Source: an archaeon
GTDB lineage: Archaea; Nanobdellota; Nanobdellia; Woesearchaeales; UBA9642
Direction of reading: 5' to 3'
Length of the DNA stretch: 64,000 bases
NCBI GenBank assembly: GCA_020057295.1
Contig: JAGVGF010000005.1
Span: 1-64,000 of the forward strand
The notes under the pieces are model-generated. The model did no database searches. It was not told where the DNA came from and saw only the letters and a list, made by a program, of their open reading frames with translations. Position 1 is the stretch's first letter, and each line of letters opens with the position of its first letter. Below, piece after piece: positions 1-64,000 of the stretch. The position numbers were made by a program, and so were the translations under genes.

Positions 1-2
1 AA

Positions 3-188
3 AACGGATATCTTTTTGAACCAGAGAACCATAAAGAACTAACAACAAAAATATTACAAGTACTAAAACTATCAAAAAAAGAAAAAAAGAAAATAGAAAC
101 TAACGCAAAAAAAAGAGCAAAAGAATTCGACAATAAATATAGTACAAAAAAATTATTAAAATATTACTATCAACTAATAAAGAAATGA
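3..188 (+). CDS. Glycosyltransferase family 4 (GT-B), C-terminal fragment cut by window edge
   Basis: Open frame reads NGYLFEPENHKELTTKILQVL...NAKKRAKEFD, a typical GT4 C-terminus; stop overlaps next ATG (ATGA). Confidence 0.7.
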   Translation, partial: NGYLFEPENHKELTTKILQVLKLSKKEKKKIETNAKKRAKEFDNKYSTKKLLKYYYQLIKK

Positions 189-985
189 AAAATAAAGAAA
201 TACTACAACAATGCAAAAGTAATATAGGATTTATTATCAATACTCTAAAAATACTTGCCATAGTAAAAAGCTGGCATAATTATTTTATCGATTATACTAC
301 CCTAGATAGAAATAAAAAAATCAATCAATTAATTCTTTGGAACGGAATAAGATATTTTATAAGACCAAAAACCACAGATATGCAAATATTCAATGAGGTA
401 TATCTATACAAAGAATATACTCCTAAAAATTTCGATATATACCCTAACGATAATATAATAGATATAGGATCACATATAGGAATATTTTCAATATATGCAG
501 CAAAAAAGGCATATAAAGGAAAAGTGTATGCATTTGAACCAATATCTAGTAATTATAGCATTCTTAAAAAAAACATTTCACTCAACAGTATAAAAAACAT
601 AATTATTGAAAATAAGGGAATATCAAATAAAAGGGGTAAAAAAAAGATATATATAAATAAAGATCCTGGCGGAAATTCATCATATATTTATAAAAATGGA
701 GATAAAAATATAATAAGTAATATGACTACTTTACAGAGAATTATAAAAGAAAATAACATCTCTAAGGTTAATCTGCTGAAGATAGACTGTGAAGGAGCGG
801 AATATGATATATTACTAAACTGTCCAGATAACATCTTTCTTAAAATAGAAAGAATATCCTTAGAATATCATTTTTTTAAAGATAAGAATCCAAAAATATT
901 AGCAAATTTTTTGAGAAAAAAAGGATATATTGTAAATCATGTTAGATGGCCATATCCTATGATGTATGCACGGAGACCTGCATGA
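185..985 (+). CDS. FkbM family SAM-dependent methyltransferase
   Basis: IIDIGSHIGIFS, VYAFEP and LLKIDCEGAEYDIL motifs. Confidence 0.9.
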   Translation: MKNKEILQQCKSNIGFIINTLKILAIVKSWHNYFIDYTTLDRNKKINQLILWNGIRYFIRPKTTDMQIFNEVYLYKEYTPKNFDIYPNDNIIDIGSHIGIFSIYAAKKAYKGKVYAFEPISSNYSILKKNISLNSIKNIIIENKGISNKRGKKKIYINKDPGGNSSYIYKNGDKNIISNMTTLQRIIKENNISKVNLLKIDCEGAEYDILLNCPDNIFLKIERISLEYHFFKDKNPKILANFLRKKGYIVNHVRWPYPMMYARRPA

Positions 986-1887
986 AATATAACTTAATTA
1001 AATTATCCATAATAATACCAACATATAACAGAAATAGCGTATTAGTAGAATGTTTACAATCCATATATCAGAATAAGTCTAAAATAGAATTTGAAGTAAT
1101 AGTTATATTTGATGGAAAAAACGATGAAACAAATAAAGTAATAAAAACACTACAAAAATACAAGAATTTTAAATATATTATTCAAGATAATAAAGGTCCT
1201 GGGGCTGCAAGAAATAAAGGATTAAACATTGCAAAAGGCAAAATAATAGCATTTTTGGATGATGATACGACAGTGAATGCAGATTGGATTAAAAAAATAA
1301 TAGACGCACACAACACTTATCCGGATATCAAAATCATAGCCGGAAAACTATTAACTAATAATCATAAGTTAATGGCAGAGTTTTCTAAGATTCTAGAATA
1401 TGAACCACTAATAGATGGACAAGAAATTAAACCTAGTTTAGTTAATAATGTGTCTTATAAAAAAGATTGTTTTAAAATTGTTAAAAAGTTTGATGAATCA
1501 ATGCGGATAGGTGAAGATATAGATTTTAATTATAGATTGTTTAAGCAAAAAATACGTGCAATTTATTTGTCTAATATTATTATAAAACACCGATATAAAG
1601 AAGATATGTACAGCATGATTAGACAACAATATTCTTTTGGTAAGGGAAGAGTAAAAATCATGTTTAAAGGAGATGATTATCCGTTCGACAAGAAAAGTAT
1701 CTTATTATATATTATTAAAAGGATCCTGACACCATTTTTTGATCCGTGGTTGAGATTTAAGTATGCTATAGCAACGAGAAAAGATAACGCCATACTCTAT
1801 TTATTTTTAGGATATATCCAACAATTCTTTTTTACATTAGGACTTATTCACGGAATAATAAATATAATTTTTAGATCTGATAATTGA
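982..1887 (+). CDS. Glycosyltransferase family 2
   Basis: SIIIPTYNR, NKGPGAARNKG, FLDDD and GEDIDF motifs; start set at the ATG overlapping the upstream stop. Confidence 0.9.
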   Translation: MKYNLIKLSIIIPTYNRNSVLVECLQSIYQNKSKIEFEVIVIFDGKNDETNKVIKTLQKYKNFKYIIQDNKGPGAARNKGLNIAKGKIIAFLDDDTTVNADWIKKIIDAHNTYPDIKIIAGKLLTNNHKLMAEFSKILEYEPLIDGQEIKPSLVNNVSYKKDCFKIVKKFDESMRIGEDIDFNYRLFKQKIRAIYLSNIIIKHRYKEDMYSMIRQQYSFGKGRVKIMFKGDDYPFDKKSILLYIIKRILTPFFDPWLRFKYAIATRKDNAILYLFLGYIQQFFFTLGLIHGIINIIFRSDN

Positions 1888-1910
1888 GCTGGTAAAGATA
1901 TAAGCTTATA

Positions 1911-2822
1911 TTATCTCCTTTTCTTCCAAATCTTAGGGAATAATTTTAAAGCATCTATTTTTGCCTTAAAAACAACTAATCCATAACCTTGAAAGATATT
2001 AGATAATACTGTTAACAATTGACAGCTAAATATTATAGGAGAAAGCATTATTAGTTTTATGATACTAAAATTTTTTATAATTAAAAGCAAATTATTTCTT
2101 TGACCATAATATTTTCTAAATGCTATATTATGTTGTGTTGACATAGAATATTTATGGAATGCTATAGCTTTAAGACAGCAGCCACACTTAAAACCAAGTT
2201 GTCTTGCTCTGAGACCTAAATCTGCATCTTCATTGTACATAAAGAAATCTTTATCAAAATATTCCTGTTTATATTTTATCTGTTCTAATAATCTTCTAGA
2301 ATATAGTGCTGCAACGGCCGAAGGACAAACTATCTCTTCTCTTTGATGTAAAGAAGTTATATCTTCAAATAAACCGCATATGTTTTTCTTAAGACCTAAA
2401 GTATTTATTGATCTATTTGTAAATAATGTTTTACTAGAAATCATATCATATCCTTTATTAGAAAATCTTATAATTTCTTTAACAAAATGTCTTTCAATTA
2501 CAACATCATTATTTAATGTTATAATATACTTGATGTTCGCATCTTTAAAGGCCTCTCTTATGCCTATATTATTACCTTCGGCAAATCCTGAATTTTTTTT
2601 ATTTATTATTATCTTTAACAACCCTCTACGAACAAGGTTATCACATTGCTCATTAATAAGAGCAACACTATTATCTGTACTCGCATTATCTACTAAAATA
2701 ATTTTTACACCATCTGGCAAATGTATGCTTTTTATACAATCTATAACATATCTAGAACCGTTCCAATTAACAATAAGTATCACTGTGTGAAATTTAACAT
2801 TTACCATAAAAAACACCATCAT
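1911..2822 (-). CDS. Glycosyltransferase family 2 (rhamnosyltransferase-like)
   Basis: ILIVNWNG, VDNASTD, NSGFAEGNNIG, LNNDV and FFMYNEDADLGLR motifs. Confidence 0.9.
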   Translation of the reverse strand: MMVFFMVNVKFHTVILIVNWNGSRYVIDCIKSIHLPDGVKIILVDNASTDNSVALINEQCDNLVRRGLLKIIINKKNSGFAEGNNIGIREAFKDANIKYIITLNNDVVIERHFVKEIIRFSNKGYDMISSKTLFTNRSINTLGLKKNICGLFEDITSLHQREEIVCPSAVAALYSRRLLEQIKYKQEYFDKDFFMYNEDADLGLRARQLGFKCGCCLKAIAFHKYSMSTQHNIAFRKYYGQRNNLLLIIKNFSIIKLIMLSPIIFSCQLLTVLSNIFQGYGLVVFKAKIDALKLFPKIWKKRR

Positions 2823-2844
2823 GCAAAGATATCAAAGATAATAA

Positions 2845-4317
2845 CTATATTTTTTCATAAATATACGAATTATTCGAATAAATTGGTTTAAGGAATTTAC
2901 AATTAAGGGGAAATCTACTATAAACAAATGTTATGCTGTTATTTGTTAAAATATCTCGTTTCAATAAACAATTACTATAATAAAACATAAAGATAGGAGC
3001 AGTATCCCCCTCTCCTAAATTGGAGGGAACTAAAGCCATCAAAGTATTTTTAGATATAGGATAAACTCCGAAAGACACATCCCATGGAGCCATAATCTTT
3101 CCATTAATATGAGCATATCGCATATACATTAACGCATCGTAATCATAAGTTGTTACGAGATGCGATGGCTCAAAAGTTTGTTCGGTTACAACATGATAAT
3201 TATAAAAAGACACAATCAAGAATAAAACAGATAAAAGTATTATAATAGATATACTTATAAATTTTTTATGTAGCATATAGTATATTTTACTCATGACAGC
3301 ATACAAACCTATACCTGATAAAGGAGCAAGCAACATTAATAATAATACTATCGCTCGTTGAAAAGGTAAAAAAACAGTATACTGCACCGTATTGTACATT
3401 ATTACAGGGATAAGTATCAATGCTGGAAGTATTATCAATATTTTATTTAATTTTTGTTTTATTATTACATACACACCTATTAATGCTGATATTATTCCTG
3501 CTAAGCCATATAACTCCATCAAGGAATAATTTACCTCAAAACCTGTCGTCCAACCATATTTAAAAGTTAAAGAATACAACACCGCGCCAAAATCTAACTT
3601 AAAATAAAATAATACGATAATAAAAGATAAAGCCATTAAGAATATATAAGGCCAATAATTTTTGATATTATTGAAGTTAAAATTATTATCAAGTAAAAAA
3701 AGTATAAATAATGCTGCTGTGATTACAAAAGTTATTACAGGATAGACAAACATAGAAACTATATAGAATATTATAGACAAATTTCTTATTTCTTTATCGA
3801 AATAAGTGTAAAAGAAGAAAAATAAGAGAAACACACCTAATATAAAAGGCACAAAGAACCATAAGCCAGTAATATTGATATTCTCTCTTATAGATAATAA
3901 AAATACGCTTGATATTATTCCTATATAGAAATTTTTTGTTAAATTATAAACAAATAACGTTAATATCAATAGTATTAATATAGTAAATATCGCTGGCAAA
4001 AATTGATAATTTAACACAGGATCAAGTCCTGTTAATGTAAACAATTGAGCGAGAAATGCATGAAATCCTGATTCTAAATTCACGTGTGGTGTTCCTAGAT
4101 AAGGATTAATATTAGGAAGAGTGCCTGCATCCATCATATAAATGGCTTGTGCTAAGTGTGTCCATTCATCACCGTGTATCGGATAAGGATATAATTCAGA
4201 AATACATCCGTTGCATTTAACATAATCTCTATAATGTAAACCGTAAATTAGAAATACACTAAGTATTATCACTGCTGTCAACAGCAGATATTTAACTTTA
4301 TTACCCCCACTATTCAC
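2845..4317 (-). CDS. Polytopic membrane protein, probable GT-C fold glycosyltransferase
   Basis: About 12 hydrophobic segments, acidic DE pair in the first external loop (PIHGDEWTH), soluble C-terminal domain, glycosylation-cluster context. Confidence 0.55.
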   Translation of the reverse strand: MNSGGNKVKYLLLTAVIILSVFLIYGLHYRDYVKCNGCISELYPYPIHGDEWTHLAQAIYMMDAGTLPNINPYLGTPHVNLESGFHAFLAQLFTLTGLDPVLNYQFLPAIFTILILLILTLFVYNLTKNFYIGIISSVFLLSIRENINITGLWFFVPFILGVFLLFFFFYTYFDKEIRNLSIIFYIVSMFVYPVITFVITAALFILFLLDNNFNFNNIKNYWPYIFLMALSFIIVLFYFKLDFGAVLYSLTFKYGWTTGFEVNYSLMELYGLAGIISALIGVYVIIKQKLNKILIILPALILIPVIMYNTVQYTVFLPFQRAIVLLLMLLAPLSGIGLYAVMSKIYYMLHKKFISISIIILLSVLFLIVSFYNYHVVTEQTFEPSHLVTTYDYDALMYMRYAHINGKIMAPWDVSFGVYPISKNTLMALVPSNLGEGDTAPIFMFYYSNCLLKRDILTNNSITFVYSRFPLNCKFLKPIYSNNSYIYEKI

Positions 4318-4372
4318 ATAGTAAATTAGCAGAATATCCTATATAAATTTTACTGAATACATATAAGAAATA

Positions 4373-4380
4373 TTTATAAA
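4373..4380 (+). promoter_or_regulatory. Archaeal TATA box (TTTATAAA) for a leaderless gene
   Basis: 22 nt separate it from the ATG at 4403; purine-rich BRE-like sequence upstream. Confidence 0.6.
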
Positions 4381-4402
4381 TAACACATTCTAGTATTGTA
4401 TA

Positions 4403-5200
4403 ATGTTAGAGAATATTTTGAAGCCTGATTGGCTTGAACGTAAACCAAGATTTGCATTTGTTATAGGTTTAGTATATGCAATTATCGGCATCGTTGCTGC
4501 ATGGATTGTTTTTCCTAACTCTCAAGGAATAGCTAGTATAGCATTCTTGTCCATGTTGCTTATTCCATCATTGAACAAGATGTTCACTATTGAAGAAAAG
4601 CAGGATAGTGTTTCAAAAAAGTTTAGTTTCAAAAAGATATTTCAGGATCATAACGATATATTACAAGTATATTTTATGTTATTCTTAGGAATATTCTTGG
4701 CATATGCATTGTTTAGTTTAAAGTTTCCAAATCTTCTTGTACAAGGAGTTTTTGATAGTCAATTAAGAATTATAGGAGCTAATGTTGGACAAGCTATTGG
4801 AGGATTTACTTTCTATTCTCTATTCCTTAATAATATAAAAATAATGTTAATATTTTTAGTGTTATCATTAGTTTTTGGTGCAGGATCAATTTTGTTTCTT
4901 GCATGGAATGCTTCAGTATGGGGAGTAGTTTTCGCATATATGGCTACACATTATACTAATGCCTTTGATAATTTTCTTGGAATGTTCTTGAAAGTTATGC
5001 CACACATGTTTCTTGAGGCCGGAGGATATTTTTTTGCAATAGTTGCTGGATGTATAATGAGTCAAGCAGTATTAAGAGAAAGTTTTGGTTCTAAAAAATT
5101 CAATTATGCAATGAAAGATGGATTCACATTTTTGACTATGAGCATAATATTATTAATTATAGGAGCACTTGTAGAAGTTTATGTTTATACACTATTCTAG
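4403..5200 (+). CDS. Stage II sporulation protein M / DUF95 family membrane protein
   Basis: LFLNNIKI, LAWNASVWG, PHMFLE and GALVE motifs in a multi-TM protein. Confidence 0.8.
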   Translation: MLENILKPDWLERKPRFAFVIGLVYAIIGIVAAWIVFPNSQGIASIAFLSMLLIPSLNKMFTIEEKQDSVSKKFSFKKIFQDHNDILQVYFMLFLGIFLAYALFSLKFPNLLVQGVFDSQLRIIGANVGQAIGGFTFYSLFLNNIKIMLIFLVLSLVFGAGSILFLAWNASVWGVVFAYMATHYTNAFDNFLGMFLKVMPHMFLEAGGYFFAIVAGCIMSQAVLRESFGSKKFNYAMKDGFTFLTMSIILLIIGALVEVYVYTLF

Positions 5201-5323
5201 AGGAACGATATGCTCTATAAGACGCAGTATATTTATAAAGGCTTTATAAACCGTTTATAAATAATGTTTTTTTCAGCGTCGATAATCGATAGGTTAATAT
5301 ATAACATGTGCTTAATCCCCTTT

Positions 5324-5914
5324 ATGATCGGCAAGGGGTTCGTGGAAGTAGTACTAAATAGCTGTTATATGGTATTTGATAAGCAAGTGCCTGGTTTCAG
5401 AATTATTTATAAGAAAGAAATAGCTAATTTATTTTCTGAAAAACTTCAAGAAAAGAAGCTTAAGACAAAGAACTTGCAAAATCCTAAAGTTTTTGATGTC
5501 TATACATATGCTATGTTCCGAGTCTTTTACAAAAGATTAAGAGATAAACCTAAGATCCAGTTAATATTGAAATTTATAGGTAAAAAGATATATGACGAAT
5601 TCAAGAGAAAGAATAAGCCATACGGAAATGTTAAGAAAGACTTAGCATTAATACAAAAATATTTCCAAAAAAACAAATTCTTTACTAACTCGCAAATTGT
5701 TTGGAGCGATAAGAAGAGATTTAGACAAACTATAAGCAATCCTGTGATTTATGATGCTGCACGAGAAATTTATAATGAGCTAGGATTTTCTATTAACATA
5801 GTTTCTAAGGTCATGGAAGCGTATTTCAATGAATACAAAATAAAAGTATTCGAAAAACATTTCAATCCATACCAACAAAATAAAAAAATAATTGAATTCT
5901 GGGAATTTAAATGA
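5324..5914 (+). CDS. Hypothetical protein (possibly V4R/H-NOX-like fold); start uncertain (5264, 5324 or 5369)
   Basis: Long ORF whose stop overlaps the next gene; fold guess from helix-helix-strand pattern only. Confidence 0.55.
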   Translation: MIGKGFVEVVLNSCYMVFDKQVPGFRIIYKKEIANLFSEKLQEKKLKTKNLQNPKVFDVYTYAMFRVFYKRLRDKPKIQLILKFIGKKIYDEFKRKNKPYGNVKKDLALIQKYFQKNKFFTNSQIVWSDKKRFRQTISNPVIYDAAREIYNELGFSINIVSKVMEAYFNEYKIKVFEKHFNPYQQNKKIIEFWEFK

Positions 5915-6150
5915 GCGAACCAACAGAAGTAATAAAAGCAGTTAAGCATTGGAATAGCATAGATGATACAATGAAGAAGATATCAGGAATACATTCAAAT
6001 ATGCACGTCACTATAGGATACGCTACTAATGGAAGAAATCCTATACCTCAAAATATAAGCGGAGTAAACGAAGATTTAGAAAAAGTATCAACTTTACTAA
6101 GTCAAGCATTAACAGAAATAGAATCCGCATCAAAAAAATTAAACGAATAA
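5911..6150 (+). CDS. Small hypothetical helical protein
   Basis: 79 aa ORF coupled to the upstream gene by ATGA overlap. Confidence 0.6.
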   Translation: MSEPTEVIKAVKHWNSIDDTMKKISGIHSNMHVTIGYATNGRNPIPQNISGVNEDLEKVSTLLSQALTEIESASKKLNE

Positions 6151-6222
6151 ACTTAAATTCTAAGAATAGTTTTCAAAACATTTATAAATTTAATTTCTTG
6201 AGAATGGAATGTAATAAAATAT

Positions 6223-7584
6223 GTGAGGCTACTAATGATAAACGCTCAGGAAATCGAACAAAAATTTATCGGTATTGCAAAAGAACTTGAATCAATGTAT
6301 GCAGATTTTCAATACTCTGATGCACTTGTAAACTTACTTGGCGAACTCGGACTCTTAAATGACACTCAGAAGTTACAAGGTTTTCTTGACATTTTAACAG
6401 TTAAATTTCAACAATCAGTCTATGGAGAACTAATTGGAAGAAACTCTTCTCTTCTCCAATATGTCGCATTTCTAGCACAAAATCCTGTTGGACGATGTTC
6501 TTCTGTACAATCTTTTAAGATTTCATTACAAAAAAATGCTAAGAATCTTGAATTTACTGATCATGAACTAATTATTGTGTTTGAATTAATGAAGATAAAT
6601 TTTGGAAAAATTACGCAAGATATTCAAAAGGAATATGATGTTGTAAACGATGCATTAACTTATCTTCAAAATCTTAAATCTTCGCTTCCAGGAGTTATGC
6701 GCACAAGTACAGGCGATCAATTATCTCTCTTTTTTAAAGGAAAATATGGAGAATATAGAAAATTAAAAAGATGGGAACGAGAAAAATATGGTGAAGGATT
6801 CAATCCATTACGTTATCTTGGAATACTTCCAGAGCAATTAATGATTCTTAAACAGAATCTTAATGCCATCAAAAGTTCACTTCACAACGGCGTTGTATCA
6901 AACATTAATAGCAATGATCTTGCAATATTTTTATGTTTAAACAGTCCAAGATTATACGGAAACAGTGTTAGAGATGCTAAAGAATATTTAAGATATCAAA
7001 ATACTGCGACTGCAAAAAGGTACGAAACTCCAAAGAAACAAACAAGCATCAAAATAATATATGATAATCTTACAGGCGCATCTGATTTAAAACCATCATT
7101 TTCATTACGTAACGTTGTTATAGCATCACTCATGCTTGCAGGAACGACTGCAGCAAGCGCGCAAACAGAAGTACAAGAATATCAAAAATCAACTAATTCT
7201 ACAACGGTTGTTGCTCAAGATCCTGATTATGCTAAGGGAAGCATAATTTTAGATGAGTTTATAGAACAAACTAAAAAAACAGAACACCGTGGAAGCTTAA
7301 ATAGTATATCTGGAAGAGAATTACAAAAACATTGGATGTCTAATGATTTAAGTAATACATTAGGAAAACACCAAGGATTTATCACGGTAAGTGTTGCAGA
7401 TGATGGCTCATATAGCATTAATATATATTCTACAAGTTCAGAAAACGATTTCGTAATAGAATATAATGCAAGACAATCACAATATGGTCTTAGAGCAGAC
7501 GGACATATTAACGGCAATAAGGGTGCCAAGGAAGCATTGAAAGCCATACATCAAATACTCGGCGCATCACACTTCATAAATTAG
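6223..7584 (+). CDS. Hypothetical protein with helical N-terminal region and internal signal-peptide-like segment
   Basis: 453 aa ORF; residues ~295-314 read LRNVVIASLMLAGTTAASAQ; TATA box at 6181-6188. Confidence 0.7.
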   Translation: MRLLMINAQEIEQKFIGIAKELESMYADFQYSDALVNLLGELGLLNDTQKLQGFLDILTVKFQQSVYGELIGRNSSLLQYVAFLAQNPVGRCSSVQSFKISLQKNAKNLEFTDHELIIVFELMKINFGKITQDIQKEYDVVNDALTYLQNLKSSLPGVMRTSTGDQLSLFFKGKYGEYRKLKRWEREKYGEGFNPLRYLGILPEQLMILKQNLNAIKSSLHNGVVSNINSNDLAIFLCLNSPRLYGNSVRDAKEYLRYQNTATAKRYETPKKQTSIKIIYDNLTGASDLKPSFSLRNVVIASLMLAGTTAASAQTEVQEYQKSTNSTTVVAQDPDYAKGSIILDEFIEQTKKTEHRGSLNSISGRELQKHWMSNDLSNTLGKHQGFITVSVADDGSYSINIYSTSSENDFVIEYNARQSQYGLRADGHINGNKGAKEALKAIHQILGASHFIN

Positions 7585-8134
7585 AAGTTTGCTGTTTTCT
7601 TCGTGCAATAACAATTGCTATTATGCCTGCTATAATAAGAGTTAGTATTCCTATAATTATCCAACGTGTTAAATTGCTTTCTTTTACAATATCCGTTGTT
7701 GTTAACAATGCTTTTTCTTCAGATGTTATCTTACAATCTTTTGAACATGAAAAAGATGATTCTGAAAGATCACACTTATTGTTTCCACAATATTCTGTAA
7801 GTGTCGTTAATGATTTTGATGCAAGAAGTGTTTCTCCATCATAAACTCTCAACTCTACACCTCTACTATTATAAGGTATTCCTAAAGTGTATTCGTCATA
7901 AAAATCAATTGGAAAAGTGGTATTATATGTTTTATTGTTTATGTCTATAATTTGAAATATTAGTCCTTCACTAAACGTATCTTCATAAGGCACGTCATAA
8001 TCTTTTGTAATATTATGGATTATCAGTCCTTCTTGCGTGTATGAAAAGGAAATGAAATATTGTTCTTCAATATTCACAGCAATAACTACTGTTGATAATA
8101 AGATACACAATCCAAGCCACAATAATATCTTCAT
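7574..8134 (-). CDS. Secreted, C-terminally membrane-anchored protein with Cys-rich motif
   Basis: Signal peptide, CGNNKCDLSESSFSCSKDC motif, C-terminal TM followed by RRK. Confidence 0.75.
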   Translation of the reverse strand: MKILLWLGLCILLSTVVIAVNIEEQYFISFSYTQEGLIIHNITKDYDVPYEDTFSEGLIFQIIDINNKTYNTTFPIDFYDEYTLGIPYNSRGVELRVYDGETLLASKSLTTLTEYCGNNKCDLSESSFSCSKDCKITSEEKALLTTTDIVKESNLTRWIIIGILTLIIAGIIAIVIARRKQQTSNL

Positions 8135-9666
8135 TTGCCGTATTTCTCTTCAATTAATGTTTTGAATCGTTCGCGAACAAGATTATCTGTTATTTTTATT
8201 TCTTCTGATGTAAGAATTCTACCCCATTTATTACCTCTTAGAACCCTTCCTTCTAGTTCCTTTATTTGATCCGCCGGAAGATAATTGCTATTTTGACTCA
8301 TATCTTTAGATGTAAGGACGAATCCTAAACTGTTATCTAATTGTATGGTGCCTTCTGCAGATTCTATTTTTTCTCTAGGAACATCATATAATACTATCGA
8401 TACATTTCCTTCTTCCTTATAATTTGGTCGCGCGATTATTTGATTATTTTTTATAAATGCATAATTAATAGTTTTCTTATCGTATAATGCTCTGGTTATT
8501 TTCCAAATATCCATATACAAATCATTACTTGTATCAATTTCTCTCCCCTTTTGTATCGCTTCTTCTTTTCCATAGCTATTTTTTTCTTTTTGAATACAGA
8601 CATCTAATTTTTCTTGAACAGCTTTGTTTCGATCAAAGCTCTTAACTCCTCTAAACCCCTTTTTCAAATAGTCATTTGCAAGAGGGATAATATTTTCACA
8701 TTTAGAATCACTCATAAAAAGCACATATCCTAATTCTTCTTCTAGAAACACATATTTAGTTCCAAATAGGGTATATATATCATTCATATAACCCAGAATT
8801 GGTCCTTCTTTTTCAGAATCTTTAAAATAACATGTTTGAAGAGCTACAACTGCACCATAATTTGTGTTTGCACATTTGGTGTAGAATTTTTGTGCAAACA
8901 TAAGAACGAAATAATCTTCAAAGATTCCTTGATATTTTGTATATTTTTGTGGGTATAACTCCTTAATCGCCAATATACTTGCTGTTATCGCAGTATACCG
9001 CGTTTCTGAAGTAGTTTGTTCCTCAGTTACAGAGTTTACTCCAGGAGCTAACTCTTCCTGCGTAGCATTTATCTCTTTAGCCAGCTTATATTCATCTACT
9101 CCCTCATCAATTAACTCATTATATATAGTATATGTTGTGTCTGCAGCCACCATTCCATCGACATAATGTCTTTCTCTCTGATTTATCTCCGCTTGTATTT
9201 CCTTGAATTCTGCTGCACACTCTTTTTCGCTTGCAAGAGGTGTTATTAAGAACTCTGTTTTTTGTAGATCGTTTACTGATTCTTGAAATCCTGTGCATGG
9301 ATCTGCTGAGAATGTTTTGGAGTATTTTCCTACTAATTTTTTTACTGTTTCTTCTTCGACATTATTTCCATAAAGTATTTTTACACTATTAGTGTCTTTG
9401 GCATATATCAATACAATATCGTTATTTGTTAAATCTGTATTATATGTTTGTGGATCTATCTCTGAAATGTAACTAAATGAAATCTTTATAGTACTCCCAA
9501 AAAGGTTAGGATATTTTAGAACTCCGTTACTACATTGCATATATGCACATTGTTCTCCAAAGCTAGCATTTTTTGCTGGTTGAATGCAATCATCTGCATG
9601 TACAATTCCACAAACTAGTATTATTATAAGTATATATAGCATTCCAAAAGTTATGCTTTTTTTCAT
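8131..9666 (-). CDS. Secreted hypothetical protein
   Basis: MKKSITFGMLYILIIILVCGIVHA signal peptide from the ATG at 9666, which overlaps the pilin stop. Confidence 0.7.
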   Translation of the reverse strand: MKKSITFGMLYILIIILVCGIVHADDCIQPAKNASFGEQCAYMQCSNGVLKYPNLFGSTIKISFSYISEIDPQTYNTDLTNNDIVLIYAKDTNSVKILYGNNVEEETVKKLVGKYSKTFSADPCTGFQESVNDLQKTEFLITPLASEKECAAEFKEIQAEINQRERHYVDGMVAADTTYTIYNELIDEGVDEYKLAKEINATQEELAPGVNSVTEEQTTSETRYTAITASILAIKELYPQKYTKYQGIFEDYFVLMFAQKFYTKCANTNYGAVVALQTCYFKDSEKEGPILGYMNDIYTLFGTKYVFLEEELGYVLFMSDSKCENIIPLANDYLKKGFRGVKSFDRNKAVQEKLDVCIQKEKNSYGKEEAIQKGREIDTSNDLYMDIWKITRALYDKKTINYAFIKNNQIIARPNYKEEGNVSIVLYDVPREKIESAEGTIQLDNSLGFVLTSKDMSQNSNYLPADQIKELEGRVLRGNKWGRILTSEEIKITDNLVRERFKTLIEEKYGK

Positions 9667-9938
9667 GGGAATAGTTTTCCTGTTGTTATGCCTGCAGATT
9701 CTTTTGTACTCATACAACATTTTCTTCCTTCAGAACATGTCCAAGGTGTAGAAGATCCGATACTGTCACAACTGGCAGCACAGATTCCTCCTCTAGCTGT
9801 ACAATCGTATATCTGATTGTTTGCTTGTGATGAGTTATTAATAAAGAAATATGCTACAATCAATAGAATAAGAAGACCGATTGCGGCTATGATAATCAGA
9901 TTCATTGATAATTCTACAGCGTTTTTATTTAGCTTCAC
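9663..9938 (-). CDS. Archaeal type IV pilin-like protein (class III signal peptide) with Cys-rich C-terminus
   Basis: KNA|VELSMNLIIIAAIGLLILL prepilin-like N-terminus; six Cys in the C-terminal part. Confidence 0.7.
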   Translation of the reverse strand: MKLNKNAVELSMNLIIIAAIGLLILLIVAYFFINNSSQANNQIYDCTARGGICAASCDSIGSSTPWTCSEGRKCCMSTKESAGITTGKLFP

Positions 9939-10011
9939 AAATAAATTTAAGTGCGTAGATTTTTAAATTTATCTAAATTAAGAAATAAAAGTAAAATAAA
10001 AAATTAGCAGT

Positions 10012-11019
10012 TTATACTGCTGCTTCTAATCTTTCTTCTTTGACGAAGAATGCACATTCACCATCAGCTATGTTTGGTGCGTCTACTAATTTTGCAACTC
10101 TTGAACCTTTCTTACCCTTTCGTAAGTAGATTCTAAATGTTGAGTTGTGTCCTACGATGTTTCCGCCGATTGCTTCTGTTGGATCTCCAAAGAATGTGTC
10201 TGGCTTTGCCATAACTTGATTTGTAACATATACTGTTAAATTGTACATGTCTGCAAGTTTCGCAAGCACGTGCATGTGTTTGTTTAATTTTTGTTGCCTA
10301 TCAGCAAGAGTTCCTCTCCCAACAAATTCTGCTCTAAAATGTGCTGTTAATGAGTCAACAATTATCAGTTTTACATTAAGACCATTTTTTATTAGCTCTT
10401 CTACTTTTTCTGCGAGTAACATTTGATGGTCCGAATTGTACGCGCGTGCAACTTTAATATTTCTTAATACTTGTTCAGGATCCATTCCTAAACCTTTTGC
10501 AAATTGTACGATTCTTTCAGGTCTAAAAGTGCTTTCAGTGTCAATGTATACTACTGCAGCTGTAGGATCTTGTTTTTGAAGACTTACAGATAATAAATGT
10601 CCTATCTGAGTTTTTCCAGAACCGTATTGTCCAAAACATTCTGTTATCGCTCTAGTTTCAAATCCGCCTTCTAGTAATGCGTCGAATGGTTCACAAAATG
10701 TGGATATTTTATGTATTGTGGATCTCTTTTGCATTGCCTCTTCGCCTGACATGAATCCCATATCCATTGATGCTCTTGATGCCTGAATAATTTTTCTCGC
10801 AACAATCTCACTTACGCCCGATGCTTCAACAATTTCTCCAATTGTAGCTACAGCTATTGCAAGCAGCGTATCAAATCCTGCTAATGATAATTTCTCTGCA
10901 GTTGCAGCTCCTACACCAGGAAGACTTGTTACTGATGTCTCGTTTGATTTTTGAACGTTTTTCAAATCTATATTTACATCGTTGTCTAATTCGTTTTCTT
11001 CTACTCTTCTTCTTGCCAT
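10012..11019 (-). CDS. radA: DNA repair and recombination protein RadA
   Basis: N-terminal HhH (LPGVGAATAEKL), Walker A GQYGSGKTQ, YIDTESTFRPER, GRGTLADRQQKL. Confidence 0.97.
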   Translation of the reverse strand: MARRRVEENELDNDVNIDLKNVQKSNETSVTSLPGVGAATAEKLSLAGFDTLLAIAVATIGEIVEASGVSEIVARKIIQASRASMDMGFMSGEEAMQKRSTIHKISTFCEPFDALLEGGFETRAITECFGQYGSGKTQIGHLLSVSLQKQDPTAAVVYIDTESTFRPERIVQFAKGLGMDPEQVLRNIKVARAYNSDHQMLLAEKVEELIKNGLNVKLIIVDSLTAHFRAEFVGRGTLADRQQKLNKHMHVLAKLADMYNLTVYVTNQVMAKPDTFFGDPTEAIGGNIVGHNSTFRIYLRKGKKGSRVAKLVDAPNIADGECAFFVKEERLEAAV

Positions 11020-11055
11020 TTTACATCCCTCACATAATTATTTTGTTAAATATTA

Positions 11056-11075
11056 GAGATAGCTCGCGCTATCTC
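11056..11075 (-). other. RNA hairpin with GNRA tetraloop upstream of radA
   Basis: Minus strand reads GAGATAGC-GCGA-GCTATCTC, a perfect 8-bp stem. Confidence 0.6.
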
Positions 11076-11114
11076 GAAAAAAATAAATTATTAAAAATTT
11101 CTTAAACTAATCTC

Positions 11115-11417
11115 TTAGTATATATCGTCTTCGTCAGCATTCAAAGCTAAGTGCTCGTACGCTTTGTTTAGCACAAGTATTGCTTTAGGAATATCTGCTG
11201 TTCTAAGAGAATTAGTCGTTTGCCACTGATCGTTTTTATCCTTGTAACTGCGCTCGAAGGCTACAGTCTTGTACTCTACCTTTTTTCCATCACGAACGGC
11301 CTCATTAGACCATACTGTGGCTGTTATTGCGCCAGACCTGAATTTTGTCTCTGGCATTTTTTTACCCATCACGTCGTTAACGGATGGTAACTTTATCTGT
11401 GTTTTTTTCGCTTCCAT
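11115..11417 (-). CDS. Small putative single-stranded nucleic-acid-binding protein (PC4-like fold, tentative)
   Basis: Beta-rich core with exposed aromatics (ATVW, ERSYKD..W), C-terminal helix, acidic tail DEDDIY; GAGG SD; co-oriented upstream of radA. Confidence 0.6.
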   Translation of the reverse strand: MEAKKTQIKLPSVNDVMGKKMPETKFRSGAITATVWSNEAVRDGKKVEYKTVAFERSYKDKNDQWQTTNSLRTADIPKAILVLNKAYEHLALNADEDDIY

Positions 11418-11450
11418 TTTTTCCTCTTGCTTGTCGCATTTTATTTCAAA

Positions 11451-11526
11451 TCCCTTTATAGAGCTGCAAACCCGAAGGGTAGGCGCTCAGGGGACGAGGT
11501 GTAGGCATCAATTTTTGACACCTACA
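11451..11526 (-). ncRNA. Candidate structured 5' leader or small RNA (two hairpins)
   Basis: GC-rich island; 12-bp stem at 11500-11526 pairs fully only on the minus strand (two G-U); second stem-loop 11451-11494 contains CUUCGG; TATA at ~11546-11555. Confidence 0.55.
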
Positions 11527-11874
11527 AATACTGTAGAAGCATTGTTATTTATATACCCTGCCAGAGATTGTCCAGTGTGGGAAGTGTAAAACAGAGATAG
11601 AACAACACCTTATTTCTCGTCGACAAAACGCTTGCCTTTATAAATAAAAATATTTATAAACTAGTTTTATTTCACTCAATGATTCGCGTGAATTATTTTA
11701 TTGTTGCGCGTTATATTAGGAGGATGGTTTTTACGAGCTGTATACTAAAAAAGTGTTCAAAAAATATTCATACAAACTTCTGTATAAGTCTTCTAAGTTA
11801 GTTAAACATACAAAGAATCCTATAGTTCTAAGCATATTCATTTTCTTAACGAAGATATTTGGAGGAATAATAGA

Positions 11875-12465
11875 ATGAATGGAAAAACCGTTTTAGAATT
11901 TAAATCAAGGAGTAAACAAAAAGAAATTGTTCTAACTCAAAGTGTAATTGTTGGAAATAGAATTCCTAAAGATTATTTTGTAACGTCAGGAAGTGGAGAA
12001 TCTGATATTACAATTCATGCAGGTTCATATCATTTAGCATTAAAAGATGCCGGAATAGAAGTGGGCAATATAATGACATACTCGAGTATTTTACCAGCAA
12101 TAGCAACAGAGATAGAAAAACCAGAATTGACTCACGGAGAGGTTGTTGAAAGTATAATGGCAGTTTCTCATGCAGAGAAAGGTCAAAAGGCCACTGCAGG
12201 AATAATATATGGATGGTTATACAATAAGAAAACAGGAAAGAAACATGGCGGCTTAGTTTGTGAACATAATGGAAATTATGATGAACGAGAAGTTGAAAAA
12301 AAATTAATGGCAAGCATCAACGAACTTTACGTAAATGGATTTAACGATAAGTATAAATTAGAAGATATTAAAATGATAACTAAGAGTTTCACTCCTAAGA
12401 AAAAGCACGGCACAGCACTTGTTGCACTTTGTTTTAAGAATTATGTTGTGCCGATTATTGGATAA
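11875..12465 (+). CDS. pdaD: Pyruvoyl-dependent arginine decarboxylase
   Basis: IPKDYFVTSGSGES, SYHLALKDAGI and NIMTYSSILP (Ser-Ser self-cleavage site). Confidence 0.88.
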   Translation: MNGKTVLEFKSRSKQKEIVLTQSVIVGNRIPKDYFVTSGSGESDITIHAGSYHLALKDAGIEVGNIMTYSSILPAIATEIEKPELTHGEVVESIMAVSHAEKGQKATAGIIYGWLYNKKTGKKHGGLVCEHNGNYDEREVEKKLMASINELYVNGFNDKYKLEDIKMITKSFTPKKKHGTALVALCFKNYVVPIIG

Positions 12466-12476
12466 AGCGGAAAGAA

Positions 12477-12800
12477 TTATTTTCTAGGATTTTTTCCACA
12501 CACATAATAGTATACTATCGCGCCCAATATAGTTAATAGCACAATTACAATAATCCAAACAATCTTTTGAGTATCATCCTTGAATTTTCTCAGGGCACAA
12601 TCAACAATCATATATACTGTAAAGGCAAGCGCGCAGATAATGACCAGAAAGTGTGACAGCATCAACAGGACAAATGATATCCCGAATGTAGGCGTCTCTG
12701 CGCCCACTTGTGAAATGATAAAACTGAAGAAGAAAATTATGTGAAGAATAAACCATACAATGTAAATCGGAATCAGATATTTGAATATCGGCTTAGTCAT
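12477..12800 (-). CDS. Small membrane protein with PLDc N-terminal-like domain
   Basis: MIVDC...KIVWIIVIVLLTILGAIVYY motif. Confidence 0.75.
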   Translation of the reverse strand: MTKPIFKYLIPIYIVWFILHIIFFFSFIISQVGAETPTFGISFVLLMLSHFLVIICALAFTVYMIVDCALRKFKDDTQKIVWIIVIVLLTILGAIVYYYVCGKNPRK

Positions 12801-12914
12801 CGTATACCTTAGATGTAGTTATATTTAAAGATTACTGAACATAAGCCTTAAATAAAACATATTTTCATAATCTTTATATTCTATATTTTATTCTCTAACA
12901 TTTGAGGTGTTTTA

Positions 12915-13748
12915 ATGGAAAATATTCATGCAAATCATAATAAAATTAATACCGGTTCTCAAGAGCATACTCCTGAACTCAAGAATGCTACACTGATTAC
13001 AGGCGCATCTTCAGGTATCGGCCTTGAATTTGCAAAGATATTTGCAAGACACGGACATAACCTCATTCTTGTTGCACGAAGTGAGGAAACTCTTAAATCT
13101 TTAAAAGAACATTTAGAAAAGAATTTTGGTGTTGATGTCAAAATACTCGTTCAAGATCTTAAATATTATAATGCTCCTCAAGCAATATATGATGCAGTTA
13201 AATTAGATAATATTAATGTTAACATCTTGGTTAACAATGCGGGCTTCGGAACATATGGCAAATTTTCTGATACAAACTTAGAGGCAGAGCTTGAGATGAT
13301 TCAAGTTAATATTACAGCATTAACACATTTAACTAAATTATTTTTGAAAGATATGATTACACATAATACTGGCAGAGTATTAAATGTTGCAAGTACTGCA
13401 AGCTTTCAACCAGGACCATTAATGGCAGTATATTTCGCTTCTAAATCTTATGTATTATCATTCTCCGAAGCTCTGGCTGAAGAATTAAGCAATACAAAGA
13501 TTAAAATTACAGCATTATGTCCTGGACCAACACAGACAAATTTTCAAAAGTCTGCAAATATCGATGATGGAAAATTATTCGGAAATAAAGATCCTACAGC
13601 AAAAGAAGTTGCAGAATATGGATATGACGCAATGATTCAAGGAAAAAGAGTTGCTGTTTACGGTCTAAAGAACAAATTCCTTGTACAAACCACAAGATTT
13701 ACTCCAAGAAACGTAATAACAAGAATAGTAAAGAAAATGCAAGAATAA
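12915..13748 (+). CDS. Short-chain dehydrogenase/reductase (DltE-like)
   Basis: TGASSGIG, NNAGFG and catalytic YFASK (YxxxK). Confidence 0.93.
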   Translation: MENIHANHNKINTGSQEHTPELKNATLITGASSGIGLEFAKIFARHGHNLILVARSEETLKSLKEHLEKNFGVDVKILVQDLKYYNAPQAIYDAVKLDNINVNILVNNAGFGTYGKFSDTNLEAELEMIQVNITALTHLTKLFLKDMITHNTGRVLNVASTASFQPGPLMAVYFASKSYVLSFSEALAEELSNTKIKITALCPGPTQTNFQKSANIDDGKLFGNKDPTAKEVAEYGYDAMIQGKRVAVYGLKNKFLVQTTRFTPRNVITRIVKKMQE

Positions 13749-13770
13749 TACATAATTTAAGAGCAATATT

Positions 13771-14499
13771 TTATTTTTCTAATAACATTTTCTTTGTTTG
13801 TGTATAAGATGTTCCATCGTTAAGTCTTACTCTTGCAACTAAATTATATATTCCAGAACTCAAGCCATTACCGTTAAACACTCCGTTATATGTTCCTGGT
13901 TTTAATTGTGAGTTAAATAATGTTGAAACTTCTCTTCCAAGAATATCATAAACTCTTACATCAACATTCGCATTTTCTATAACATCAAAAGATATATTTG
14001 TTTCTGGATTGAATGGATTCGGATAATTCTGATTTAATTTAAAATATGAAGGATTTCCAAGATTTGCAGCATTATTAACTCCTGTTGTTTTTCCTGTGAT
14101 TATGCTATCTATAGTCTTATACGTTACCGGTACATCTATTGTGCTGTCTGGAGCAAATCCTATCGTAAACATCTTTTCTTTAGGAATATTATCAACTATA
14201 GATTTTATTGAATCATTATGTGCTGTTTTAGGCATTAAGTAGAACGTGTTAAAAACCATTGAAGGATTATTTTGTTTTTTACCGAATGCTGACGGGACAA
14301 AGTTTGCCGTATCGTTTCCACTACCTAAATTTATACGATAATCTATACCATCACCATATTTTCCCTTCATAACGTAACCGTGATTCTTGAATTCTTGTCC
14401 TAATTGTTGGAATGCTTGATCTAGCTTAGACTGCGCATTAACTATGTATGATGATGCTAATAGTAATCCTGCAATTATTGTGTTTCGTATTATTTTCAT
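13771..14499 (-). CDS. Secreted protein with T9SS type A sorting-domain-like (FlgD-Ig) C-terminus
   Basis: Signal peptide ending VNA|Q; C-terminus LNQNYPNPFNPETNISF..VYDILGREV..LSSGIY..TKKMLLEK. Confidence 0.85.
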   Translation of the reverse strand: MKIIRNTIIAGLLLASSYIVNAQSKLDQAFQQLGQEFKNHGYVMKGKYGDGIDYRINLGSGNDTANFVPSAFGKKQNNPSMVFNTFYLMPKTAHNDSIKSIVDNIPKEKMFTIGFAPDSTIDVPVTYKTIDSIITGKTTGVNNAANLGNPSYFKLNQNYPNPFNPETNISFDVIENANVDVRVYDILGREVSTLFNSQLKPGTYNGVFNGNGLSSGIYNLVARVRLNDGTSYTQTKKMLLEK

Positions 14500-14507
14500 T
14501 TTTTTAC

Positions 14508-17500
14508 CTATTGAACAATTTCTCCTACAAGTTTTCCACTCAATACATTAGATACAACAGTTATCGTAAATTGTCTAATATTATCTGCTTTATTAGTCTC
14601 TATTAACACATTATCCGAATCTATAGTTATATTTCCATTAAATGTTCCTGCACTTGTATAATTGAAGTATTCCCATCCATCTATAGGATAATCGAATACT
14701 GGAACTGTTCGTGTTATTGTTTGCTGACCAGTATTTATTGTATATTTGAAATTATTTATATTTTGATTTTCATTTTTCATGATCACAAAGTTCACTCCAA
14801 CGGTCTGTCCTATTTTTGGAGTGGTATTATCTACATAGACACTATCGACGTATGCATTAAATGTTATTATTGGAGGAGTAATTGCTGCTGTTACAGGAAT
14901 TGTTGATTTTACTGTTGTTGAGCCATCTGTTACCGAGATATTAAAGTCGTAATTTCCTGTCAAATTAGTCTGTTTTGCAATGAATGTAATATTTTGAACT
15001 AATGTTTGACCGCCATTAATAATTGTTGGACTTGCAAAGATATAATTCCATGCAGAATTTCCTTCAATTGTTGTGGTAAATGTTCTTGGTAAACAATAAA
15101 TATTATCGTTGTTTGTGATACTTGCTGTTGCAGTTCCGTTAGTCACATCAGCTAATGTATCTATGAAGTTGAACGGTCCTCCATTAATTGTTATTGTTGG
15201 ATTATTACGTATGCAAGGATCAATAAATGATATACTATGAATTCCTGTTACAGATAGTCCTGAATCATTGTTCTTAGCCGTAATACTGAATGTAGTATTT
15301 ATGTATGAAACTGTTGTTACATTGTAAGCTAATCTTTTTTTAACACCTGCACTTATTGTTAAATTGTTAACATCTACAGGAACATAATTTCCAGTACTCA
15401 TATTATAAACTAATAATTGATACGACATAGGATTTGTTGTTGTAATATTAAATATTGCATCAGTACAATATGAATTATCATTATTTGTGACATTGAATTG
15501 CACTACCGTATTATTGTCTATTCCTTGTCTTAATAAGATATCGCTTGGAACAGCGATTGTAGGAGTATTTCTTACGCATGGATCGATTACATTGATGCTA
15601 ATATCTCTTAGCGTACTCATAGCACCATTAAAATTGGTGAAATTAACATTAATATTATAGGTTCCAGGAATTGCATTTACTGGAGTCACATTGTAGAACA
15701 ATATAAATTCTGAGTTGGTATTTCTTCGTATATATTTATTATTATACCATTTTTCAAGTCTATATCCTACAATTGTCCTATTATAAGGCTGTCCTGTTGT
15801 TTGATTGATAAGAGTTACATTATATAAGTAAGATGTGTTGTAATATACCTCTGTAATCCATCCTTCAGGGAATGTGACATTGTATAAAAATACACTATCC
15901 TGACAACTTGAACTGTCATTATTTCTAACTGTTATTGGCATCATAAATGACTCTCCCTGATTGATAGCATAATTTAATACTCCTTTGAATATAGGAGTTC
16001 TTGTTGTACAAGAATCGTTTGAAAATGACATATTAGAATATTTAGAAAGTATTAATCTTTGATAAGTTTGGGCAAATTCTTGAACAGTTACATTCATTGA
16101 TGGAGCAAAAGAATAAGGTTTGCCTCCAAACCATGATCTAGGTATTGTTGCATACACAATAATATTTTTTGAACTTGTTTCATTTAATGTTATTGTTTTA
16201 TCGAAGAATTGAACTAATTCTCCAGAAGGTAATTTCTCAAAGTATTCTAAAGTCCAACTTTCTGGATAATTTGGTTCTAAAATTATATGTGACTCTTTAC
16301 AACCAGCATAAGCTTTACCTTGGAACGTATATCCGAAATTAAATAGATTAGCATAAGGTCTGTGTATTGACATTGTAACTCTTGAAGTATCGGCAGAAAT
16401 TTTTATTGGCTCTCTAAAATAACATGATGGTTGCGTTAAATTGACTTCGAATGTCGCACTACCTTCTGTTGAATTATCAACAGATAAAGTTTTTATTCTT
16501 ATACCCATAGGTGCATCAATGTAAGTTTTGTCAACATTCAGCGTTACATTCATCGTATCATAATATGATGCAGATGTTCCTCCAATAGAGTTTGGAGTCA
16601 TGTCAAGTAAATATGTTCTTGCAAAATTTTCGCTTGTTGAAGAAAATTCATTCATCACATTAACAAATATACCGTTTAAGTTGTCTTTAGTATTTGGCCA
16701 TCCGCCCGTGCTATAATTAGTTTTTGAATCAAAACCTATTGGTCTTCTTATTTCTATATACATGTAAGGTGTTGAAGTGTTTGGATCTGAGCCTATGGGA
16801 TATATTTTTGCTGCATGTATTCCGTTGTTAGATTCCAAAGGATTTATTGTATAAGTTCCATTAGTAACTACAGATTGTATTGTGCTTTGATTTATCCATC
16901 CGTTTAATTCTTTATAATATGCATTTGTATGAAGTGTGAATGAAGTTGTTCCCATAATATCATAATAATTACCGTAATTGTAACTAGCGTACGGATCATT
17001 GAGATTATTTTCATTACATGCTTGTCCATACATTACAATGCCTGGTTCACATCTCATAATTCCTGCATGATTTGCTCCAAATCCGTGTCCTCCAAGTTCG
17101 TGTGAAACAAGATAATCAAGATTTGTCCAATTAAACGGTTGTGTTCCCCATCCTGAAGGGTTTTTGTATGTTGATTGATTGTTAATGTTAATACTTCCAA
17201 CCCAGGAAACAGAAGTGTTCCAGATTTCATTACCGACTTTATTTTGTGAAATACCCACATATGAAGTTCCACCAGTAAAATAATGATGATTAACTAAGAT
17301 TAATATTCTATCATATTGAGTCATATTAATACTTAAAGAATCAGAATATGTTTTAATATCATCTAATGTTGGAGGATATATGCTAAATGATCCTGAAGAA
17401 ACAGAATTATGAGGTATTTGATACCATCCATATACGTCAGCAGTTATGTTGCCTACTTTTCCATATGATTGTTCCTGCATAAATTTTGCAAATGGACCAT

Positions 17501-18401
17501 TCTCTAATCTTTCTTTAACATATGTAGAAGTCATATTTTCAGGATTTGGATTTTGAGAATCAGTAAAACTAACCATGAATACAACAATCTTTTGTGGACC
17601 TATAGTTAGTACAGGACCATTTTCTAATATCTTTACATCTGAAGTTTTTACTGCAATATCATTGTCGATTATCAGACCACTAACAGTGATTTTAGATCCT
17701 GAACGCAATTCAGGGTTTAATTGTAATAAATTGTCTGTAGGATTTATATTATACATCTTGTTATTTGATAATATATTATAAGTATAAATAGAATTTCCTG
17801 CTTTATCCTCACTTACGAGAATATTAAGATATCCTTCTAGAACTATTGGTTGTTCTATATTTTCAGATAAATCTGCATAAGATTCATCAATTGCTACAAC
17901 AGATTTATCGAAGAATTTTTCAACATTGTTTTCCAGTAATTTTTTCATTAAAGGTTTACGTTCAACAATCACTGATTCTGTTACAGTATTATCTATAATC
18001 TGTTCATTGATTTGATCTATGCGATCTGTGTTAGTTATCTGTACGGGCACAGGACTTAATGAAACTGGAGGAGTATATTGCTGACTGTTAGTATTACTTC
18101 CAGATCCTCCGCCGCTAGAACCGCCACCAGAATTTCCTGAGTTTTTTCCATTATTAGTGGTTGTTATCTTTAGAGATACTTGATTAGAATTTTCTTTGTT
18201 TGAATCGTTATTATGTAAATTATTTGTTAATGTGTTATTTGTAGATATATTAGAATCTAATGATTGAATAGAGTCTGTTCTAGGTGTGCCTGGATCACGA
18301 TTAACATTTCCGTTAAAATCATCATTTATAGTGCATCCTACTAGAAATAAAGAGAATAATACTAGTACTACCAATGTATTAAATTTACTTCCCCCATACA
18401 T
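14508..18401 (-). CDS. Large secreted/lipoprotein zinc metalloprotease (M6/M11-like metzincin) with repeated Ig-like modules and CARDB-like C-terminus
   Basis: LFLVGC lipobox-like signal; HELGGHGFGANH Zn motif; YGNYYDIMG Met-turn; repeated CxRxxP...NNDxxxC modules; IDSDNVLIETNKADN CARDB-like end. Confidence 0.75.
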   Translation of the reverse strand: MYGGSKFNTLVVLVLFSLFLVGCTINDDFNGNVNRDPGTPRTDSIQSLDSNISTNNTLTNNLHNNDSNKENSNQVSLKITTTNNGKNSGNSGGGSSGGGSGSNTNSQQYTPPVSLSPVPVQITNTDRIDQINEQIIDNTVTESVIVERKPLMKKLLENNVEKFFDKSVVAIDESYADLSENIEQPIVLEGYLNILVSEDKAGNSIYTYNILSNNKMYNINPTDNLLQLNPELRSGSKITVSGLIIDNDIAVKTSDVKILENGPVLTIGPQKIVVFMVSFTDSQNPNPENMTSTYVKERLENGPFAKFMQEQSYGKVGNITADVYGWYQIPHNSVSSGSFSIYPPTLDDIKTYSDSLSINMTQYDRILILVNHHYFTGGTSYVGISQNKVGNEIWNTSVSWVGSININNQSTYKNPSGWGTQPFNWTNLDYLVSHELGGHGFGANHAGIMRCEPGIVMYGQACNENNLNDPYASYNYGNYYDIMGTTSFTLHTNAYYKELNGWINQSTIQSVVTNGTYTINPLESNNGIHAAKIYPIGSDPNTSTPYMYIEIRRPIGFDSKTNYSTGGWPNTKDNLNGIFVNVMNEFSSTSENFARTYLLDMTPNSIGGTSASYYDTMNVTLNVDKTYIDAPMGIRIKTLSVDNSTEGSATFEVNLTQPSCYFREPIKISADTSRVTMSIHRPYANLFNFGYTFQGKAYAGCKESHIILEPNYPESWTLEYFEKLPSGELVQFFDKTITLNETSSKNIIVYATIPRSWFGGKPYSFAPSMNVTVQEFAQTYQRLILSKYSNMSFSNDSCTTRTPIFKGVLNYAINQGESFMMPITVRNNDSSSCQDSVFLYNVTFPEGWITEVYYNTSYLYNVTLINQTTGQPYNRTIVGYRLEKWYNNKYIRRNTNSEFILFYNVTPVNAIPGTYNINVNFTNFNGAMSTLRDISINVIDPCVRNTPTIAVPSDILLRQGIDNNTVVQFNVTNNDNSYCTDAIFNITTTNPMSYQLLVYNMSTGNYVPVDVNNLTISAGVKKRLAYNVTTVSYINTTFSITAKNNDSGLSVTGIHSISFIDPCIRNNPTITINGGPFNFIDTLADVTNGTATASITNNDNIYCLPRTFTTTIEGNSAWNYIFASPTIINGGQTLVQNITFIAKQTNLTGNYDFNISVTDGSTTVKSTIPVTAAITPPIITFNAYVDSVYVDNTTPKIGQTVGVNFVIMKNENQNINNFKYTINTGQQTITRTVPVFDYPIDGWEYFNYTSAGTFNGNITIDSDNVLIETNKADNIRQFTITVVSNVLSGKLVGEIVQ

Positions 18402-18477
18402 GTTACTGTTCAGTAGCTACACTTTATAAAGTTTACGTTTAGAACGTTTCCACAATAAAAGAAATTCCCATTTCTTA

Positions 18478-18504
18478 ATTGTGAAAATTTCAGATTTTCA
18501 CAAT
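18478..18504. promoter_or_regulatory. Perfect 11-bp inverted repeat, candidate operator
   Basis: ATTGTGAAAAT-ttcag-ATTTTCACAAT between the divergent protease and ackA genes, just upstream of TTTAAAA. Confidence 0.5.
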
Positions 18505-18548
18505 CTTTAAAAGTAGCTCTATATATAGTATCAAAAAAGAGGGTGTGT

Positions 18549-19973
18549 ATGAAGATTAATCCTGAGCATTATTTTGTTCTTAACGGCGGCAGAATTATTA
18601 AGAATCTTGATGAATTAATCGAAGTTCTAAAGACTATTGACAAAAAGACGTTCGAATATCATGTTAATGATAATAAAAATGATTTTGTTAATTGGATACA
18701 ATATGTTTTTAAGAGCAATAAATTGGCTGCAAGTATAGAAAATTTAAGGTATAAAGATATAAAAGCCATTATAGGATTTATACGTAAACATTTGGATGAA
18801 TTAAAGATTCTAGTGGTTAATGGAGGAAGTTCCTCGTTAAAATTTCAATTAATAGATTTAACTTCGAAGAACGTTCTTATTAAAGGAATGATAGATGCTA
18901 TAAATCTTGATAGAGGCAATATATCTTTAATATTTAATGGTGAAACAATCAGCAGAAACGTTGTTGTAAAGAATCATGATGAAGCAGTAATGTTAATGAT
19001 TAGAAGTTTAATAGATAATAACATAATTAGCGATGTCTCGGAAATAAAAGCTCTAGGACATAGAGTAGTACATGGTGGAGAAACATACACTGAGCCAGTA
19101 ATAATTGATAATATAGTTATAGAAAGATTAAAAGAACTATCTGTACTTGCGCCGTTACACAATCCACCAAACATTTCATGTATTCAAGCATGTCAGAAAA
19201 TTTTTGAGTGTCCACATGTTGCTGTATTTGATACAGCGTTTCATTCAACAATACCTGTTGAAAAATTCTTATACGGTCTACCATACGAATATTATGAAAA
19301 ACACAAGATTAGAAAATATGGTTTTCATGGCTCAAGCCATAAATATATTAGTAAATTAATCTCTGAATATTATAAAATAAAAGGTAAAAAAAACTCTAAA
19401 GTAATAATTTGTCATCTAGGAAACGGATGCAGTATTACAGCAGTTAATAATGGTAAATCATTAAATACAACGATGGGATTCACACCATTAGATGGGCTAA
19501 TAATGGGTACAAGATGCGGACATTTAGATCCTGCAATATCAATACACTTAGGAAATACACTAAATCTTAATTATGAACAACTAGGAAAGATATTAAATAA
19601 ACAATCAGGACTTTTAGGAATTAGCGGATTTAGCGATATGAGAGATTTGCGTAAGAATAAGAACGATCCTAAAGCAAAACTTGCAATGAAAATGTTCGCA
19701 GACCGCGTAACGCATTATATAGGAGCATACATCGCTGAATTAAATGGTGTTGATGGAATAGTTTTTACAGCAGGCATTGGAGAAAATGCAGCATATATAA
19801 GAAAGCTTATACTAGATAACTTTAAATTTTTAGGATTAAAGATAGATAATAGAAGAAATGATAAGAACGAATTTATCATAACTACTAAGGATTCTAAAAT
19901 AACAGTATTTGTTATGCAAACAAACGAAGAATTACAAATTGCAACAGATACAAGAAAAGCTCTTAAATTATAA
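18549..19973 (+). CDS. ackA: Acetate kinase with extra N-terminal ~80 aa domain (DUF5752-like)
   Basis: ILVVNGGSSSLKF, GHRVVHGG, APLHNP, VFDTAFH, YGFHGSSH, HLGNG, MGFTPLDGL and TNEE motifs. Confidence 0.95.
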   Translation: MKINPEHYFVLNGGRIIKNLDELIEVLKTIDKKTFEYHVNDNKNDFVNWIQYVFKSNKLAASIENLRYKDIKAIIGFIRKHLDELKILVVNGGSSSLKFQLIDLTSKNVLIKGMIDAINLDRGNISLIFNGETISRNVVVKNHDEAVMLMIRSLIDNNIISDVSEIKALGHRVVHGGETYTEPVIIDNIVIERLKELSVLAPLHNPPNISCIQACQKIFECPHVAVFDTAFHSTIPVEKFLYGLPYEYYEKHKIRKYGFHGSSHKYISKLISEYYKIKGKKNSKVIICHLGNGCSITAVNNGKSLNTTMGFTPLDGLIMGTRCGHLDPAISIHLGNTLNLNYEQLGKILNKQSGLLGISGFSDMRDLRKNKNDPKAKLAMKMFADRVTHYIGAYIAELNGVDGIVFTAGIGENAAYIRKLILDNFKFLGLKIDNRRNDKNEFIITTKDSKITVFVMQTNEELQIATDTRKALKL

Positions 19974-20003
19974 GAAATACAATTTAATAGAAATTCTTAT
20001 GAA

Positions 20004-20429
20004 TTATTCTCCTAGTCCTGCATAAGATAGTACTTTGTCTTTAAGGTTCTTTTCATCTAAAAACTTTTCAGCCTTAAATATGGCATAATCTATAGCCTCA
20101 TCATAAGGAGCAGAACCTTCCCAAGATTTTCTAATCAAATCCTTATACTTGCTATCTAAGTTTTTCAGAACAACACACGTTAAATATAAATCGTCAAGAT
20201 AACCATATGCGCCGTATACTTCTTCAGGCACAACATCTGACGGACTTACAAAATATGCTAATGCACTATTAATTAGCATTCTAGAATTTTTATCAACTTC
20301 ATCCTTGTCTAATAAAGCACAGAGCAACCCAAAAAAATCAGGTAAATACAACACAGCCTTATCAACATCCTCACCCTTATCTTGTAATTCTTGTATCGAC
20401 TCCTTCAAATAATCATAATAACTCTTCAT
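20004..20429 (-). CDS. DUF1232 (YkvA) family protein
   Basis: ALAYFVSPSDVVPE..GYLDD motif. Confidence 0.85.
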   Translation of the reverse strand: MKSYYDYLKESIQELQDKGEDVDKAVLYLPDFFGLLCALLDKDEVDKNSRMLINSALAYFVSPSDVVPEEVYGAYGYLDDLYLTCVVLKNLDSKYKDLIRKSWEGSAPYDEAIDYAIFKAEKFLDEKNLKDKVLSYAGLGE

Positions 20430-20496
20430 AAGAGAAATATTGGGAGACAAGTTTATAAATTTTAAGAAATATTCATTATAAGGTCAGAATATAAAT

Positions 20497-20925
20497 CTAT
20501 TCAGACAAACCACAATATATCAATAATTTTTCTTTAAGATTTTTTTCTTCTAAGAATTTTTCAGAACTAAATTTACAAAAATCTAGAACTTTATCGAATT
20601 CTTCAGTGTTGTCCCATAACGAAGATATTAAATCATAATATTTTACTCGAAGATTCGACAATATTATACAAGATACATACATATCGTCAATATATCCATA
20701 TGCTCCATAAACTTCCTCGGGAACCATATCATTCGGAATTACAAGATATCCTAAAGCTATATTTGCATGCACCCTTGATTCTTTATCAACTAATTCATTA
20801 TCCAAAAGATCACACAACAATTGGACTAAATCCGGAAAATGCAACAGACTTCTGTCAAAATCTTCCCCCGAATTTCTTAAAATATCTATTTCTTCTCTAA
20901 GATAATCTATATATGTTCTAACCAT
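20497..20925 (-). CDS. DUF1232 (YkvA) family protein, tandem paralogue
   Basis: ALGYLVIPNDMVPE..GYIDD motif; clearly similar to the neighbour. Confidence 0.85.
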   Translation of the reverse strand: MVRTYIDYLREEIDILRNSGEDFDRSLLHFPDLVQLLCDLLDNELVDKESRVHANIALGYLVIPNDMVPEEVYGAYGYIDDMYVSCIILSNLRVKYYDLISSLWDNTEEFDKVLDFCKFSSEKFLEEKNLKEKLLIYCGLSE

Positions 20926-20996
20926 ATGTAACTATTGTAGAGTACTATATTAAAAGTTTTCGATAAAGTTATAAAATTACTTCAATATAGCCCTTT

Positions 20997-22049
20997 ATGA
21001 TTATTAAAAAATCTCCTGAAGACTTTATTGTAGAAGAATTGCCTGTAAAAGAATGGGATGATGCAGGACATTATGCAGTATTTAAACTTATTAAAACCAA
21101 TTTGAACACTGAACGTGCTATAGAGATTATTTCTGGAAAATTTCACGTTTCTCGATCTATAATCAAATATGCTGGATCTAAAGATAGACATGCCATAACA
21201 ACACAATATATTAGTATACCTTCAAAAAATATTGTCGTTAGTAAAATTTGTATGGATGATGAGGATCTTAAACTCTCACATGTAGGATATACTGATGAAC
21301 CATTGAGTTTAGGAAGTTTAAAAGGTAATAGATTCGTAATTACGGCGAGAGAATTGACTCCTAAAGAATCTAGTAACATAAAATCCAAAAATATACGTGA
21401 CACTAACAATGATGAAACGCATATTATACCAAACTATTTTGATGATCAAAGATTTTCCATCAATAATTACAACATAGGACTGAACATTTTGAAGCGTAAT
21501 TATAAAAAAGCGGTAGAGTTTATGTGTGAATCAAGTAGCATTTACAAGGACGCAACAGATATCTATATACTTTCAAACCCTAACGATTACATAGGCGCAT
21601 TAAAACATATCCCTAAAAAGACACTGCTAATGTTAATACATTCAGTACAATCATATATATATAATGAAGCATTAACTAAAATTTTAATAGAATACGCTGA
21701 AAGAAATAGTATTGAATATTATATTGTAGAATATAGTATGGGACGATTAATATTCTATAGAGATATTTCAAACTATGAAAAATGTGGTATTGAGAATTTA
21801 GAATTATTAGGTTTTGACACTAAAACAGTAAATCATTATGTAAATAATATAATTAAAGAATTAGGATTAACACAACGTGATTTTATAGTGAGAGCTATTC
21901 CTGATTTGAGTGTTGAAGGAACAACAAGAGAATGTTTTGTAAATGTAGAAAATCTAGAAATCATATCGATGAATGAAAGAACAATATTAGAGTTCGAACT
22001 TCCAAAAGGATCATATGCAACAATGGTCTTGAAAGCGTTGTTTAATTAA
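20997..22049 (+). CDS. truD: tRNA pseudouridine(13) synthase TruD
   Basis: IKKSPEDFIVEE, YAGSKDRHAITTQ, GNRFVI, PNYFDDQRF and FELPKGSYATM motifs. Confidence 0.93.
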   Translation: MIIKKSPEDFIVEELPVKEWDDAGHYAVFKLIKTNLNTERAIEIISGKFHVSRSIIKYAGSKDRHAITTQYISIPSKNIVVSKICMDDEDLKLSHVGYTDEPLSLGSLKGNRFVITARELTPKESSNIKSKNIRDTNNDETHIIPNYFDDQRFSINNYNIGLNILKRNYKKAVEFMCESSSIYKDATDIYILSNPNDYIGALKHIPKKTLLMLIHSVQSYIYNEALTKILIEYAERNSIEYYIVEYSMGRLIFYRDISNYEKCGIENLELLGFDTKTVNHYVNNIIKELGLTQRDFIVRAIPDLSVEGTTRECFVNVENLEIISMNERTILEFELPKGSYATMVLKALFN

Positions 22050-22069
22050 TTATTAGACCACAAGAAGGG

Positions 22070-24049
22070 TTAGTTAGAATTCGTTGTATATCTGTTCGTG
22101 TGTCTTTCATCCTCTATAAATACATTAATAACGGCATCAATATTTTTTATTTCTTGTATTAATTTATGTATATCTAAAACAGGCGATTTTCTAATATCCA
22201 TAGTTATTATTACTCTCCCATCTTTTCCTAACCTAGTATTTACTGATTCTACATTATGTTTTTCATTGGCAATATAATTTAGTAATTCAGCCAGTATTCC
22301 TACTCTATCTTTAACATCTACTCTCAAAGGGTATATTTGACTTTCAACATGCTGTAATAATAGTTTTACTTCTTTAGTCATATCGCATGTGTAAACATTT
22401 GGACAATCTACCCTATGCACTACAATTTTACCATCTTTAGTCTTAAATGCTCTCGTTTTTTCTGATTGTCTTGGTGTACAACATTTTGGTATCTTCAAAT
22501 CATACTTTTTACCTTCTACAGTTATCTCTTCTGGGAAGTCTGAATCATCATCTAATAATTCTACAGGATCCCTCTTTTTCTGTTTAGTGTCTACATCAAT
22601 ATTTAGTGCAGCTCTTATTTTTGTTCTAGTATGCGCAGATTTTGCAAATGATAGCCATGATCTTGATGGTGCAGCATTCTTCTGTGTTAATATATCTACA
22701 ACATCTCCTGAAGACAGAGTATAATCTAAAGTAACTACAACTCCATTAACTTTTGCTTGTTTACAATGATTACCTATATCAGTATGTACAGCATATGCAA
22801 AATCAACAGGTGTAGCCTCTTCTGGCAAAGCAATAGGATCACCGTTAGGTGTGAATACAAATATCTCTTTCTCAAAAAGATCTATCTTCAAATTTTCTAT
22901 GAATTCTTGCGCGTTAGCACTATAACGTTGCCAATCCATTATTTGTTTCATTAACGCAATATGTCTATCAAATTTCTTATCTTTATCATCTCCTTTATAT
23001 CTCCAGTGTGCCGCAACACCTTCTTCAGCAGCCATATGCATATCTTTAGTTCTAATTTGTACTTCTAATATACTTCCGTGACTAACAAACACACCTGTAT
23101 GTAATGATTGATAACCATTAGCTTTAGGAACTGCAACATAATCTTTTAATCTTCCAGGCATTGGTTTCCATAAACTATGTATTATCCCTAAAACTTTGTA
23201 GCAATCATCCACACTATCTACTATTATTCTTATAGCCATTAAATCATATATTTCATCAAATTGTTTATCTTCGCTAATAATTTTTTTATAAATGCTATAG
23301 AAATGTTTTGCTCGTCCTGATATTTGTGCTTTTATATCATGTTTAATTAATGAATCATTTACTAATTCCATTATCTTATCGACTTCTCCTTCACGCTGTT
23401 CACGAGTCTTAGCAACCTTATCTTTTAGTTCTACATATTGAGTATTTTCCAAGAATCTGAATGATAAATCTTCTAATTCACCCTTAATATTATTCATTCC
23501 TAGTTTGTGTGCTATAGGTGCGTATATGGTCATTGTTTCCGTGGCGACAATCTTTCTCATATCTTCTGGAAGATATTTTAGTGTACGCATACTGGCTAAT
23601 CTTTCAACAATTTTAATAATTATTACTCTAATATCTTTAGAACTTGCTAGCATTATCTTACGTGTGTTTTCTGCTCTACGTTCTTCTTCTGCTTCCGGAT
23701 TAAAATTCTTATTAACATTTCGTAACCTAGATAATGCTTCTATTAATGTCAATACTTCCTTATCAAACTCTTTTTCTATAACTTCAGGCTTAATATTTGA
23801 TTCTTCTAGAATAGCATGTAACAACCCTACTACCAGAGTGTGAGATCCTACTTTAAGATCTGCTAGCATCATAGCTACATCATATGAGTATGTGAAAAAA
23901 TCTTCATCCGATAATCGTTTTTTGTCATGCAAATGTTGATATGAAAATCTTACAGCTTTTTCTATTAACGGAATGTCGGCGTTAGGATTATATAATCTAA
24001 CCTTATTCACTAATTCTTCAATTTTTTGTTGTAAATCTATAGTTGTCAT
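22070..24049 (-). CDS. relA: Long RelA/SpoT homologue: (p)ppGpp synthetase with degenerate HD domain, TGS, ZFD and ACT domains
   Basis: GRAKHFYSIYKK, IYDLMAIRII, KDYVAVPKANGYQSLHT, EVQIRT; TGS FVFTPNG..DFAYAVHT; KCC..HRVDC; ACT DRVGIL. Confidence 0.92.
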   Translation of the reverse strand: MTTIDLQQKIEELVNKVRLYNPNADIPLIEKAVRFSYQHLHDKKRLSDEDFFTYSYDVAMMLADLKVGSHTLVVGLLHAILEESNIKPEVIEKEFDKEVLTLIEALSRLRNVNKNFNPEAEEERRAENTRKIMLASSKDIRVIIIKIVERLASMRTLKYLPEDMRKIVATETMTIYAPIAHKLGMNNIKGELEDLSFRFLENTQYVELKDKVAKTREQREGEVDKIMELVNDSLIKHDIKAQISGRAKHFYSIYKKIISEDKQFDEIYDLMAIRIIVDSVDDCYKVLGIIHSLWKPMPGRLKDYVAVPKANGYQSLHTGVFVSHGSILEVQIRTKDMHMAAEEGVAAHWRYKGDDKDKKFDRHIALMKQIMDWQRYSANAQEFIENLKIDLFEKEIFVFTPNGDPIALPEEATPVDFAYAVHTDIGNHCKQAKVNGVVVTLDYTLSSGDVVDILTQKNAAPSRSWLSFAKSAHTRTKIRAALNIDVDTKQKKRDPVELLDDDSDFPEEITVEGKKYDLKIPKCCTPRQSEKTRAFKTKDGKIVVHRVDCPNVYTCDMTKEVKLLLQHVESQIYPLRVDVKDRVGILAELLNYIANEKHNVESVNTRLGKDGRVIITMDIRKSPVLDIHKLIQEIKNIDAVINVFIEDERHTNRYTTNSN

Positions 24050-24091
24050 GTTTAGTGTATTATGTCCTATAATACCACTAGGAGTGGTGGT

Positions 24092-24730
24092 TTACTTATA
24101 AATATTCTTTAGAATCTTTACTATTTCGTTATTTACTAATTTTATTGGTCTTGCACCGTTTATAGTGTATAAGATTTTTTGTTTCTTATATTCTTTCTTT
24201 AACGGTTCTGTCTGTGTATGATATATCTTTAATCTGCGTTTAATTTCAAGAGGTTTATCATCCTCTCTATGTATTAATTTTGCATGATCAATATCACAAT
24301 ATCTTGAGATTTTTGGTTTTAACCATATAGTATTATAATTATGCCCACACTTCGGACAAACTCTTCTGCTAGCAATCCTTCTTACGGATTCTTTTTCAGA
24401 TAAAATTATTTCTATAGTTGCACCTATTTTAAAATTATTTTTTAGAAATATCCATTGTTCCATGCTTCTGGGATAACCATCGAATATTATGCCGTTCTTG
24501 CATTCTTTGCGTTTAGATATCTTTAAAGAAATGTTGTTTGTTATTTTGCTTGGAACTAAATCTCCTCTATTCACTATCTTCGAGATTTTCTTGCCTAAAG
24601 GTGTGCCTTTCTTTATTTCTTTACGTAATTCATCACCCATAGATAAATGATAGAGTTTATATTTTTCTACAAGCAAGTCTGCTTGCGTTCCCTTTCCAGA
24701 TCCTTGCGGACCAAATAAAATTATATTCAT
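24092..24730 (-). CDS. adk: Adenylate kinase (bacterial-type, zinc-lid)
   Basis: GPQGSGKGTQ, LSMGDELR, DGYPR, lid RRVCPKC..CDID, REDD. Confidence 0.93.
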   Translation of the reverse strand: MNIILFGPQGSGKGTQADLLVEKYKLYHLSMGDELRKEIKKGTPLGKKISKIVNRGDLVPSKITNNISLKISKRKECKNGIIFDGYPRSMEQWIFLKNNFKIGATIEIILSEKESVRRIASRRVCPKCGHNYNTIWLKPKISRYCDIDHAKLIHREDDKPLEIKRRLKIYHTQTEPLKKEYKKQKILYTINGARPIKLVNNEIVKILKNIYK

Positions 24731-24776
24731 AAAAACTCACCAATTAATGTTGTAAATAGCGTATAAAACAGTTGAT

Positions 24777-25232
24777 TTACCCGAAATATCTCTGATTATC
24801 TTTCTTTATATCTCTTTTCCATGATCCTTGCATCTTATCTGCTATTGCAAGCATCTGTGGTTTCACAGATCGTATTTCTTCATGAACTAATTGTATTGTT
24901 GATAAGGTGTTTTTTTCTTCATTTATTATTTCTGCCTTTAATACTTCTCTGTAAACAATAATTACGCTCTTATATAAATCAAATAATTTAATTTTATCCT
25001 TATCATCAAATACCGAGCATTCATGTAATGCATGAAATTCTTCTGGCTGTAATATCTGTTGTATCATCTTTAAGTATAGTTCTAATGTTTCTGACATTTT
25101 ACGTAAAATACTGTTTATTGTAAGATGTTCTTCTACTAACTCGTAATCTTTTTTTAGAGTATTAAAATTTTTTATCTTAGTAGTTATTGAGGCATCTGTA
25201 TTCTTTGTTTTCTTGTCTTTTATAGGTTTCAT
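24777..25232 (-). CDS. Hypothetical helical protein
   Basis: 151 aa ORF co-oriented upstream of adk, TATA-like TTTAAAAA upstream. Confidence 0.7.
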   Translation of the reverse strand: MKPIKDKKTKNTDASITTKIKNFNTLKKDYELVEEHLTINSILRKMSETLELYLKMIQQILQPEEFHALHECSVFDDKDKIKLFDLYKSVIIVYREVLKAEIINEEKNTLSTIQLVHEEIRSVKPQMLAIADKMQGSWKRDIKKDNQRYFG

Positions 25233-25356
25233 GACATATTCATTCTACGAGTATTTTTAAAGTTGACGAAAGATAGATATACAATATATAGACTAATTTG
25301 GACATAACATTTTTAAACTTATTTCTACAAACACAGTATAATTATAGCAGGTGATT

Positions 25357-26517
25357 ATGTTGAGAACCATTAAAGACATGAATTTTGATAATAAGAGAGT
25401 ATTAATTAGAGTTGATTATGATATTCCATTAGATGAAAAAGGAGACATAGTTTCAGATACACGAATAAGAGAATCTCTTCCAACAATCAAATATATATTA
25501 GAACATAACTGTAAGCAAGTAGTATTAATTAGTCACATAGGTAGACCTGCAGGTAAAATTGTTGAAAAATTGAAGATGGATAAGGTGGCATTAAAATTAG
25601 AAAAACTTTTAGGAACAATTGTTGTCAAACTCGATGATTGTATTGATATAAAAATACCTGATGCTAAAGTAGTTTTACTAGAAAATCTTAGATTTCATGA
25701 AGAAGAAGAAAAAAATGATGAAGCGTTCGCTAAAAGATTATCAGTAAATGGAGATGTTTTCGTTAATGAAAGTTTTGCAACAACACATAGAGCACACGCA
25801 TCTACTGTAGGTATCACTAAATTTTTACCAGCATGTATAGGATTTACACTTGAAAAAGAATTAAGATATCTAGATCTATCCAATGCTGAAAGACCGTTCA
25901 TTGCAATACTTGGTGGTGCAAAGATTTCAACAAAATTCGGTGTGATTAAGGAGTTGTTGAAGAAGGTAGATTATTTGCTTCTTGGTGGGGCTATGATATT
26001 TACATTATACAAAGCTAAGGGATATAACATTGGTAAAAGCTTATATGAAGAACAATTCTTAGCTGAAGCTAAAATGTTGCTTAATAATGAGAAGATAATT
26101 CTTCCGGATGACATTGTTGTTGCTAAAGAGATATCTGTAGATGCAGAAACAATGGTTGTTCCAGATTTTGATATGCCTGAAGGATGGATTGGCTTAGATA
26201 TAGGTCATGAATCTGTACAATTATTTAAGGATTATATTAATAAATCTAAAACAATCTTTTGGAATGGTCCCTTAGGATATTTTGAGATATCAAAATTTGC
26301 AGAAAGCACAAATAATATTGCAGAATATCTAGCAAATTCAGGAAAAACAGTCATAGTTGGCGGCGGAGATACTGAAGATGCAATCCAGCCATGGAAAGAA
26401 AAGTTCACACACGTTTCTACAGGTGGCGGTGCAAGTCTTGAATTGATCTCAGGAAAAGAATTGCCAGCTGTTCGCGCATTAAAAGAGAATGAAATAGAAT
26501 TTCACGATGTAGTATAG
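25357..26517 (+). CDS. pgk: Phosphoglycerate kinase
   Basis: LIRVDY, SHIGRP, LLENLRF, HRAHAS, GGAK, WNGPLG and STGGGASLE motifs. Confidence 0.96.
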   Translation: MLRTIKDMNFDNKRVLIRVDYDIPLDEKGDIVSDTRIRESLPTIKYILEHNCKQVVLISHIGRPAGKIVEKLKMDKVALKLEKLLGTIVVKLDDCIDIKIPDAKVVLLENLRFHEEEEKNDEAFAKRLSVNGDVFVNESFATTHRAHASTVGITKFLPACIGFTLEKELRYLDLSNAERPFIAILGGAKISTKFGVIKELLKKVDYLLLGGAMIFTLYKAKGYNIGKSLYEEQFLAEAKMLLNNEKIILPDDIVVAKEISVDAETMVVPDFDMPEGWIGLDIGHESVQLFKDYINKSKTIFWNGPLGYFEISKFAESTNNIAEYLANSGKTVIVGGGDTEDAIQPWKEKFTHVSTGGGASLELISGKELPAVRALKENEIEFHDVV

Positions 26518-26553
26518 TTATATAATATTATAAGAAATAATTTAAAAAATTAT

Positions 26554-27183
26554 CTAAAAATTTCTGTTTCCATCTATAACATGATGTTGCTTAAGATATT
26601 TTCCTTGTGAAGCCAATCTAGGTCCAAACTGTTTAGGTCTAGCTTTGCTTGAAGCAGCATATTTATTATATTCTATTCTTAATAATTTGTTATCTACAAA
26701 ATGTCTCTTCACAGCATGATTAAGTAAGGTGTAAAGACCTACACGTAACGCAGAATCCTCCGGTGTTTGAATAAGATATAAATAATCACACAACACTCTT
26801 GGTGCATCATCTTCTGAGTGTTCTGTAACCATACGATATGGATCAGGAGCGATTTTAACAGAATTACATGCACGTTTATAGAATAATAATGCACCATTTA
26901 ATGATCTTTCTAACAATCCTTTATCATAATGAGTAGGATGACTAAACCTTGATAATACTGCGCGAATACTTTGTATAGTTACAGGATTTTGAGCAGATGC
27001 ATACTTTAATTCCTCTAGTTTAGAAGATAATAACATTAAAGTGTCAGAAGTAATATTTGACGTTATAGAAGGGCGTAGTGATTCTGTTTCTATTATACGT
27101 ATTCTATCAGTTAATTTTAACTGTTTAACACTCATGTGTAATCTCTCGTAGTATCTCTCTAAGTATCTAAATCGATACTTCAA
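26554..27183 (-). CDS. Hypothetical protein
   Basis: 209 aa ORF filling the gap; no motif recognised; start uncertain. Confidence 0.55.
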   Translation of the reverse strand: MKYRFRYLERYYERLHMSVKQLKLTDRIRIIETESLRPSITSNITSDTLMLLSSKLEELKYASAQNPVTIQSIRAVLSRFSHPTHYDKGLLERSLNGALLFYKRACNSVKIAPDPYRMVTEHSEDDAPRVLCDYLYLIQTPEDSALRVGLYTLLNHAVKRHFVDNKLLRIEYNKYAASSKARPKQFGPRLASQGKYLKQHHVIDGNRNF

Positions 27184-27263
27184 CGTAAGGAGTTATTTAA
27201 AAATGTTTCTACTTCAGAATTAATAATATTCCCTAAAATAAACAATTTATAAACCGAATTTAA

Positions 27264-27566
27264 CTATTTCTTCTCTAGATTTAACTTGATATTCAATCCG
27301 TCCTTAGAATACAAGCTCAGAACTACATTATCTGTTAATTGTGCTGACCAACTTAAGTTAGATACAACGTTTATTGGAGGAGCAAATGTGCCTGTTTCTG
27401 CCCCGAACATTCCGACTGTATGAACAAAAAGTAGTCCATTTCCATAAGTAATCTTGAAATTTGAATCTTTGAACAGAATAATATTATGTTCTACTTTTTT
27501 AGGTTCTATAGTAGTTAGTATATTTACAGATTTTATTCCGTCAGTTAAACTATATATTAAATCCAT
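27264..27566 (-). CDS. Hypothetical protein
   Basis: 100 aa ORF with GGTGA SD upstream. Confidence 0.6.
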   Translation of the reverse strand: MDLIYSLTDGIKSVNILTTIEPKKVEHNIILFKDSNFKITYGNGLLFVHTVGMFGAETGTFAPPINVVSNLSWSAQLTDNVVLSLYSKDGLNIKLNLEKK

Positions 27567-27630
27567 AGTATCACCAATGAAATCTTATCGCACACTAATT
27601 GTATTATATAAATATATTATATCTTATTAA

Positions 27631-28128
27631 TTAAGTATGTAATTTTCCTTTTTCTTTATTCTTTCCCCTTTCGTCTATTCTGAGGTATTTTCCTTTATCT
27701 AGAATGTGTTTTATTATAAGTGTATCTTCCTGTTTAAACAGACCATATCCTAAGTTTTCATCATGCTCGTTTTGAACTAAAACCAATCCATTAGATAAAT
27801 TATTAGGATTCTTAACTATTGATTCAGGAAGAATATTACGTCCACACAAAAATAACCATTCGGATTTTTTGTTGATAAATATCTTTTTAGACTGTGTGTC
27901 TGGAAATTTTGATATCATATCTATCAGTAAAGGGCTTGGACTAAATCCTTGTTTTTCCTCGCCCAAATATGCTCCTACAGCGAATATATCTCTATTTATT
28001 CTGTTCTTTATATCCCATAAATTTTGTTCAGCTTTATAGAAGTTTCTACCGACTCTTCGCACATCAGCTATATCTTCTGATGTAAATTGTCCTATGAATT
28101 TTTTGAATAATACTAAGTCAGAACTCAT
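27631..28128 (-). CDS. nip7: NIP7-like ribosome biogenesis protein (PUA domain)
   Basis: GAYLG, EWLFLCGRNI, VLVQNEHDENLGYG and DKGKYLR match the NIP7 pattern. Confidence 0.75.
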   Translation of the reverse strand: MSSDLVLFKKFIGQFTSEDIADVRRVGRNFYKAEQNLWDIKNRINRDIFAVGAYLGEEKQGFSPSPLLIDMISKFPDTQSKKIFINKKSEWLFLCGRNILPESIVKNPNNLSNGLVLVQNEHDENLGYGLFKQEDTLIIKHILDKGKYLRIDERGKNKEKGKLHT

Positions 28129-28184
28129 GTTATTAGAAAACCTCTATCGATTATAAATCTATTTCTTTTAAATCACTTTTTTAC

Positions 28185-30185
28185 TTACTTCTTTTCTTCT
28201 ACAGGAACTATAATATCATCTCTATACTTTTTTAATATTACAATCATTTCCTTTCTAGTTTTGCATTGAGCCATCTTTTTAGATAGTTCCTTATTCTTAT
28301 TCAACTCAAACCAAGATGCAAAGTCATTATGTCTCTTACCAACATACTCCTCGAATTCTTTATCAGTCATTTTTTCTAATTCTTCCAATAAATCCTTTTC
28401 GCTCATCAATAATACACCATTCTTTAACTTGAAATATTTGTCTATTGTTGGTTCTTTATGTACTAATTGCTTAGCGATTGGTTTTTTGCTTATGAATTGT
28501 ACTTTTGAAGCCTTCTGGATTAATAACACTAAAATGAACAACACAACAATATATGCTCCTAATAGTATAAATTCCATGTATACATCATTCCACGATGATT
28601 CAAATACCGTTAATCTCTTTAACAATTCTGATGCCATCACATAAGGATTATATTTTGCGGCTTCTTGAATATACGGTGCCATAGTCTCTAATGGCAATAT
28701 CAAATTCGACAGGAATAAGAACACACTGCCTATGCTTATACTTGCCATAGTTACAGCATCCTGACTGTTGAACATATAACCAATGAGCATTCCGATTAAT
28801 GTAAATAAAGATATTGCTCCAACTATTAATAATGCTGTTAACGCAAGATTTGAGAATATTGAAGTATTCAAGAAATAATACGCTAACGCTAATATGAATA
28901 TTATCTGTAATATTACAACAAAGAAACTTGTTAAGAATACAGACATTACAAATGTCAAATCTTTAGTTGGCGTTGTAAAGTTTCTGAAGTAAGCCTTACT
29001 TGTCTTCTCCATAATGATTATATTACTGGATAACATTATTCCTATGAATACAATAATTAATATTATGAAGTAAGGGAATATAAAATTCAGATTGCTTGTT
29101 TTGGATGTTATTGGTTTTATTGTTGTCTTTATAGGATTAACAATACTTTCTGCGCTAGTGACTTTTAATGCATTAATTTGCGAGTTGGCTGTCTCTATTA
29201 ATGATTTTAGTTCATCAAGGTTAGTCTTTACCTCTGCTAGTGTTTGTATATTTTGTGTTATAGCAGTTGACGAGTCTGAAGTTGCAGTCTTTGCAGTATT
29301 TAACTTCTGATTCATTTTGTCAACATCATCTGATAAACTGTTAATCTTATTCATTAACGTGTCAAGATCGGCTGTTGTAGTATTAGCTTGAGTATTTATT
29401 GCAGTTTGCATAGTTACTAAATTGCTATTGAATGAAGACATTATGTTGCTTCCATTGCCTGCTGTATTCCCATTCATTGCAGTTACTACAGCTTGTCCTG
29501 CTGTAACAACATCGCTACCTTTCGTTTTTAACGAAGTTATATCTGTTCTTAGAGTATCTGATTGTGTTGTGACTGATCCTAAATTAACGCTAGAAGTTGA
29601 TAAGTCTAAACTACCAAGTTTACTACTTACAGTATCTAACTTTCCAGAAATGTCGTTTACTGAAGATTTTAGTTTTATTACACGTAATAATTCTTCATTA
29701 TTGGATTTCTTTGTACTATCTATTACGTTTATAAGATCATTAGTCATTTGATAACTTAATTGTGTACTTGTTAATGCAATCTTTGAAGATACAGTATCGA
29801 TGACAGCGTACACAAAATTTGCTCTTGACTGGTCTACATAGAATTGTAATTCATTCGTTTTATTGTTGTCAATTCTGAAATCCGAAGGGAATATTATACA
29901 TAAATGTACTTTACCTTGTTCTATCATTCCAGTACACTGTTTTTCAGATTCATAAGATATAACTAAAAAATTAGGATTTTCTTCTAATGCTTTAACAAAA
30001 GATGTTGTTAATTCTGTTTTATTATCAGAATAATATCCTACATTAAGTTTAGACATTGTGGTGTTATTGAATGCGAATCCTACAAGCAACATTATTAGTA
30101 ATGGTCCAAAAACTACCACAAGCATCGAAGTCTTAGATCTCATCAATAATTTCAAATTTTTGGATGTTATTTTTAAAACTTTCAT
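28185..30185 (-). CDS. ABC-2 type permease with long extracellular coiled coil and C-terminal DUF5752-like domain
   Basis: N-terminal TM, heptad-rich ectodomain, five C-terminal TMs with EK..RNFTTP and PLETM..NP motifs, cytoplasmic tail YFKL..NDFASW. Confidence 0.85.
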   Translation of the reverse strand: MKVLKITSKNLKLLMRSKTSMLVVVFGPLLIMLLVGFAFNNTTMSKLNVGYYSDNKTELTTSFVKALEENPNFLVISYESEKQCTGMIEQGKVHLCIIFPSDFRIDNNKTNELQFYVDQSRANFVYAVIDTVSSKIALTSTQLSYQMTNDLINVIDSTKKSNNEELLRVIKLKSSVNDISGKLDTVSSKLGSLDLSTSSVNLGSVTTQSDTLRTDITSLKTKGSDVVTAGQAVVTAMNGNTAGNGSNIMSSFNSNLVTMQTAINTQANTTTADLDTLMNKINSLSDDVDKMNQKLNTAKTATSDSSTAITQNIQTLAEVKTNLDELKSLIETANSQINALKVTSAESIVNPIKTTIKPITSKTSNLNFIFPYFIILIIVFIGIMLSSNIIIMEKTSKAYFRNFTTPTKDLTFVMSVFLTSFFVVILQIIFILALAYYFLNTSIFSNLALTALLIVGAISLFTLIGMLIGYMFNSQDAVTMASISIGSVFLFLSNLILPLETMAPYIQEAAKYNPYVMASELLKRLTVFESSWNDVYMEFILLGAYIVVLFILVLLIQKASKVQFISKKPIAKQLVHKEPTIDKYFKLKNGVLLMSEKDLLEELEKMTDKEFEEYVGKRHNDFASWFELNKNKELSKKMAQCKTRKEMIVILKKYRDDIIVPVEEKK

Positions 30186-30210
30186 GATTTATTGTCTAGA
30201 GTTGAAGCAC

Positions 30211-31248
30211 TTATCTCTTTTTACGCTCTTTCTTCTCCTCTTCCTCTTCTTCTTTTTCTTCAGCTTTATCTTGTTCAGAGCCGCTAATATTAATGAATAT
30301 CTCATCTAAAGTTGGTCTTGTAACTTTTAAATCTACGATTGTCTCTTTTAGTTCTTCTAATTTCTTCATTAAGGCATTTAGTACAACTTCAGGTTTTGAA
30401 GTATATATTACTAATTTCGTACCCTTATCTTCTATTCTTGCAATCTCTTTTAATGCTTCAGCGTTTTTAATATTAGATATCTGATCATAATTTCCTGGGA
30501 ATGTTTCTAAATGTATTTCTTCATGCTGTGAGAATCTTTGTTTTAATTCGTTTGGTGTTCCTATAGCCAATACTTTACCTTCTTTTAATATAGCAATTCT
30601 ACTACATAATAATTCTAATTCTGATAAATGGTGTGACGCGAGAATTATTGTTGTTCCACGCTTATTGATTTTTCTAACTAATCTCCATATATGATTTCTT
30701 AGTAATGGATCTAAATCTGCTGTTGGCTCGTCTAAAATTAATATTCTAGGATCATGTATTAATGAGCAGGCCATATCTAGTCTTCGCTGCATTCCGCCAG
30801 AAAGATTTTTAGCTTGCCTATTTTCTGAACCTTGTAAATCCATAAGATTAATTAGCGTTGTAACATTAGATTTTAATGTATCAGGAGTCAAACTATATAA
30901 TGTTCCAAAATAATTTAAATTTTCTTTAACTGTTAATGTAGTATAGAACGAAGGATTTTGTGCAGCCATTCCAACAACCTTCTTTAATTCATCAGTATGC
31001 TTGAATACTGATTTGAATATGTGTGAATCTTTATGTTCAAGTAAATGTTCAGTCCTAAATGAGACTTCTCCTGTTTCTGGTTTCAAAAATCCTATAAGTA
31101 TGCTTAATAACGTGCTTTTACCTGATCCTGATGCTCCAATTATTCCAAATATTTCTCCAGCATTTATCTCTAAATCAATATTATCTAGAACAACTCTTCT
31201 GTCGAAAACCTTACTTACCCCTTTTACCTTAAATATTGGTGTAGACAT
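30211..31248 (-). CDS. ABC transporter ATP-binding protein (DrrA-like exporter)
   Basis: GASGSGKST, LSGGMQRR, ILDEPT, H-loop. Confidence 0.95.
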   Translation of the reverse strand: MSTPIFKVKGVSKVFDRRVVLDNIDLEINAGEIFGIIGASGSGKSTLLSILIGFLKPETGEVSFRTEHLLEHKDSHIFKSVFKHTDELKKVVGMAAQNPSFYTTLTVKENLNYFGTLYSLTPDTLKSNVTTLINLMDLQGSENRQAKNLSGGMQRRLDMACSLIHDPRILILDEPTADLDPLLRNHIWRLVRKINKRGTTIILASHHLSELELLCSRIAILKEGKVLAIGTPNELKQRFSQHEEIHLETFPGNYDQISNIKNAEALKEIARIEDKGTKLVIYTSKPEVVLNALMKKLEELKETIVDLKVTRPTLDEIFINISGSEQDKAEEKEEEEEEKKERKKR

Positions 31249-31324
31249 AACGATATAATCTCTATAATTCGTATATATAAATATTTCGAAAGATAAATAG
31301 TAAAATCGACCATACGAAAGGCGA

Positions 31325-32338
31325 CTATGCTAAACGTTTAATCTTATATCTATTAGAAGTAACAATTTCAGCTATAATTCTATTGTTTGTAGTATAATCT
31401 AATCCTGCTTCTTGTCTTGGCGATAATAAGTCTGCCAGTACCATAATATTTCTTATATATCCTACTGTTTCAGGAATGTTTGGTAAACCTTGATTGTTTC
31501 TTGTAGTTCCTAAGCCAGAATTATATGATGCTATTCCTCTTAGAATATTATGCCACCATTTTCCACCAAAATGCCTTTCGCACTCTCTACATAATAATGC
31601 TAGATACTTTGCAGATTTTTCTATCGCTAATTCAGGGTTTAATCTATCATCAACAATCGAATTCTTATGAACTCTAAATGCTTGCTCAAACTCTAATAAT
31701 AGTTTTCCGCGTTTAGAAATAACAGCATCATATTCTAATTTGTAACGTTCAGCATCCTTGAAATTGTTTCTCTTAAAATTACGCATGGCAGCATTAAATA
31801 ATCTTGAAGAATTTTTATTAACTTGTGCTAATGTTGTTTCATACATGAATAGTTCTGGATGTGTCCCTTTAGTATAAACATGCATCCCCATATCTGAAGC
31901 TGTTGGACGCATAAATTGTGCAATACCCATCGCTGGAGCCGGAGAAATTGCGTAAGGATTGAATGAAGATTCTTGTATTAATAATGCAAAGTGATATTCT
32001 GGAGGAACATCAAATATTGCCCTAAAGTCGCTATTATGTTTTAATATTAATTCTAAGTAAGGTCTAGATTTAGGATGTTTTCGTTCTGTTATTTGTCCGA
32101 CTATTTCACAATATCGTGTACGATTATAATTATCTGACAAAGGTTTTTCGTAAGATGTATCAATTATATCTCCGCCGACATCTTTGACAGCATCATCAAT
32201 TGAAGAAACAGTACTCGACATAACATTGCCTTGGCTTTTACCTGATTGACTGGATATTCTAAACGACATATACCCTACGCCTAATGCTGGTACGACCGTT
32301 TTTAAGAATGTTTTTCTATCCATTGTATTGCCAAACAT
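31325..32338 (-). CDS. Lytic transglycosylase (SLT/GH23) with Tat-like signal
   Basis: IQESSFNPYAIS, AMGIAQFM, NPELAIEKSAKYL, ASYNSG and PETVGYI motifs; N-terminal DRKTFLK. Confidence 0.88.
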   Translation of the reverse strand: MFGNTMDRKTFLKTVVPALGVGYMSFRISSQSGKSQGNVMSSTVSSIDDAVKDVGGDIIDTSYEKPLSDNYNRTRYCEIVGQITERKHPKSRPYLELILKHNSDFRAIFDVPPEYHFALLIQESSFNPYAISPAPAMGIAQFMRPTASDMGMHVYTKGTHPELFMYETTLAQVNKNSSRLFNAAMRNFKRNNFKDAERYKLEYDAVISKRGKLLLEFEQAFRVHKNSIVDDRLNPELAIEKSAKYLALLCRECERHFGGKWWHNILRGIASYNSGLGTTRNNQGLPNIPETVGYIRNIMVLADLLSPRQEAGLDYTTNNRIIAEIVTSNRYKIKRLA

Positions 32339-32492
32339 AATTATATACTCTTCTTATAATCGTACAATAAAAACTTTACTCTTTCGAAATTTTAATTTTT
32401 CGTCCATAGAGAGTTACAAAAAAAGAAACTTTTCCGTCTGTATTTTCGAAAGATTAATATATTCTCACTGTGCAATTCAGTGTAGATGTTTT

Positions 32493-33455
32493 ATGCTTAG
32501 AAACAAAAATAAAAAATTAAGTTTAACTGCTCTAGTTCTCACGGCAATTCTTTCTACAACCACGCCAGAAATTCTTGTGTCACAAGAAATTATTGCATCT
32601 CGTAGCGATTCAGAGAATGCTTCTGGAAGCAAATTTCCAAAAAAATATCCTAACTTAGTAATACCTGAATTTAATCAATCATATCATATAGTTATTCCGA
32701 ATTTCTTTATCGTTAAAGACGCTGTATTTGACAGTGCTGCATCATGGAAAAGTTTTATTACAACAAATAATGAAGAGCTAATACAAGTTATTGATGGAAA
32801 AGCAGATATAAAAATACCTTTATTATATGCTCTGAATGTAGAGTTCAAAACAAAACTTGGTTATAGCAAGAAAGCAAAATCTTACATTCCTCTTGAAAGT
32901 ATTGTAGCTACCAGAACAGGAAATTCTGATTTAACATCTTATGACAGTTCAGTAGCACGTCGAGAATTTGCTGACTGGCAAAATATAAGAACAATTTCAC
33001 ACATGATATTCAATTACGACAGAGGAACAGTAAGAACACCCACAAATACATATAAAAAAGGAGTGAGAGATACATTAACATACATCGATGAAACAGTACT
33101 TGATATGCAATCAGCATATTTTATACTTGTAGAACATGCATTTAATACTAAATCACCTTCAGATACTACGATTAATATGATATATAATGGGACAATACAT
33201 CATGTACATGTCGATGTAGAAGATTTTTTGTTGGAAAAGAATGGAAGGACTTACAAAGGCAAAAAAATAATCGGACATTTGACAGAAAAGAAAACAATTA
33301 ATGGAAAAGTAATGTATAAACCTTTTTTTGATGGAATAGAAAAACTTACACTTTACGTTGACGAGAAAACAAGATGTCCTATCAAAGTAGAAGCGGAAGT
33401 AACAATTATGTTCAAATTAAAACCTTACGCAGCTATAGAAGAATTAAGAAATTAG
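32493..33455 (+). CDS. Secreted protein, DUF3108-like (tentative)
   Basis: Signal peptide from the ATG at 32493; beta-rich; LDMQSAYF and LYVDEKTRCPIKV resemble DUF3108. Confidence 0.55.
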   Translation: MLRNKNKKLSLTALVLTAILSTTTPEILVSQEIIASRSDSENASGSKFPKKYPNLVIPEFNQSYHIVIPNFFIVKDAVFDSAASWKSFITTNNEELIQVIDGKADIKIPLLYALNVEFKTKLGYSKKAKSYIPLESIVATRTGNSDLTSYDSSVARREFADWQNIRTISHMIFNYDRGTVRTPTNTYKKGVRDTLTYIDETVLDMQSAYFILVEHAFNTKSPSDTTINMIYNGTIHHVHVDVEDFLLEKNGRTYKGKKIIGHLTEKKTINGKVMYKPFFDGIEKLTLYVDEKTRCPIKVEAEVTIMFKLKPYAAIEELRN

Positions 33456-33513
33456 TTTAAAATTTCAGAAACAAATTTGATAAAATATAAGAAAAGAAGA
33501 ATTAATAAAAAAA

Positions 33514-33972
33514 TTATTCTTTTTCAGCTACAAAATTTACTTTTATAGTTCCTTTAGCTGTTTGAACCTTTTCAATTGCAGACTTAGTTGCAAAATCTGT
33601 GGTTATATTGTAAACTTTAGTAACAATGCCTGATCCTAACAATTTATTACAGCCTAAGTCTTTCAAGTTTATATGATACACATTACCTTCCTTTCTTGCT
33701 TTTCCTTCTTTAATTAAAAGGTCTAAGTGTGTTTCTATATAGAATAAATTAGTATACTTTATTTTTACAGTATTTTTTGAATCGAAACCATGTCTACCAA
33801 AATATTTTGTATCTTTCCATATCATTGTCTTCTTTTGGTCTGCTTTCTTTCCAGTACCAGCCATTCCGACACCGCCCTGATGGCCTGATCCTCTATGCTT
33901 CTTCTTACTACCGTAACCGTGAGTGTGATGTCCTCTTAATTTGATTGCTTTTTTTCTTTTGTTTAATGACAT
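33514..33972 (-). CDS. rpl15: 50S ribosomal protein uL15
   Basis: RGHHTHGYG..KHRGSG..GG.GMAG, KLLGSG; operon position. Confidence 0.95.
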   Translation of the reverse strand: MSLNKRKKAIKLRGHHTHGYGSKKKHRGSGHQGGVGMAGTGKKADQKKTMIWKDTKYFGRHGFDSKNTVKIKYTNLFYIETHLDLLIKEGKARKEGNVYHINLKDLGCNKLLGSGIVTKVYNITTDFATKSAIEKVQTAKGTIKVNFVAEKE

Positions 33973-34021
33973 TTTGTGACCTCAATAAATATTATTTGTT
34001 AATAGCATTCTAAACATTGAA

Positions 34022-34390
34022 TTATATCATCTTTTTTAATAAGATATTTATCTTTTCCTTCCTGTATCCTAATGCGCCTTTATCACTGAATGGATTTTTT
34101 ATGCCTCTTCGCTCAAAGCCGCCTCTTGGAGGATTTAAATGGAAATAGTTAACTGGCTTTCCTGCCTTAATCATACCACGTTTCTCAACTAATAATTTAT
34201 ATGTTTCATCATCAATTTCGCCGTATGTGGTATAATCTTTTATTTTGTCTAACATACCCATTAATGAATCTGTTTTTGGATATACTGAACATGTATGTTT
34301 CTTGTGTAGTTTCAACATTCTCATTGTTGATTCTATTGTACTCTTAACATCGTCTGTTCCCCTTATCCTGATAATTGCAATCTTAGTCAT
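34022..34390 (-). CDS. rpl30: 50S ribosomal protein uL30
   Basis: IAIIRIRG, FHLNPPRGG, GALGYR. Confidence 0.93.
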   Translation of the reverse strand: MTKIAIIRIRGTDDVKSTIESTMRMLKLHKKHTCSVYPKTDSLMGMLDKIKDYTTYGEIDDETYKLLVEKRGMIKAGKPVNYFHLNPPRGGFERRGIKNPFSDKGALGYRKEKINILLKKMI

Positions 34391-34405
34391 TTTTTACCTG
34401 CTATT

Positions 34406-35203
34406 TTACTCTTTTTTTTGTTCAGATTTTTTTGGTCCTGTGATTATGGACAATTGTTTTATATGCTTTTCCTGTATCTTTGTACTGTTTAATTTATTTA
34501 ATGCATCTTCTAATGCCTTAACTACATTAATCATGTTTCTTGATTGTCCTCTAATCTTTGACCATATATCTTGAATTCCTGCTAACTTTAACACTTTAGC
34601 TATTTCTTTTTGTGCTTTTAATCCAGTTCCTTTAGGTGCTGGTTTTAATTCGACAGTTACTGAACCACATTTTCCAATTACTGTAAATGGGATACTGTTT
34701 GGTTCTGTTCTTGCATCTGCCCATGATCCTGAACCTCTAACAACTCTGATTAATGATAATTTTGCTTTTCTAACTGCCTTTTCTCTTGCAGGGACTGTTT
34801 CTTTTGCTTTACCGAAACCAAGTCCTACATATCCGTCCTTGTTACCAACCACAGCATATGTTGAAAACTTAGGTTTATTACCTTCTTTAGTTTTTTTCTG
34901 TGTTTGTCTGAATACTCTTCTGGATCCTCCGCCGAATTTACCTTTGGATTGTCCGATCATTAACAAGTCTGATTCTATATCTGGTAATAACATATCAACT
35001 ATTTCTGGTTCTAATATAGGTTTACCAGTTGCTAAAACATCTTCCATTGAAGTGATTTGTCTAGACTTAACTTTTCTACCAAGATCTGTTTTTGGATGCC
35101 ATTTGTCTAAATTTGCACTCATCTTAACAGTCTCTATTTTATCTTCTTCAATAGGAACTATTAATACCTTCTCTGTTTCTTTTTCAATTGGTTGTGGTGA
35201 CAT
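34406..35203 (-). CDS. rps5: 30S ribosomal protein uS5
   Basis: WHPKTDLGRKV, VVGNKDGYVGLG, PAPKGTGL. Confidence 0.96.
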   Translation of the reverse strand: MSPQPIEKETEKVLIVPIEEDKIETVKMSANLDKWHPKTDLGRKVKSRQITSMEDVLATGKPILEPEIVDMLLPDIESDLLMIGQSKGKFGGGSRRVFRQTQKKTKEGNKPKFSTYAVVGNKDGYVGLGFGKAKETVPAREKAVRKAKLSLIRVVRGSGSWADARTEPNSIPFTVIGKCGSVTVELKPAPKGTGLKAQKEIAKVLKLAGIQDIWSKIRGQSRNMINVVKALEDALNKLNSTKIQEKHIKQLSIITGPKKSEQKKE

Positions 35204-35246
35204 TTTATTAATCCTCAATTATTTTGATAATCTCTATAAACATAAT

Positions 35247-35777
35247 TTACTTTGATAATTTAGCTTTCAAATCAGCAAATGATTTCTCCATATCTGCTGG
35301 TGAAGTCTTAAACTGTTTACTGATTGCACCGTATGCAACAATATGTTTACCCATTATTCTATCTTCTGATGGGAAAATATCTTCTGATGCTGGAACTTCT
35401 AAACCGTTATCTCTTGCGCCTTTTAATGCAGCATATAATCTTGATGATGCTTTTGGTTGTAGACCAAAATCTGCTATTGCTTTCTTTACGCCCTTCTTCT
35501 TAGCTTTTTGTGCTGCAAGCATTCCTGTTAAATATGCTGCTGGAAGATTTCCTGTAGCATGTTTCCATCCTAATTTTTTTAATTCTGTACTGTTAACAGT
35601 TACGATTACTTTATCTCCTGCATCTGCATAATCTACAACTTGAACAATGATATTCTTGTTAGTTCGTCTTATAACTAATCTAGATATTCCACTAACTAAC
35701 ATCTTTAAACGTTTTTTATAGTCTGTTCGACCTTCAGTTTTTCGTCTGTATGCTGCAACTTTTATAGTATGTCTCAT
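35247..35777 (-). CDS. rpl18: 50S ribosomal protein uL18
   Basis: RRKTEGRTDYKKR, NLPAAYLTG. Confidence 0.95.
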   Translation of the reverse strand: MRHTIKVAAYRRKTEGRTDYKKRLKMLVSGISRLVIRRTNKNIIVQVVDYADAGDKVIVTVNSTELKKLGWKHATGNLPAAYLTGMLAAQKAKKKGVKKAIADFGLQPKASSRLYAALKGARDNGLEVPASEDIFPSEDRIMGKHIVAYGAISKQFKTSPADMEKSFADLKAKLSK

Positions 35778-35787
35778 TGTTAATCAC

Positions 35788-36312
35788 TTATTTGTTATTT
35801 ATTAATCTCTTTGATTTCTTTTCAGATTTTTCTTCGACATTAACTTTCTTTAATGCTTCTTTGTTTACGAATAATTCTTCGTGCTCTTCTAAGTATAATT
35901 TAATGTGTCTCTTACTTCTGAAATATCCGCCTTTACTCTTTAAGTATAATTCTCTGTATGCTAATCTTGTTATAATTCCTTTTTCTAATAATAATTTTAT
36001 GAATGCTCTTTGAACTCGTACTAGGCGCATCCAAGTTTGTTTAGGCTTAAATCGTGCACCAAACTTACCTTTCTTTGTACCTTCGCCTTTTCTTCGTCCT
36101 TTTCTTTTCTGCATTGCTAACTTTCTAGCATTTACTTTTGAAGTGAAATTTCCTGGCTTCTTACTGATTGCACCGTCACCAATTAATAACTTTAGATCTC
36201 TCTTAGTTATTGCTTGTTTAATATCTTCTAATCTATCATTATCAAATACTACTCTGTCCGGTCCACAATTCAATACTTGTGCTGCCAATCTTTTTTGAAC
36301 TTTTAAATCCAT
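35788..36312 (-). CDS. rpl19e: 50S ribosomal protein eL19
   Basis: QKRLAAQVL, GRRKGEGTKKG, YLKSKGG. Confidence 0.95.
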   Translation of the reverse strand: MDLKVQKRLAAQVLNCGPDRVVFDNDRLEDIKQAITKRDLKLLIGDGAISKKPGNFTSKVNARKLAMQKRKGRRKGEGTKKGKFGARFKPKQTWMRLVRVQRAFIKLLLEKGIITRLAYRELYLKSKGGYFRSKRHIKLYLEEHEELFVNKEALKKVNVEEKSEKKSKRLINNK

Positions 36313-36364
36313 ATTAATCACTCGTTATATTGATAGTTATTTTATTTAATGTTATATTTTATTT

Positions 36365-36985
36365 TTAATTTTGACCATGTATGATTACATCATCTTTTAC
36401 TTTCTTCTCTTCGGCCTTTTGCTCATCTATCTCTTCAGGAGTTTCTACAGACTTATCCTTTTTCTCTTTGTCTTTCTCCTTCTTTTCTGCCTTCTTTAAT
36501 GAGTCTTCTATTGTCTTTTTCTTCTTTTCTGTCTTTTGTTCTTTATCCTTCTTTTTATCTTCTGCTACCTTAGCAACCTTTGCCTTGAACTTATCGACTT
36601 TGATATTTAATACTTGTAATTTTAATGTTTCAGCTTTATTGACTATTTCTAATCTTTTCTTATTGCCTACTGTTGCTGCAATCATTACACCTTGACTTGC
36701 TGGTTTGATTGTTTCTAATTCTTTAACGTTATGAATCATTACAACTTCTAATCCTTTTTGGTGTAAACCTCGAACTTCTACTGGACTTCTCCATCCTTGT
36801 TTTACTCTTCGAGCGTAACCTTTGAATTGGTGTCGCATCTTACTCTGTAAACCAGTTGGTCTTCTCCAATGATCTCCGATTCTCTTCTTCTTGTGGAAGT
36901 CTTGCTGCTTAAACTCTGGTTTCTTATCTTTTATTGTCTTTCGGACTTCGAGTAGTTTCTTTTTGTCGCTTTTCTTTTCGGTCAT
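36365..36985 (-). CDS. rpl32e: 50S ribosomal protein eL32 with K/E-rich C-terminal extension
   Basis: KPEFKQQD..WRRPTGLQSKMR, RGLH. Confidence 0.93.
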   Translation of the reverse strand: MTEKKSDKKKLLEVRKTIKDKKPEFKQQDFHKKKRIGDHWRRPTGLQSKMRHQFKGYARRVKQGWRSPVEVRGLHQKGLEVVMIHNVKELETIKPASQGVMIAATVGNKKRLEIVNKAETLKLQVLNIKVDKFKAKVAKVAEDKKKDKEQKTEKKKKTIEDSLKKAEKKEKDKEKKDKSVETPEEIDEQKAEEKKVKDDVIIHGQN

Positions 36986-37005
36986 TTTACACCTTGAATA
37001 TAATC

Positions 37006-37554
37006 TTATTTCATATCTACGCCATCTTTGTTAGTGATATATATTCCATCTTGAAATATTCTTCTATCAAAGTTTGGTCTTCTTGTTATTTGTTCTATTG
37101 CAGCTGCTGTTTGTGCTGCTAATTCTTTATTAGGACTTGTAACTGTGATATCTGGTTCTTTTACAACAACATCAACGCCAGGTTTTATCTTTAATGTTCT
37201 TGGAACTGTTTCTCCCATATAATTTTTTACTTCTAACACACTATTTTTATATGTTATTTTCATTGGGAAGTGTCCTGAACATATTTTTAATTTGTATACA
37301 CAAGTATTTAGTACTCCTTTGAACATATTCTTTAAGTGTGCTTCTGTACTGAATATCGCTGCTTTTTCTCTTTTGGAAGGTTTTAGTGCAACAAATACTA
37401 TGTTGTTTCCTTCCTTAGTTATTTGAATTTTTGGAAATATGAAACTTCTCTTTACTTCTCCTTTAGGACCTTTAACAGTAAATAAGCCTGCATGTATATC
37501 TACAGCGACCTTTTCAGGAATTTCTATTTCATATTTCATTTGATCTGCTTTCAT
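37006..37554 (-). CDS. rpl6: 50S ribosomal protein uL6
   Basis: VKGPKGE, HFPM, DRRIFQDGIYI. Confidence 0.96.
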   Translation of the reverse strand: MKADQMKYEIEIPEKVAVDIHAGLFTVKGPKGEVKRSFIFPKIQITKEGNNIVFVALKPSKREKAAIFSTEAHLKNMFKGVLNTCVYKLKICSGHFPMKITYKNSVLEVKNYMGETVPRTLKIKPGVDVVVKEPDITVTSPNKELAAQTAAAIEQITRRPNFDRRIFQDGIYITNKDGVDMK

Positions 37555-37590
37555 TGTATCACTTTGTTAATTAATAATCATAATTTAATT

Positions 37591-37980
37591 TTAGTAACAG
37601 TAACAAACTAATCTTCCGCCTAAGTTCTTTTCCTTAGCCTGAATGTGTGTCATTAATCCTTGCGATGTTGATATAATCATTATACCGAAATCTTTTGCTG
37701 GTAAGTATCTCTTCTCGAATTTTTCGTAATCATCCTTTTTAACATTGAATCTTGGCTTGATTACTCCGACCTTGTTGATTGCACCGATTAATTGTATTGA
37801 TAATAATTTTCCTTTGCCATCTTCAATCTCTTTATATTCTCCTAGATACATTTGTTCATTAAGTATTGTTAATACTTGTCTGATGAATTTTGAATTGTTA
37901 CCTACTACAATCTCTTTTCTTCCTAACTTTTCATGATTGTTTACGTAAGACAATACGTTTGCTAATGGGTCATTTAACAT
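37591..37980 (-). CDS. rps8: 30S ribosomal protein uS8
   Basis: DPLAN, IKPRF, STSQGLMTH, GGRL. Confidence 0.96.
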   Translation of the reverse strand: MLNDPLANVLSYVNNHEKLGRKEIVVGNNSKFIRQVLTILNEQMYLGEYKEIEDGKGKLLSIQLIGAINKVGVIKPRFNVKKDDYEKFEKRYLPAKDFGIMIISTSQGLMTHIQAKEKNLGGRLVCYCY

Positions 37981-37993
37981 TTTATACACCTAA

Positions 37994-38224
37994 TTAATTA
38001 TATTTTTTGAATCCTATTTTTGTAGCTATATCTCTAAAGCAGTGTCTGCATAAATTTATGCCGTACTTGCTGATATGTGCTCCTGTTCTGCCGCATCTCT
38101 TACACTTCTTGTTCAATGCACCACCAGTTCTAATCTTTGGTACACTGTACTTTGTATGTTTTGCAAGCTTTCCAGGTTTTGATTGTAATTGTTTTAATAC
38201 TTTAGTATGATCTGTAGTAGTCAT
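37994..38224 (-). CDS. rps14: 30S ribosomal protein uS14 (zinc type)
   Basis: CKRCG...LCRHCFR..GFKKY. Confidence 0.95.
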
Positions 38225-38225
38225 T

Positions 38226-38759
38226 TTATTCCTCGTCCTCGACAGCGAATATTGCTCCGAATTTTTCTTTCATATAATTCATTGCGTCTTGCTGTGATAT
38301 CCTGTGATTTATTGGGATAACTCTTTTCAATACTTTTCTTATCTTGATTCTGTAACCTGCTCTTTCTAGAGTTATTGAGCATTGTAGACCCATTGATCCT
38401 ATATCTGGATCGTATCTTGCATCTTTAATGTCAATATATTCTTTTATTCCGAATGAAACATTTCCATTAGCATCAAAATTGTTTGGTGCTAATTTGTTGT
38501 CTTTAGAGTATAATAATTTAGGTATTAATGCTAATGCCTTATCTTTTCTTAATGTAACCTTAACACCAATTGGTAATCCTGGTCTTAATCCCCATGCTGC
38601 GATTCTTTTCTGAGTTATAGTTCTTATTGGCGATACGCCGGTTATAGTTCCTAATAACTTTTGAGCTTTCTCTAAAGCAACTTGGTCTTTTCCAGTACCA
38701 ATATTTAGAGTTAACTTCTGTACTCGAATTTCTCGCATCGGATTTGTTTCTTTTGTCAT
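38226..38759 (-). CDS. rpl5: 50S ribosomal protein uL5
   Basis: [26 protein letters not shown]. Confidence 0.96.
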
Positions 38760-38786
38760 TTTAATCATTGAATATAATTATATTTT

Positions 38787-39476
38787 TTATAAGTTCATTT
38801 TTAATAAAGGATTTTCCTTACCGATTACTAGTGCATATTCTTTACTAGTCTCGAATTTTTCGTCCTTTGCTTTAACAATCATCGAGTCTTTCTTGATTTC
38901 TTCTATCTTTCCGACTTTTCCTATGTGTTTACCTTGATACAATACTACTATTGCACCTTTTTCGAATGCTAAATGTTCTTTAACAATCTGATCAGGAAGA
39001 GTTAATAATAATGAATCCTTGACTTTGTAGTGATGTTTATCGAATAAAACGTTTCTTCCATCAAGTAAATTTAGTTGTACTTTTCCTTTAACAAATGTCT
39101 TACCAACTATTTTTACAAGTTTTAACAATGATTCCTCTTTAGTTATTGTTGCTAATTTTAATATTCCATCAGTATCAATTATTAATCTGTAATATGTTCC
39201 TAATTTTGGGAATGATACTACATCAGTGAAACATACTGGATATTTGTACGAGTCAACTTTTTTGCCGTTAACAAGTATCTCTTCACTTAATACTAAATGT
39301 TTAACTTCTTTGATTGTGCTTGCTAATTTTAATTCATATTTTAATATGTTCGATAATGGTAGTGTTAAATTCTTTGACATACCACCAGGATTGCTTCTCG
39401 TAATGAAAGTTATTCCTCTACGTTGAATCTTCCAAGTTTTTGGTGCGTTTAATCGAAATAAATGTCTTTTAACCAT
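38787..39476 (-). CDS. rps4e: 30S ribosomal protein eS4
   Basis: HLFRLNAPKTW, QLNLLDGRN, GKHIG. Confidence 0.94.
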   Translation of the reverse strand: MVKRHLFRLNAPKTWKIQRRGITFITRSNPGGMSKNLTLPLSNILKYELKLASTIKEVKHLVLSEEILVNGKKVDSYKYPVCFTDVVSFPKLGTYYRLIIDTDGILKLATITKEESLLKLVKIVGKTFVKGKVQLNLLDGRNVLFDKHHYKVKDSLLLTLPDQIVKEHLAFEKGAIVVLYQGKHIGKVGKIEEIKKDSMIVKAKDEKFETSKEYALVIGKENPLLKMNL

Positions 39477-39487
39477 TTTAATACTCC

Positions 39488-39982
39488 TTATTTAGTGACC
39501 TTTTTAGCAGGTTTCTTTTCAACAGTGTCTTTTGATTCTGTCTTAACCTTTGCTACTTTTGGTGCAACAGGTTTTGATTCTGATTTTACTTTAACAACTT
39601 TTTCAGTAGTTGTTTTCTTTTCAGGCATTCTCTTCTTATCATCAAGATTTAATTCAACAAGTAAAAGATTTGATGGATCAATAGGATATCTTGCTTTTGA
39701 ACCGTCTCTTTTAACATGCTCTATCTTTGAAATGTAAACTTTTAAGTGCTTCATATTTACTTCTTCAATTTTTCCTTCTTGTCTCTTGAATTGTCCACGC
39801 ATTATCCTGACCTTATCTCCTGTTCTTACTCTTAATGCTCTTATACCATATTTTGTTCGTAATTCTTTTGATAAATGTACATTCATGAAATTTCCTCTTA
39901 AATGTAGAGGAGCATTGAATCTAAATTTCCTTTGCTTGTTTGGTTTCTTGCTTGATACCCAATTTGGTGAAAATGTTTTCAT
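39488..39982 (-). CDS. rpl24: 50S ribosomal protein uL24
   Basis: PNKQRK, LSKELR, GDKVRIMRG, IDPSN. Confidence 0.95.
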   Translation of the reverse strand: MKTFSPNWVSSKKPNKQRKFRFNAPLHLRGNFMNVHLSKELRTKYGIRALRVRTGDKVRIMRGQFKRQEGKIEEVNMKHLKVYISKIEHVKRDGSKARYPIDPSNLLLVELNLDDKKRMPEKKTTTEKVVKVKSESKPVAPKVAKVKTESKDTVEKKPAKKVTK

Positions 39983-40021
39983 GTTATACCTTGTGTTTTA
40001 CTTTTATTTTTTGAATGTTAT

Positions 40022-40423
40022 TTATACAATCATACTCGCAATCTTTGCAACTGCTGGCCATCTGTCAGCAACTTCTTTTGCAATTGGTCCTTTGAATATT
40101 GTTCCTTTAGGATTTCCTTTTTCATCTTTTAATACAACAACTGCGTTGTCTTCGAATTTGATTCTCATGCCATTGCTTCTTCTGTATTCTTTCTTTTGTC
40201 TTACAACAATAGCGTATACGACTTGTTTTCTCATCTCAGGTTTACCACGCTTTACAGCAGCCATTACTAAATCTCCCACGCCTGCTCCTGGCTTTTGACC
40301 CTTGACAGTTTTATGACCAAATACAGCAAATATTCTTACAATCTTTGCACCACTATTATCACAACTATTTACTTCTGAACCTACTGGTAAAGATTTTACA
40401 ATGTTTGCTTTTAATCCTTTCAT
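40022..40423 (-). CDS. rpl14: 50S ribosomal protein uL14
   Basis: CDNSGAK, FEDNAVV, GPIAKE. Confidence 0.97.
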   Translation of the reverse strand: MKGLKANIVKSLPVGSEVNSCDNSGAKIVRIFAVFGHKTVKGQKPGAGVGDLVMAAVKRGKPEMRKQVVYAIVVRQKKEYRRSNGMRIKFEDNAVVVLKDEKGNPKGTIFKGPIAKEVADRWPAVAKIASMIV

Positions 40424-40439
40424 TTTTAATCACTCAATT

Positions 40440-40793
40440 TTAATTAGTATATTTTTTTACTATTTCAATAACTACGAAATTTTTAGTCTTTGATAAAGGT
40501 CTTGTTTCTGCAATTCTTACAGTGTCTCCTTCTTTTGCATCAATACTTTCTGGATTGTGAGCTTTGACTCGTGTTCTTCTCATTTCGAATCTTTCGTATT
40601 TCTTAACGAATTTTCTACGAGGCCACTCTACTGTAACAGTTTTCTGCATTTTTGCACTCTTAACTACGCCAGTGAATATTCTACCACGTACTTTGACCAT
40701 TCCATGGAATGGATCCTTAGGATCTACACTCTTAGGTGTCTTTTCAGGCTTCTTTGTTTCGATGCCTATATTTTTTATTTCAGTTTTTGCCAT
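40440..40793 (-). CDS. rps17: 30S ribosomal protein uS17
   Basis: PFHG..VRGR, KYER, ETRPLSKTK. Confidence 0.96.
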   Translation of the reverse strand: MAKTEIKNIGIETKKPEKTPKSVDPKDPFHGMVKVRGRIFTGVVKSAKMQKTVTVEWPRRKFVKKYERFEMRRTRVKAHNPESIDAKEGDTVRIAETRPLSKTKNFVVIEIVKKYTN

Positions 40794-40802
40794 TTTTGAC
40801 CT

Positions 40803-41066
40803 TTAATCTTTTAATTTTGATTTTATTCTATCTTCAGGTTTCTTCGCAATCTTGTTTCCATCGACTAAGAGGTTTCCGATTTTGAATACGTTGCCTTTTT
40901 TGAATATTATTTTGAATTCTTTGAAATTTTTCTTGTTCACTAAAATTTTTAGCGAATCACGAGTTTCATCAACAATTTTTCCAGTTAAACCTTCAAGTTG
41001 CCGACTATTGGAACGTACTATTTCAACTTGTTCGCCGATGAATTCATCTCGTATAGTCTTTATCAT
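40803..41066 (-). CDS. rnp1: Ribonuclease P protein component 1 (Rpp29/POP4)
   Basis: EFIG, GKIVDETR, PEDR; conserved position in the archaeal operon. Confidence 0.9.
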   Translation of the reverse strand: MIKTIRDEFIGEQVEIVRSNSRQLEGLTGKIVDETRDSLKILVNKKNFKEFKIIFKKGNVFKIGNLLVDGNKIAKKPEDRIKSKLKD

Positions 41067-41092
41067 ATTGTTTTTTTGCCAAACAGTTTTTT

Positions 41093-41407
41093 TTACTTAT
41101 TTTTTAATTCAATAGTTTCAGGTGCAAAGCCAATTTCTATAAGTGCTTCTTGAACTTTCGTTATATGATTTCCCTGCAGTTCAACATATCCGTCTTTTGC
41201 AGTTCCGCCACATGCGAATTTATTCTTTAACTTCTTTGCTACATCTTTGATATCGATTTCGTTAGTATCGATACCCTCGATCATTGTGTACTGTTTTCCG
41301 AATTTCTTCTTCACTAACTTGACAACAATCTTTTGGCTCTCCCTAGCTATTTGCTCACAAACACATAACTCTTTTGGCAAACCACAAACGTTGCATATAT
41401 TAGTCAT
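41093..41407 (-). CDS. sui1: Translation initiation factor aIF1 (SUI1 family)
   Basis: CGLPKELCVC, LKNKFACGGT, ELQG. Confidence 0.95.
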   Translation of the reverse strand: MTNICNVCGLPKELCVCEQIARESQKIVVKLVKKKFGKQYTMIEGIDTNEIDIKDVAKKLKNKFACGGTAKDGYVELQGNHITKVQEALIEIGFAPETIELKNK

Positions 41408-41458
41408 TTTTGTTTTTTATTTTTTTGAATATTATTTTTATTATTTATCTACAAGAGT

Positions 41459-41692
41459 TTACAAGCTCTTATAATTCTTTGTACGTAATTCCTTGACCTT
41501 CTTTTCAAAATTTTGTTGCTTTAATGTTTCTACTTTTGCTACTGTTCTCTTAATATCACGTATCTGTTTAGTATTCTTTGGTGTTGTTCCTACAGCGATT
41601 TGAGCGTTTAGTTTCATTAATTCTGTTCTTAATTCAACTATCTTTTTCTCAAGTTCTTCTTTAGGCATCTTTTTTATATCGTTGAATTTCAT
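41459..41692 (-). CDS. rpl29: 50S ribosomal protein uL29
   Basis: ELRTELM, IRDIKRTVA; operon position. Confidence 0.9.
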   Translation of the reverse strand: MKFNDIKKMPKEELEKKIVELRTELMKLNAQIAVGTTPKNTKQIRDIKRTVAKVETLKQQNFEKKVKELRTKNYKSL

Positions 41693-41701
41693 TAGTATCA
41701 C

Positions 41702-42502
41702 TTATTCTTTTTTCTCTTCATCTTTTGATTCTGACTTTTTAACAGGTTTCTTCTTAGCTGCAGGCTTTTTCTCAGCAGCATCTTTTGATTCTGACTTTTT
41801 AACAGGTTTCTTCTTAGCTGCAGGCTTTTTCTCAGCAGCATCTTTTGATACTGTGTCTGCAGTTAATGTTTCTACTTTTCCTGTAGTCATGTCCTGTAAT
41901 TTTGCTTGATCAATAAATATGATGTCGTCAGGCATTTTTGTTGTTGATGGCATTATTCTTACTTGTACACCAACTAGTCCTGTCTTTAATTTTGCTGAAT
42001 TGTATGCTGTATCTACACCTGATACTGCTATGTCTCCTGATTTTTTTAAGTATCCTAAGTAGAATCTCCATTTCTTAGCTCTACTGCTTGGAATCTTTCC
42101 TGAAATTAATATTTCTACACCACGTGCACCATTAGACATTACATCTGTAATTGCCTTATGTCCTATTCCTTTGAATCTTGCAGTGCCGAATCTTTCTAAT
42201 GAATTTGCAATACCTTCTGCAACAATACTTGCATCAGCCATCGGATTTTCTTCCTCTAATAATTCTATTTGAGGATTTTCTAATTTGAATCTCTCTTTTA
42301 ATTCTCTTGTTAATTTAGTAATGTTTGAACCTGATTTTCCTACTATTAATCCTGGTCTGCTTGAACAGATTATTATCTTCTCGCCAAGTGGCGTTCTTTG
42401 AACTCTTATATAACTTAATCCTGCTTTTCCTAATACACTTCGTAAGTATTCTTCTATTTGATATTCTTTAAGATTTTCTGCGACGAATTTTCTTTCTATC
42501 AT
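41702..42502 (-). CDS. rps3: 30S ribosomal protein uS3
   Basis: RTPLG, RPGLIVGK, GARGVEILISGK, GVQVRIM. Confidence 0.97.
   Translation of the reverse strand: MIERKFVAENLKEYQIEEYLRSVLGKAGLSYIRVQRTPLGEKIIICSSRPGLIVGKSGSNITKLTRELKERFKLENPQIELLEEENPMADASIVAEGIANSLERFGTARFKGIGHKAITDVMSNGARGVEILISGKIPSSRAKKWRFYLGYLKKSGDIAVSGVDTAYNSAKLKTGLVGVQVRIMPSTTKMPDDIIFIDQAKLQDMTTGKVETLTADTVSKDAAEKKPAAKKKPVKKSESKDAAEKKPAAKKKPVKKSESKDEEKKE
41719..41849. repeat. Perfect 60-bp tandem repeat (~2.2 copies) in the uS3 C-terminal tail
   Basis: 41721-41780 is identical to 41781-41840; encodes SKDAAEKKPAAKKKPVKKSE twice. Confidence 0.95.
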
Positions 42503-42503
42503 T

Positions 42504-43028
42504 TTAATTGTCCTTCTTTACTGTCTTCTTAACAGTCTTTGTTTCTTTAGTAGTATCTTTTGTCCTAGCTGCGTTTTTTGATGCTGCTAGTCCTTTTACT
42601 TCTTTTAATACTACTTCTATATGTGAATTTTTGAATATGCTTCTCTTCTTTCTACCATAATGCCAATTCTTTGGTCCTATTTGCATTGCGATATGTACAA
42701 CTTTTAAATCTGAACTGTTGAATCCTTTATTTTTTGCATTTGCTTCTGCTGATTTTATTACAGCTAATATTGCCTTACATGCTTTTGGATAATATCTTCC
42801 AGCACTCATTCCAGATTTATGACCTACACCATTACTAAATCTTACTATTGGTACTGGTCTTATAAAATCTATGGATTGTTGTAATAACATTTTAGCTTGA
42901 TTTACTGGTCTTCCACGAACATAATTACATATTTCTGTTGACTCTTTTGGTGAAATATCTAAATTTCTACCAACTGCCTTTACAGTGTTTTCTTCGCTTT
43001 TTTGGTACGAGTAATTGTGTTCTGCCAT
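42504..43028 (-). CDS. rpl22: 50S ribosomal protein uL22
   Basis: ISPKES, GRYYPKA, SAEANA, SHIEVVL. Confidence 0.95.
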   Translation of the reverse strand: MAEHNYSYQKSEENTVKAVGRNLDISPKESTEICNYVRGRPVNQAKMLLQQSIDFIRPVPIVRFSNGVGHKSGMSAGRYYPKACKAILAVIKSAEANAKNKGFNSSDLKVVHIAMQIGPKNWHYGRKKRSIFKNSHIEVVLKEVKGLAASKNAARTKDTTKETKTVKKTVKKDN

Positions 43029-43047
43029 TTTAATCATTAATTATTAT

Positions 43048-43428
43048 TTATTTGACCGATAAGTTGCTGGATGATTTTGTTGCTCCAACTCCTGGTGCAT
43101 TGTGTTGAACCTTTCTTCGTGTTTGTGACAACTCACCGAAGAAGCATCCTATCATATCTTCTTGAATTATTACTGGGAAAAATTCTTTACCATTATGAAC
43201 TTTTATTGTTTTACCGACGAATTGTGGTAATACAATCATGTCTCTAACATGTGTTTCTATTGAATCTAATTTTGATAGTTTCTTCATTACTTTTTTCTTA
43301 CCTTCGTCAAATCCTCTACTTATGGATCTTCGTTGTCTTGCTGGTAATAATTCTGCAAATTCTGTCAAAGTCATATTTTGTAATTCTTCTAAGCTTTTTC
43401 CTCTGTAAGTAAATAATTTTTTAGCCAT
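43048..43428 (-). CDS. rps19: 30S ribosomal protein uS19
   Basis: FTYRG, THVRDM, HNGK, PGVGAT. Confidence 0.96.
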   Translation of the reverse strand: MAKKLFTYRGKSLEELQNMTLTEFAELLPARQRRSISRGFDEGKKKVMKKLSKLDSIETHVRDMIVLPQFVGKTIKVHNGKEFFPVIIQEDMIGCFFGELSQTRRKVQHNAPGVGATKSSSNLSVK

Positions 43429-43440
43429 TTTGTTTCAACC

Positions 43441-44178
43441 TTATCTTCTTGGAGCTTCTCTAATTATAGCTTTTGTTTTTGATTGACCTGTTCTCTTTGG
43501 TCTTATGTAACCGACATTTCTACCTGGTGGAGCGTTCTGTGGAGCTGGTCTTGCCTTACTCTTTCTTGAACTTCTCTTGTTACCAAATGGATGGTCGACT
43601 GCGTTTTGTGCTGATCCTGACATTTGTGGGAATCTCTTCTTTCTTGCATTTCTGTAATGAGCCATTGTACCTGCTTTTAAGAATGGTTTATCCTTTCTTC
43701 CAGCACCTGCTACAATTCCTAATGTTGCTCTGCAATTTAAATGGAATTCTTTGATTCTCTTTGATGGTAATAATACTGATATTGCCTTATCTGTCTTTGA
43801 AACTACTTTTCCAAATGTTCCTGTTGTTCTACAGTATTTACCGCCGTCTCCTGGCATTCCTTCAATATTAAATACTGTTGTACCTTCTGGAACATCTTTT
43901 AATTGTAATGTATTTCCTAATTCTAATTCTGCATCCGGACCGACTTTTAATATTTGTCCTGTTCTTATTCCTTCTGGTGCAATCATTAAACCTGATGTGC
44001 CGTCATTATATTTTACTGATAATAATGGTGCTAGATGTCCTTGAGATTTAACTACATCTAATACTTCAGCACTAGTTACGCCATATTTTACTTTTGCTTC
44101 TCCTAAGTATCTGAAACTTGGAGCTGTAAAACTAGGTCCGCCTTTTCCACGTGCCTGTTGTGTTAAATTCTTACCCAT
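43441..44178 (-). CDS. rpl2: 50S ribosomal protein uL2
   Basis: MGK..QQARGKG, PGDGGK, NAVDHPFG, APPGR.VG. Confidence 0.96.
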   Translation of the reverse strand: MGKNLTQQARGKGGPSFTAPSFRYLGEAKVKYGVTSAEVLDVVKSQGHLAPLLSVKYNDGTSGLMIAPEGIRTGQILKVGPDAELELGNTLQLKDVPEGTTVFNIEGMPGDGGKYCRTTGTFGKVVSKTDKAISVLLPSKRIKEFHLNCRATLGIVAGAGRKDKPFLKAGTMAHYRNARKKRFPQMSGSAQNAVDHPFGNKRSSRKSKARPAPQNAPPGRNVGYIRPKRTGQSKTKAIIREAPRR

Positions 44179-44188
44179 TTGATTTACC

Positions 44189-44440
44189 TTATATTAATCC
44201 TAATTTTGTTGCGATGTCAATTGCTGGTGTTTCGTTACTGAACTTGACGTATGCTCTTTTCTTTGCATCTGGTCCGATTCTTGTTGTAACGCCAACGACT
44301 TTAACTTTGAAAAATGATTCAATCTCGCTCTTTATTGCTTGCTTTGTTGCTTTCTTATCTACTTCGAATATCAACTTATTTTCTGATTCCATTAACTTAA
44401 TGGACTTTTCTGTTGATAATGGATTTTTTACAACTTGCAT
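44189..44440 (-). CDS. rpl23: 50S ribosomal protein uL23
   Basis: PLSTEK, NKLIFEV, KRAYV. Confidence 0.94.
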   Translation of the reverse strand: MQVVKNPLSTEKSIKLMESENKLIFEVDKKATKQAIKSEIESFFKVKVVGVTTRIGPDAKKRAYVKFSNETPAIDIATKLGLI

Positions 44441-44475
44441 TTTTTCCTCAATGATTTTGATTTTTTCGTTTTTTA

Positions 44476-44534
44476 GATGAACTCACGTTTTCGTGACGTT
44501 CATCACTTTTTACGAGATTTTTTGTAAAAATCTC
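44476..44534 (-). other. Two hairpins in the uL4-uL23 intergenic spacer
   Basis: Minus strand GATGAAC-G-TCACG-AAAA-CGTGA-GTTCATC (44476-44504) and a 9-bp stem (44514-44534). Confidence 0.55.
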
Positions 44535-45337
44535 TAATACTTGAATGATTTTGCTATTTCGTCTATTGCGCCTTCAGTGTATAATGTTAAACGTCCAATT
44601 GAACATCCTGGTGCTAATAATTCTGCACTTAGATGTGTTGGTGTTACAATGTCTACTCCTGAAATGTTTGCTGCTGCACTGTTTAATGCACATTTTTTTG
44701 ATACAACAAATAATACTGATTTTTTAACTTTGTATGGTCTGCCCCTATTCTTTCCAAGGCCTGCTCTATGAATTTTTTCTTTTGTTCTGTCTAATTCTGC
44801 TTTGAATCCTAAGTCGTGTAATAATGTTATTACATCTTTAGTTTTATCTATTGATTCAACATCATTTGATAGTATGAATGGGAATTCTTTTGGAAGTATA
44901 TGTCCTCTTGTTACTACTAAATCTTTAACCATTGTTGCAGCTAATGCTGAACATAATGCTTTCTTTCTCTCCTTAGTGTTTAATTTCTTAGACCAGATTC
45001 TGTCTGCTTTTGGAGGATGTGCTCTTCTTCCACCGACCGTATTTGGTGCTAATGCTCCAACCCAGTTGAATCTTGTTCCTCTCTTAGTCATTATTTTTCT
45101 AGGAGATCTTGCAATACCAATACCGTATGATCCTTTGTAGTCTCTTCTTCGTCTTGATAATTTTGCTGAAACCATCATTCCTGCATCTGGATTTGATCCG
45201 TATGGTTGTCTTGAATTTGCTTGTACAGTTAATACTGCTTTGTATATTAAATCAGGTCGAACTGTTTCACTAAATTGTGCTGGTAACTCTTTCTTTCCTG
45301 TTTCTTTTCCTTTTTTATCGAATATTGGTAATTTCAT
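44534..45337 (-). CDS. rpl4: 50S ribosomal protein uL4
   Basis: RPDLI, RQPYG, GGRRAHPPK, LLAPG..GRLT. Confidence 0.96.
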   Translation of the reverse strand: MKLPIFDKKGKETGKKELPAQFSETVRPDLIYKAVLTVQANSRQPYGSNPDAGMMVSAKLSRRRRDYKGSYGIGIARSPRKIMTKRGTRFNWVGALAPNTVGGRRAHPPKADRIWSKKLNTKERKKALCSALAATMVKDLVVTRGHILPKEFPFILSNDVESIDKTKDVITLLHDLGFKAELDRTKEKIHRAGLGKNRGRPYKVKKSVLFVVSKKCALNSAAANISGVDIVTPTHLSAELLAPGCSIGRLTLYTEGAIDEIAKSFKY

Positions 45338-45344
45338 TTTGATT

Positions 45345-46322
45345 TTATTTTGCGTTTGTATTTATTTCTGATATTGTTGGCACTGTTTCTTGTGCTCTAT
45401 GTCTTAATGGTTTTGTGAATAGTATTGCTCTCTTTTGGGGACCAGCAACACTTCCTTTGATTATAATATATGTACTTTTTATTAATCCGTAATGTGGCCA
45501 TCCGCCTTTAGGATTTACATCTTCAGGTTTTGATCCTATCTTGAATATTTGTTTATTGTATTCTGTTCTTTGATGATAGCCCATTTGTCCTGGGTGAGCA
45601 ACTCTGTATAATACATGTCCTTGTCCGCTCCATGCGCCAAGTGTTCCTACTCTTCTAACTCCTTTCTCTGTCTTATGGTTCTTGAAGTGTACACCAAATC
45701 TTTTTACTGGACCTTGTAATCCTTTACCTTTAGTTACTGCATGTAAGTCTACAAATTCTCCTTCTTTGAAGAATGTTGAAACTGGTAATTCTTTATCGTG
45801 ATTTTCTCTAACAAATTTGATTTTATCTTCGACTTTTCCACTTAAACCGAGTTCGAATATTTCTGGTTTTTTCTTAGAAAGTCCTGCTAATCTTGGTTGT
45901 GTATAAACAAGTAATTTTACATCTGTATAATCTGCTGCATTTAATGCATCTATTTCAGAATTTCCTGTATGTGTTTTTGTAGGGACTATCTTTCTTGCTA
46001 AGTCCTTGTCTGTTTTGAATAATAATTCTTTAGAAACGCTCTTGCCCTTGTATGCTTGCTTGTATAATCTTACACCAGCAATTTTTATTGGTGGACATTC
46101 AACAACTGTTACTGGTGTTGCAATTTCTTCGCCTTTTGTAGTTGAAGTTTTTCTTGTATCGATGCCCATTAGTGTTGTCATGCCTACCTTGTAGCCCATG
46201 AATCCTAATAGAACATCTTTTGTTGGCTGAATCCATGATCTAACACGTGCATATTGTCTCTTAGCCTTTACTCTAGGCCAATACTGCATGCTTCCATGTC
46301 TTGGTGAATGAATTTTTGCCAT
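45345..46322 (-). CDS. rpl3: 50S ribosomal protein uL3
   Basis: PRHGSMQYWPR, GYKVGMT, TKGKG.QGPVKRFG, GQMGYHQRTEYNK. Confidence 0.97.
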   Translation of the reverse strand: MAKIHSPRHGSMQYWPRVKAKRQYARVRSWIQPTKDVLLGFMGYKVGMTTLMGIDTRKTSTTKGEEIATPVTVVECPPIKIAGVRLYKQAYKGKSVSKELLFKTDKDLARKIVPTKTHTGNSEIDALNAADYTDVKLLVYTQPRLAGLSKKKPEIFELGLSGKVEDKIKFVRENHDKELPVSTFFKEGEFVDLHAVTKGKGLQGPVKRFGVHFKNHKTEKGVRRVGTLGAWSGQGHVLYRVAHPGQMGYHQRTEYNKQIFKIGSKPEDVNPKGGWPHYGLIKSTYIIIKGSVAGPQKRAILFTKPLRHRAQETVPTISEINTNAK

Positions 46323-46354
46323 TTTGTTAAATTGACTTAAACATTATATAATCT

Positions 46355-46550
46355 ACATAACTTAGACTACCCCGCCTAAAGTCATATTATCATATTATTG
46401 CGGCATTGTGGTTTGCTTTTCGCATCGACCAATGCAATAATTGAGCCTCTCCGTGAATATCCTCTAGAAACATAAGTTTCGGGACATCCTTTTCAGGCCT
46501 TTGAACAATTCGCTTGATTAAAAGCGAATCCACATCGACGAATCAACGTT
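46355..46550 (-). ncRNA. Candidate structured 5' leader (r-leader) of the ribosomal protein operon
   Basis: Four consecutive stem-loops between the TATA box at 46575 and the uL3 ATG; G-U pairs favour the minus strand. Confidence 0.55.
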
Positions 46551-46574
46551 ATAGATAATAGGAACTTTTATTCA

Positions 46575-46582
46575 TTTATAAA
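46575..46582 (-). promoter_or_regulatory. TATA box of the ribosomal protein superoperon
   Basis: TTTATAAA about 250 nt upstream of the uL3 start. Confidence 0.55.
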
Positions 46583-46623
46583 GTTAATGGTAAACTTAGA
46601 AAGGGTAAAATGTTGAAAAAGAG

Positions 46624-47799
46624 TTAAGAATGAATTATTTTTTCTTTCAATAATATTCCTCTCTTCTTCCATTCATCAACAAATTCTGCTGGAGGAATAT
46701 GTTGTTCTATTGTTAGTACACCGTTTTCGACGATTAAATCTTTTGCCATCATCTGTGCTACAATCGCTGCGGAATATCCTGTTGTTCTCTGCATCGCAGT
46801 ATGTCCTGTTTGTTCATTTTGAAAATCCACCAGATCATATTCTGCGTGGTAATTACCTTTTTGTAATGTGACGCGAACTAAGAGTATGTCTGGTGATTCA
46901 TAACTAATCATACCATCAATCAAATTTTCCGTAATAGCTCTCGGAGTAGTTCTCGTCTTCCCTATTGTTTTTTCTATCTCGCTAAAAAATCCTGAATCTT
47001 TAAATGCCTTCATCAGTTCCCAATGTCCTTTGTAACGCAGGGTCTTATAATCTAGAGAAGTTATAATTCCTTCGTATGTTTTCCCTAATGTTGACGATCC
47101 TCCAGAAGTATATGCTGCTTCGAGTTCTAGCATACCATTCTTAAATCGTGCATCTTTAAATATTATTTTCTCAATGCCTTCGAGTGATTCTACAATAGTT
47201 AATTCTCCATTATGTAATATTTCTGTAGGTTCTATATATTCATTTAGTAATCCGTGAACAGAAAATACTTTCTTATACCCTAGCGGACCTTTAGGATGTT
47301 GAGGTAAGCCTCCTACTCTAATATGCACGCTCTCGGGCATACCTTTGCCTAATTCAATCATTTTTGCAATACCATATTGAACTATAGTGCTTACTGCACC
47401 TGGAGCAATACCACAATCTGGAATAATTTTTACGCCAACAGATTTTGCTTGATGATTTAATGCAAACTGTCTACTAACAACAGTGTTATTTCCACCAAGG
47501 TCACAAAAATGTGAGCCAGTACTTATGGCTGCCCTGGTTAGAATTTCGTTAAACTCATAACTTGCAGCGCCTATAGCAACATCCATATGCCTCATTAACT
47601 CATGCATTTCTTGATAGTTATTAGCATCTGCTACAATAGTGTGTAATCTTTTATCTTTTATTCTCTTAAAAGCTCCTAAGAGATTTTCTGAAGATTTATC
47701 AACAAGTTCAACTCTGAAGGTTTCTTTATCTTGTAATAAATCGTACGCTATTGCTTCACCCATCGAACCTGAACCAACAATAAGATAGTTATAAGACAT
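46624..47799 (-). CDS. Saccharopine dehydrogenase / lysine 6-dehydrogenase family oxidoreductase
   Basis: GSGSMG Rossmann motif, DLGG, DCGIAPG, VGGLP, GLLNEY, YKTLRY.GH, AMQRTTG. Confidence 0.88.
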   Translation of the reverse strand: MSYNYLIVGSGSMGEAIAYDLLQDKETFRVELVDKSSENLLGAFKRIKDKRLHTIVADANNYQEMHELMRHMDVAIGAASYEFNEILTRAAISTGSHFCDLGGNNTVVSRQFALNHQAKSVGVKIIPDCGIAPGAVSTIVQYGIAKMIELGKGMPESVHIRVGGLPQHPKGPLGYKKVFSVHGLLNEYIEPTEILHNGELTIVESLEGIEKIIFKDARFKNGMLELEAAYTSGGSSTLGKTYEGIITSLDYKTLRYKGHWELMKAFKDSGFFSEIEKTIGKTRTTPRAITENLIDGMISYESPDILLVRVTLQKGNYHAEYDLVDFQNEQTGHTAMQRTTGYSAAIVAQMMAKDLIVENGVLTIEQHIPPAEFVDEWKKRGILLKEKIIHS

Positions 47800-47899
47800 A
47801 TACTCTGGATAACTCTTTATTTTAAAAATATTATGTTATTACCTATCTTAGAATAGTTACAAATCAAGAGTTAACTATTTATTTTTTTATCTTAGAAAT

Positions 47900-48262
47900 T
47901 TATTCTATTTTACATCCACTATTTTTTGCTAAATTATAGAATGTTTGTTCTCCAGGATAATTTGTACCATTGACGTGCCATGTAGGATATCCATTCACAC
48001 CCGCACTCTTACATGTTCCGGGAGTTTTATCACAGTCTACAAAATCTATGTACTGAAACGAATTTCCAAATAATTTCTTTTGAGCCTGACAATGTGAACA
48101 CCATTCTGTACCATACATCGTAACATTTTTCTCAGTTAAACATTTGGCGAAACTGTCGAATTTTCCTGGCGTAACATCTGTAGAACATGCTGTAGTAATT
48201 ACTGTTAAAATAATTAATATTGTTAATGATAACATTTTCGTAGTATTTCTCAAAATATTCAC
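47900..48262 (-). CDS. Exported thioredoxin-like (VKOR-partner type) lipoprotein
   Basis: Lipobox-like TTAC; MYGTEWCSHC..QKKLFG; GYPTW (cis-Pro loop). Confidence 0.8.
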   Translation of the reverse strand: MNILRNTTKMLSLTILIILTVITTACSTDVTPGKFDSFAKCLTEKNVTMYGTEWCSHCQAQKKLFGNSFQYIDFVDCDKTPGTCKSAGVNGYPTWHVNGTNYPGEQTFYNLAKNSGCKIE

Positions 48263-48814
48263 CTACTTTTTATTTTTCTTTTTCTTTCCAAACTTATCAG
48301 AATATATCTTCATCGCTTGTTGAATATATTTTCTTGCATAGGATGCATGCTGTATTGCTAATACTTTAACATGTTTGCCTTGTAATTGTTTATATGTTTC
48401 AAAGAAATGCCTTAATTCTAGTAATGAATGTTCTGGAATATCTGTTATATCTCTATATTTGTTAAATCTTGGATCTCCCGTATACACAGCTATAATTTTA
48501 TCATCCTTTTCATCTGCGTCAACCATATGTATTACTCCAATAGGTCTTACATGTACAATAGTTCTTGGATATACTGGAAATGATGATAATATTATTATAT
48601 CTAATGGATCATTATCTTCCCAATATGTTTGTGGGATAAATCCATAATCACCAGGATAATGTACTGCACTATATAGTACGCGGTCTAACTTCATTAAACC
48701 TGTTTCTTTATCAAGCTCGTATTTTAGCATAGAATTTTTCGGTATCTCTATGATTGCGTTTAATTCTTCAGGAGCTTCCTTCCCTACATGTACATCGTGC
48801 CACGGATTTGTCAT
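48263..48814 (-). CDS. ppa: Inorganic pyrophosphatase (family I)
   Basis: PWHD, IEIPK..KYE, YGFIPQT..DNDPLD, DDKIIAV; start set at MTNPWHD. Confidence 0.95.
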   Translation of the reverse strand: MTNPWHDVHVGKEAPEELNAIIEIPKNSMLKYELDKETGLMKLDRVLYSAVHYPGDYGFIPQTYWEDNDPLDIIILSSFPVYPRTIVHVRPIGVIHMVDADEKDDKIIAVYTGDPRFNKYRDITDIPEHSLLELRHFFETYKQLQGKHVKVLAIQHASYARKYIQQAMKIYSDKFGKKKKNKK

Positions 48815-48876
48815 AGTATAAAAGAATATTAGTAATATATAAGGTTTATGAAAATAAAAAAATAAAGAAAGAAGGT

Positions 48877-49695
48877 TTATGTTAAACAAGCATTATAGCA
48901 TGTTTCTAATGCTGCATCAGACAAATCCTTACTATCGCATTCAGCATAACATTCTCCTATAACATTTAAGTTAACTGTATCATTGCCATATTCTTGTCTT
49001 ATTTGAGTTAATTCTGCGTTCAAATCTATGATTTCTGCACCTGCAGGAAGATCAAAGTCAGAATCACTTACTGTTGTAGAATAACTTTTTGCAATGAATT
49101 CATTTGTTTCATTAACGTCTGTAAATTTATGATATAATAATACTCCTTCGTTTGAGAAACATAATTTTTCTTTTGATATATCATACTCAAATGCATAACA
49201 TTTTGCAGTATTTCCTACTACAGTCATTGTTCCATCGCGATATACTTTGAAACGCGCACTTTCATTGCCTTCTGATGTAATATTATTTTCATATTCTGTT
49301 ACTGCAAAATTTTCTGTAGGATCCTTTACCTCTTCAGGTTTTGCTGTGAAACAAGTGAATTTACCTGCTTCTTTGGTACAGATTGTGGCTTGAGTACCAA
49401 TCATATAAGATCGTGATTCTACGCCTTCAGATAATGTGTCCATACGATATTTACTTTCATTTTTCCAATATGTAGTAATTTCCGTTTTAGGATTTCCTGG
49501 TCCGAAGTCCATATCATATTTTATTGTGTGCTGTCCAGTAGGACCTTTTGATATCATATCTGTTAACTCTTTAAGTGTCGATAGTGTAGAGACAGTATCC
49601 AGAATAGATGTTCCTGTGTTGTTTTCTGATGTACCCGTCGAACAGCCATATAAAAAAATCGAAAGAACCAAAATCATAGACAAAATTATTTTCAT
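48877..49695 (-). CDS. Hypothetical lipoprotein
   Basis: FLYGC lipobox-like signal; beta-rich body; Cys-containing tail. Confidence 0.75.
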   Translation of the reverse strand: MKIILSMILVLSIFLYGCSTGTSENNTGTSILDTVSTLSTLKELTDMISKGPTGQHTIKYDMDFGPGNPKTEITTYWKNESKYRMDTLSEGVESRSYMIGTQATICTKEAGKFTCFTAKPEEVKDPTENFAVTEYENNITSEGNESARFKVYRDGTMTVVGNTAKCYAFEYDISKEKLCFSNEGVLLYHKFTDVNETNEFIAKSYSTTVSDSDFDLPAGAEIIDLNAELTQIRQEYGNDTVNLNVIGECYAECDSKDLSDAALETCYNACLT

Positions 49696-49796
49696 TATAT
49701 CACCTTTATTTGTATTTCAGTCTTAAGGCAATATATAAATATTTCTGAAAAGCGAGTATAAACAAATATTACATTAGGAAAAATAATTAAAAAAAA

Positions 49797-50123
49797 CTAT
49801 CTCTGACTTCTAGCACGAAAATATTCTCCTGCAGTTAAAAATTTACAAACAGGACTCTTCTCGTTATATGAATTCATTATTTCTGCTGCCTTAGCAGTTC
49901 TGTCTTTAGAATGCGCGATCCTTACCTCGGTGCCCATATAATATCCGAATTGCAAGACACCGTATAGGCAAGCAGTCAAAAAAGTATATTTTACGCCTTT
50001 GCTAAAAACTCTCCATCCGAAATCTCCGATCTTTGTGTCTAACGAATTTACACTTGTCGAATCATTATTTTTAGACAAATCCAAAAAATCATCATCTATA
50101 TCCTCTAAATGTTGTTGTGTCAT
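49797..50123 (-). CDS. Hypothetical single-TM protein
   Basis: 108 aa ORF with GGTGA SD and one hydrophobic segment. Confidence 0.6.
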   Translation of the reverse strand: MTQQHLEDIDDDFLDLSKNNDSTSVNSLDTKIGDFGWRVFSKGVKYTFLTACLYGVLQFGYYMGTEVRIAHSKDRTAKAAEIMNSYNEKSPVCKFLTAGEYFRARSQR

Positions 50124-50132
50124 TTTTTCACC

Positions 50133-50870
50133 TTACCCCATTATTAATCTTCCAAGTAACCTATTTCTTGTATTGACAAATTCTAATGTATGAAGATCTG
50201 ATGGGAATGTAAATAATCCTCCATATTCATGTCCTGTAGTATATATTGTATCTCTTCCGAGTTGTCTTCCATATACGAATTCGAAATAGCCTTTTTGTCC
50301 AAAGTATGTATCATGTATTCTTGTAATATCTGATTTTCTTAGAAATCCTTTAGTAATCGCAACGTCATCACCATCTATGCATGCATGATCTAAATATTGA
50401 CTAATATTTTCTTTTGGTTGACTTAATTCTCTTTGATTGCATACTCCCGGCTTATGTAGTGTTTCTATAAACATTCTTCCATTTCCATCTGTTATTGCTG
50501 TTCCAACAAACCCGTTTCCAGGATTGAATATTTGTGTAGTTATCAAAAAGGAATAATGTTTCAACTGACTATAATGCATTCTAATCCATTTTTCTACTTC
50601 TTCAGGATTTGTAACGCCAAATAGGAAATCTTTTTTGAGTCCATTACGTGATGTTGGGTCAAATATAAATAAGCAAGGTTTGTTTTTTTGTATGAAAGAA
50701 TGTATTTTTGCAGTATCTCGTACTTCTTCTCCATAATACGTTTCCCACAGTACTGTTTCTAGACCGAGGCTTTTGATTTGTGAATATACTTCTGAAGTCG
50801 GTCTTCTAGTGTAAGGAATATATACTCCTCGAGCACCCAGTGCATCAACCCAATCTTGCGTATTAGCCAT
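50133..50870 (-). CDS. Hypothetical protein (possible divergent ATP-grasp fold)
   Basis: Long ORF with TATA upstream; fold guess is weak. Confidence 0.6.
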   Translation of the reverse strand: MANTQDWVDALGARGVYIPYTRRPTSEVYSQIKSLGLETVLWETYYGEEVRDTAKIHSFIQKNKPCLFIFDPTSRNGLKKDFLFGVTNPEEVEKWIRMHYSQLKHYSFLITTQIFNPGNGFVGTAITDGNGRMFIETLHKPGVCNQRELSQPKENISQYLDHACIDGDDVAITKGFLRKSDITRIHDTYFGQKGYFEFVYGRQLGRDTIYTTGHEYGGLFTFPSDLHTLEFVNTRNRLLGRLIMG

Positions 50871-50950
50871 GCAATAGAAATTAAATAGCAATATATAAAA
50901 TTATTGTTTTGTATCTACTTTAAAATGAATATTGAACTAATATGATTTTG

Positions 50951-51778
50951 TTAATATTTCTTCACCAAGTATCCGACATAATTGTAAAGTATTTCGGCTA
51001 GCTCGAATGTTAATCCTTCTACAAATGTTTTTTGTTCTAACTTATTTCTGAATGTTCTTAGTACTGAATATGCTTTTTCGAAATCGTTTGAATAAAGGCA
51101 TTTAGAATATTCTGCACAATTTATAGCAATAGTATTTGCAAGTTTAGTGTCTTTTTTTATTCTTTTAGCAATTTGTACAAGTACGTCGCCTGCAGATTCT
51201 ATCGTCGAACATAATAGGAAATGTCTGTATGAGTCTTGCTGTGTATTATATTTGTTGATGAATCTGAAACAATAATATATATTTGTATCTAGTAATCTTT
51301 CTTGATCTTTAACATCTTCAATAGTTAATTTTCCTTTAGATAAATCCTCTACTGATAATGCTAACTGTCCAAACATGTGTCCTATTCTTCGCAATATTGA
51401 GGAAATATCTGATTCTGGAACTGCAATCATACTTCTAAGAATGGATTTTGTTGCAGTATGCTTTTCTAGAATCATTCCAATTAAAAATCTTGAATGATAC
51501 TGAATTATTGATGGATTATCGTGTGTTATTGATATGGAATCATATCCTGAAATATATGCGCCAAGTATTGTATGCCATATCATTGATCGCTCAAATCCGG
51601 TTACATTTAGAGATATTTCTGAATGCTTTGATAATGCTCCTGCAGAAACTATTATCGAGGAGTCTTTGATGTCTAAATTTACTGAGTTTCCTGCCTTTAG
51701 TCCTTTTTGTTGAATCCATTTGGCTGGAAGCGTTACTGTTAATGCGTCTCGCCCTTGTTTTACTAGCTTTCTCTCCAT
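50951..51778 (-). CDS. AbrB/PhoU family regulator (phosphate uptake regulator-like)
   Basis: RKLVKQG..LTVTLPAKW AbrB domain, AYISGYD, helical PhoU-like C-terminus (IESAGD). Confidence 0.85.
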   Translation of the reverse strand: MERKLVKQGRDALTVTLPAKWIQQKGLKAGNSVNLDIKDSSIIVSAGALSKHSEISLNVTGFERSMIWHTILGAYISGYDSISITHDNPSIIQYHSRFLIGMILEKHTATKSILRSMIAVPESDISSILRRIGHMFGQLALSVEDLSKGKLTIEDVKDQERLLDTNIYYCFRFINKYNTQQDSYRHFLLCSTIESAGDVLVQIAKRIKKDTKLANTIAINCAEYSKCLYSNDFEKAYSVLRTFRNKLEQKTFVEGLTFELAEILYNYVGYLVKKY

Positions 51779-51810
51779 AAAAATAACCCCCAACAATCAA
51801 TAAATGCCTA

Positions 51811-51831
51811 TGTTATATAACTAATATAACA
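51811..51831. promoter_or_regulatory. Inverted repeat in divergent promoter, candidate operator
   Basis: TGTTATAT-aacta-ATATAACA between the AbrB/PhoU regulator and the phosphatase pair. Confidence 0.4.
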
Positions 51832-51877
51832 CATAGAAATTATATATTTATATGTGTTTCGCTTATTTAGTATTGAG

Positions 51878-52771
51878 ATGAACAAAATGAAAACCTTAAC
51901 CGAAAAACAACTGGAAAAAATAATTCTAGACACGTGCTACGATGCAGGAAGATATGTTAAAGAAAGAGCATTCGGAGAGCTAGAAACACAATGGAAAAAG
52001 AAAGATGACCCTGTAACAAAACTAGATAGAGAAGCAGAACAAATCATAAGGAAAGCAATAACAAAACACATTGACGCAACAATCTATGGAGAAGAATATG
52101 GACAAAGCAGAGGAAAATCAGGAATCACGATTTATGTAGATCCTATAGACGGAACAAAATCTTTTGTAAAAAAAGAATTCTTTTCAAGCACAAGCATTGC
52201 AGCAGAGATAAATGGAGAAATAATGTTTGGATGCGTATACGACTTCATGAGAGGAATAATGTATTTCGCAAACAGAGAAGGTGCATTCATCACATACAAT
52301 GGAAAGACGTCAAAACTTCCAATGAAAGACATTCCAAAACTTAGCAAACCAGCAATCTACTTCAGAGATTCTGACGATGGTGAAAAAGATTTATCTGAAG
52401 AATTCGATGGACCTTACAATGTAAGAAAACAAATAGGATCAATCGCACTAACCATGGCACAATTAGCTTCTGGATCGTACAACGGAATGATATTATCTCC
52501 ACTAAAGCACGTAGGAACTCACGATATTGCAGCAGGATATTACATAATGAAGCAAGCAGGAGTATACATAACAAACTATAAACTCGAACCATTCGATCAC
52601 AAAAAACCATTAGAGGGAATAATAGCTCTCGATAAAAGAGTAAAGAAAGATGCTGTTGAAATAATAAAAGATAATACAGACCCTCAAAGAATCGCACAAC
52701 TTGAGAGAGAAAGAGAAGATTCTGTATTAAGAGCATATGCCGCTTGTGAAGAACGAAGGAGGTATGACTAA
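51878..52771 (+). CDS. Inositol monophosphatase family protein
   Basis: VTKLDREAE, GEE, VDPIDGTKSF, HDIAAG. Confidence 0.9.
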   Translation: MNKMKTLTEKQLEKIILDTCYDAGRYVKERAFGELETQWKKKDDPVTKLDREAEQIIRKAITKHIDATIYGEEYGQSRGKSGITIYVDPIDGTKSFVKKEFFSSTSIAAEINGEIMFGCVYDFMRGIMYFANREGAFITYNGKTSKLPMKDIPKLSKPAIYFRDSDDGEKDLSEEFDGPYNVRKQIGSIALTMAQLASGSYNGMILSPLKHVGTHDIAAGYYIMKQAGVYITNYKLEPFDHKKPLEGIIALDKRVKKDAVEIIKDNTDPQRIAQLEREREDSVLRAYAACEERRRYD

Positions 52772-53401
52772 ATGGGAAATACGATATATTTGATAAGACA
52801 TGGAGAAAGCCACCACAATAAGTACACAATGCATCTTGTTGGAGGACATCAAGAAGACAGTCCGTTAACAGAACTTGGAGAAAAACAAGCAGAAGCTCTT
52901 GGAAAGAGATTACAAACTGAAGGAATTGCATTTGATAGAATATATGCATCGACAATGAAGCGTGCAAGTAGCACTGCAGATATTGCATGTAAACAGCAAG
53001 GAATTCCACTTGAAAGAATAATTCGTACAGACAGGATTGTGGAATTAAATCATGGAAATGTAAATGGAAGATTAAGATCTGAAATATACACTCCAGAACT
53101 GAAAAAATATCTTGATGAAAACTCGTGGGAATTTAAAATGGAAGGCGGAGAGTCACAGCGAGGAGTTGCAGATAGAATGTATTCAGTAGTTGAAGAAATA
53201 CTTTCTGAAAACATACCAACAGCAGCAATATTCACTCACGGTACAGCAACTAAATGTTTGCTTAGAAAAATTTTAGAATTTAATCCAAAACATATTTACA
53301 GAACATACATCGATAACACATCAATAACAGAACTAAAATATGATAATGAAGGATGGCATCTAGTAAGATTAAACGACATAAATCATCTGAGAAATTTATA
53401 G
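52772..53401 (+). CDS. Histidine phosphatase (phosphoglycerate mutase-like) family protein
   Basis: LIRHGES, LTELG..QA, GGES, FTHG, NTSI, LNDINHL. Confidence 0.92.
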   Translation: MGNTIYLIRHGESHHNKYTMHLVGGHQEDSPLTELGEKQAEALGKRLQTEGIAFDRIYASTMKRASSTADIACKQQGIPLERIIRTDRIVELNHGNVNGRLRSEIYTPELKKYLDENSWEFKMEGGESQRGVADRMYSVVEEILSENIPTAAIFTHGTATKCLLRKILEFNPKHIYRTYIDNTSITELKYDNEGWHLVRLNDINHLRNL

Positions 53402-53462
53402 AATTGGAAAAGGAAAATTATAAAAAGAAAAAAAGAAAATAAAAAAAACTAAAAAAATTATT

Positions 53463-54509
53463 TTATTTCTTTCCAGAAACATACTTGAACAACTGATTAT
53501 CTTTGTCAAGAACCAATGTTGCACCCTTTGCATTATCTCTCATGACTTCTAGGCTTTTGGTGAAAGAGTAGAATTCTGGGTCGAGACTATATGTTTGCGC
53601 ATATATTCTGGTTGCTGTAGCATCTGCCTTACCCTTAATTTCTTCAGCTTTCTTGTAAGCTTCAGAAGTTATGCTCTGAAGTTCACGATTCTTCTCTCCC
53701 ATTATTTTTTGGTATTCACCATCTCCTTCTGAAAGATATTTCTGTGTTATCCTATTCCTTTCAGCAATCATTCTAGATTCTACACTTGCTTTTACTTGGT
53801 CAACATACACTATCCTTTTTATAAGGAAGTCTGTTACTGTAATTCCGTATGTTGCACATTGGTTGTTTACTTGAGCAGTTATGCTAGATACTAATTTTTC
53901 TCTACCATCATAGATTTGGTCTACTGCTACAGTACTCTCAAGTTCCTTGTCTGTTACAAGCATTTTTCTATTACTGCTTCGAATACTTTCTATCGCATCA
54001 CGCTTACTGATTTGCTCTCTGACAATTCCATCAACAACATCATCAAGTTTTCCGTGTCCTCTTGACTCATCACCACTTAGTGTTGCTAAGTAGATGAACG
54101 GATTATGGATATGCCATCTTGCAGTTCCATCTACAAAAAGATATTTTTTATCTTTTGTCGGAACTTGTTCTGGTGCACCATCCCATTCAAGCATTCTATG
54201 GTCGAAGTAGTGTACTGACTGCCATGGCATCTTTACTTTTAACCCTGCACCACTTTCATCAACGACAGGCATAGATACATTTTCTTTCAATACATAGTCT
54301 TGTATCTGTCTTTTTACTTGTGCATTGATTGAGTCTCTGTCTGCAGTGTTTGTCGCTATCGGATTTAATACTACTTCTACAGGTTTACCGAATGATGTTA
54401 TTACAGCTTGTTCCGTCTGATCAAGTCTATACAAAGTACTATTTGCAATTACTAGTGCAGATAATCCTATCGCTGTATTTCTGATTAGTTTCTTTATCAT
54501 GTTACTCAT
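53463..54509 (-). CDS. hflC: Protease modulator HflC (SPFH family)
   Basis: EQAVITSFGKP, PTKDKK, RMIAER, DPEFYSFTKSLE; follows hflK. Confidence 0.88.
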   Translation of the reverse strand: MSNMIKKLIRNTAIGLSALVIANSTLYRLDQTEQAVITSFGKPVEVVLNPIATNTADRDSINAQVKRQIQDYVLKENVSMPVVDESGAGLKVKMPWQSVHYFDHRMLEWDGAPEQVPTKDKKYLFVDGTARWHIHNPFIYLATLSGDESRGHGKLDDVVDGIVREQISKRDAIESIRSSNRKMLVTDKELESTVAVDQIYDGREKLVSSITAQVNNQCATYGITVTDFLIKRIVYVDQVKASVESRMIAERNRITQKYLSEGDGEYQKIMGEKNRELQSITSEAYKKAEEIKGKADATATRIYAQTYSLDPEFYSFTKSLEVMRDNAKGATLVLDKDNQLFKYVSGKK

Positions 54510-55672
54510 TTTGCACCTCCATCAAGGTCTAACTTTTTCAAAAGTAGACTCGAATTACCGTTGCCTTGTTCCAGATAGAATATCTGTTTGGAATTTTTCA
54601 AAATGTCCGGCATCGCTTCTAAGTACATTCTGTTTCTTGTTACTGCTGGTGCGTTCTTGTATTCTGCATAGATTTGTCTAAATCTTGCAACATCACCTTG
54701 TGCATTGTTGACTCTTTGTGAAGCATATCCTTCTGCATTTTGTATTGTTGCTAATGCATCTCCTCGAGCTTTTGGTATTTCCTTGTTGTATTGCTCCATA
54801 GCATTGTTGATTTTTTGTTGTTTCTCTTGCATTGCACTGTTTACTGCATTAAATGATGGTCTTACTCCTTCTGGAGGATTGCTAGACTGCAATTGTACAA
54901 GAACTACTTCTAATCCTGTATTGTACATTCGAAGTTTATCTTGTAGTTTTTTCTTGACATCTATTTCTATGTCTGCTCTTCCTGTTGTAAGAATTTCATC
55001 AATGCTTGCATCTCCAACAACTACTCTTGTTACTGCTTCAGATACATCTCTCAATGTCTTTTTTGCATTTCTTATGTTGAAACTATACGCTACAGGATCG
55101 CTTATCTTGTATTGTACAATCCATTCAACATCTGCCATGTTTAAATCTCCAGACAACATCAAATATTCTCCACGCAATATTGACCTGGCTTTCTCTGCTA
55201 AGTCTCCATCTGTAGAAAGTCCTTCTCCTTCGATAATTTCTTGAAGTTGGTCTTTTGATGCTGTTCCAGAATTTATTTCTGACACTCCAAGATATTCTGA
55301 TTTCACGCCAGGCTTTACTGATCTGAATCCGAATGATTCAGTAAATATTGCCTGATTCTGCACTTCATTTACGCTTTCAACCATTGGTATTAGAAAGTGT
55401 AATCCTGGTTTTGTTGTTCCTGAATATCTGCCGAATGTTTTTTCTATTCCTACACTATCGTTTGGTATTGTATAACAGCTTGCCATTGTTGTCATCAATA
55501 ATCCTGCTGTTGCTACACCAACTTTTACTTTCCTACTATATTTTTCCCAAAAATCTCTTAACATATACTCAGCACTATCTGAGTCTAGGTTGTTACGCCA
55601 ATCATCAGGCTTGGGATCGCTTGATGGTGGAGTCTCATCCATGTTCGTTGTTTTTCTTACCATTGTATTCAC
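54506..55672 (-). CDS. hflK: Protease modulator HflK (SPFH family)
   Basis: PGLHF, MLSGDLN..VEWIVQYKI, IPKARG.A, A.GDVARF, TRNRMYLE. Confidence 0.9.
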   Translation of the reverse strand: MNTMVRKTTNMDETPPSSDPKPDDWRNNLDSDSAEYMLRDFWEKYSRKVKVGVATAGLLMTTMASCYTIPNDSVGIEKTFGRYSGTTKPGLHFLIPMVESVNEVQNQAIFTESFGFRSVKPGVKSEYLGVSEINSGTASKDQLQEIIEGEGLSTDGDLAEKARSILRGEYLMLSGDLNMADVEWIVQYKISDPVAYSFNIRNAKKTLRDVSEAVTRVVVGDASIDEILTTGRADIEIDVKKKLQDKLRMYNTGLEVVLVQLQSSNPPEGVRPSFNAVNSAMQEKQQKINNAMEQYNKEIPKARGDALATIQNAEGYASQRVNNAQGDVARFRQIYAEYKNAPAVTRNRMYLEAMPDILKNSKQIFYLEQGNGNSSLLLKKLDLDGGAK

Positions 55673-55720
55673 GCTCCAATATTTTTCTATCTAATCCTAA
55701 CTCGCCCCTAATTTCGATTC

Positions 55721-55763
55721 AATGCTTGTTGCACCCCCATCGACATAGCTATCGCTACATCGA
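55721..55763 (-). other. Structured leader hairpins upstream of hflK
   Basis: Minus strand TCGATGTAGC-GATA-GCTATGTCGA (10 bp, two G-U) followed by GGTGC-AACAA-GCATT. Confidence 0.5.
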
Positions 55764-55827
55764 ACAATTATTTCACAAAAAAATTAAAAAATAAAGTTTA
55801 TAAGTTTAATTTATGGAAAAACTAAAA

Positions 55828-56130
55828 CTATTTTGTCGATGCATATTTTAGCATCAAAGTATCATTTGTTAATTTGGTTACATCATACTTCGAATTTCCA
55901 AAATATACTCCATCTACTGGTGCTATTTGTTGTGTATCAGTTCCGTTTTTACCTCTGATAGTTATTGATAAAGTACTATCGCTATTCAGACCAAGATATC
56001 TTGTAGGATAATGTTCTACGAATTCTGTTTCTCCTTTTACTAAAGTGTATTCTGGATTCTTATCACAGCTTGTTAATCCAAGCGATAACCCTAAAACTAT
56101 CATTCCTAATGTTTTCCTTATAGTATTCAT
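55828..56130 (-). CDS. Small hypothetical lipoprotein
   Basis: LGLTSC lipobox after a hydrophobic stretch. Confidence 0.65.
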   Translation of the reverse strand: MNTIRKTLGMIVLGLSLGLTSCDKNPEYTLVKGETEFVEHYPTRYLGLNSDSTLSITIRGKNGTDTQQIAPVDGVYFGNSKYDVTKLTNDTLMLKYASTK

Positions 56131-56160
56131 TTCAATCCCTCCCATATTTTCCGATTAGTT

Positions 56161-57204
56161 TTATAACTCCTTATTTAGTGTTAGATATCCGTCGACATTT
56201 TTTGTTCGTCCGTTGTAATTCACTTCTACCGATCCTTTTATTCCGCTAACGTTGAATTTATTGTAGTAGCTGGCGTAAACTCCTGTCTTTTTTGATGAAG
56301 ATTCAGATTCTGTTCCTATTCCTAGATATCCTAAAGTTGTTTTTATTCCTGGAAGTATTTTTGTTGTTGTGTTATTGTTGTTTTTTGTTACATCAAATCC
56401 TAGAGTGTAATCTCCTCTTGTTTGAGGGGGATTTAGATGAATGCTAAAGAACTGAGGCACAGTAAACAATTTAGTGATATTTGTTTGTGATTCTGCACTG
56501 TAAAATTTTTCATCTACATTTTCTGCAGCAGTTCTTGTTTTTATTTGCCAACTTCCATTATTGTTGTGTTTATACCATGTGAATTGTCCAAAATCTTTCG
56601 TATTTATTCCTGTAAATAATTGTTTAGCTGTTGGGAGATAGCTGACACTTGCGAACAACTTGTTTGTATGCATTGCAGTCCATCCATAGTAGCTGTTTTT
56701 TGTTTCGTTGTTCAATGGATCTTTTGTAACAAGTGCTCCTTCAAGACTTGCTTTTATTCCGTATGTTAACGGAATATTTTCTACTGTTCCTATTGCAAAT
56801 TGTCTTGGAATGCTTGTTTTTCTAAGGCTTGATCCTGCTTCTAAGCTGTAAGTAATGTTGTTATGATTTACGGTGCTCATTAAATCTAGGAACAATTCAT
56901 CTTTTCCATCAAAGTTTCCAGCATTTACAAGAATCCCTGTTATTGCAAGATTTTCTTTTTTTATGATATCAGTTAATGATAACATACTTACATCTGTCGT
57001 GTTAGATTCATGTTTTAACGTAACTTTTCCTACGTCTAGGCTTGTCATATGCATAGGCACTCCAGAAGGTGTTATACTTGTCTGTGTTGCTACTGATGTT
57101 TGTATTCTATTTTCTGCAACACCAGAAGTTTGTGCAGTTAATCCTGTATTTAACGCATATAGCATAGCTATTGATGTTATTATATTTCTAGCAATATTTT
57201 TCAT
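56161..57204 (-). CDS. Secreted beta-strand-rich hypothetical protein
   Basis: Signal peptide ending LTA|Q; many alternating amphipathic strands. Confidence 0.7.
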   Translation of the reverse strand: MKNIARNIITSIAMLYALNTGLTAQTSGVAENRIQTSVATQTSITPSGVPMHMTSLDVGKVTLKHESNTTDVSMLSLTDIIKKENLAITGILVNAGNFDGKDELFLDLMSTVNHNNITYSLEAGSSLRKTSIPRQFAIGTVENIPLTYGIKASLEGALVTKDPLNNETKNSYYGWTAMHTNKLFASVSYLPTAKQLFTGINTKDFGQFTWYKHNNNGSWQIKTRTAAENVDEKFYSAESQTNITKLFTVPQFFSIHLNPPQTRGDYTLGFDVTKNNNNTTTKILPGIKTTLGYLGIGTESESSSKKTGVYASYYNKFNVSGIKGSVEVNYNGRTKNVDGYLTLNKEL

Positions 57205-57381
57205 AGTATTCACGCCCCTTGATTGACGCATTTTTGCGTCTTATTTTTCCGTTAATCCCTTTTTGCCCTTTTGTTACTATTTTCTAATAGTAGAATAGAT
57301 AGACAAATATATCAAATATCTGTGCTTATTTTGGTGCAAAAAAGAAATATTTTTATATAAAATGTAAATAATGACTCAAAT

Positions 57382-58392
57382 ATGACTGAACTTGACTTAA
57401 AAGATAGAAAAATCCTTTATGAATTAGATAAGAATTGCCGTCAATCTAATAGTCAAATAGCAAAGAAAGTAAGATTGAGTAAAAACGCTGTGCGATACCG
57501 CATAGACAGGATGATTCAGAAAGGGATAATCAAGAAATTTCATACATTAATTAACATCGGAAAACTAGGATATACTGGCTTTCGAATATATGTTAATCTA
57601 AAAAACACTACATCAAAAATAGAAGAGGAAATAATACAATTCTTAAGAAACAGGTCTGAAGTAGTATGGATTGCAAGTCTTGAAGGAGAATATAATCTTG
57701 GGATGTTAATAGTTGCAAAAAATATACGGGAAATAGATAATGTGTGGAATCATTTAATAGAAAACTATATTAATTATTTCTATGAACGTGCACTATCTAT
57801 TGTTGTAAAATCTAGCTATTTTTCTATGGGATATATTATCGATAAAGAACGTAGCGATTATAAGATTACTACAACAACTCTTCCAGATGATAGTATAGAT
57901 AAGATAGACAAGCATATAGTGCAGATGCTTGCCGAAAATGCTAATATATCAATTGTAGAAATAGCAAATCATCTTGATTATAGTTCTAAAACTATAATTG
58001 AAAGAATAAAAAGACTTGAAAAGAAGGGAGTTATTGTTGCATACAAGGCGTTTATAGACTACGAAAAACTAGACTATCAACATTATAAGATAAGTTTCAT
58101 TCTTTCAAAGGTTAGTAAGGAAAAGGAAATGATATTTAGGGAATTCACTAAACAACACCCAAATATTGTAAATTATGAAAAACACATTGGTGGAGGAGAT
58201 GTAGAAATAGATATACATGTTAAAAACCACAGTCATCTTCGAAGAATATTAAGTGAGATTCGAGATAAATTTTCAGACATATTATACGATCACACAATAC
58301 TACAAGTGTATGAAGAACATAAAAATACATATTTCATTTCAGATGAACACAAATTAAGAGATAAAAAAAATTCAGTAGATAAGAAAAAATAA
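57382..58392 (+). CDS. Lrp/AsnC family transcriptional regulator, tandem double HTH-RAM
   Basis: LDLKDRKILYEL..IAKKV..VRYRI and DKIDKHIVQML..IANHL..IERIKRL units. Confidence 0.9.
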   Translation: MTELDLKDRKILYELDKNCRQSNSQIAKKVRLSKNAVRYRIDRMIQKGIIKKFHTLINIGKLGYTGFRIYVNLKNTTSKIEEEIIQFLRNRSEVVWIASLEGEYNLGMLIVAKNIREIDNVWNHLIENYINYFYERALSIVVKSSYFSMGYIIDKERSDYKITTTTLPDDSIDKIDKHIVQMLAENANISIVEIANHLDYSSKTIIERIKRLEKKGVIVAYKAFIDYEKLDYQHYKISFILSKVSKEKEMIFREFTKQHPNIVNYEKHIGGGDVEIDIHVKNHSHLRRILSEIRDKFSDILYDHTILQVYEEHKNTYFISDEHKLRDKKNSVDKKK

Positions 58393-58407
58393 TTCTATAT
58401 TTATTCT

Positions 58408-58806
58408 TTATTTATACTTGAACGAATTATATAATATTATTAGATAGAATATTAATCCGTAAACACATGTTGGAACTCCTAGAGAATATGAACATCCTCC
58501 AGCACATGTGATTACGAAAAGTTCTTGATACATGAAGTATAATGCGAATAATACGCTGATTACTGATAAATATTTTAACATATTTTTTGCGATTACATCT
58601 TTAGGAAGTGCATTTAATGTAAGTGCTGAAATTAATAATGCTATAAAGAATATTAATCCATAAACGCACACAGGATATCCCCATAGAAATGGACATGGTT
58701 CTGTTAATGGACAGTATCCTAAAATCATTTTTGTAAATGTCAAGTATCCTGCAAATAATATTCCTGCAATTGATGCTCCTGTTATCCATACTAAGTTTTT
58801 GTTCAT
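58408..58806 (-). CDS. VKOR/DsbB-like four-TM thiol-disulfide membrane protein
   Basis: Four TMs; Cys clusters CPLTEPC..PVCVYG and CAGGC..PTCVYG. Confidence 0.65.
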   Translation of the reverse strand: MNKNLVWITGASIAGILFAGYLTFTKMILGYCPLTEPCPFLWGYPVCVYGLIFFIALLISALTLNALPKDVIAKNMLKYLSVISVLFALYFMYQELFVITCAGGCSYSLGVPTCVYGLIFYLIILYNSFKYK

Positions 58807-58858
58807 GATGAATTTATGAATGACTTGTTTTTAAAGTTTATGAAAAAAATAAACTAAA

Positions 58859-59779
58859 TTATAGTCTTAATTTCATTCCTGGTGTTGCCATAACTATTTT
58901 AGATTCTAAACCAACCACAAGTGCATACTCTTGAGCTTTAGCATGCATTTCATCTATGAATTTATCGTCGTGTTCTGGATCATGGTGTGTTAATATTAAT
59001 ACTTCTGGCTGAACTTTTAACATGAAGTCTACTAATTGTTTGAAGTCTGCATGTCCCCATCCTGCTTTTGGAACTCCCTTTAGTCCGTACTGTGCAGGAT
59101 TTCTCTCCTCTGGTAAGTATTGGCAATCGTGTAGGATTATTTGAGAGTTCTTGTAAAAATCTCTTAATGTGTCATCTATGCTTTGCACTCCAAATTCGTG
59201 ATCTCCGCTGAATGCAAATATTTTTCCATTCTCATTAAATTTGTATGCAACACATCCTCCAGGATGGTTTGTTTGCTCGAAAGTTATATCTACGGATTTT
59301 GAGATTCTTTTCCCATTTAATGAGTAATGTATTTTTTTCGCCATCATAAATGGCACTGCATCTCCTGTACTTACTGCCTGATATGCTACAGGGAAGTATG
59401 CTTTATTCTGTCTTGTCCCGAGTAATTCTTCAACAACTCTTGGATCTGCATTTCCGTGTATATGGAATGTGTTTCTTGGATCATATAATGGTTTTAAGTA
59501 TGGTGTTCCTTCTGTATGGTCTGCATGGAAGTGTGTGATTAATACTGTATGTTCCTTGCCTTCTTTCGAGTAAGTTCCTCTATTGATTAAGTCTATTCCT
59601 GCCTGCGTGCTTCCGCTTCCTAGATCTACATGGATTAATTCATCGCCTTGTGGTTCAACAAGTAGTGATGTGGTATGTCCTCCGTATTTATCTGTATAAA
59701 AGCTTCTGCCTCTATCTGATGGGCTTGGATAACTTCCTCTTGTTCCGTATATTGTTATATTCATTTTCATCATCTCCAT
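58859..59779 (-). CDS. MBL-fold metallo-hydrolase (phosphodiesterase-like)
   Basis: GTRGS, YGGHTTS, DLGSG, THFHADH, HPGG, GDHE, WGH, HHDP. Confidence 0.9.
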   Translation of the reverse strand: MEMMKMNITIYGTRGSYPSPSDRGRSFYTDKYGGHTTSLLVEPQGDELIHVDLGSGSTQAGIDLINRGTYSKEGKEHTVLITHFHADHTEGTPYLKPLYDPRNTFHIHGNADPRVVEELLGTRQNKAYFPVAYQAVSTGDAVPFMMAKKIHYSLNGKRISKSVDITFEQTNHPGGCVAYKFNENGKIFAFSGDHEFGVQSIDDTLRDFYKNSQIILHDCQYLPEERNPAQYGLKGVPKAGWGHADFKQLVDFMLKVQPEVLILTHHDPEHDDKFIDEMHAKAQEYALVVGLESKIVMATPGMKLRL

Positions 59780-59925
59780 TGTTTGTAATTGTTTATTATT
59801 TGTTAATATTATTCTGTTAATTCTGACTTATACTACTATAAGGTGTGTAGAATATATAAAATAAAACACTCTATTTTTATGAATAATTCTTAAAATTTAT
59901 ATATTAATTAAGCATTTTTCTTATT

Positions 59926-60927
59926 ATGAAGGTACTTTTTGAGAAAGAATCAACAATCAAGCTTGATGCTAAAGATTGGGCAATACTCAATGCTTTAATA
60001 GATAATGAACGTCAACCTATTTCTAAGATTGCAAAAAAATGTTTATTATCAAGACAGTCTGTTGATTACAGAATTAAGCAGATGACTGAAAATGGTTTGA
60101 TTACTGGTTATAGGACTGTTGTTGATGTAAAAAAGTTCGGATATAATTCGTATCACGTGTTTATTAATGTAAATAATAAGATTCAGGAAGCGTTATTAAA
60201 AAATTCTGCAGTACATTCTGAATCTGCAAATGCAATAATTAGTTATAAAGGAAAATATTGTTATGAATTATCTATAATGGCAAGAAACCCTGAAGAGTTT
60301 CAGAAAAAATATTCTGAAATTATTAAAGGAATATCAATAACTGATGATGAGCCGCTGCTTTTAGTAAAAACTGTAACAGGAAAGGTCCTTCCTGAAAAAT
60401 TTATTAAAAAGATTAAGAAACCGGAACAAAAGATTCCTGAAAAGAAACATGAAGAATACGTTGCAGATGAAATTGATATAAAATTACTTAAATTATTATC
60501 TAATAATGCTAACATAAATAATATTGCGCTTGCAAAAAAGTTAGAAATATCCAAAGATACTGTGACATACAGAATACGTAAATTAGTTAATTCTGGATAT
60601 ATAATAAATTTTAGGCCTGCAATAAATTATGATTCTATAGGATTATCAATCGAAACAGTTCTTTTAAAACTAAACACTCAAGATGGCATTGAAGAACTTG
60701 AAAAATATATGCGCGGTAATGATAATATTTTGTGGGCTGCAAGAACATTCGGCTCATATGATTATATAATATATATTTTAAGTGAAGATATTTCAGAATT
60801 TCACAAAACATTTAATCTATTTAAGGATAAGTTCGGGAATATGATACGAGATTATGAGTTATTATTTGCATACTCTCAAGAAAAATATTCATTCATGGCC
60901 GAGTGTATTGGCAAGGAAAAGGTATAA
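59926..60927 (+). CDS. Lrp/AsnC family transcriptional regulator, tandem double HTH-RAM
   Basis: LDAKDWAIL..IAKK..VDYRI and DEIDIKLL..LAKKL..VTYRIRKL units. Confidence 0.9.
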   Translation: MKVLFEKESTIKLDAKDWAILNALIDNERQPISKIAKKCLLSRQSVDYRIKQMTENGLITGYRTVVDVKKFGYNSYHVFINVNNKIQEALLKNSAVHSESANAIISYKGKYCYELSIMARNPEEFQKKYSEIIKGISITDDEPLLLVKTVTGKVLPEKFIKKIKKPEQKIPEKKHEEYVADEIDIKLLKLLSNNANINNIALAKKLEISKDTVTYRIRKLVNSGYIINFRPAINYDSIGLSIETVLLKLNTQDGIEELEKYMRGNDNILWAARTFGSYDYIIYILSEDISEFHKTFNLFKDKFGNMIRDYELLFAYSQEKYSFMAECIGKEKV

Positions 60928-60931
60928 AAAA

Positions 60932-62125
60932 ATGGATGCAAAAAAATATGTTGGGGAAAATGGGAGAATAAGCTGTGAATTCATATTTGATGAGTATAAT
61001 GGTAATAATTATCAAAGTGATTTAAAGAATTGGATAGCATATCAGGAACGAAGGACCGAGGAAAATCCTGAAGATTTAAGTTACAAATTTTTAGATCTTA
61101 AACATTATCCTATTATCCCTTATCAAACTTTCAAAGATGAGGTTGTAAGATTATTCGGGATGTGTCTTACACAGATGATTAAGAATGATTCTCAATTAGT
61201 TAAAGGAGATAAATTAAATATACAGATAAAATTGCTTAGTGTAAAAGCTTCTGAAGATTATTTTAATTATGATGAAGATTCTTCAAATCCTGAAGTTGCA
61301 TGTTTTACGGGGCCAGGAGGATGGTTTTTACAACATTTAGTCTCACAATGGATATATTTGAAACGAATAGATTATAGAAATGTAGAACGTTTCTTTACGG
61401 AAAGGATAAGATTACATTATGGATATCAAGAAAAAGAATACTCGTTTGCAAATAAATACGAGAAAAACTTTAAAGGACTTCCTGGAATTGCGCATACTTA
61501 CTGTCTTAAATATCTTTATGCTTCAGTATTTTATTTGAAAGAAGATGGTTTAAAAGATTTTATAGTTAAGACAAGAGATTTTGGTGCTTTTGAGATAAGA
61601 CCTAATGCTATAGAAGCATACAGTTCACATATTGCGCATCTTGCAGAATTAACATCTAAATATGCTAAGACATATTATGAATCTTATCTTGGTGAGGGGA
61701 ATGTTACTGCAGAAAGTGAAACTTCAATAGGAAGAGTTATTTGTACGATTATTGCAATGCATATTTCTAAGACTCAAGGAAGAAATTATACTGTTGTTGT
61801 GAAATCACAAGAATTCAAGAATACTGATATCACAAGCTTTGATGCACTTTTCGCTTCTCAATATGCTCAGAAGATAATTATTAAAGATTTTCATCCAAAA
61901 GTCATAACTGAAACTATAGACACACTAAAGAATATTGATCAACCCATAATCTTTCTTAAAGTGTATGAGGAAGCATGTAAGAGTCTTGGAGTAAGTAATA
62001 AGAATATAGCACTTACTGCTACACAATTCTATTCGCTTGTTCGAAAAGCTATTTCTACTGCTGAAGTATATTATGCTAGTAAAATGACTGAAAAAGGTTT
62101 TGATGGTACAGTCATGAAAAGTTAA
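60932..62125 (+). CDS. Hypothetical protein
   Basis: ~397 aa ORF starting just after the Lrp stop. Confidence 0.7.
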   Translation: MDAKKYVGENGRISCEFIFDEYNGNNYQSDLKNWIAYQERRTEENPEDLSYKFLDLKHYPIIPYQTFKDEVVRLFGMCLTQMIKNDSQLVKGDKLNIQIKLLSVKASEDYFNYDEDSSNPEVACFTGPGGWFLQHLVSQWIYLKRIDYRNVERFFTERIRLHYGYQEKEYSFANKYEKNFKGLPGIAHTYCLKYLYASVFYLKEDGLKDFIVKTRDFGAFEIRPNAIEAYSSHIAHLAELTSKYAKTYYESYLGEGNVTAESETSIGRVICTIIAMHISKTQGRNYTVVVKSQEFKNTDITSFDALFASQYAQKIIIKDFHPKVITETIDTLKNIDQPIIFLKVYEEACKSLGVSNKNIALTATQFYSLVRKAISTAEVYYASKMTEKGFDGTVMKS

Positions 62126-62239
62126 TGTTTCTGTACGTATTTATAATCATTCTATCATAGAAAATTTGTGTTACTACGCAAAAATTTATAAATAGATGAT
62201 TACATACTTAAGGTATTGATAGTTTGAGGGTGTATTCGT

Positions 62240-63061
62240 ATGAATATGAAAAAATTCAAGAAATTTTTTGTTAACATTTTTCACGGTTTAAAGGGTGCAG
62301 CGATATTTTTTATGCTTAGTGTTATGTTCTTCGCATTCCTAAAGATATTATATATTTTACTTGATAGAAACTTATTATTATCTAAATATACTATCGGATG
62401 GATAATGGCCGCGTTTGTCGTTGTAGGATTCATCTATGGCTTGATTGCGTATAGAAAGAAGAATCATCATTATAAAGTTTATACGTTAACTGCAAAGAAT
62501 TTTGTGATTAATCTTTTGTTGACTATAGTATTCACAGGATATTTCTGGTATGTTCTACGTAATAAGATAATTCCATCTAATACAATATACTTATTTTTTG
62601 TATTAGCATTTGTTCTATTTTACGCGTTCAGTGCTCTAATAAGCAATATTCATCATCACGTCAGTAAGAAACAGCATAAGAGAATAAGAAAGAGCACAAT
62701 ACTTGCTGCTATTGTTTTTAATCCTATATTTGTATTAATATATTTATGGCTATTCAGCATGGTCGTATATAATGCAGTATATGTTCCATGTGGTGTGAGT
62801 GCTGTAGGTGTGGATAGAAATGTTTATGCTACTAGTACTAAGAATTTGGGCATTATGCCTCAGGAAAGAATTATTTCTATTGATAATGTTCCTGTGAAAT
62901 CTTTACAAGATGTTAAGGATTATATGAATTCTTTACAAGTTACTAAAGAGGTTACTGTAGAAACAATTAATCAAACATATCTTGTTAAAACATATCAAGT
63001 TGATGATAAGCGTTACATGGGATTGTTGTTACAGGAAGAAGTTTGTCCTAGAACATACTAA
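62240..63061 (+). CDS. Membrane protein with C-terminal PDZ-like domain
   Basis: Five TMs, then GIMPQERIISIDNVPV (PDZ-like). Confidence 0.7.
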   Translation: MNMKKFKKFFVNIFHGLKGAAIFFMLSVMFFAFLKILYILLDRNLLLSKYTIGWIMAAFVVVGFIYGLIAYRKKNHHYKVYTLTAKNFVINLLLTIVFTGYFWYVLRNKIIPSNTIYLFFVLAFVLFYAFSALISNIHHHVSKKQHKRIRKSTILAAIVFNPIFVLIYLWLFSMVVYNAVYVPCGVSAVGVDRNVYATSTKNLGIMPQERIISIDNVPVKSLQDVKDYMNSLQVTKEVTVETINQTYLVKTYQVDDKRYMGLLLQEEVCPRTY

Positions 63062-63119
63062 TTTTTTATTCTATTTCTTATAACAAACTATTTAAAGGAG
63101 TTTGGAGTATTTTATTTCT

Positions 63120-63701
63120 ATGAGTGGTGAGTTTGGTAGTTATAATAAGTTTTCTATGCCTCCAGAGCATGTGAAATTAATTGAGATTAAGATTAAGAGG
63201 ATTGGACAATTATTTAATTCATTTGATCCTAGCCCGTTTCTTGAAAAAGATCTTGATGATGATGCATTCGAGTATATTGTTAGTAGTGTTTCTGAACATG
63301 CTCATAAAATTAAGCAGAAAATACTTATACATTTGCCTAAGAATCAGCGTACTAAAATGTCTGAAGTTGAAATAAGGAGAGCTATTCATAATTATTTTGA
63401 GTATAAGAAGATTCTTGCTGAACGTGAAATTAAATTAAAATTACGTGAAGGAGAATTTAGCCTAATAATTGGTATAATCTTTTTAGTGGCTTGTTTATGG
63501 ATTAGGAATTGGCTTTTAGGAATTCCTGATATTGCACAAACTGTATGGACACATATTCTTATTGAAGGTTTACTTATTGGTGGATGGGTTGCAATGTGGA
63601 AGCCAATCTCTGATATATTGTATGAATGGTGGCCATTATACAAAGAAAAAAGTATTTTCCACAAGATTTCTGATATGGATATAGAATTTAGATATACTTA
63701 A
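63120..63701 (+). CDS. Conserved hypothetical membrane protein
   Basis: QLFNSFDPSPFLEKDLDDDA and EGLLIGGWVAMWKP..LYEWWP; two TMs. Confidence 0.75.
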   Translation: MSGEFGSYNKFSMPPEHVKLIEIKIKRIGQLFNSFDPSPFLEKDLDDDAFEYIVSSVSEHAHKIKQKILIHLPKNQRTKMSEVEIRRAIHNYFEYKKILAEREIKLKLREGEFSLIIGIIFLVACLWIRNWLLGIPDIAQTVWTHILIEGLLIGGWVAMWKPISDILYEWWPLYKEKSIFHKISDMDIEFRYT

Positions 63702-63713
63702 ATTAATATATTC

Positions 63714-64000
63714 TTATACTAGTCCTTGTAAAGCATATCCTATAAGATATGCTGCTCCAGAAGCAATTCCGCCAACAACGAGCATTTCCAATCCTGATAA
63801 GAACCAGTTCTTTCCTGTAACATACGTTTTTAACGCTCCTAGCGCGAAAAGTGTTAATGCTGTAAGAATTATTGCAACCAAAAGCATATTTAGAACTATT
63901 CCAAAAAATATTGCTAGAACAAACGCAAGCAAAGGAATAAATCCGAATAAAATAAAAGATCCAAATGTTACTAACGCGTTTTTTATTGGAGATTCCTCGT
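63714..64000 (-). CDS. VIT1/CCC1 family Fe/Mn transporter, C-terminal part cut by window edge
   Basis: PIKNALVTFGSFILFGFIPL, LFALGALK, SGLEMLVVGG motifs. Confidence 0.85.
   Translation of the reverse strand, partial: EESPIKNALVTFGSFILFGFIPLLAFVLAIFFGIVLNMLLVAIILTALTLFALGALKTYVTGKNWFLSGLEMLVVGGIASGAAYLIGYALQGLV

Follow-up and report, generated by a model that had tools for sequence, protein, structure and literature searches.

Why would an archaeon carry exported proteins that look as though they belonged in the envelope of an FCB-group bacterium? The sequence-only reading of this locus had noticed several unrelated exported proteins with signals ending just before Gln, together with a T9SS-type CTD and a beta-barrel-like protein, and proposed that they were captured from, or mimic, the envelope of an FCB-group host. 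We analyzed the window (i.e. the whole stretch of 64,000 nucleotides; Table 1), its source genome and related genomes. On our best reading, the genes belong to a module of Sec-exported, diderm-style proteins that is carried by a minority of genomes within the archaeal order, is not one toolkit from a single FCB bacterium, and has parts with different histories. We give an even chance to the fuller interpretation of a dispersed, mosaic surface module that is resident in the lineage and has a diderm bacterial partner as its probable target.

Table 1. Features of the window; a slash divides a signal, lipobox or hydrophobic segment from the residue that follows it.
Feature	Length (aa)	Coordinates	Strand	Remarks
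Orphan protein	453	6223..7584	+	Internal hydrophobic segment ...AASA/Q
Small exported CTD protein	242	13771..14499	-	Sec-type signal, orphan passenger, T9SS type A CTD
Giant lipobox surface protein	1297	14508..18401	-	N-terminus ...LFLVGC/T
SLT-domain lytic transglycosylase	337	31325..32338	-	PF01464, 63.2 bits
Orphan exported protein	320	32493..33455	+	Weakly DUF3108-like; divergent from SLT gene
Archaeal ribosomal-protein operon		33514..46322	-	L32e, L19e, S4e Pfam matches; between cargo genes
Bacterial-type hflC		53463..54509	-	TIGR01932, 199.1 bits, above cut-off
Bacterial-type hflK		54506..55672	-	TIGR01933, 261.8 bits, above cut-off
Small lipobox lipoprotein	105	55828..56145	-	...LGLTSC/D; directly downstream of barrel gene
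Porin-like transmembrane beta-barrel protein (predicted)	347	56161..57204	-	Signal LTA/Q; unnamed family
Lrp/AsnC-type regulator		57382..58392	+	Pfam HTH_24/AsnC; divergent from barrel gene

The window comes from the chromosome of a Woesearchaeota-type DPANN archaeon, in agreement with the earlier reading, and the organism is probably symbiotic. Besides the ribosomal proteins it encodes Rad51, and the named relatives of its RadA were Woesearchaeota/Nanoarchaeota MAGs; since the ribosomal operon lies between the cargo genes, the backbone of the window is archaeal. The bacterial-looking genes could be assembly or binning chimeras: the 1.2 Mb assembly is metagenome-type and in 6 contigs, and the Ignavibacteria-like CTD DNA recruits many foreign contigs from the groundwater run. 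This is extremely improbable and is contradicted by the integrity evidence. The genome is 100% complete with 0.46% contamination, GC is even, and the archaeal operon is flanked by cargo genes on the same contig. A contig from an independent groundwater assembly runs across the boundary of the CTD gene and the giant gene (14177-14844), and the barrel gene and the orphan exported gene at 32493 sit within archaeal synteny conserved in a relative genome, G151. Synteny was also kept in 5 other archaeal genomes, and a closed single-contig relative carries CTDs as well.

The CTD proved to be a genuine type A domain, above both curated cut-offs: Por_Secre_tail (PF18962) scored 36.5 bits (cut-off 27) and TIGR04183 32.5 bits (cut-off 23). 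The profile matches covered residues 159-229 of a domain spanning residues ∼159-239, and the protein has the signal described earlier, ending in VNA/Q (MKIIRNTIIAGLLLASSYIVNA followed by QSK). Its passenger domain (residues ∼23-150) is an orphan, with no homologue in 40 relatives. Over residues ∼118-242 the CTD was 35-50% identical to the CTDs of 18 bacterial loci, 11 of them from Ignavibacteriales or Melioribacter, a set picked by peptide patterns from the query and thus biased towards look-alikes. By its sequence the CTD is Ignavibacteria-like, and the signature QNYPNPFNP...SYTQTKKMLL-K is common to it and to Ignavibacteriales and their allies; 24 of 29 inner branches of the CTD tree were open. 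Within the order, 21 of 151 genomes had Por_Secre_tail matches above cut-off, one single-contig genome having 4 copies, and the source genome has 5 CTD genes spread over 4 contigs. The giant gene, directly upstream of the CTD gene on the same strand (gap of 8 bp), encodes a protein with no Pfam or NCBIfam family. Genes for giant archaeal-style surface proteins adjoin CTD genes on contigs C3, C4 and C5, and the signal-coding DNA of the CTD gene was ∼80% identical (∼40 nt) to that of a CTD-adjacent gene on C4.

The protein suspected of being beta-barrel-like is predicted with high confidence to be a transmembrane, porin-like beta-barrel. An AF2 model built with 50 sequences reached pLDDT 91.9 and pTM 0.84 and has 18-20 strands; Foldseek returned membrane beta-barrels only, among the matches listed, as did all 50 rows listed by VIA-align. 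The strands show alternating hydrophobic and polar faces (2.29 vs 1.50 +/- 0.24 in shuffles), with moderate hydrophobicity on the putative lipid-facing side (mean Kyte-Doolittle 1.26). The LTA/Q signal was present (MKNIARNIITSIAMLYALNTGLTA followed by QTS), its Gln being kept in 3 of 3 orthologues. The family numbers 78 representatives, and none of 50 members belonged to a Pfam family. At the cleavage position, [AGS]Q is present in most signal-bearing full-length members (41/44), making +1 Gln a family trait shared by CPR members. The C-terminus ...NKEL of the window protein is not an aromatic beta-signal; that of a paralogue, ...SYKF, is beta-signal-like, and 22 of 59 full-length members end in an aromatic residue.

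Between the barrel genes of G000 and G151, pN was 0.24 and pS 0.80, with synonymous sites saturated. The pairing of barrel and lipoprotein genes was kept in G151 (lipoprotein counterpart 29% identical, pairwise E 6e-9), and the regulator is a synteny anchor, its 76%-identical orthologue adjoining the G151 barrel orthologue. Synteny of the barrel gene with an AbrB/PhoU-like regulator was seen in 5 genomes from other genera. Within the archaeon's phylum, 8 of 301 genomes had the family (all from its order, 4 genera); it was found in 1 of 301 in a CPR phylum sample (the seed genome only) and in none of 301 plus 5 sampled FCB-phylum genomes. When 30 members were looked up, four had a named organism: Woesearchaeota once, Patescibacteria twice and 'bacterium' once. 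CTDs above cut-off were present in 5 of 7 tested barrel-bearing archaeal genomes vs 21/151 across the order, an association that is overstated since 3 of the 7 are congeneric. Some genomes, e.g. the single-contig G016, have CTDs without the barrel family; thus the parts of the module need not act together.

The remaining cargo is heterogeneous. The lytic transglycosylase reported nearby does have an SLT domain; it has a catalytic-type motif (...QESSFNP...), which appears intact, and a Tat-like N-terminus (MDRKTFLK), and its gene is missing from the syntenic site in G151. The hflK and hflC genes overlap by 4 bp and are absent downstream of the G151 barrel gene. Four of 41 relatives had an HflK that passed the cut-off, and the nearest named relatives of the window's HflK were archaeal MAGs (46% identity), followed by Alphaproteobacteria. 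Homologues of the exported protein encoded at 32493 were limited to a 95%-identical copy and a 38-39% one in G151, where the gene adjoins one for a 91%-identical ABC ATPase. Its LVS/Q signal is plausible, but the Gln is not conserved (ITA/M in the G151 homologue). The suggested likeness to DUF3108 fell below threshold (15 bits against a Pfam cut-off of 26; E 0.023) and the one lead came from a language model (score 0.92, 13 of 30 Atlas hits). The supposed ASA/Q signal of the 6223 gene (residues 295-314; hydrophobic segment 295-313, nt 7105-7161) was not confirmed: it looks like a membrane anchor inside the protein, with TTA in front of it in place of a start codon. That protein is itself an orphan, with no family match and no homologue in 40 relatives. 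Because the CTD passenger and the 6223 and 32493 proteins are orphans, no donor can be assigned to them.

Gln at +1 was assessed genome-wide with a home-made signal-peptide heuristic rather than SignalP. It followed the signal in 19 of 263 signal-like ORFs (7.2%, vs a Gln share of 3.4% over the 29 residues after it), well short of the Q-rule: Q-values average ∼71% in Bacteroidetes and reach 77% in Ignavibacterium album. Searches with working controls detected no glutaminyl cyclase of either type in the genome. The residue was tied instead to particular proteins, occurring in 4 of 7 CTD/barrel-family proteins and in 15 of the 256 remaining ones (p = 6e-4, Fisher test), with the former count rising to 6 of 7 if two obvious downstream xA/Q sites are read by eye (post hoc). 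Among archaeal 5'-complete proteins with a C-terminal CTD, 7 of 9 had x/Q and 1 more was ambiguous. A shared (I/L/A)RNxxI n-region had also been claimed; it strictly fits the CTD protein, HflC and the internal segment of the 6223 protein, but not the barrel protein (whose orthologues have GR at that position) or the 32493 protein. Of the 7 'IRNT' strings in the proteome, 3 fall in the n-region of a signal-like protein (0.06 expected), the motif being chosen post hoc. As 'RN' is enriched ∼2-fold in the n-regions of all signal-like proteins (19 vs 9.5 in shuffles), the motif is partly a genome-wide habit.

The machinery that would serve such proteins in a bacterium was not found in the genome. 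This applied to Omp85/BamA (control positive in 7 diderm genomes), SprA (control positive in 3 of 3 FCB genomes), and PorV and PorU (working controls), so that the archaeon encodes no detectable T9SS, as had been expected; TatC was likewise not found. There were 21 lipobox-like lipoproteins. CPR genomes with the barrel family were also without Omp85.

These results retain part of the original proposal. The CTD, barrel, SLT and HflKC components of the exported set stand; the ASA/Q signal and a Q-rule do not, and LVS/Q is weak. Capture of everything from, or imitation of, the envelope of one FCB host (Ignavibacteria/Bacteroidota), with Q-rule signals and T9SS tags retained, would account for the Ignavibacteria-like CTD, the high Q-values of these bacteria and the linkage of +1 Gln with CTD proteins. 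It is nonetheless quite improbable, as the barrel family was seen in 0 of 306 FCB-phylum genomes while occurring in archaeal relatives and CPR MAGs, the +1 Gln of the barrel is a trait of that family, HflK is closest to archaeal and then alphaproteobacterial proteins, and no bacterial homologues were detected for the CTD passenger or the 6223 and 32493 proteins. Very unlikely, too, is a Woesearchaeales clade with its own outer membrane, into which barrels insert by a BamA-independent route. A signal-bearing porin-like barrel, a paralogue with a beta-signal-like C-terminus, the pairing of the barrel gene with a lipoprotein gene, the 21 lipobox-like lipoproteins, HflKC, and the CPR carriers equally devoid of Omp85 would fit such a cell. 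However, Omp85/BamA was not found despite the positive control, a protein that defines an envelope should be commoner within the clade than 8 of 301 relatives, and the titles and abstract openings listed by a literature search described no outer membrane for Woesearchaeota.

A rather unlikely alternative is that horizontally acquired genes now serve only the archaeon's own surface in a non-bacterial use with no partner role, the CTD as a plain Ig-like domain for structure or adhesion and the barrel as a pore that is soluble or associated with the S-layer. In PMC11285876 the CTD is described as folding into a compact Ig-like sandwich; the giant archaeal-style neighbours would suit such a use, machinery for bacterial-style use was not found, and both CTD and barrel are patchily distributed. 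Yet a closed ∼20-stranded barrel that shows an alternating hydrophobic face to the outside would be hard to keep soluble. Moreover, x/Q signals, the CTD motif set and the terminal aromatic (paralogue, 22/59) have been kept over deep divergence, which would be unexpected had their meaning been lost. The apparently intact SLT motif points to peptidoglycan, which such archaea are not known to make (PMC8204110).

The mosaic module acting on a partner would comprise small and large proteins ending in an Ignavibacteria-like type A T9SS CTD; a porin-like barrel of 18-20 strands with a co-transcribed small lipoprotein, from an unnamed family apparently found mainly in this archaeal order and a few CPR bacteria; the SLT lytic transglycosylase; bacterial-type HflKC; and fast-evolving orphan exported proteins. 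Judging from the signals, archaeal Sec would export them and signal peptidase would cleave after a small residue, leaving Gln, an inherited trait of particular families and not a proteome rule. Given a genome without BamA, a T9SS core or glutaminyl cyclase, a bacterial-style function in the archaeon's own envelope would be impossible. The most likely site of action would be extracellular, at the place where the cell touches a diderm bacterial partner; there the SLT protein would cut the partner's peptidoglycan and the barrel and CTD-tagged proteins would engage its outer membrane.

Bacterial hosts for Woesearchaeota/Pacearchaeota have been suggested before from lytic transglycosylases (PMC8204110); what is new here is the fold of the barrel and the distribution of its family. 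Among known barrels, the model resembled VDAC1 (Z 13.5, rmsd 4.0, 236 residues aligned) and the OccD/OpdQ porins (Z 12.3-12.6).

The window belongs to a genome of 1,201,343 bases in six contigs (C1-C6, the window being part of C5) that was scored as 100% complete and 0.46% contaminated, and the premise that it derives from a DPANN-like archaeon holds. It carries an archaeal ribosomal operon that includes L32e, L19e and S4e, and it also encodes Rad51/RadA, whose best 80 loci in the genome collection were all archaeal MAGs. Among these 80 loci, relatives at 63-75% identity were titled Candidatus Woesearchaeota, Nanoarchaeota or Nanoarchaeia, while the closest (84-92%) come from third-party assemblies under the name 'uncultured Methanosarcinales archaeon', which we regard as unreliable. 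GC content stayed between 0.26 and 0.36 throughout the window and did not shift at the cargo genes; for the six contigs it was 0.306-0.316. Chimerism is very unlikely given the conserved synteny with G151 (the genome of the closest relative), the regulator-linked barrel genes found in other genera, and a 667-bp bridging contig of a related strain (89 differences) from a groundwater metagenome run, which spans 14177-14844, the junction between the gene carrying a T9SS type A C-terminal sorting domain (CTD) and the giant gene upstream of it. This run holds only short contigs of the related strain, and the parts of the window that they leave uncovered are uninformative. In the same run, a 220-bp bin at the CTD start (13947-14167) had a summed depth of 142.8, compared to about 4-10 elsewhere, and many loose ends, which indicates that many other organisms in the sample carry near-identical CTD motif DNA; the spike is the conserved CTD motif recruiting the CTD genes of other organisms.

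Positions of the features discussed, in nucleotides of the window unless stated otherwise
Feature	Position	Strand	Length (aa)	Profile match (cut-off)
6223 protein, orphan	6223-7584	+	453	
13771 protein, CTD gene	13771-14499	-	242	
Type A T9SS sorting domain in 13771 protein	residues 159-229 of 242			PF18962 36.5 bits (27); TIGR04183 32.5 bits (23)
Giant gene, lipobox protein	14508-18401	-		
Tandem small paralogues	20004-20450 and 20497-20925	-		
RelA/SpoT homologue	22070-24049	-	659	
SLT domain protein	31325-32338	-	337	PF01464 63.2 bits (21.3)
32493 protein, orphan exported protein	32493-33455	+	320	
Ribosomal operon	33.5-46.3 kb	-		
Lipobox protein	47900-48262			
Lipobox protein	48877-49695			
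AbrB/PhoU-like regulator	50951-51796			
HflC	53463-54509			TIGR01932 199.1 bits (134.4)
HflK	54506-55672			TIGR01933 261.8 bits (159.4)
Small lipoprotein, lipobox protein	55828-56145	-		
57204 protein, barrel	56161-57204	-	347	
Lrp-type regulator	57382-58392	+		

The T9SS-type CTD that had been recognized in the 13771 protein is genuine: it exceeds both curated cut-offs and lies at the extreme C-terminus of a protein that also has an N-terminal Sec signal by our heuristic. Five CTD copies above cut-off were found in the genome, on four contigs. Across the order, CTDs were detected in 37 of 151 genomes at E <= 1e-3 (a count that takes in one weak match in G132, an unpublished genome that is also included in the denominator and on which nothing else here depends) and in 21 of 151 above cut-off, the positive set including a single-contig 1.3-Mb genome with four copies. 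The window CTD (residues ~118-242) was 35-50% identical to CTDs at 18 bacterial loci, picked with patterns derived from the query, of which 11 belong to Ignavibacteriales or Melioribacter, two to Cloacimonadota, and one each to Balneola, Chitinophagales, Neomarinimicrobiota, a Synechococcus-labelled MAG and an organism named only as a bacterium. In a tree of 14 archaeal and these 18 bacterial CTDs, 24 of 29 inner branches were open, and one origin is neither shown nor excluded. The passenger domain of the 13771 protein had no match in 40 relatives, and a PDB sequence search with the CTD protein also returned no match. The search for T9SS machinery comprised SprA, PorV and PorU. SprA had no match in this genome or in G151 (3/3 FCB genomes were positive), PorV had none in this genome, and PorU gave only below-cut-off matches confined to PorU's own C-terminal CTD portion. 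No report of T9SS sorting domains in Woesearchaeota or DPANN was found in the literature searched by titles and abstract openings, and we know of no outer membrane in the Woesearchaeales-type lineage.

A second family is represented by the 57204 protein, which the sequence-only reading had described as beta-barrel-like. A word-indexed search returned three homologues at 62-63% identity, plus a 31%-identical paralogue on C1 with an ANA/Q signal (here and below the slash marks the predicted cleavage site), and a profile of these five sequences searched against 1.84 billion proteins retrieved 78 cluster representatives, 61 of them at E <= 1e-10. All 50 members compared with Pfam were without a family. 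AlphaFold2 gave an unusable model from five sequences (pLDDT 37.8), but from 50 sequences (pLDDT 91.9, pTM 0.84) it predicted a barrel of about 20 hairpin strands with one short helix. The Foldseek matches listed for this model were bacterial outer-membrane barrels throughout (TM-scores 0.09-0.43), and all 50 matches listed in a VIA-align all-against-all comparison were membrane barrels, with VDAC1 at the top (Z 13.5, rmsd 4.0 A, 236 aligned residues) and Z-scores of 12.3-12.6 for OccD/OpdQ porins, 12.4 for Tom40 and about 12.3-13.0 for TonB-dependent receptor barrels. Hydrophobic and polar residues alternated along the modelled strands with a value of 2.29, compared to 1.50 +/- 0.24 in shuffles (0.05% of which reached 2.29), although the hydrophobic face is only moderately so (mean 1.26). 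Based on the model, the structural matches and the strand-face alternation, the earlier description is confirmed, and the protein can be specified as a predicted porin-like transmembrane barrel.

The window copy of the barrel ends in ...LTLNKEL and the C1 paralogue in ...TSYKF; F, Y or W is the terminal residue in 22 of 59 full-length family members. Omp85/BamA (PF01103) had no match in the archaeal genome, with the control positive in seven diderm genomes, and none in three CPR carriers. A predicted complex of the barrel with the window CTD scored 0.00 against a mark of 0.32, which is no verdict either way. When the barrel profile was aligned by hhalign with a beta-rich protein on C4 and with the xA/Q neighbour on C1, signal peptides alone aligned. 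The family had no match on viral contigs, and no report of porin-like barrels in Woesearchaeota was found in the literature searched by titles and abstract openings; PMC12228718 notes a possible distant PopA relative in Altiarchaeales.

The barrel family is patchily distributed. It was present in 4 of 41 relatives with a narrow profile and, with a broad profile, in 8 of 301 genomes of the archaeon's phylum, all of them in its order and representing four genera. It was absent from the five FCB genomes that had supplied CTD matches and from 301 genomes in the phylum of an Ignavibacteriales MAG, and was found in only one of 301 genomes (the seed genome itself) in the phylum of a Patescibacteria carrier. 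An organism name was attached to four of the 30 members looked up (one Candidatus Woesearchaeota, two of the Patescibacteria group and one 'bacterium'), and three carrier genomes in the collection measure 0.8-1.2 Mb and lack Omp85. Gene neighborhoods are conserved: in G151 the barrel orthologue (63%) adjoins the same Lrp-type regulator (76%) and has a homologous small lipoprotein (29%, pairwise E 6e-9) after it, with hflKC not at this locus. Five genomes from other genera have the barrel gene in divergent orientation to an AbrB/PhoU-like regulator, which also lies beside the C1 paralogue. This regulator gene, of about 300 aa, was seen with a barrel-family gene at loci L047, L050, L052, L053 and L054 and at G000:C1:150611-156376 (G000 being the archaeon's genome), and a similar gene occurs within the window. 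Comparison of the barrel gene with its G151 counterpart gave pN 0.24 and pS 0.80, saturation at synonymous sites precluding a proper dN/dS. Seven of the eight barrel-bearing archaeal genomes were tested for CTDs (G611 was left out), and all seven matched at E <= 1e-3, five above cut-off, compared to 21/151 in the order; this co-occurrence is suggestive only, since three of the seven genomes are congeneric. CTDs are also present in genomes that lack the barrel, such as G016.

Signals ending just before Gln had been proposed as an FCB-bacterium-style property of this archaeon, and signals were called here with a home-made heuristic predictor, not SignalP. Of 1220 ORFs, 263 were signal-like, and 19 of these (7.2%) had Gln at +1, compared to 3.4% Gln across the following 29 residues; among the best-scoring signal-like ORFs the count was 7/43. 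PMC5837995 reports Q-values that average about 71% in Bacteroidetes, reach 77% in Ignavibacterium album and stay under 9% in most Chlorobi, and sets the benchmark for a Q-rule proteome, one in which Gln follows the cleavage site in most substrates of signal peptidase I, at a Q-value above about 48%. Measured against these published values, 7.2% indicates no proteome-wide Q-rule, and the genome-wide version of the proposal fails. Searches of the genome for both types of glutaminyl cyclase were also negative: PF05096 had no match (control positive in four genomes), nor had PF04389 (M28; control positive in 14/14).

Gln at +1 is rather a trait of the CTD and barrel families. It was called in four of seven family-defined proteins (five CTD, two barrel) versus 15 of 256 others (Fisher p = 6e-4); counting VLA/Q and SNA/Q sites a few residues downstream, which were picked out by eye and post hoc, raises this to six of seven. 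Elsewhere in the order, three 5'-complete proteins combine a C-terminal CTD with a normal signal, and all of them had xA/Q (...DTQA/Q, ...PAQA/Q and ...PHNA/Q); a fourth was ambiguous. Loci were dropped from this count in which the match lay away from the C-terminus of the extracted ORF (L012, L014, L061) or which were 3'-truncated (L009) or 5'-truncated (L006, L007, L010, L059, L064). In the barrel family, [AGS]Q occupied the expected position in 41 of 44 signal-bearing full-length members, CPR members included, and an archaeal subgroup without signals retains '...ALSG-QPDT...' at the cleavage position. The N-termini of this subgroup (L047, L051, L052, L053 and L054, from G159, G157, G060, G522 and G611, respectively) consist of a weakly hydrophobic segment followed by '(S/T)G-QPDT(T/A)xLE', with Gln at the aligned cleavage position. 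A +1 Gln can thus be carried along by individual protein families without being a feature of the entire proteome. Two further proteins with a VHA/Q signal were observed, one weakly pentameric ligand-gated ion-channel-like (G000:C2:192249-193169; L037:3250-4170) and one with a transglutaminase core (G000:C6:47468-49561; L036:2469-4562).

The individual signals claimed in the sequence-only reading fared unequally. Those of the 13771 protein (MKIIRNTIIAGLLLASSYIVNA/QSK) and the 57204 protein (MKNIARNIITSIAMLYALNTGLTA/QTS) are textbook cases, and the Gln of the latter is kept in all three orthologues found (...GLTA/Q, ...GLDA/Q, ...GLNA/Q). The 32493 protein has a plausible signal (MLRNKNKKLSLTALVLTAILSTTTPEILVS/QEII), its Gln being present in a 95%-identical copy and absent from the 38%-identical G151 homologue (...ICGITA/MSEG). 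The 'ASA/Q' of the 6223 protein sits at residues 295-314, preceded by a TTA codon that is no start, and is best read from its sequence as an internal membrane anchor; this protein had no family match and no counterpart in 40 relatives searched (12 congeneric). The (I/L/A)RNxxI n-region said to be shared fits the 13771 protein, HflC and the internal 6223 segment, and only those three, with GR at the claimed place in the 57204 orthologues. 'IRNT', a motif defined post hoc, occurs seven times in the proteome, three times in n-regions of signal-like proteins compared to about 0.06 expected (the 13771 protein, HflC and a CTD-adjacent protein on C4), and in the n-regions of signal-like proteins as a whole 'RN' is about twice as frequent as in shuffles (19 vs 9.5). 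Over about 40 nt, the 13771 gene and the C4 gene share about 80% identity in the DNA encoding their signals, so these two signals are probably homologous; HflC resembles them less closely and has a membrane anchor at its N-terminus. The two tandem small paralogues resemble each other at their N-termini (...YIDYLREEIDILRNSGEDFD... and ...YYDYLKESIQELQDKGEDVD...). Lipobox-like lipoprotein signals (L-x-G/A-C) number about 21 genome-wide, including those of a 1297-aa giant protein and a thioredoxin-like lipoprotein.

The lytic transglycosylase reported nearby was corroborated by its SLT domain. The protein contains ...LIQESSFNP..., within which we take ...QESSFNP... to be the catalytic Glu-Ser motif, and has no close relative in the genome collection. 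Its N-terminus (MDRKTFLK...) is twin-arginine-like, with RK replacing RR, and may, to judge from these residues, be a relic of a bacterial Tat signal; TatC was not found in the genome. In G151, the gene of a 91%-identical ABC ATPase adjoins that of the 32493 homologue, and no SLT gene separates the two (window 30211-33455 vs L046, G151:C50), a difference that suggests very rapid evolution, or else replacement, of surface genes at one fixed position. Exported genes here diverge far more quickly than the genes around them, and members are gained and lost at the locus. The DUF3108-like label given to the 32493 protein is unproven, with PF11306 at 15 bits against a cut-off of 26 (E 0.023); a language-model lead placed PF11306 on 13 of its 30 nearest Atlas clusters (score 0.92), and a PDB sequence search returned no match. 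HflK and HflC both exceed their equivalog cut-offs and their genes overlap by 4 bp. HflK was above cut-off in 4 of 41 relatives; among sequences with an organism name, those closest to it come from a Pacearchaeota MAG and a 'Methanosarcinales'-labelled MAG (46%), followed by Alphaproteobacteria (33-37%). Another gene of the window codes for a full-length RelA/SpoT homologue of bacterial type, with HD_4, RelA_SpoT, TGS and ACT domains.

Taken together, the window genes are real, archaeal-resident and conserved, and they are of diderm-bacterial design and mixed ancestry. Of the known insertion and secretion machines for barrel and CTD proteins, none of those searched was found in this archaeon (SprA, PorV, PorU and Omp85/BamA), and Omp85/BamA had no match in three CPR carriers either. 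Capture from a single FCB donor, as had been suggested, finds support in the CTD alone; the barrel family was absent from all 306 FCB-phylum genomes sampled, and the nearest relatives of HflK are archaeal and then alphaproteobacterial. To our knowledge, beta-barrel outer-membrane proteins and type IX secretion are not known in archaea, and the hosts of all cultured DPANN archaea are themselves archaea. We infer that the archaeal Sec system and signal peptidase export the proteins, which would then act at the envelope of a bacterial partner with two membranes (diderm).

Going further, it is conceivable, though we consider it improbable, that a subset of Woesearchaeales and a few CPR bacteria address effectors to the envelope of another cell. 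The symbiont would export porin-like barrels and CTD-tagged proteins, and these would pass into the periplasm of a diderm (FCB-type) partner by a breach that the lytic transglycosylase opens. There, BAM and the type IX secretion system of the partner itself would insert and display them, opening a nutrient channel and anchoring the symbiont. If true, this would be the first case in which the biogenesis of a bacterial outer membrane is hijacked across domains. The conserved barrel family, predicted with confidence, and the T9SS sorting domains in archaea (and, for the barrel, CPR) offer a molecular handle on who the partners of Woesearchaeota are, and also bear on how ultra-small symbionts tap their partners.

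Compared to known systems, the 13771 protein resembles T9SS type A CTD cargo (TIGR04183/PF18962) of Bacteroidota, Ignavibacteria and allies in its Sec signal with Gln at +1, its passenger and its C-terminal domain of ~75 residues, and shares the motif set QNYPNPFNP...KKMxLxK with Ignavibacteriales CTDs; unlike this cargo, it is encoded by an archaeon in which SprA, PorV and PorU were not found, and its passenger is an orphan. The archaeal barrel resembles 18-19-strand porins (OccD/OprD, e.g. 3t24 and 3sy9; VDAC1, 3emn; Tom40) in its predicted closed barrel of similar size (Z 12.3-13.5, 233-236 aligned residues), its signal peptide and its alternating strand faces, but it is only 6-9% identical to these structures, none of 50 members has a Pfam match, its Woesearchaeales and CPR carriers lack Omp85/BamA, and the window copy lacks a terminal aromatic residue. 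The Q-rule of Bacteroidetes (PMC5837995; PMC10653852) is echoed by Gln straight after the predicted signal-peptidase site in archaeal CTD and barrel proteins, yet in this genome it marks a subset only (about 7% vs about 71%), with no glutaminyl cyclase of either type found. SLT proteins in Woesearchaeota and Pacearchaeota, along with the suggestion of bacterial hosts, have already been published (PMC8204110; PMC10936187). The murein-like lytic transglycosylases of fam00969, as described in PMC8204110, are large (up to 3,000 aa) compared to the 337 aa of the window protein. They share with it the SLT domain, export and a small-genome Woesearchaeota-type archaeon, and the possible bacterial partner proposed for them there applies to the window SLT protein as well.

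Follow-up and report, generated by a model that had tools for sequence, protein, structure and literature searches.

The locus raises the question of what a full-length RelA/SpoT homolog (RSH) with a degenerate hydrolase site does in an archaeon. In the window, by which we mean the whole analyzed stretch of 64,000 nucleotides, positions 22070 to 24049 of the minus strand hold an uninterrupted open reading frame of 659 amino acids with an ATG start. We read its product as a RelA-like long RSH, encoded by a Woesearchaeota archaeon, that acts only as a synthetase, and give this reading a probability of roughly 0.7. The parts of the protein follow one another as pseudo-hydrolase, synthetase, TGS, short helical remnant, zinc finger, and ACT. 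They are given here together with the neighboring genes and the evidence for each:

22070..24049, minus strand: long RSH gene, 659 aa (open reading frame, Pfam, TIGR00691, PDB alignments, AlphaFold2, Foldseek)
23495..23956, minus strand: pseudo-hydrolase (HD_4), aa 32-185 (Pfam HD_4, E 1.2e-34; 1vj7 alignment)
22988..23317, minus strand: synthetase (RelA_SpoT), aa 245-354 (Pfam, E 5e-43; motifs)
22685..22864, minus strand: TGS, aa 396-455 (Pfam, E 3.3e-21; invariant H422)
22496..22684, minus strand: remnant of the alpha-helical domain, aa 456-518 (length comparison, 8fr8 alignment, AlphaFold2 model)
22121..22495, minus strand: zinc finger (C523, C524, H545, C549) and ACT (574-643) (invariant columns; ACT_4, E 3.3e-11)
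24092..24730, minus strand: bacterial-type adenylate kinase (adk) with lid domain (Pfam ADK and ADK_lid; TIGR01351 above cut-off)
24777..25232, minus strand: hyp151, a 151-aa protein; it opens the trio hyp151, adk, RSH, all on this strand
20997..22049, plus strand: TruD-family pseudouridine synthase, convergent with RSH (Pfam TruD)

The protein belongs to the long RSHs, since as a whole it scores 591.5 bits against a cut-off of 499.2 for TIGR00691 spoT_relA (NCBIfam) and has their domain order of HD, SYNTH, TGS, zinc finger, and ACT, as recognized by Pfam and by the invariant Cys/His ligands. Its AlphaFold2 model has a mean pLDDT of 81.8 and is best matched in Foldseek by RelA on the 70S ribosome, B. 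subtilis Rel, and SpoT, while the zinc-finger/ACT region forms the second stretch aligning to PDB 8fr8. Taken together with the archaeal markers on the contig described below, the open reading frame, the domain set, and the TIGR00691 score bear out the preliminary description, which had seen here a full-length RelA/SpoT homolog in an archaeon.

We aligned this RSH residue by residue to Bacillus subtilis Rel (6yxa) and RelSeq (1vj7). Compared with both, the first hydrolase motif is changed from EPYIIHP to EDFFTYS, the second from HDVVED to HAILEE (H78-A79), and the third from KLADRLHN to KIVERLAS, which are the very substitutions by which all three motifs had been called degenerate before. In the 1vj7 alignment, RelSeq H53/H77/D78/E81/D82 correspond to Y54/H78/A79/E82/E83 and D144/H147/N148 to E149/A152/S153. 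Given that we take RelSeq H53, H77, D78, and D144 to be the HD metal ligands and E81 and D82 to be the ED pair, all of the positions expected of a hydrolase-competent Rel/SpoT are replaced, except for H78 and E82. The SpoT equivalog NF008303 gives a score of 477 against a cut-off of 947. By motif logic, the hydrolase site of this RSH is dead. As a side observation, the first His of the HD pair is retained, and the change at the position of RelSeq D144 is one from D to E.

The synthetase motifs are kept, namely, D269 in DLMAIRI, RLKDY (of the RXKD type), YQSLHT, and E329 in EVQIRT. D269 and E329 are the equivalents of RelSeq D264 and E323, and the acceptor-binding motifs are present as well, so that at the sequence level the residues of an active synthetase are in place; motif tables and the 1vj7 alignment agree in this with the earlier claim of a conserved synthetase site whose RxKD signature reads RLKD. 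Among the relatives that share the dead hydrolase, these motifs are near-invariant, with single substitutions in YQSLHT (P0003, P0004, and P0009) and EVQIRT (P0019 and P0022), and mean pairwise identity is 79.5% in HD, 86.5% in SYNTH, and 88.3% in TGS, the best-conserved domain. As judged from such conservation, the HD fold, the synthetase residues, RXKD, the TGS His, the zinc finger, and ACT have all been kept under constraint.

The closest known systems are each matched in part. Bacillota Rel (6yxa, 1vj7) has the same domain order, RXKD, synthetase residues, TGS His, zinc finger, and ACT, and B. subtilis Rel is found by phmmer with an E value of 1.5e-131 and aligned in Foldseek with 43% identity (6yxa). 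However, our RSH has replaced hydrolase residues (Y54, A79, E83, E149, A152, and S153), lacks about 75 residues between TGS and zinc finger, and resides in an archaeon. The classical long RSH with a dead hydrolase is E. coli RelA (5iqr), the top Foldseek match, which likewise keeps an inactive HD domain next to a synthetase that looks active. Yet the archaeal protein is not an ortholog of RelA, as it scores 389.7 against a cut-off of 728 for the proteobacterial RelA equivalog NF008124, and its genome lacks a SpoT-like partner. Its RLKD is an RXKD motif, whereas proteobacterial RelA has EXDD, according to Atkinson 2011.

How might such an enzyme be switched on? The C-terminal sensor domains would do so, most probably in response to deacylated tRNA on the ribosome, here an archaeal one, much as in bacteria, where the TGS His and the zinc-finger residues serve tRNA/ribosome sensing. 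H422 in TGS and C523, C524, H545, and C549 in the zinc finger are invariant columns in the alignment of 57 archaeal-type sequences, in keeping with the conserved TGS His and Cys/His zinc finger of the preliminary description. This invariance and the conservation of TGS fit a retained role in tRNA/ribosome sensing. However, the region from TGS to zinc finger measures only about 40 residues in every archaeal-type long RSH examined, compared with about 100 to 125 in bacterial homologs, and a full alpha-helical domain is thus missing here and throughout the archaeal-type clade. What is left of it in the AlphaFold2 model are two short helices (465-468 and 472-481), followed by a low-confidence acidic linker with pLDDT below 50 at 487-501; in the PDB 8fr8 alignment, query residues 480-518 face residues 545-661 of the chain. 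Docking in the bacterial style is therefore not assured, and activation would have to work with a much shortened helical linker. Alternatively, the synthetase might be active without being driven by the ribosome, its activity being set by ACT-domain small molecules, oligomerization, or partner proteins. The short region with its two helices and low-confidence linker would suit such regulation, as would the fact that the host ribosome is archaeal and not bacterial, but neither the invariance of H422 and the four zinc-finger ligands nor the rank of TGS as best-conserved domain of the dead group would be expected from it, and we consider it unlikely, if worth taking seriously.

A further alternative is a pseudoenzyme that has no catalytic activity, produces no alarmone, and acts as a ribosome- or tRNA-binding regulator. 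[quoted passage not shown] The own genome (G000), which is 100% complete, has one RelA_SpoT match and one HD_4 match, both of them the RSH gene, and the search for a separate hydrolase (SAH/Mesh1, GppA) proposed in the preliminary description turned up neither another RSH nor a small alarmone hydrolase or Ppx/GppA in it. Four related dead-form genomes (89 to 95% complete) held no second RSH or small alarmone hydrolase either, the sole HD_4 match in each being the long RSH itself. RelA_SpoT matches number one each in G061, G063, G064, and G065, with a weak second match in G062. We rejected a paralogous partner, as SpoT is for RelA, given the single RelA_SpoT match in G000. Against a silent protein, D269, RXKD, YQSLHT, and E329 are kept in the query and near-invariant in the dead group, and SYNTH identity exceeds that of the decayed HD domain, which makes this alternative improbable.

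If the synthetase is active, the question becomes how its product is removed. A synthetase without a hydrolase is reported not to be tolerated in bacteria (Atkinson 2011), so that a truly hydrolase-free system needs some other remover, and the same survey mentions a ppGpp-degrading Nudix enzyme in Thermus. It also describes a small alarmone synthetase of Methanosarcina acetivorans, whose genome, like the one studied here, lacks an RSH hydrolase; that enzyme is single-domain, whereas ours is a full-length, sensor-bearing long RSH. The own genome has seven Nudix and four generic HD matches, and with 6 of these 11 proteins as queries we searched the genus, 13 genomes in all. Matches to the 217-aa HD protein were found in 5 of the 13 (three of the five dead-form genomes and both HD-intact ones), to the 209-aa HD protein in 6, mostly at the level of paralogs, and to the 195-aa HD protein in 3. 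The 147-aa and 155-aa Nudix proteins had matches in 6 genomes each with no fit to the dead forms, and the 141-aa Nudix protein was found in 13/13, including G003, which has no RSH. None of the six tracks the dead hydrolase, and we therefore name no candidate remover.

Some RSH synthetases make ppApp, and the product could be a nucleotide such as (p)ppApp or pGpp instead of (p)ppGpp. We find this quite improbable, because PKANGYQSLHT and RLKDY match B. subtilis and streptococcal Rel nearly residue for residue. The protein is most likely a synthetase-only (p)ppGpp enzyme.

We aligned the query with 116 of its 120 best homologs (4 were dropped for being shorter than 590 aa) and built a midpoint-rooted FastTree of 191 sequences. 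In the alignment, the query and 26 of the 116 homologs make up a tight dead-hydrolase subclade. The HD aspartate is missing in the query and in 26/26 of these closest homologs (67 to 98% identical), the HD histidine in 23 of the 26, and across the whole group other residues stand in place of H and N in RLHN. Another 27 aligned sequences have an ED region that is one residue shorter, and 63 retain HD...E[DE]. A protein that is still bifunctional and hydrolyzes through noncanonical residues might be suspected from the kept H78, the E at the RelSeq D144 position, and the conserved HD fold, but with the HD and RLHN residues lost to this extent we hold it to be very improbable.

In the tree, the dead forms are a clade (n = 9, support 1.0) that is sister to the ED-shortened clade (joint support 0.886), and both are nested within HD-intact forms at nodes with supports of 1.0 and 1.0. 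A short-linker clade of 52 sequences (support 0.962) contains all three types. The long RSHs in it that have an intact HD domain, from Woesearchaeales and other DPANN, resemble the query in their short linker and length of about 630 to 670 aa, and those of the same genus also in gene neighborhood; in contrast to the query clade, which lost both, they retain HDxxED and KLADRLHN. Within this one genus, the neighborhood of hyp151-adk-RSH and TruD carries dead and HD-bearing orthologs alike. The nesting of the dead clade among archaeal long RSHs with canonical HD domains indicates that the loss was recent, in situ, and independent of proteobacterial RelA, as the shared synteny also supports; an independent origin had been supposed beforehand. 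Alignment and tree, that is, sequence comparison, show this RSH to descend from a bifunctional Rel-type enzyme widespread in Woesearchaeales, the hydrolase site having decayed in place in one lineage of the host genus. The hydrolase appears to have decayed repeatedly within DPANN: besides the query clade, the cases are G046, another Woesearchaeal clade, and a clade that includes a member of Diapherotrites. The bacterial sister group of the short-linker clades is not resolved in this tree; as the node joining all of them has a support of only 0.534, we name no donor lineage.

A bacterial contaminant or mis-binned contig, which the typically bacterial gene family and the Alphaproteobacteria label given by the source to a close homolog (P0024, 72% identical) might suggest, is effectively refuted by archaeal genes on the same contig, an even GC content across the window (0.26 to 0.36), a genome contamination of 0.46%, and RSH orthologs in 29/61 genomes of the order. 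The gene lies between an archaeal Rad51/RadA (10012-11019) on one side and an archaeal ribosomal-protein operon (33.5 to 46.3 kb; L19e, L32e, S4e, L5e/L18, and archaeal-type L24) on the other, so that the contig, whose possible contamination had been raised earlier, is archaeal, and with it the host. The host genome has 1.2 Mb, and its named relatives are Candidatus Woesearchaeota. No tRNA or Rfam family was found in the window. For positions 21900 to 25300, no RNA run was listed, and one DNA run matched to a small extent (0.18 of the words).

The gene had also been placed in an operon with adk, which lies 42 bp upstream on the same strand. This linkage holds within the genus, in 9 loci of 9 genomes and, for a tenth genome (G007), on a contig seen as L024, but it is missing at the one other locus of the genus (L012, G002) and at 7/7 loci of other families having flanks. 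Given that the linkage is conserved in the genus alone, we set adk aside as a functional partner and build nothing on it. TruD is a conserved neighbor within the genus, and hyp151 is kept upstream of adk there; hyp151 matched no Pfam family, and its Atlas leads are weak (0.88) and point to DPANN hypothetical proteins. The 42-bp spacer between adk and RSH contains a 6-bp hairpin and a TATA-like string, both of which we deem uninformative at 30% GC.

The preliminary description went too far in proposing an undescribed archaeal alarmone system. The reference family survey had described archaea as being without long RSHs (Atkinson 2011), but a 2021 paper reported RelA/SpoT, described as acquired from bacteria, for 41.7% of Woesearchaeota as well as for other DPANN phyla (PMC8407392), and the presence of the gene is therefore already known. 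The lone long RSH with a dead hydrolase appears to be unreported: full-text literature searches gave no description of hydrolase-dead long RSHs in archaea, although supplementary data, such as Tables S1/S2 of Jimmy et al. (10.1101/575399) or Fig. S34 of PMC8407392, which may place these proteins, may already include them.

For the RelA-like, synthetase-only enzyme that we favor, the following picture emerges. It would move pyrophosphate from ATP onto GTP/GDP to yield (p)ppGpp, and its pseudo-hydrolase may have been retained for a structural or allosteric function like that in E. coli RelA. Clearance of the alarmone would fall to an enzyme outside the RSH family, either a Nudix or a generic HD protein, or would occur by dilution. 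The protein is thus a concrete object for testing alarmone use in archaea, being full-length, apparently synthetase-only, and encoded in a 1.2-Mb genome. With it, one can test whether archaeal ribosomes can be read by a bacterial stringent factor that has lost nearly all of its helical domain. A further question is how a cell copes with a synthetase but no RSH hydrolase, counter to the bacterial rule. HD-intact, ED-shortened, and fully dead forms within one genus offer a natural comparison set for experiments. It is tempting, if doubtful, to go further and propose that a subset of Woesearchaeota runs a hydrolase-free circuit, in which a lone long RSH senses starvation on the archaeal ribosome and an unrelated enzyme clears (p)ppGpp. 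As the decay seems to have recurred, loss of the hydrolase may be favored in these DPANN episymbionts, possibly through an effect of the alarmone on the host cell or because the host cell draws it off.

The gene is a full-length RelA/SpoT homologue (RSH) with these features:

window 22070-24049, (-) strand: RSH gene, 659 aa, single unbroken ORF
aa 32-185: HD_4 (Pfam)
aa 245-354: RelA_SpoT (Pfam)
aa 396-455: TGS (Pfam)
aa 574-643: ACT_4 (Pfam)

The protein scores 591.5 bits against the NCBIfam subfamily model TIGR00691 (cut-off, 499.2) and stays below the cut-offs of the SpoT (477; cut-off, 947) and RelA (389.7; cut-off, 728) equivalog models. Its closest solved structures are Rel from B. subtilis (PDB 6yxa, E 1.5e-131), mycobacterial Rel (8fr8), and S. 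aureus Rel, and an AlphaFold2 model with 57 archaeal-type sequences as input (mean pLDDT, 81.8) had RelA on the 70S ribosome, B. subtilis Rel, and full-length SpoT as top Foldseek matches. Alignment to RelSeq, a bifunctional Rel (PDB 1vj7), gave the following equivalences (query, RelSeq):

Y54, H53
H78, H77
A79, D78
E82, E81
E83, D82
E149, D144
A152, H147
S153, N148

In RelSeq, these residues bind the metal and carry out hydrolysis. The three degenerate hydrolase motifs, EDFFTYS, HAILEE, and KIVERLAS, read exactly as in the preliminary description. The synthetase side is kept (D269 and E329, corresponding to RelSeq D264 and E323; RLKDY; YQSLHT), and the TGS residue H422 and the zinc-finger residues C523, C524, H545, and C549 are invariant across 57 sequences. 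The remark that RLKD is a Rel-type signature holds, because a passage of Atkinson et al. (2011) gives RXKD as the Rel/SpoT form and EXDD as the RelA form.

Bacterial contamination of the contig can be excluded for practical purposes. Two archaeal features share the contig with the RSH gene, so that it is flanked on both sides by archaeal markers:

window 10012-11019: Rad51/RadA
window 33.5-46.3 kb: ribosomal-protein operon with L19e, L32e, S4e, L5e/L18, and archaeal/eukaryotic-type L24/L26

GC is even throughout the window, the genome (1.20 Mb, 6 contigs) is 100% complete with 0.46% contamination, and the named relatives of the protein come from Candidatus Woesearchaeota MAGs. RadA and the ribosomal proteins confirm the archaeal host. 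One homologous protein with a dead motif (P0024; HTVIDE), 72% identical to the query, is labeled Alphaproteobacteria bacterium and probably represents a mis-binned archaeal contig.

Full-length RSH homologues (E 1.6e-118 or better) occur in 29 of 61 genomes of the order, the query's own included: 12/13 in the host genus, 0/6 in other genera of the same family, and 17/42 in other families, with the gene of G007 broken across two contig ends. Reading the motifs in all 29, we found the dead pattern in five (G000, the query's own genome, G001, G005, G007, and G009) and an HD motif with an ED region one residue shorter in another five (G004, G006, G008, G011, and G012), all from the host genus. G046 is degenerate in another way, and 18 keep HD...E[D/E/Q] and KLxD[RK]LHN. 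Among the best 120 database homologues, 116 of at least 590 aa were aligned with the query: the HD aspartate is absent from all 26 closest (67-98% identical), 27 are ED-shortened, and 63 have the canonical HD. Six relatives (G013, G016, G023, G052, G055, and G060; G052, for example, is 100% complete) gave no full-length long RSH match and carry 186-204 aa ORFs that match the HD region only and, by sequence, look like small alarmone hydrolases.

In a FastTree phylogeny (LG+gamma) of 191 sequences (the query, 46 hand-thinned from 120 named-database hits, and the 144 of 150 representative-library hits with at least 600 aa), the dead forms make up a clade of 9 (support, 1.0), whose sister is an ED-shortened clade of 10 (joint support, 0.886). 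Both are nested in HD-intact forms (nodes of 25 and 29; support, 1.0 each), and all of these fall within a 52-sequence short-linker clade (support, 0.962). Within the genus, orthologues of all three kinds (dead, ED-shortened, and intact) share one neighborhood (the 151-aa protein gene hyp151, adk, and RSH, convergent with TruD), and the loss of the hydrolase motifs therefore took place in situ. Judged from sequence, the loss in the query's clade is independent and recent. The proposal of an independently evolved, apparently synthetase-only protein agrees with this nesting among HD-intact archaeal forms and with the kept synthetase residues. Mean identity within the dead group is 79.5% in the hydrolase domain, 86.5% in the synthetase domain, and 88.3% in TGS; hydrolase-domain identity to canonical forms is 45.7%, versus 55.0% for the ED-shortened group, so the dead group has diverged more. 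These values are consistent with a pseudo-domain on which constraint first relaxed and then returned. HD and RLHN are kept in the ED-shortened sister group (loci L006-L011 of the five genomes named; proteins P0028-P0033, among others), where one residue of the ED pair is deleted (HDxLE-) and EVQIRT is replaced by EIQIRD. The group may represent hydrolase decay partway through.

Degenerate HD motifs also appear in a second Woesearchaeal short-linker clade (P0184, named Candidatus Woesearchaeota; G061-G063, reading HGxxx-) and in another that includes P0258, named Candidatus Diapherotrites, so that hydrolase decay seems recurrent in DPANN. The degenerate HD motifs of these two clades are seen at loci L042-L044, L115, L118, and L119 and in proteins P0250, P0251, P0256, and P0258; G061 and G063 have one RelA_SpoT match each. 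The stretch between query positions 480 and 520 measures no more than 60 residues in 73 of the 191 sequences, including all 52 of the query's clade; it has at least 90 in 110 sequences and an intermediate length in 8. Residues 545-661 of the 8fr8 chain stand opposite query 480-518. The AlphaFold2 model predicts remaining helices at 465-468 and 472-481 and then a low-confidence linker. The literature passages on the family that we found make no mention of this short helical region of the archaeal-type clade.

Six-frame family searches of the query's own genome returned one RelA_SpoT and one HD_4 match, both the RSH gene itself, and no Ppx-GppA; the suggested search for a SAH/Mesh1-type hydrolase and GppA there thus found neither. 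The long RSH is likewise the sole HD_4 match in each of four related dead-form genomes (89-95% complete). The own genome holds 7 Nudix and 4 generic HD matches, and none of six Nudix/HD proteins profiled as candidate hydrolases tracks the dead-form genomes. Passages of Atkinson (2011) report that ppGpp is degraded by a Nudix enzyme in Thermus and that the rule seen in bacteria, by which a synthetase requires a hydrolase, does not hold for the RSHs of archaea and eukaryotes. What we infer for the query RSH beyond the sequence level is alarmone synthesis, ribosome sensing, and a removal route.

The adk gene ends 42 bp upstream of RSH on the same strand, an arrangement found at 9 loci of 9 same-genus genomes and on the N-terminal contig of G007 (L024); L023, apparently the record of the G012 locus, was counted once. 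It is kept neither in G002 nor in 7/7 loci of other families with 1.5-kb flanks. Co-transcription is plausible. The claimed adk operon was too strong, and a linkage this narrow is no basis for proposing a functional tie. Other features nearby are as follows:

window 13771-18401, (-) strand: 1297-aa ORF without a Pfam family, then a 242-aa ORF with Por_Secre_tail (type IX secretion sorting), unusual for an archaeon
window 18543-19973, (+) strand: acetate kinase with an N-terminal extension of ~87 aa and a weak DUF5752 match
window 20004-20925, (-) strand: between acetate kinase and TruD, two DUF1232 paralogues in tandem (148 and 142 aa)
window 31325-32338, (-) strand: ORF of 337 aa encoding an SLT (lytic transglycosylase) domain (E 2.1e-17), just past the ribosomal-protein operon end
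window 33514-33972 and downstream: L15, where the ribosomal-protein operon ends, with no SecY-sized ORF or adk beyond on that strand

Archaeal ribosomal-protein operons usually run on with secY and adk; here a bacterial-type adk lies ~9 kb from the operon end, beside RSH. Acetate kinase, adk, PGK, and RSH form a stretch rich in bacterial-type genes, and the SLT-domain protein could act on bacterial cell walls.

A passage of Atkinson (2011) has long RSHs absent from archaea, and as late as 2026 a paper presents (p)ppGpp as a molecule of Bacteria and plants. Li et al. (2021; PMC8407392) reported RelA/SpoT for four DPANN groups (Diapherotrites, 69.0%; Woesearchaeota, 41.7%; Pacearchaeota, 21.3%; Nanoarchaeota, 19.0%) and predicted that it came from bacteria. 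An undescribed archaeal alarmone system was therefore claimed too broadly, since RelA/SpoT had been reported in Woesearchaeota and other DPANN, but searches of the full-text literature, supplements that may classify these proteins aside, turned up no account of archaeal long RSHs with a dead hydrolase. The preliminary description was right in its observation and in the core of its interpretation, and went too far in how new it took the system to be and in its adk operon. A hydrolase-dead archaeal RSH is of solid interest for the stringent-response and DPANN fields.
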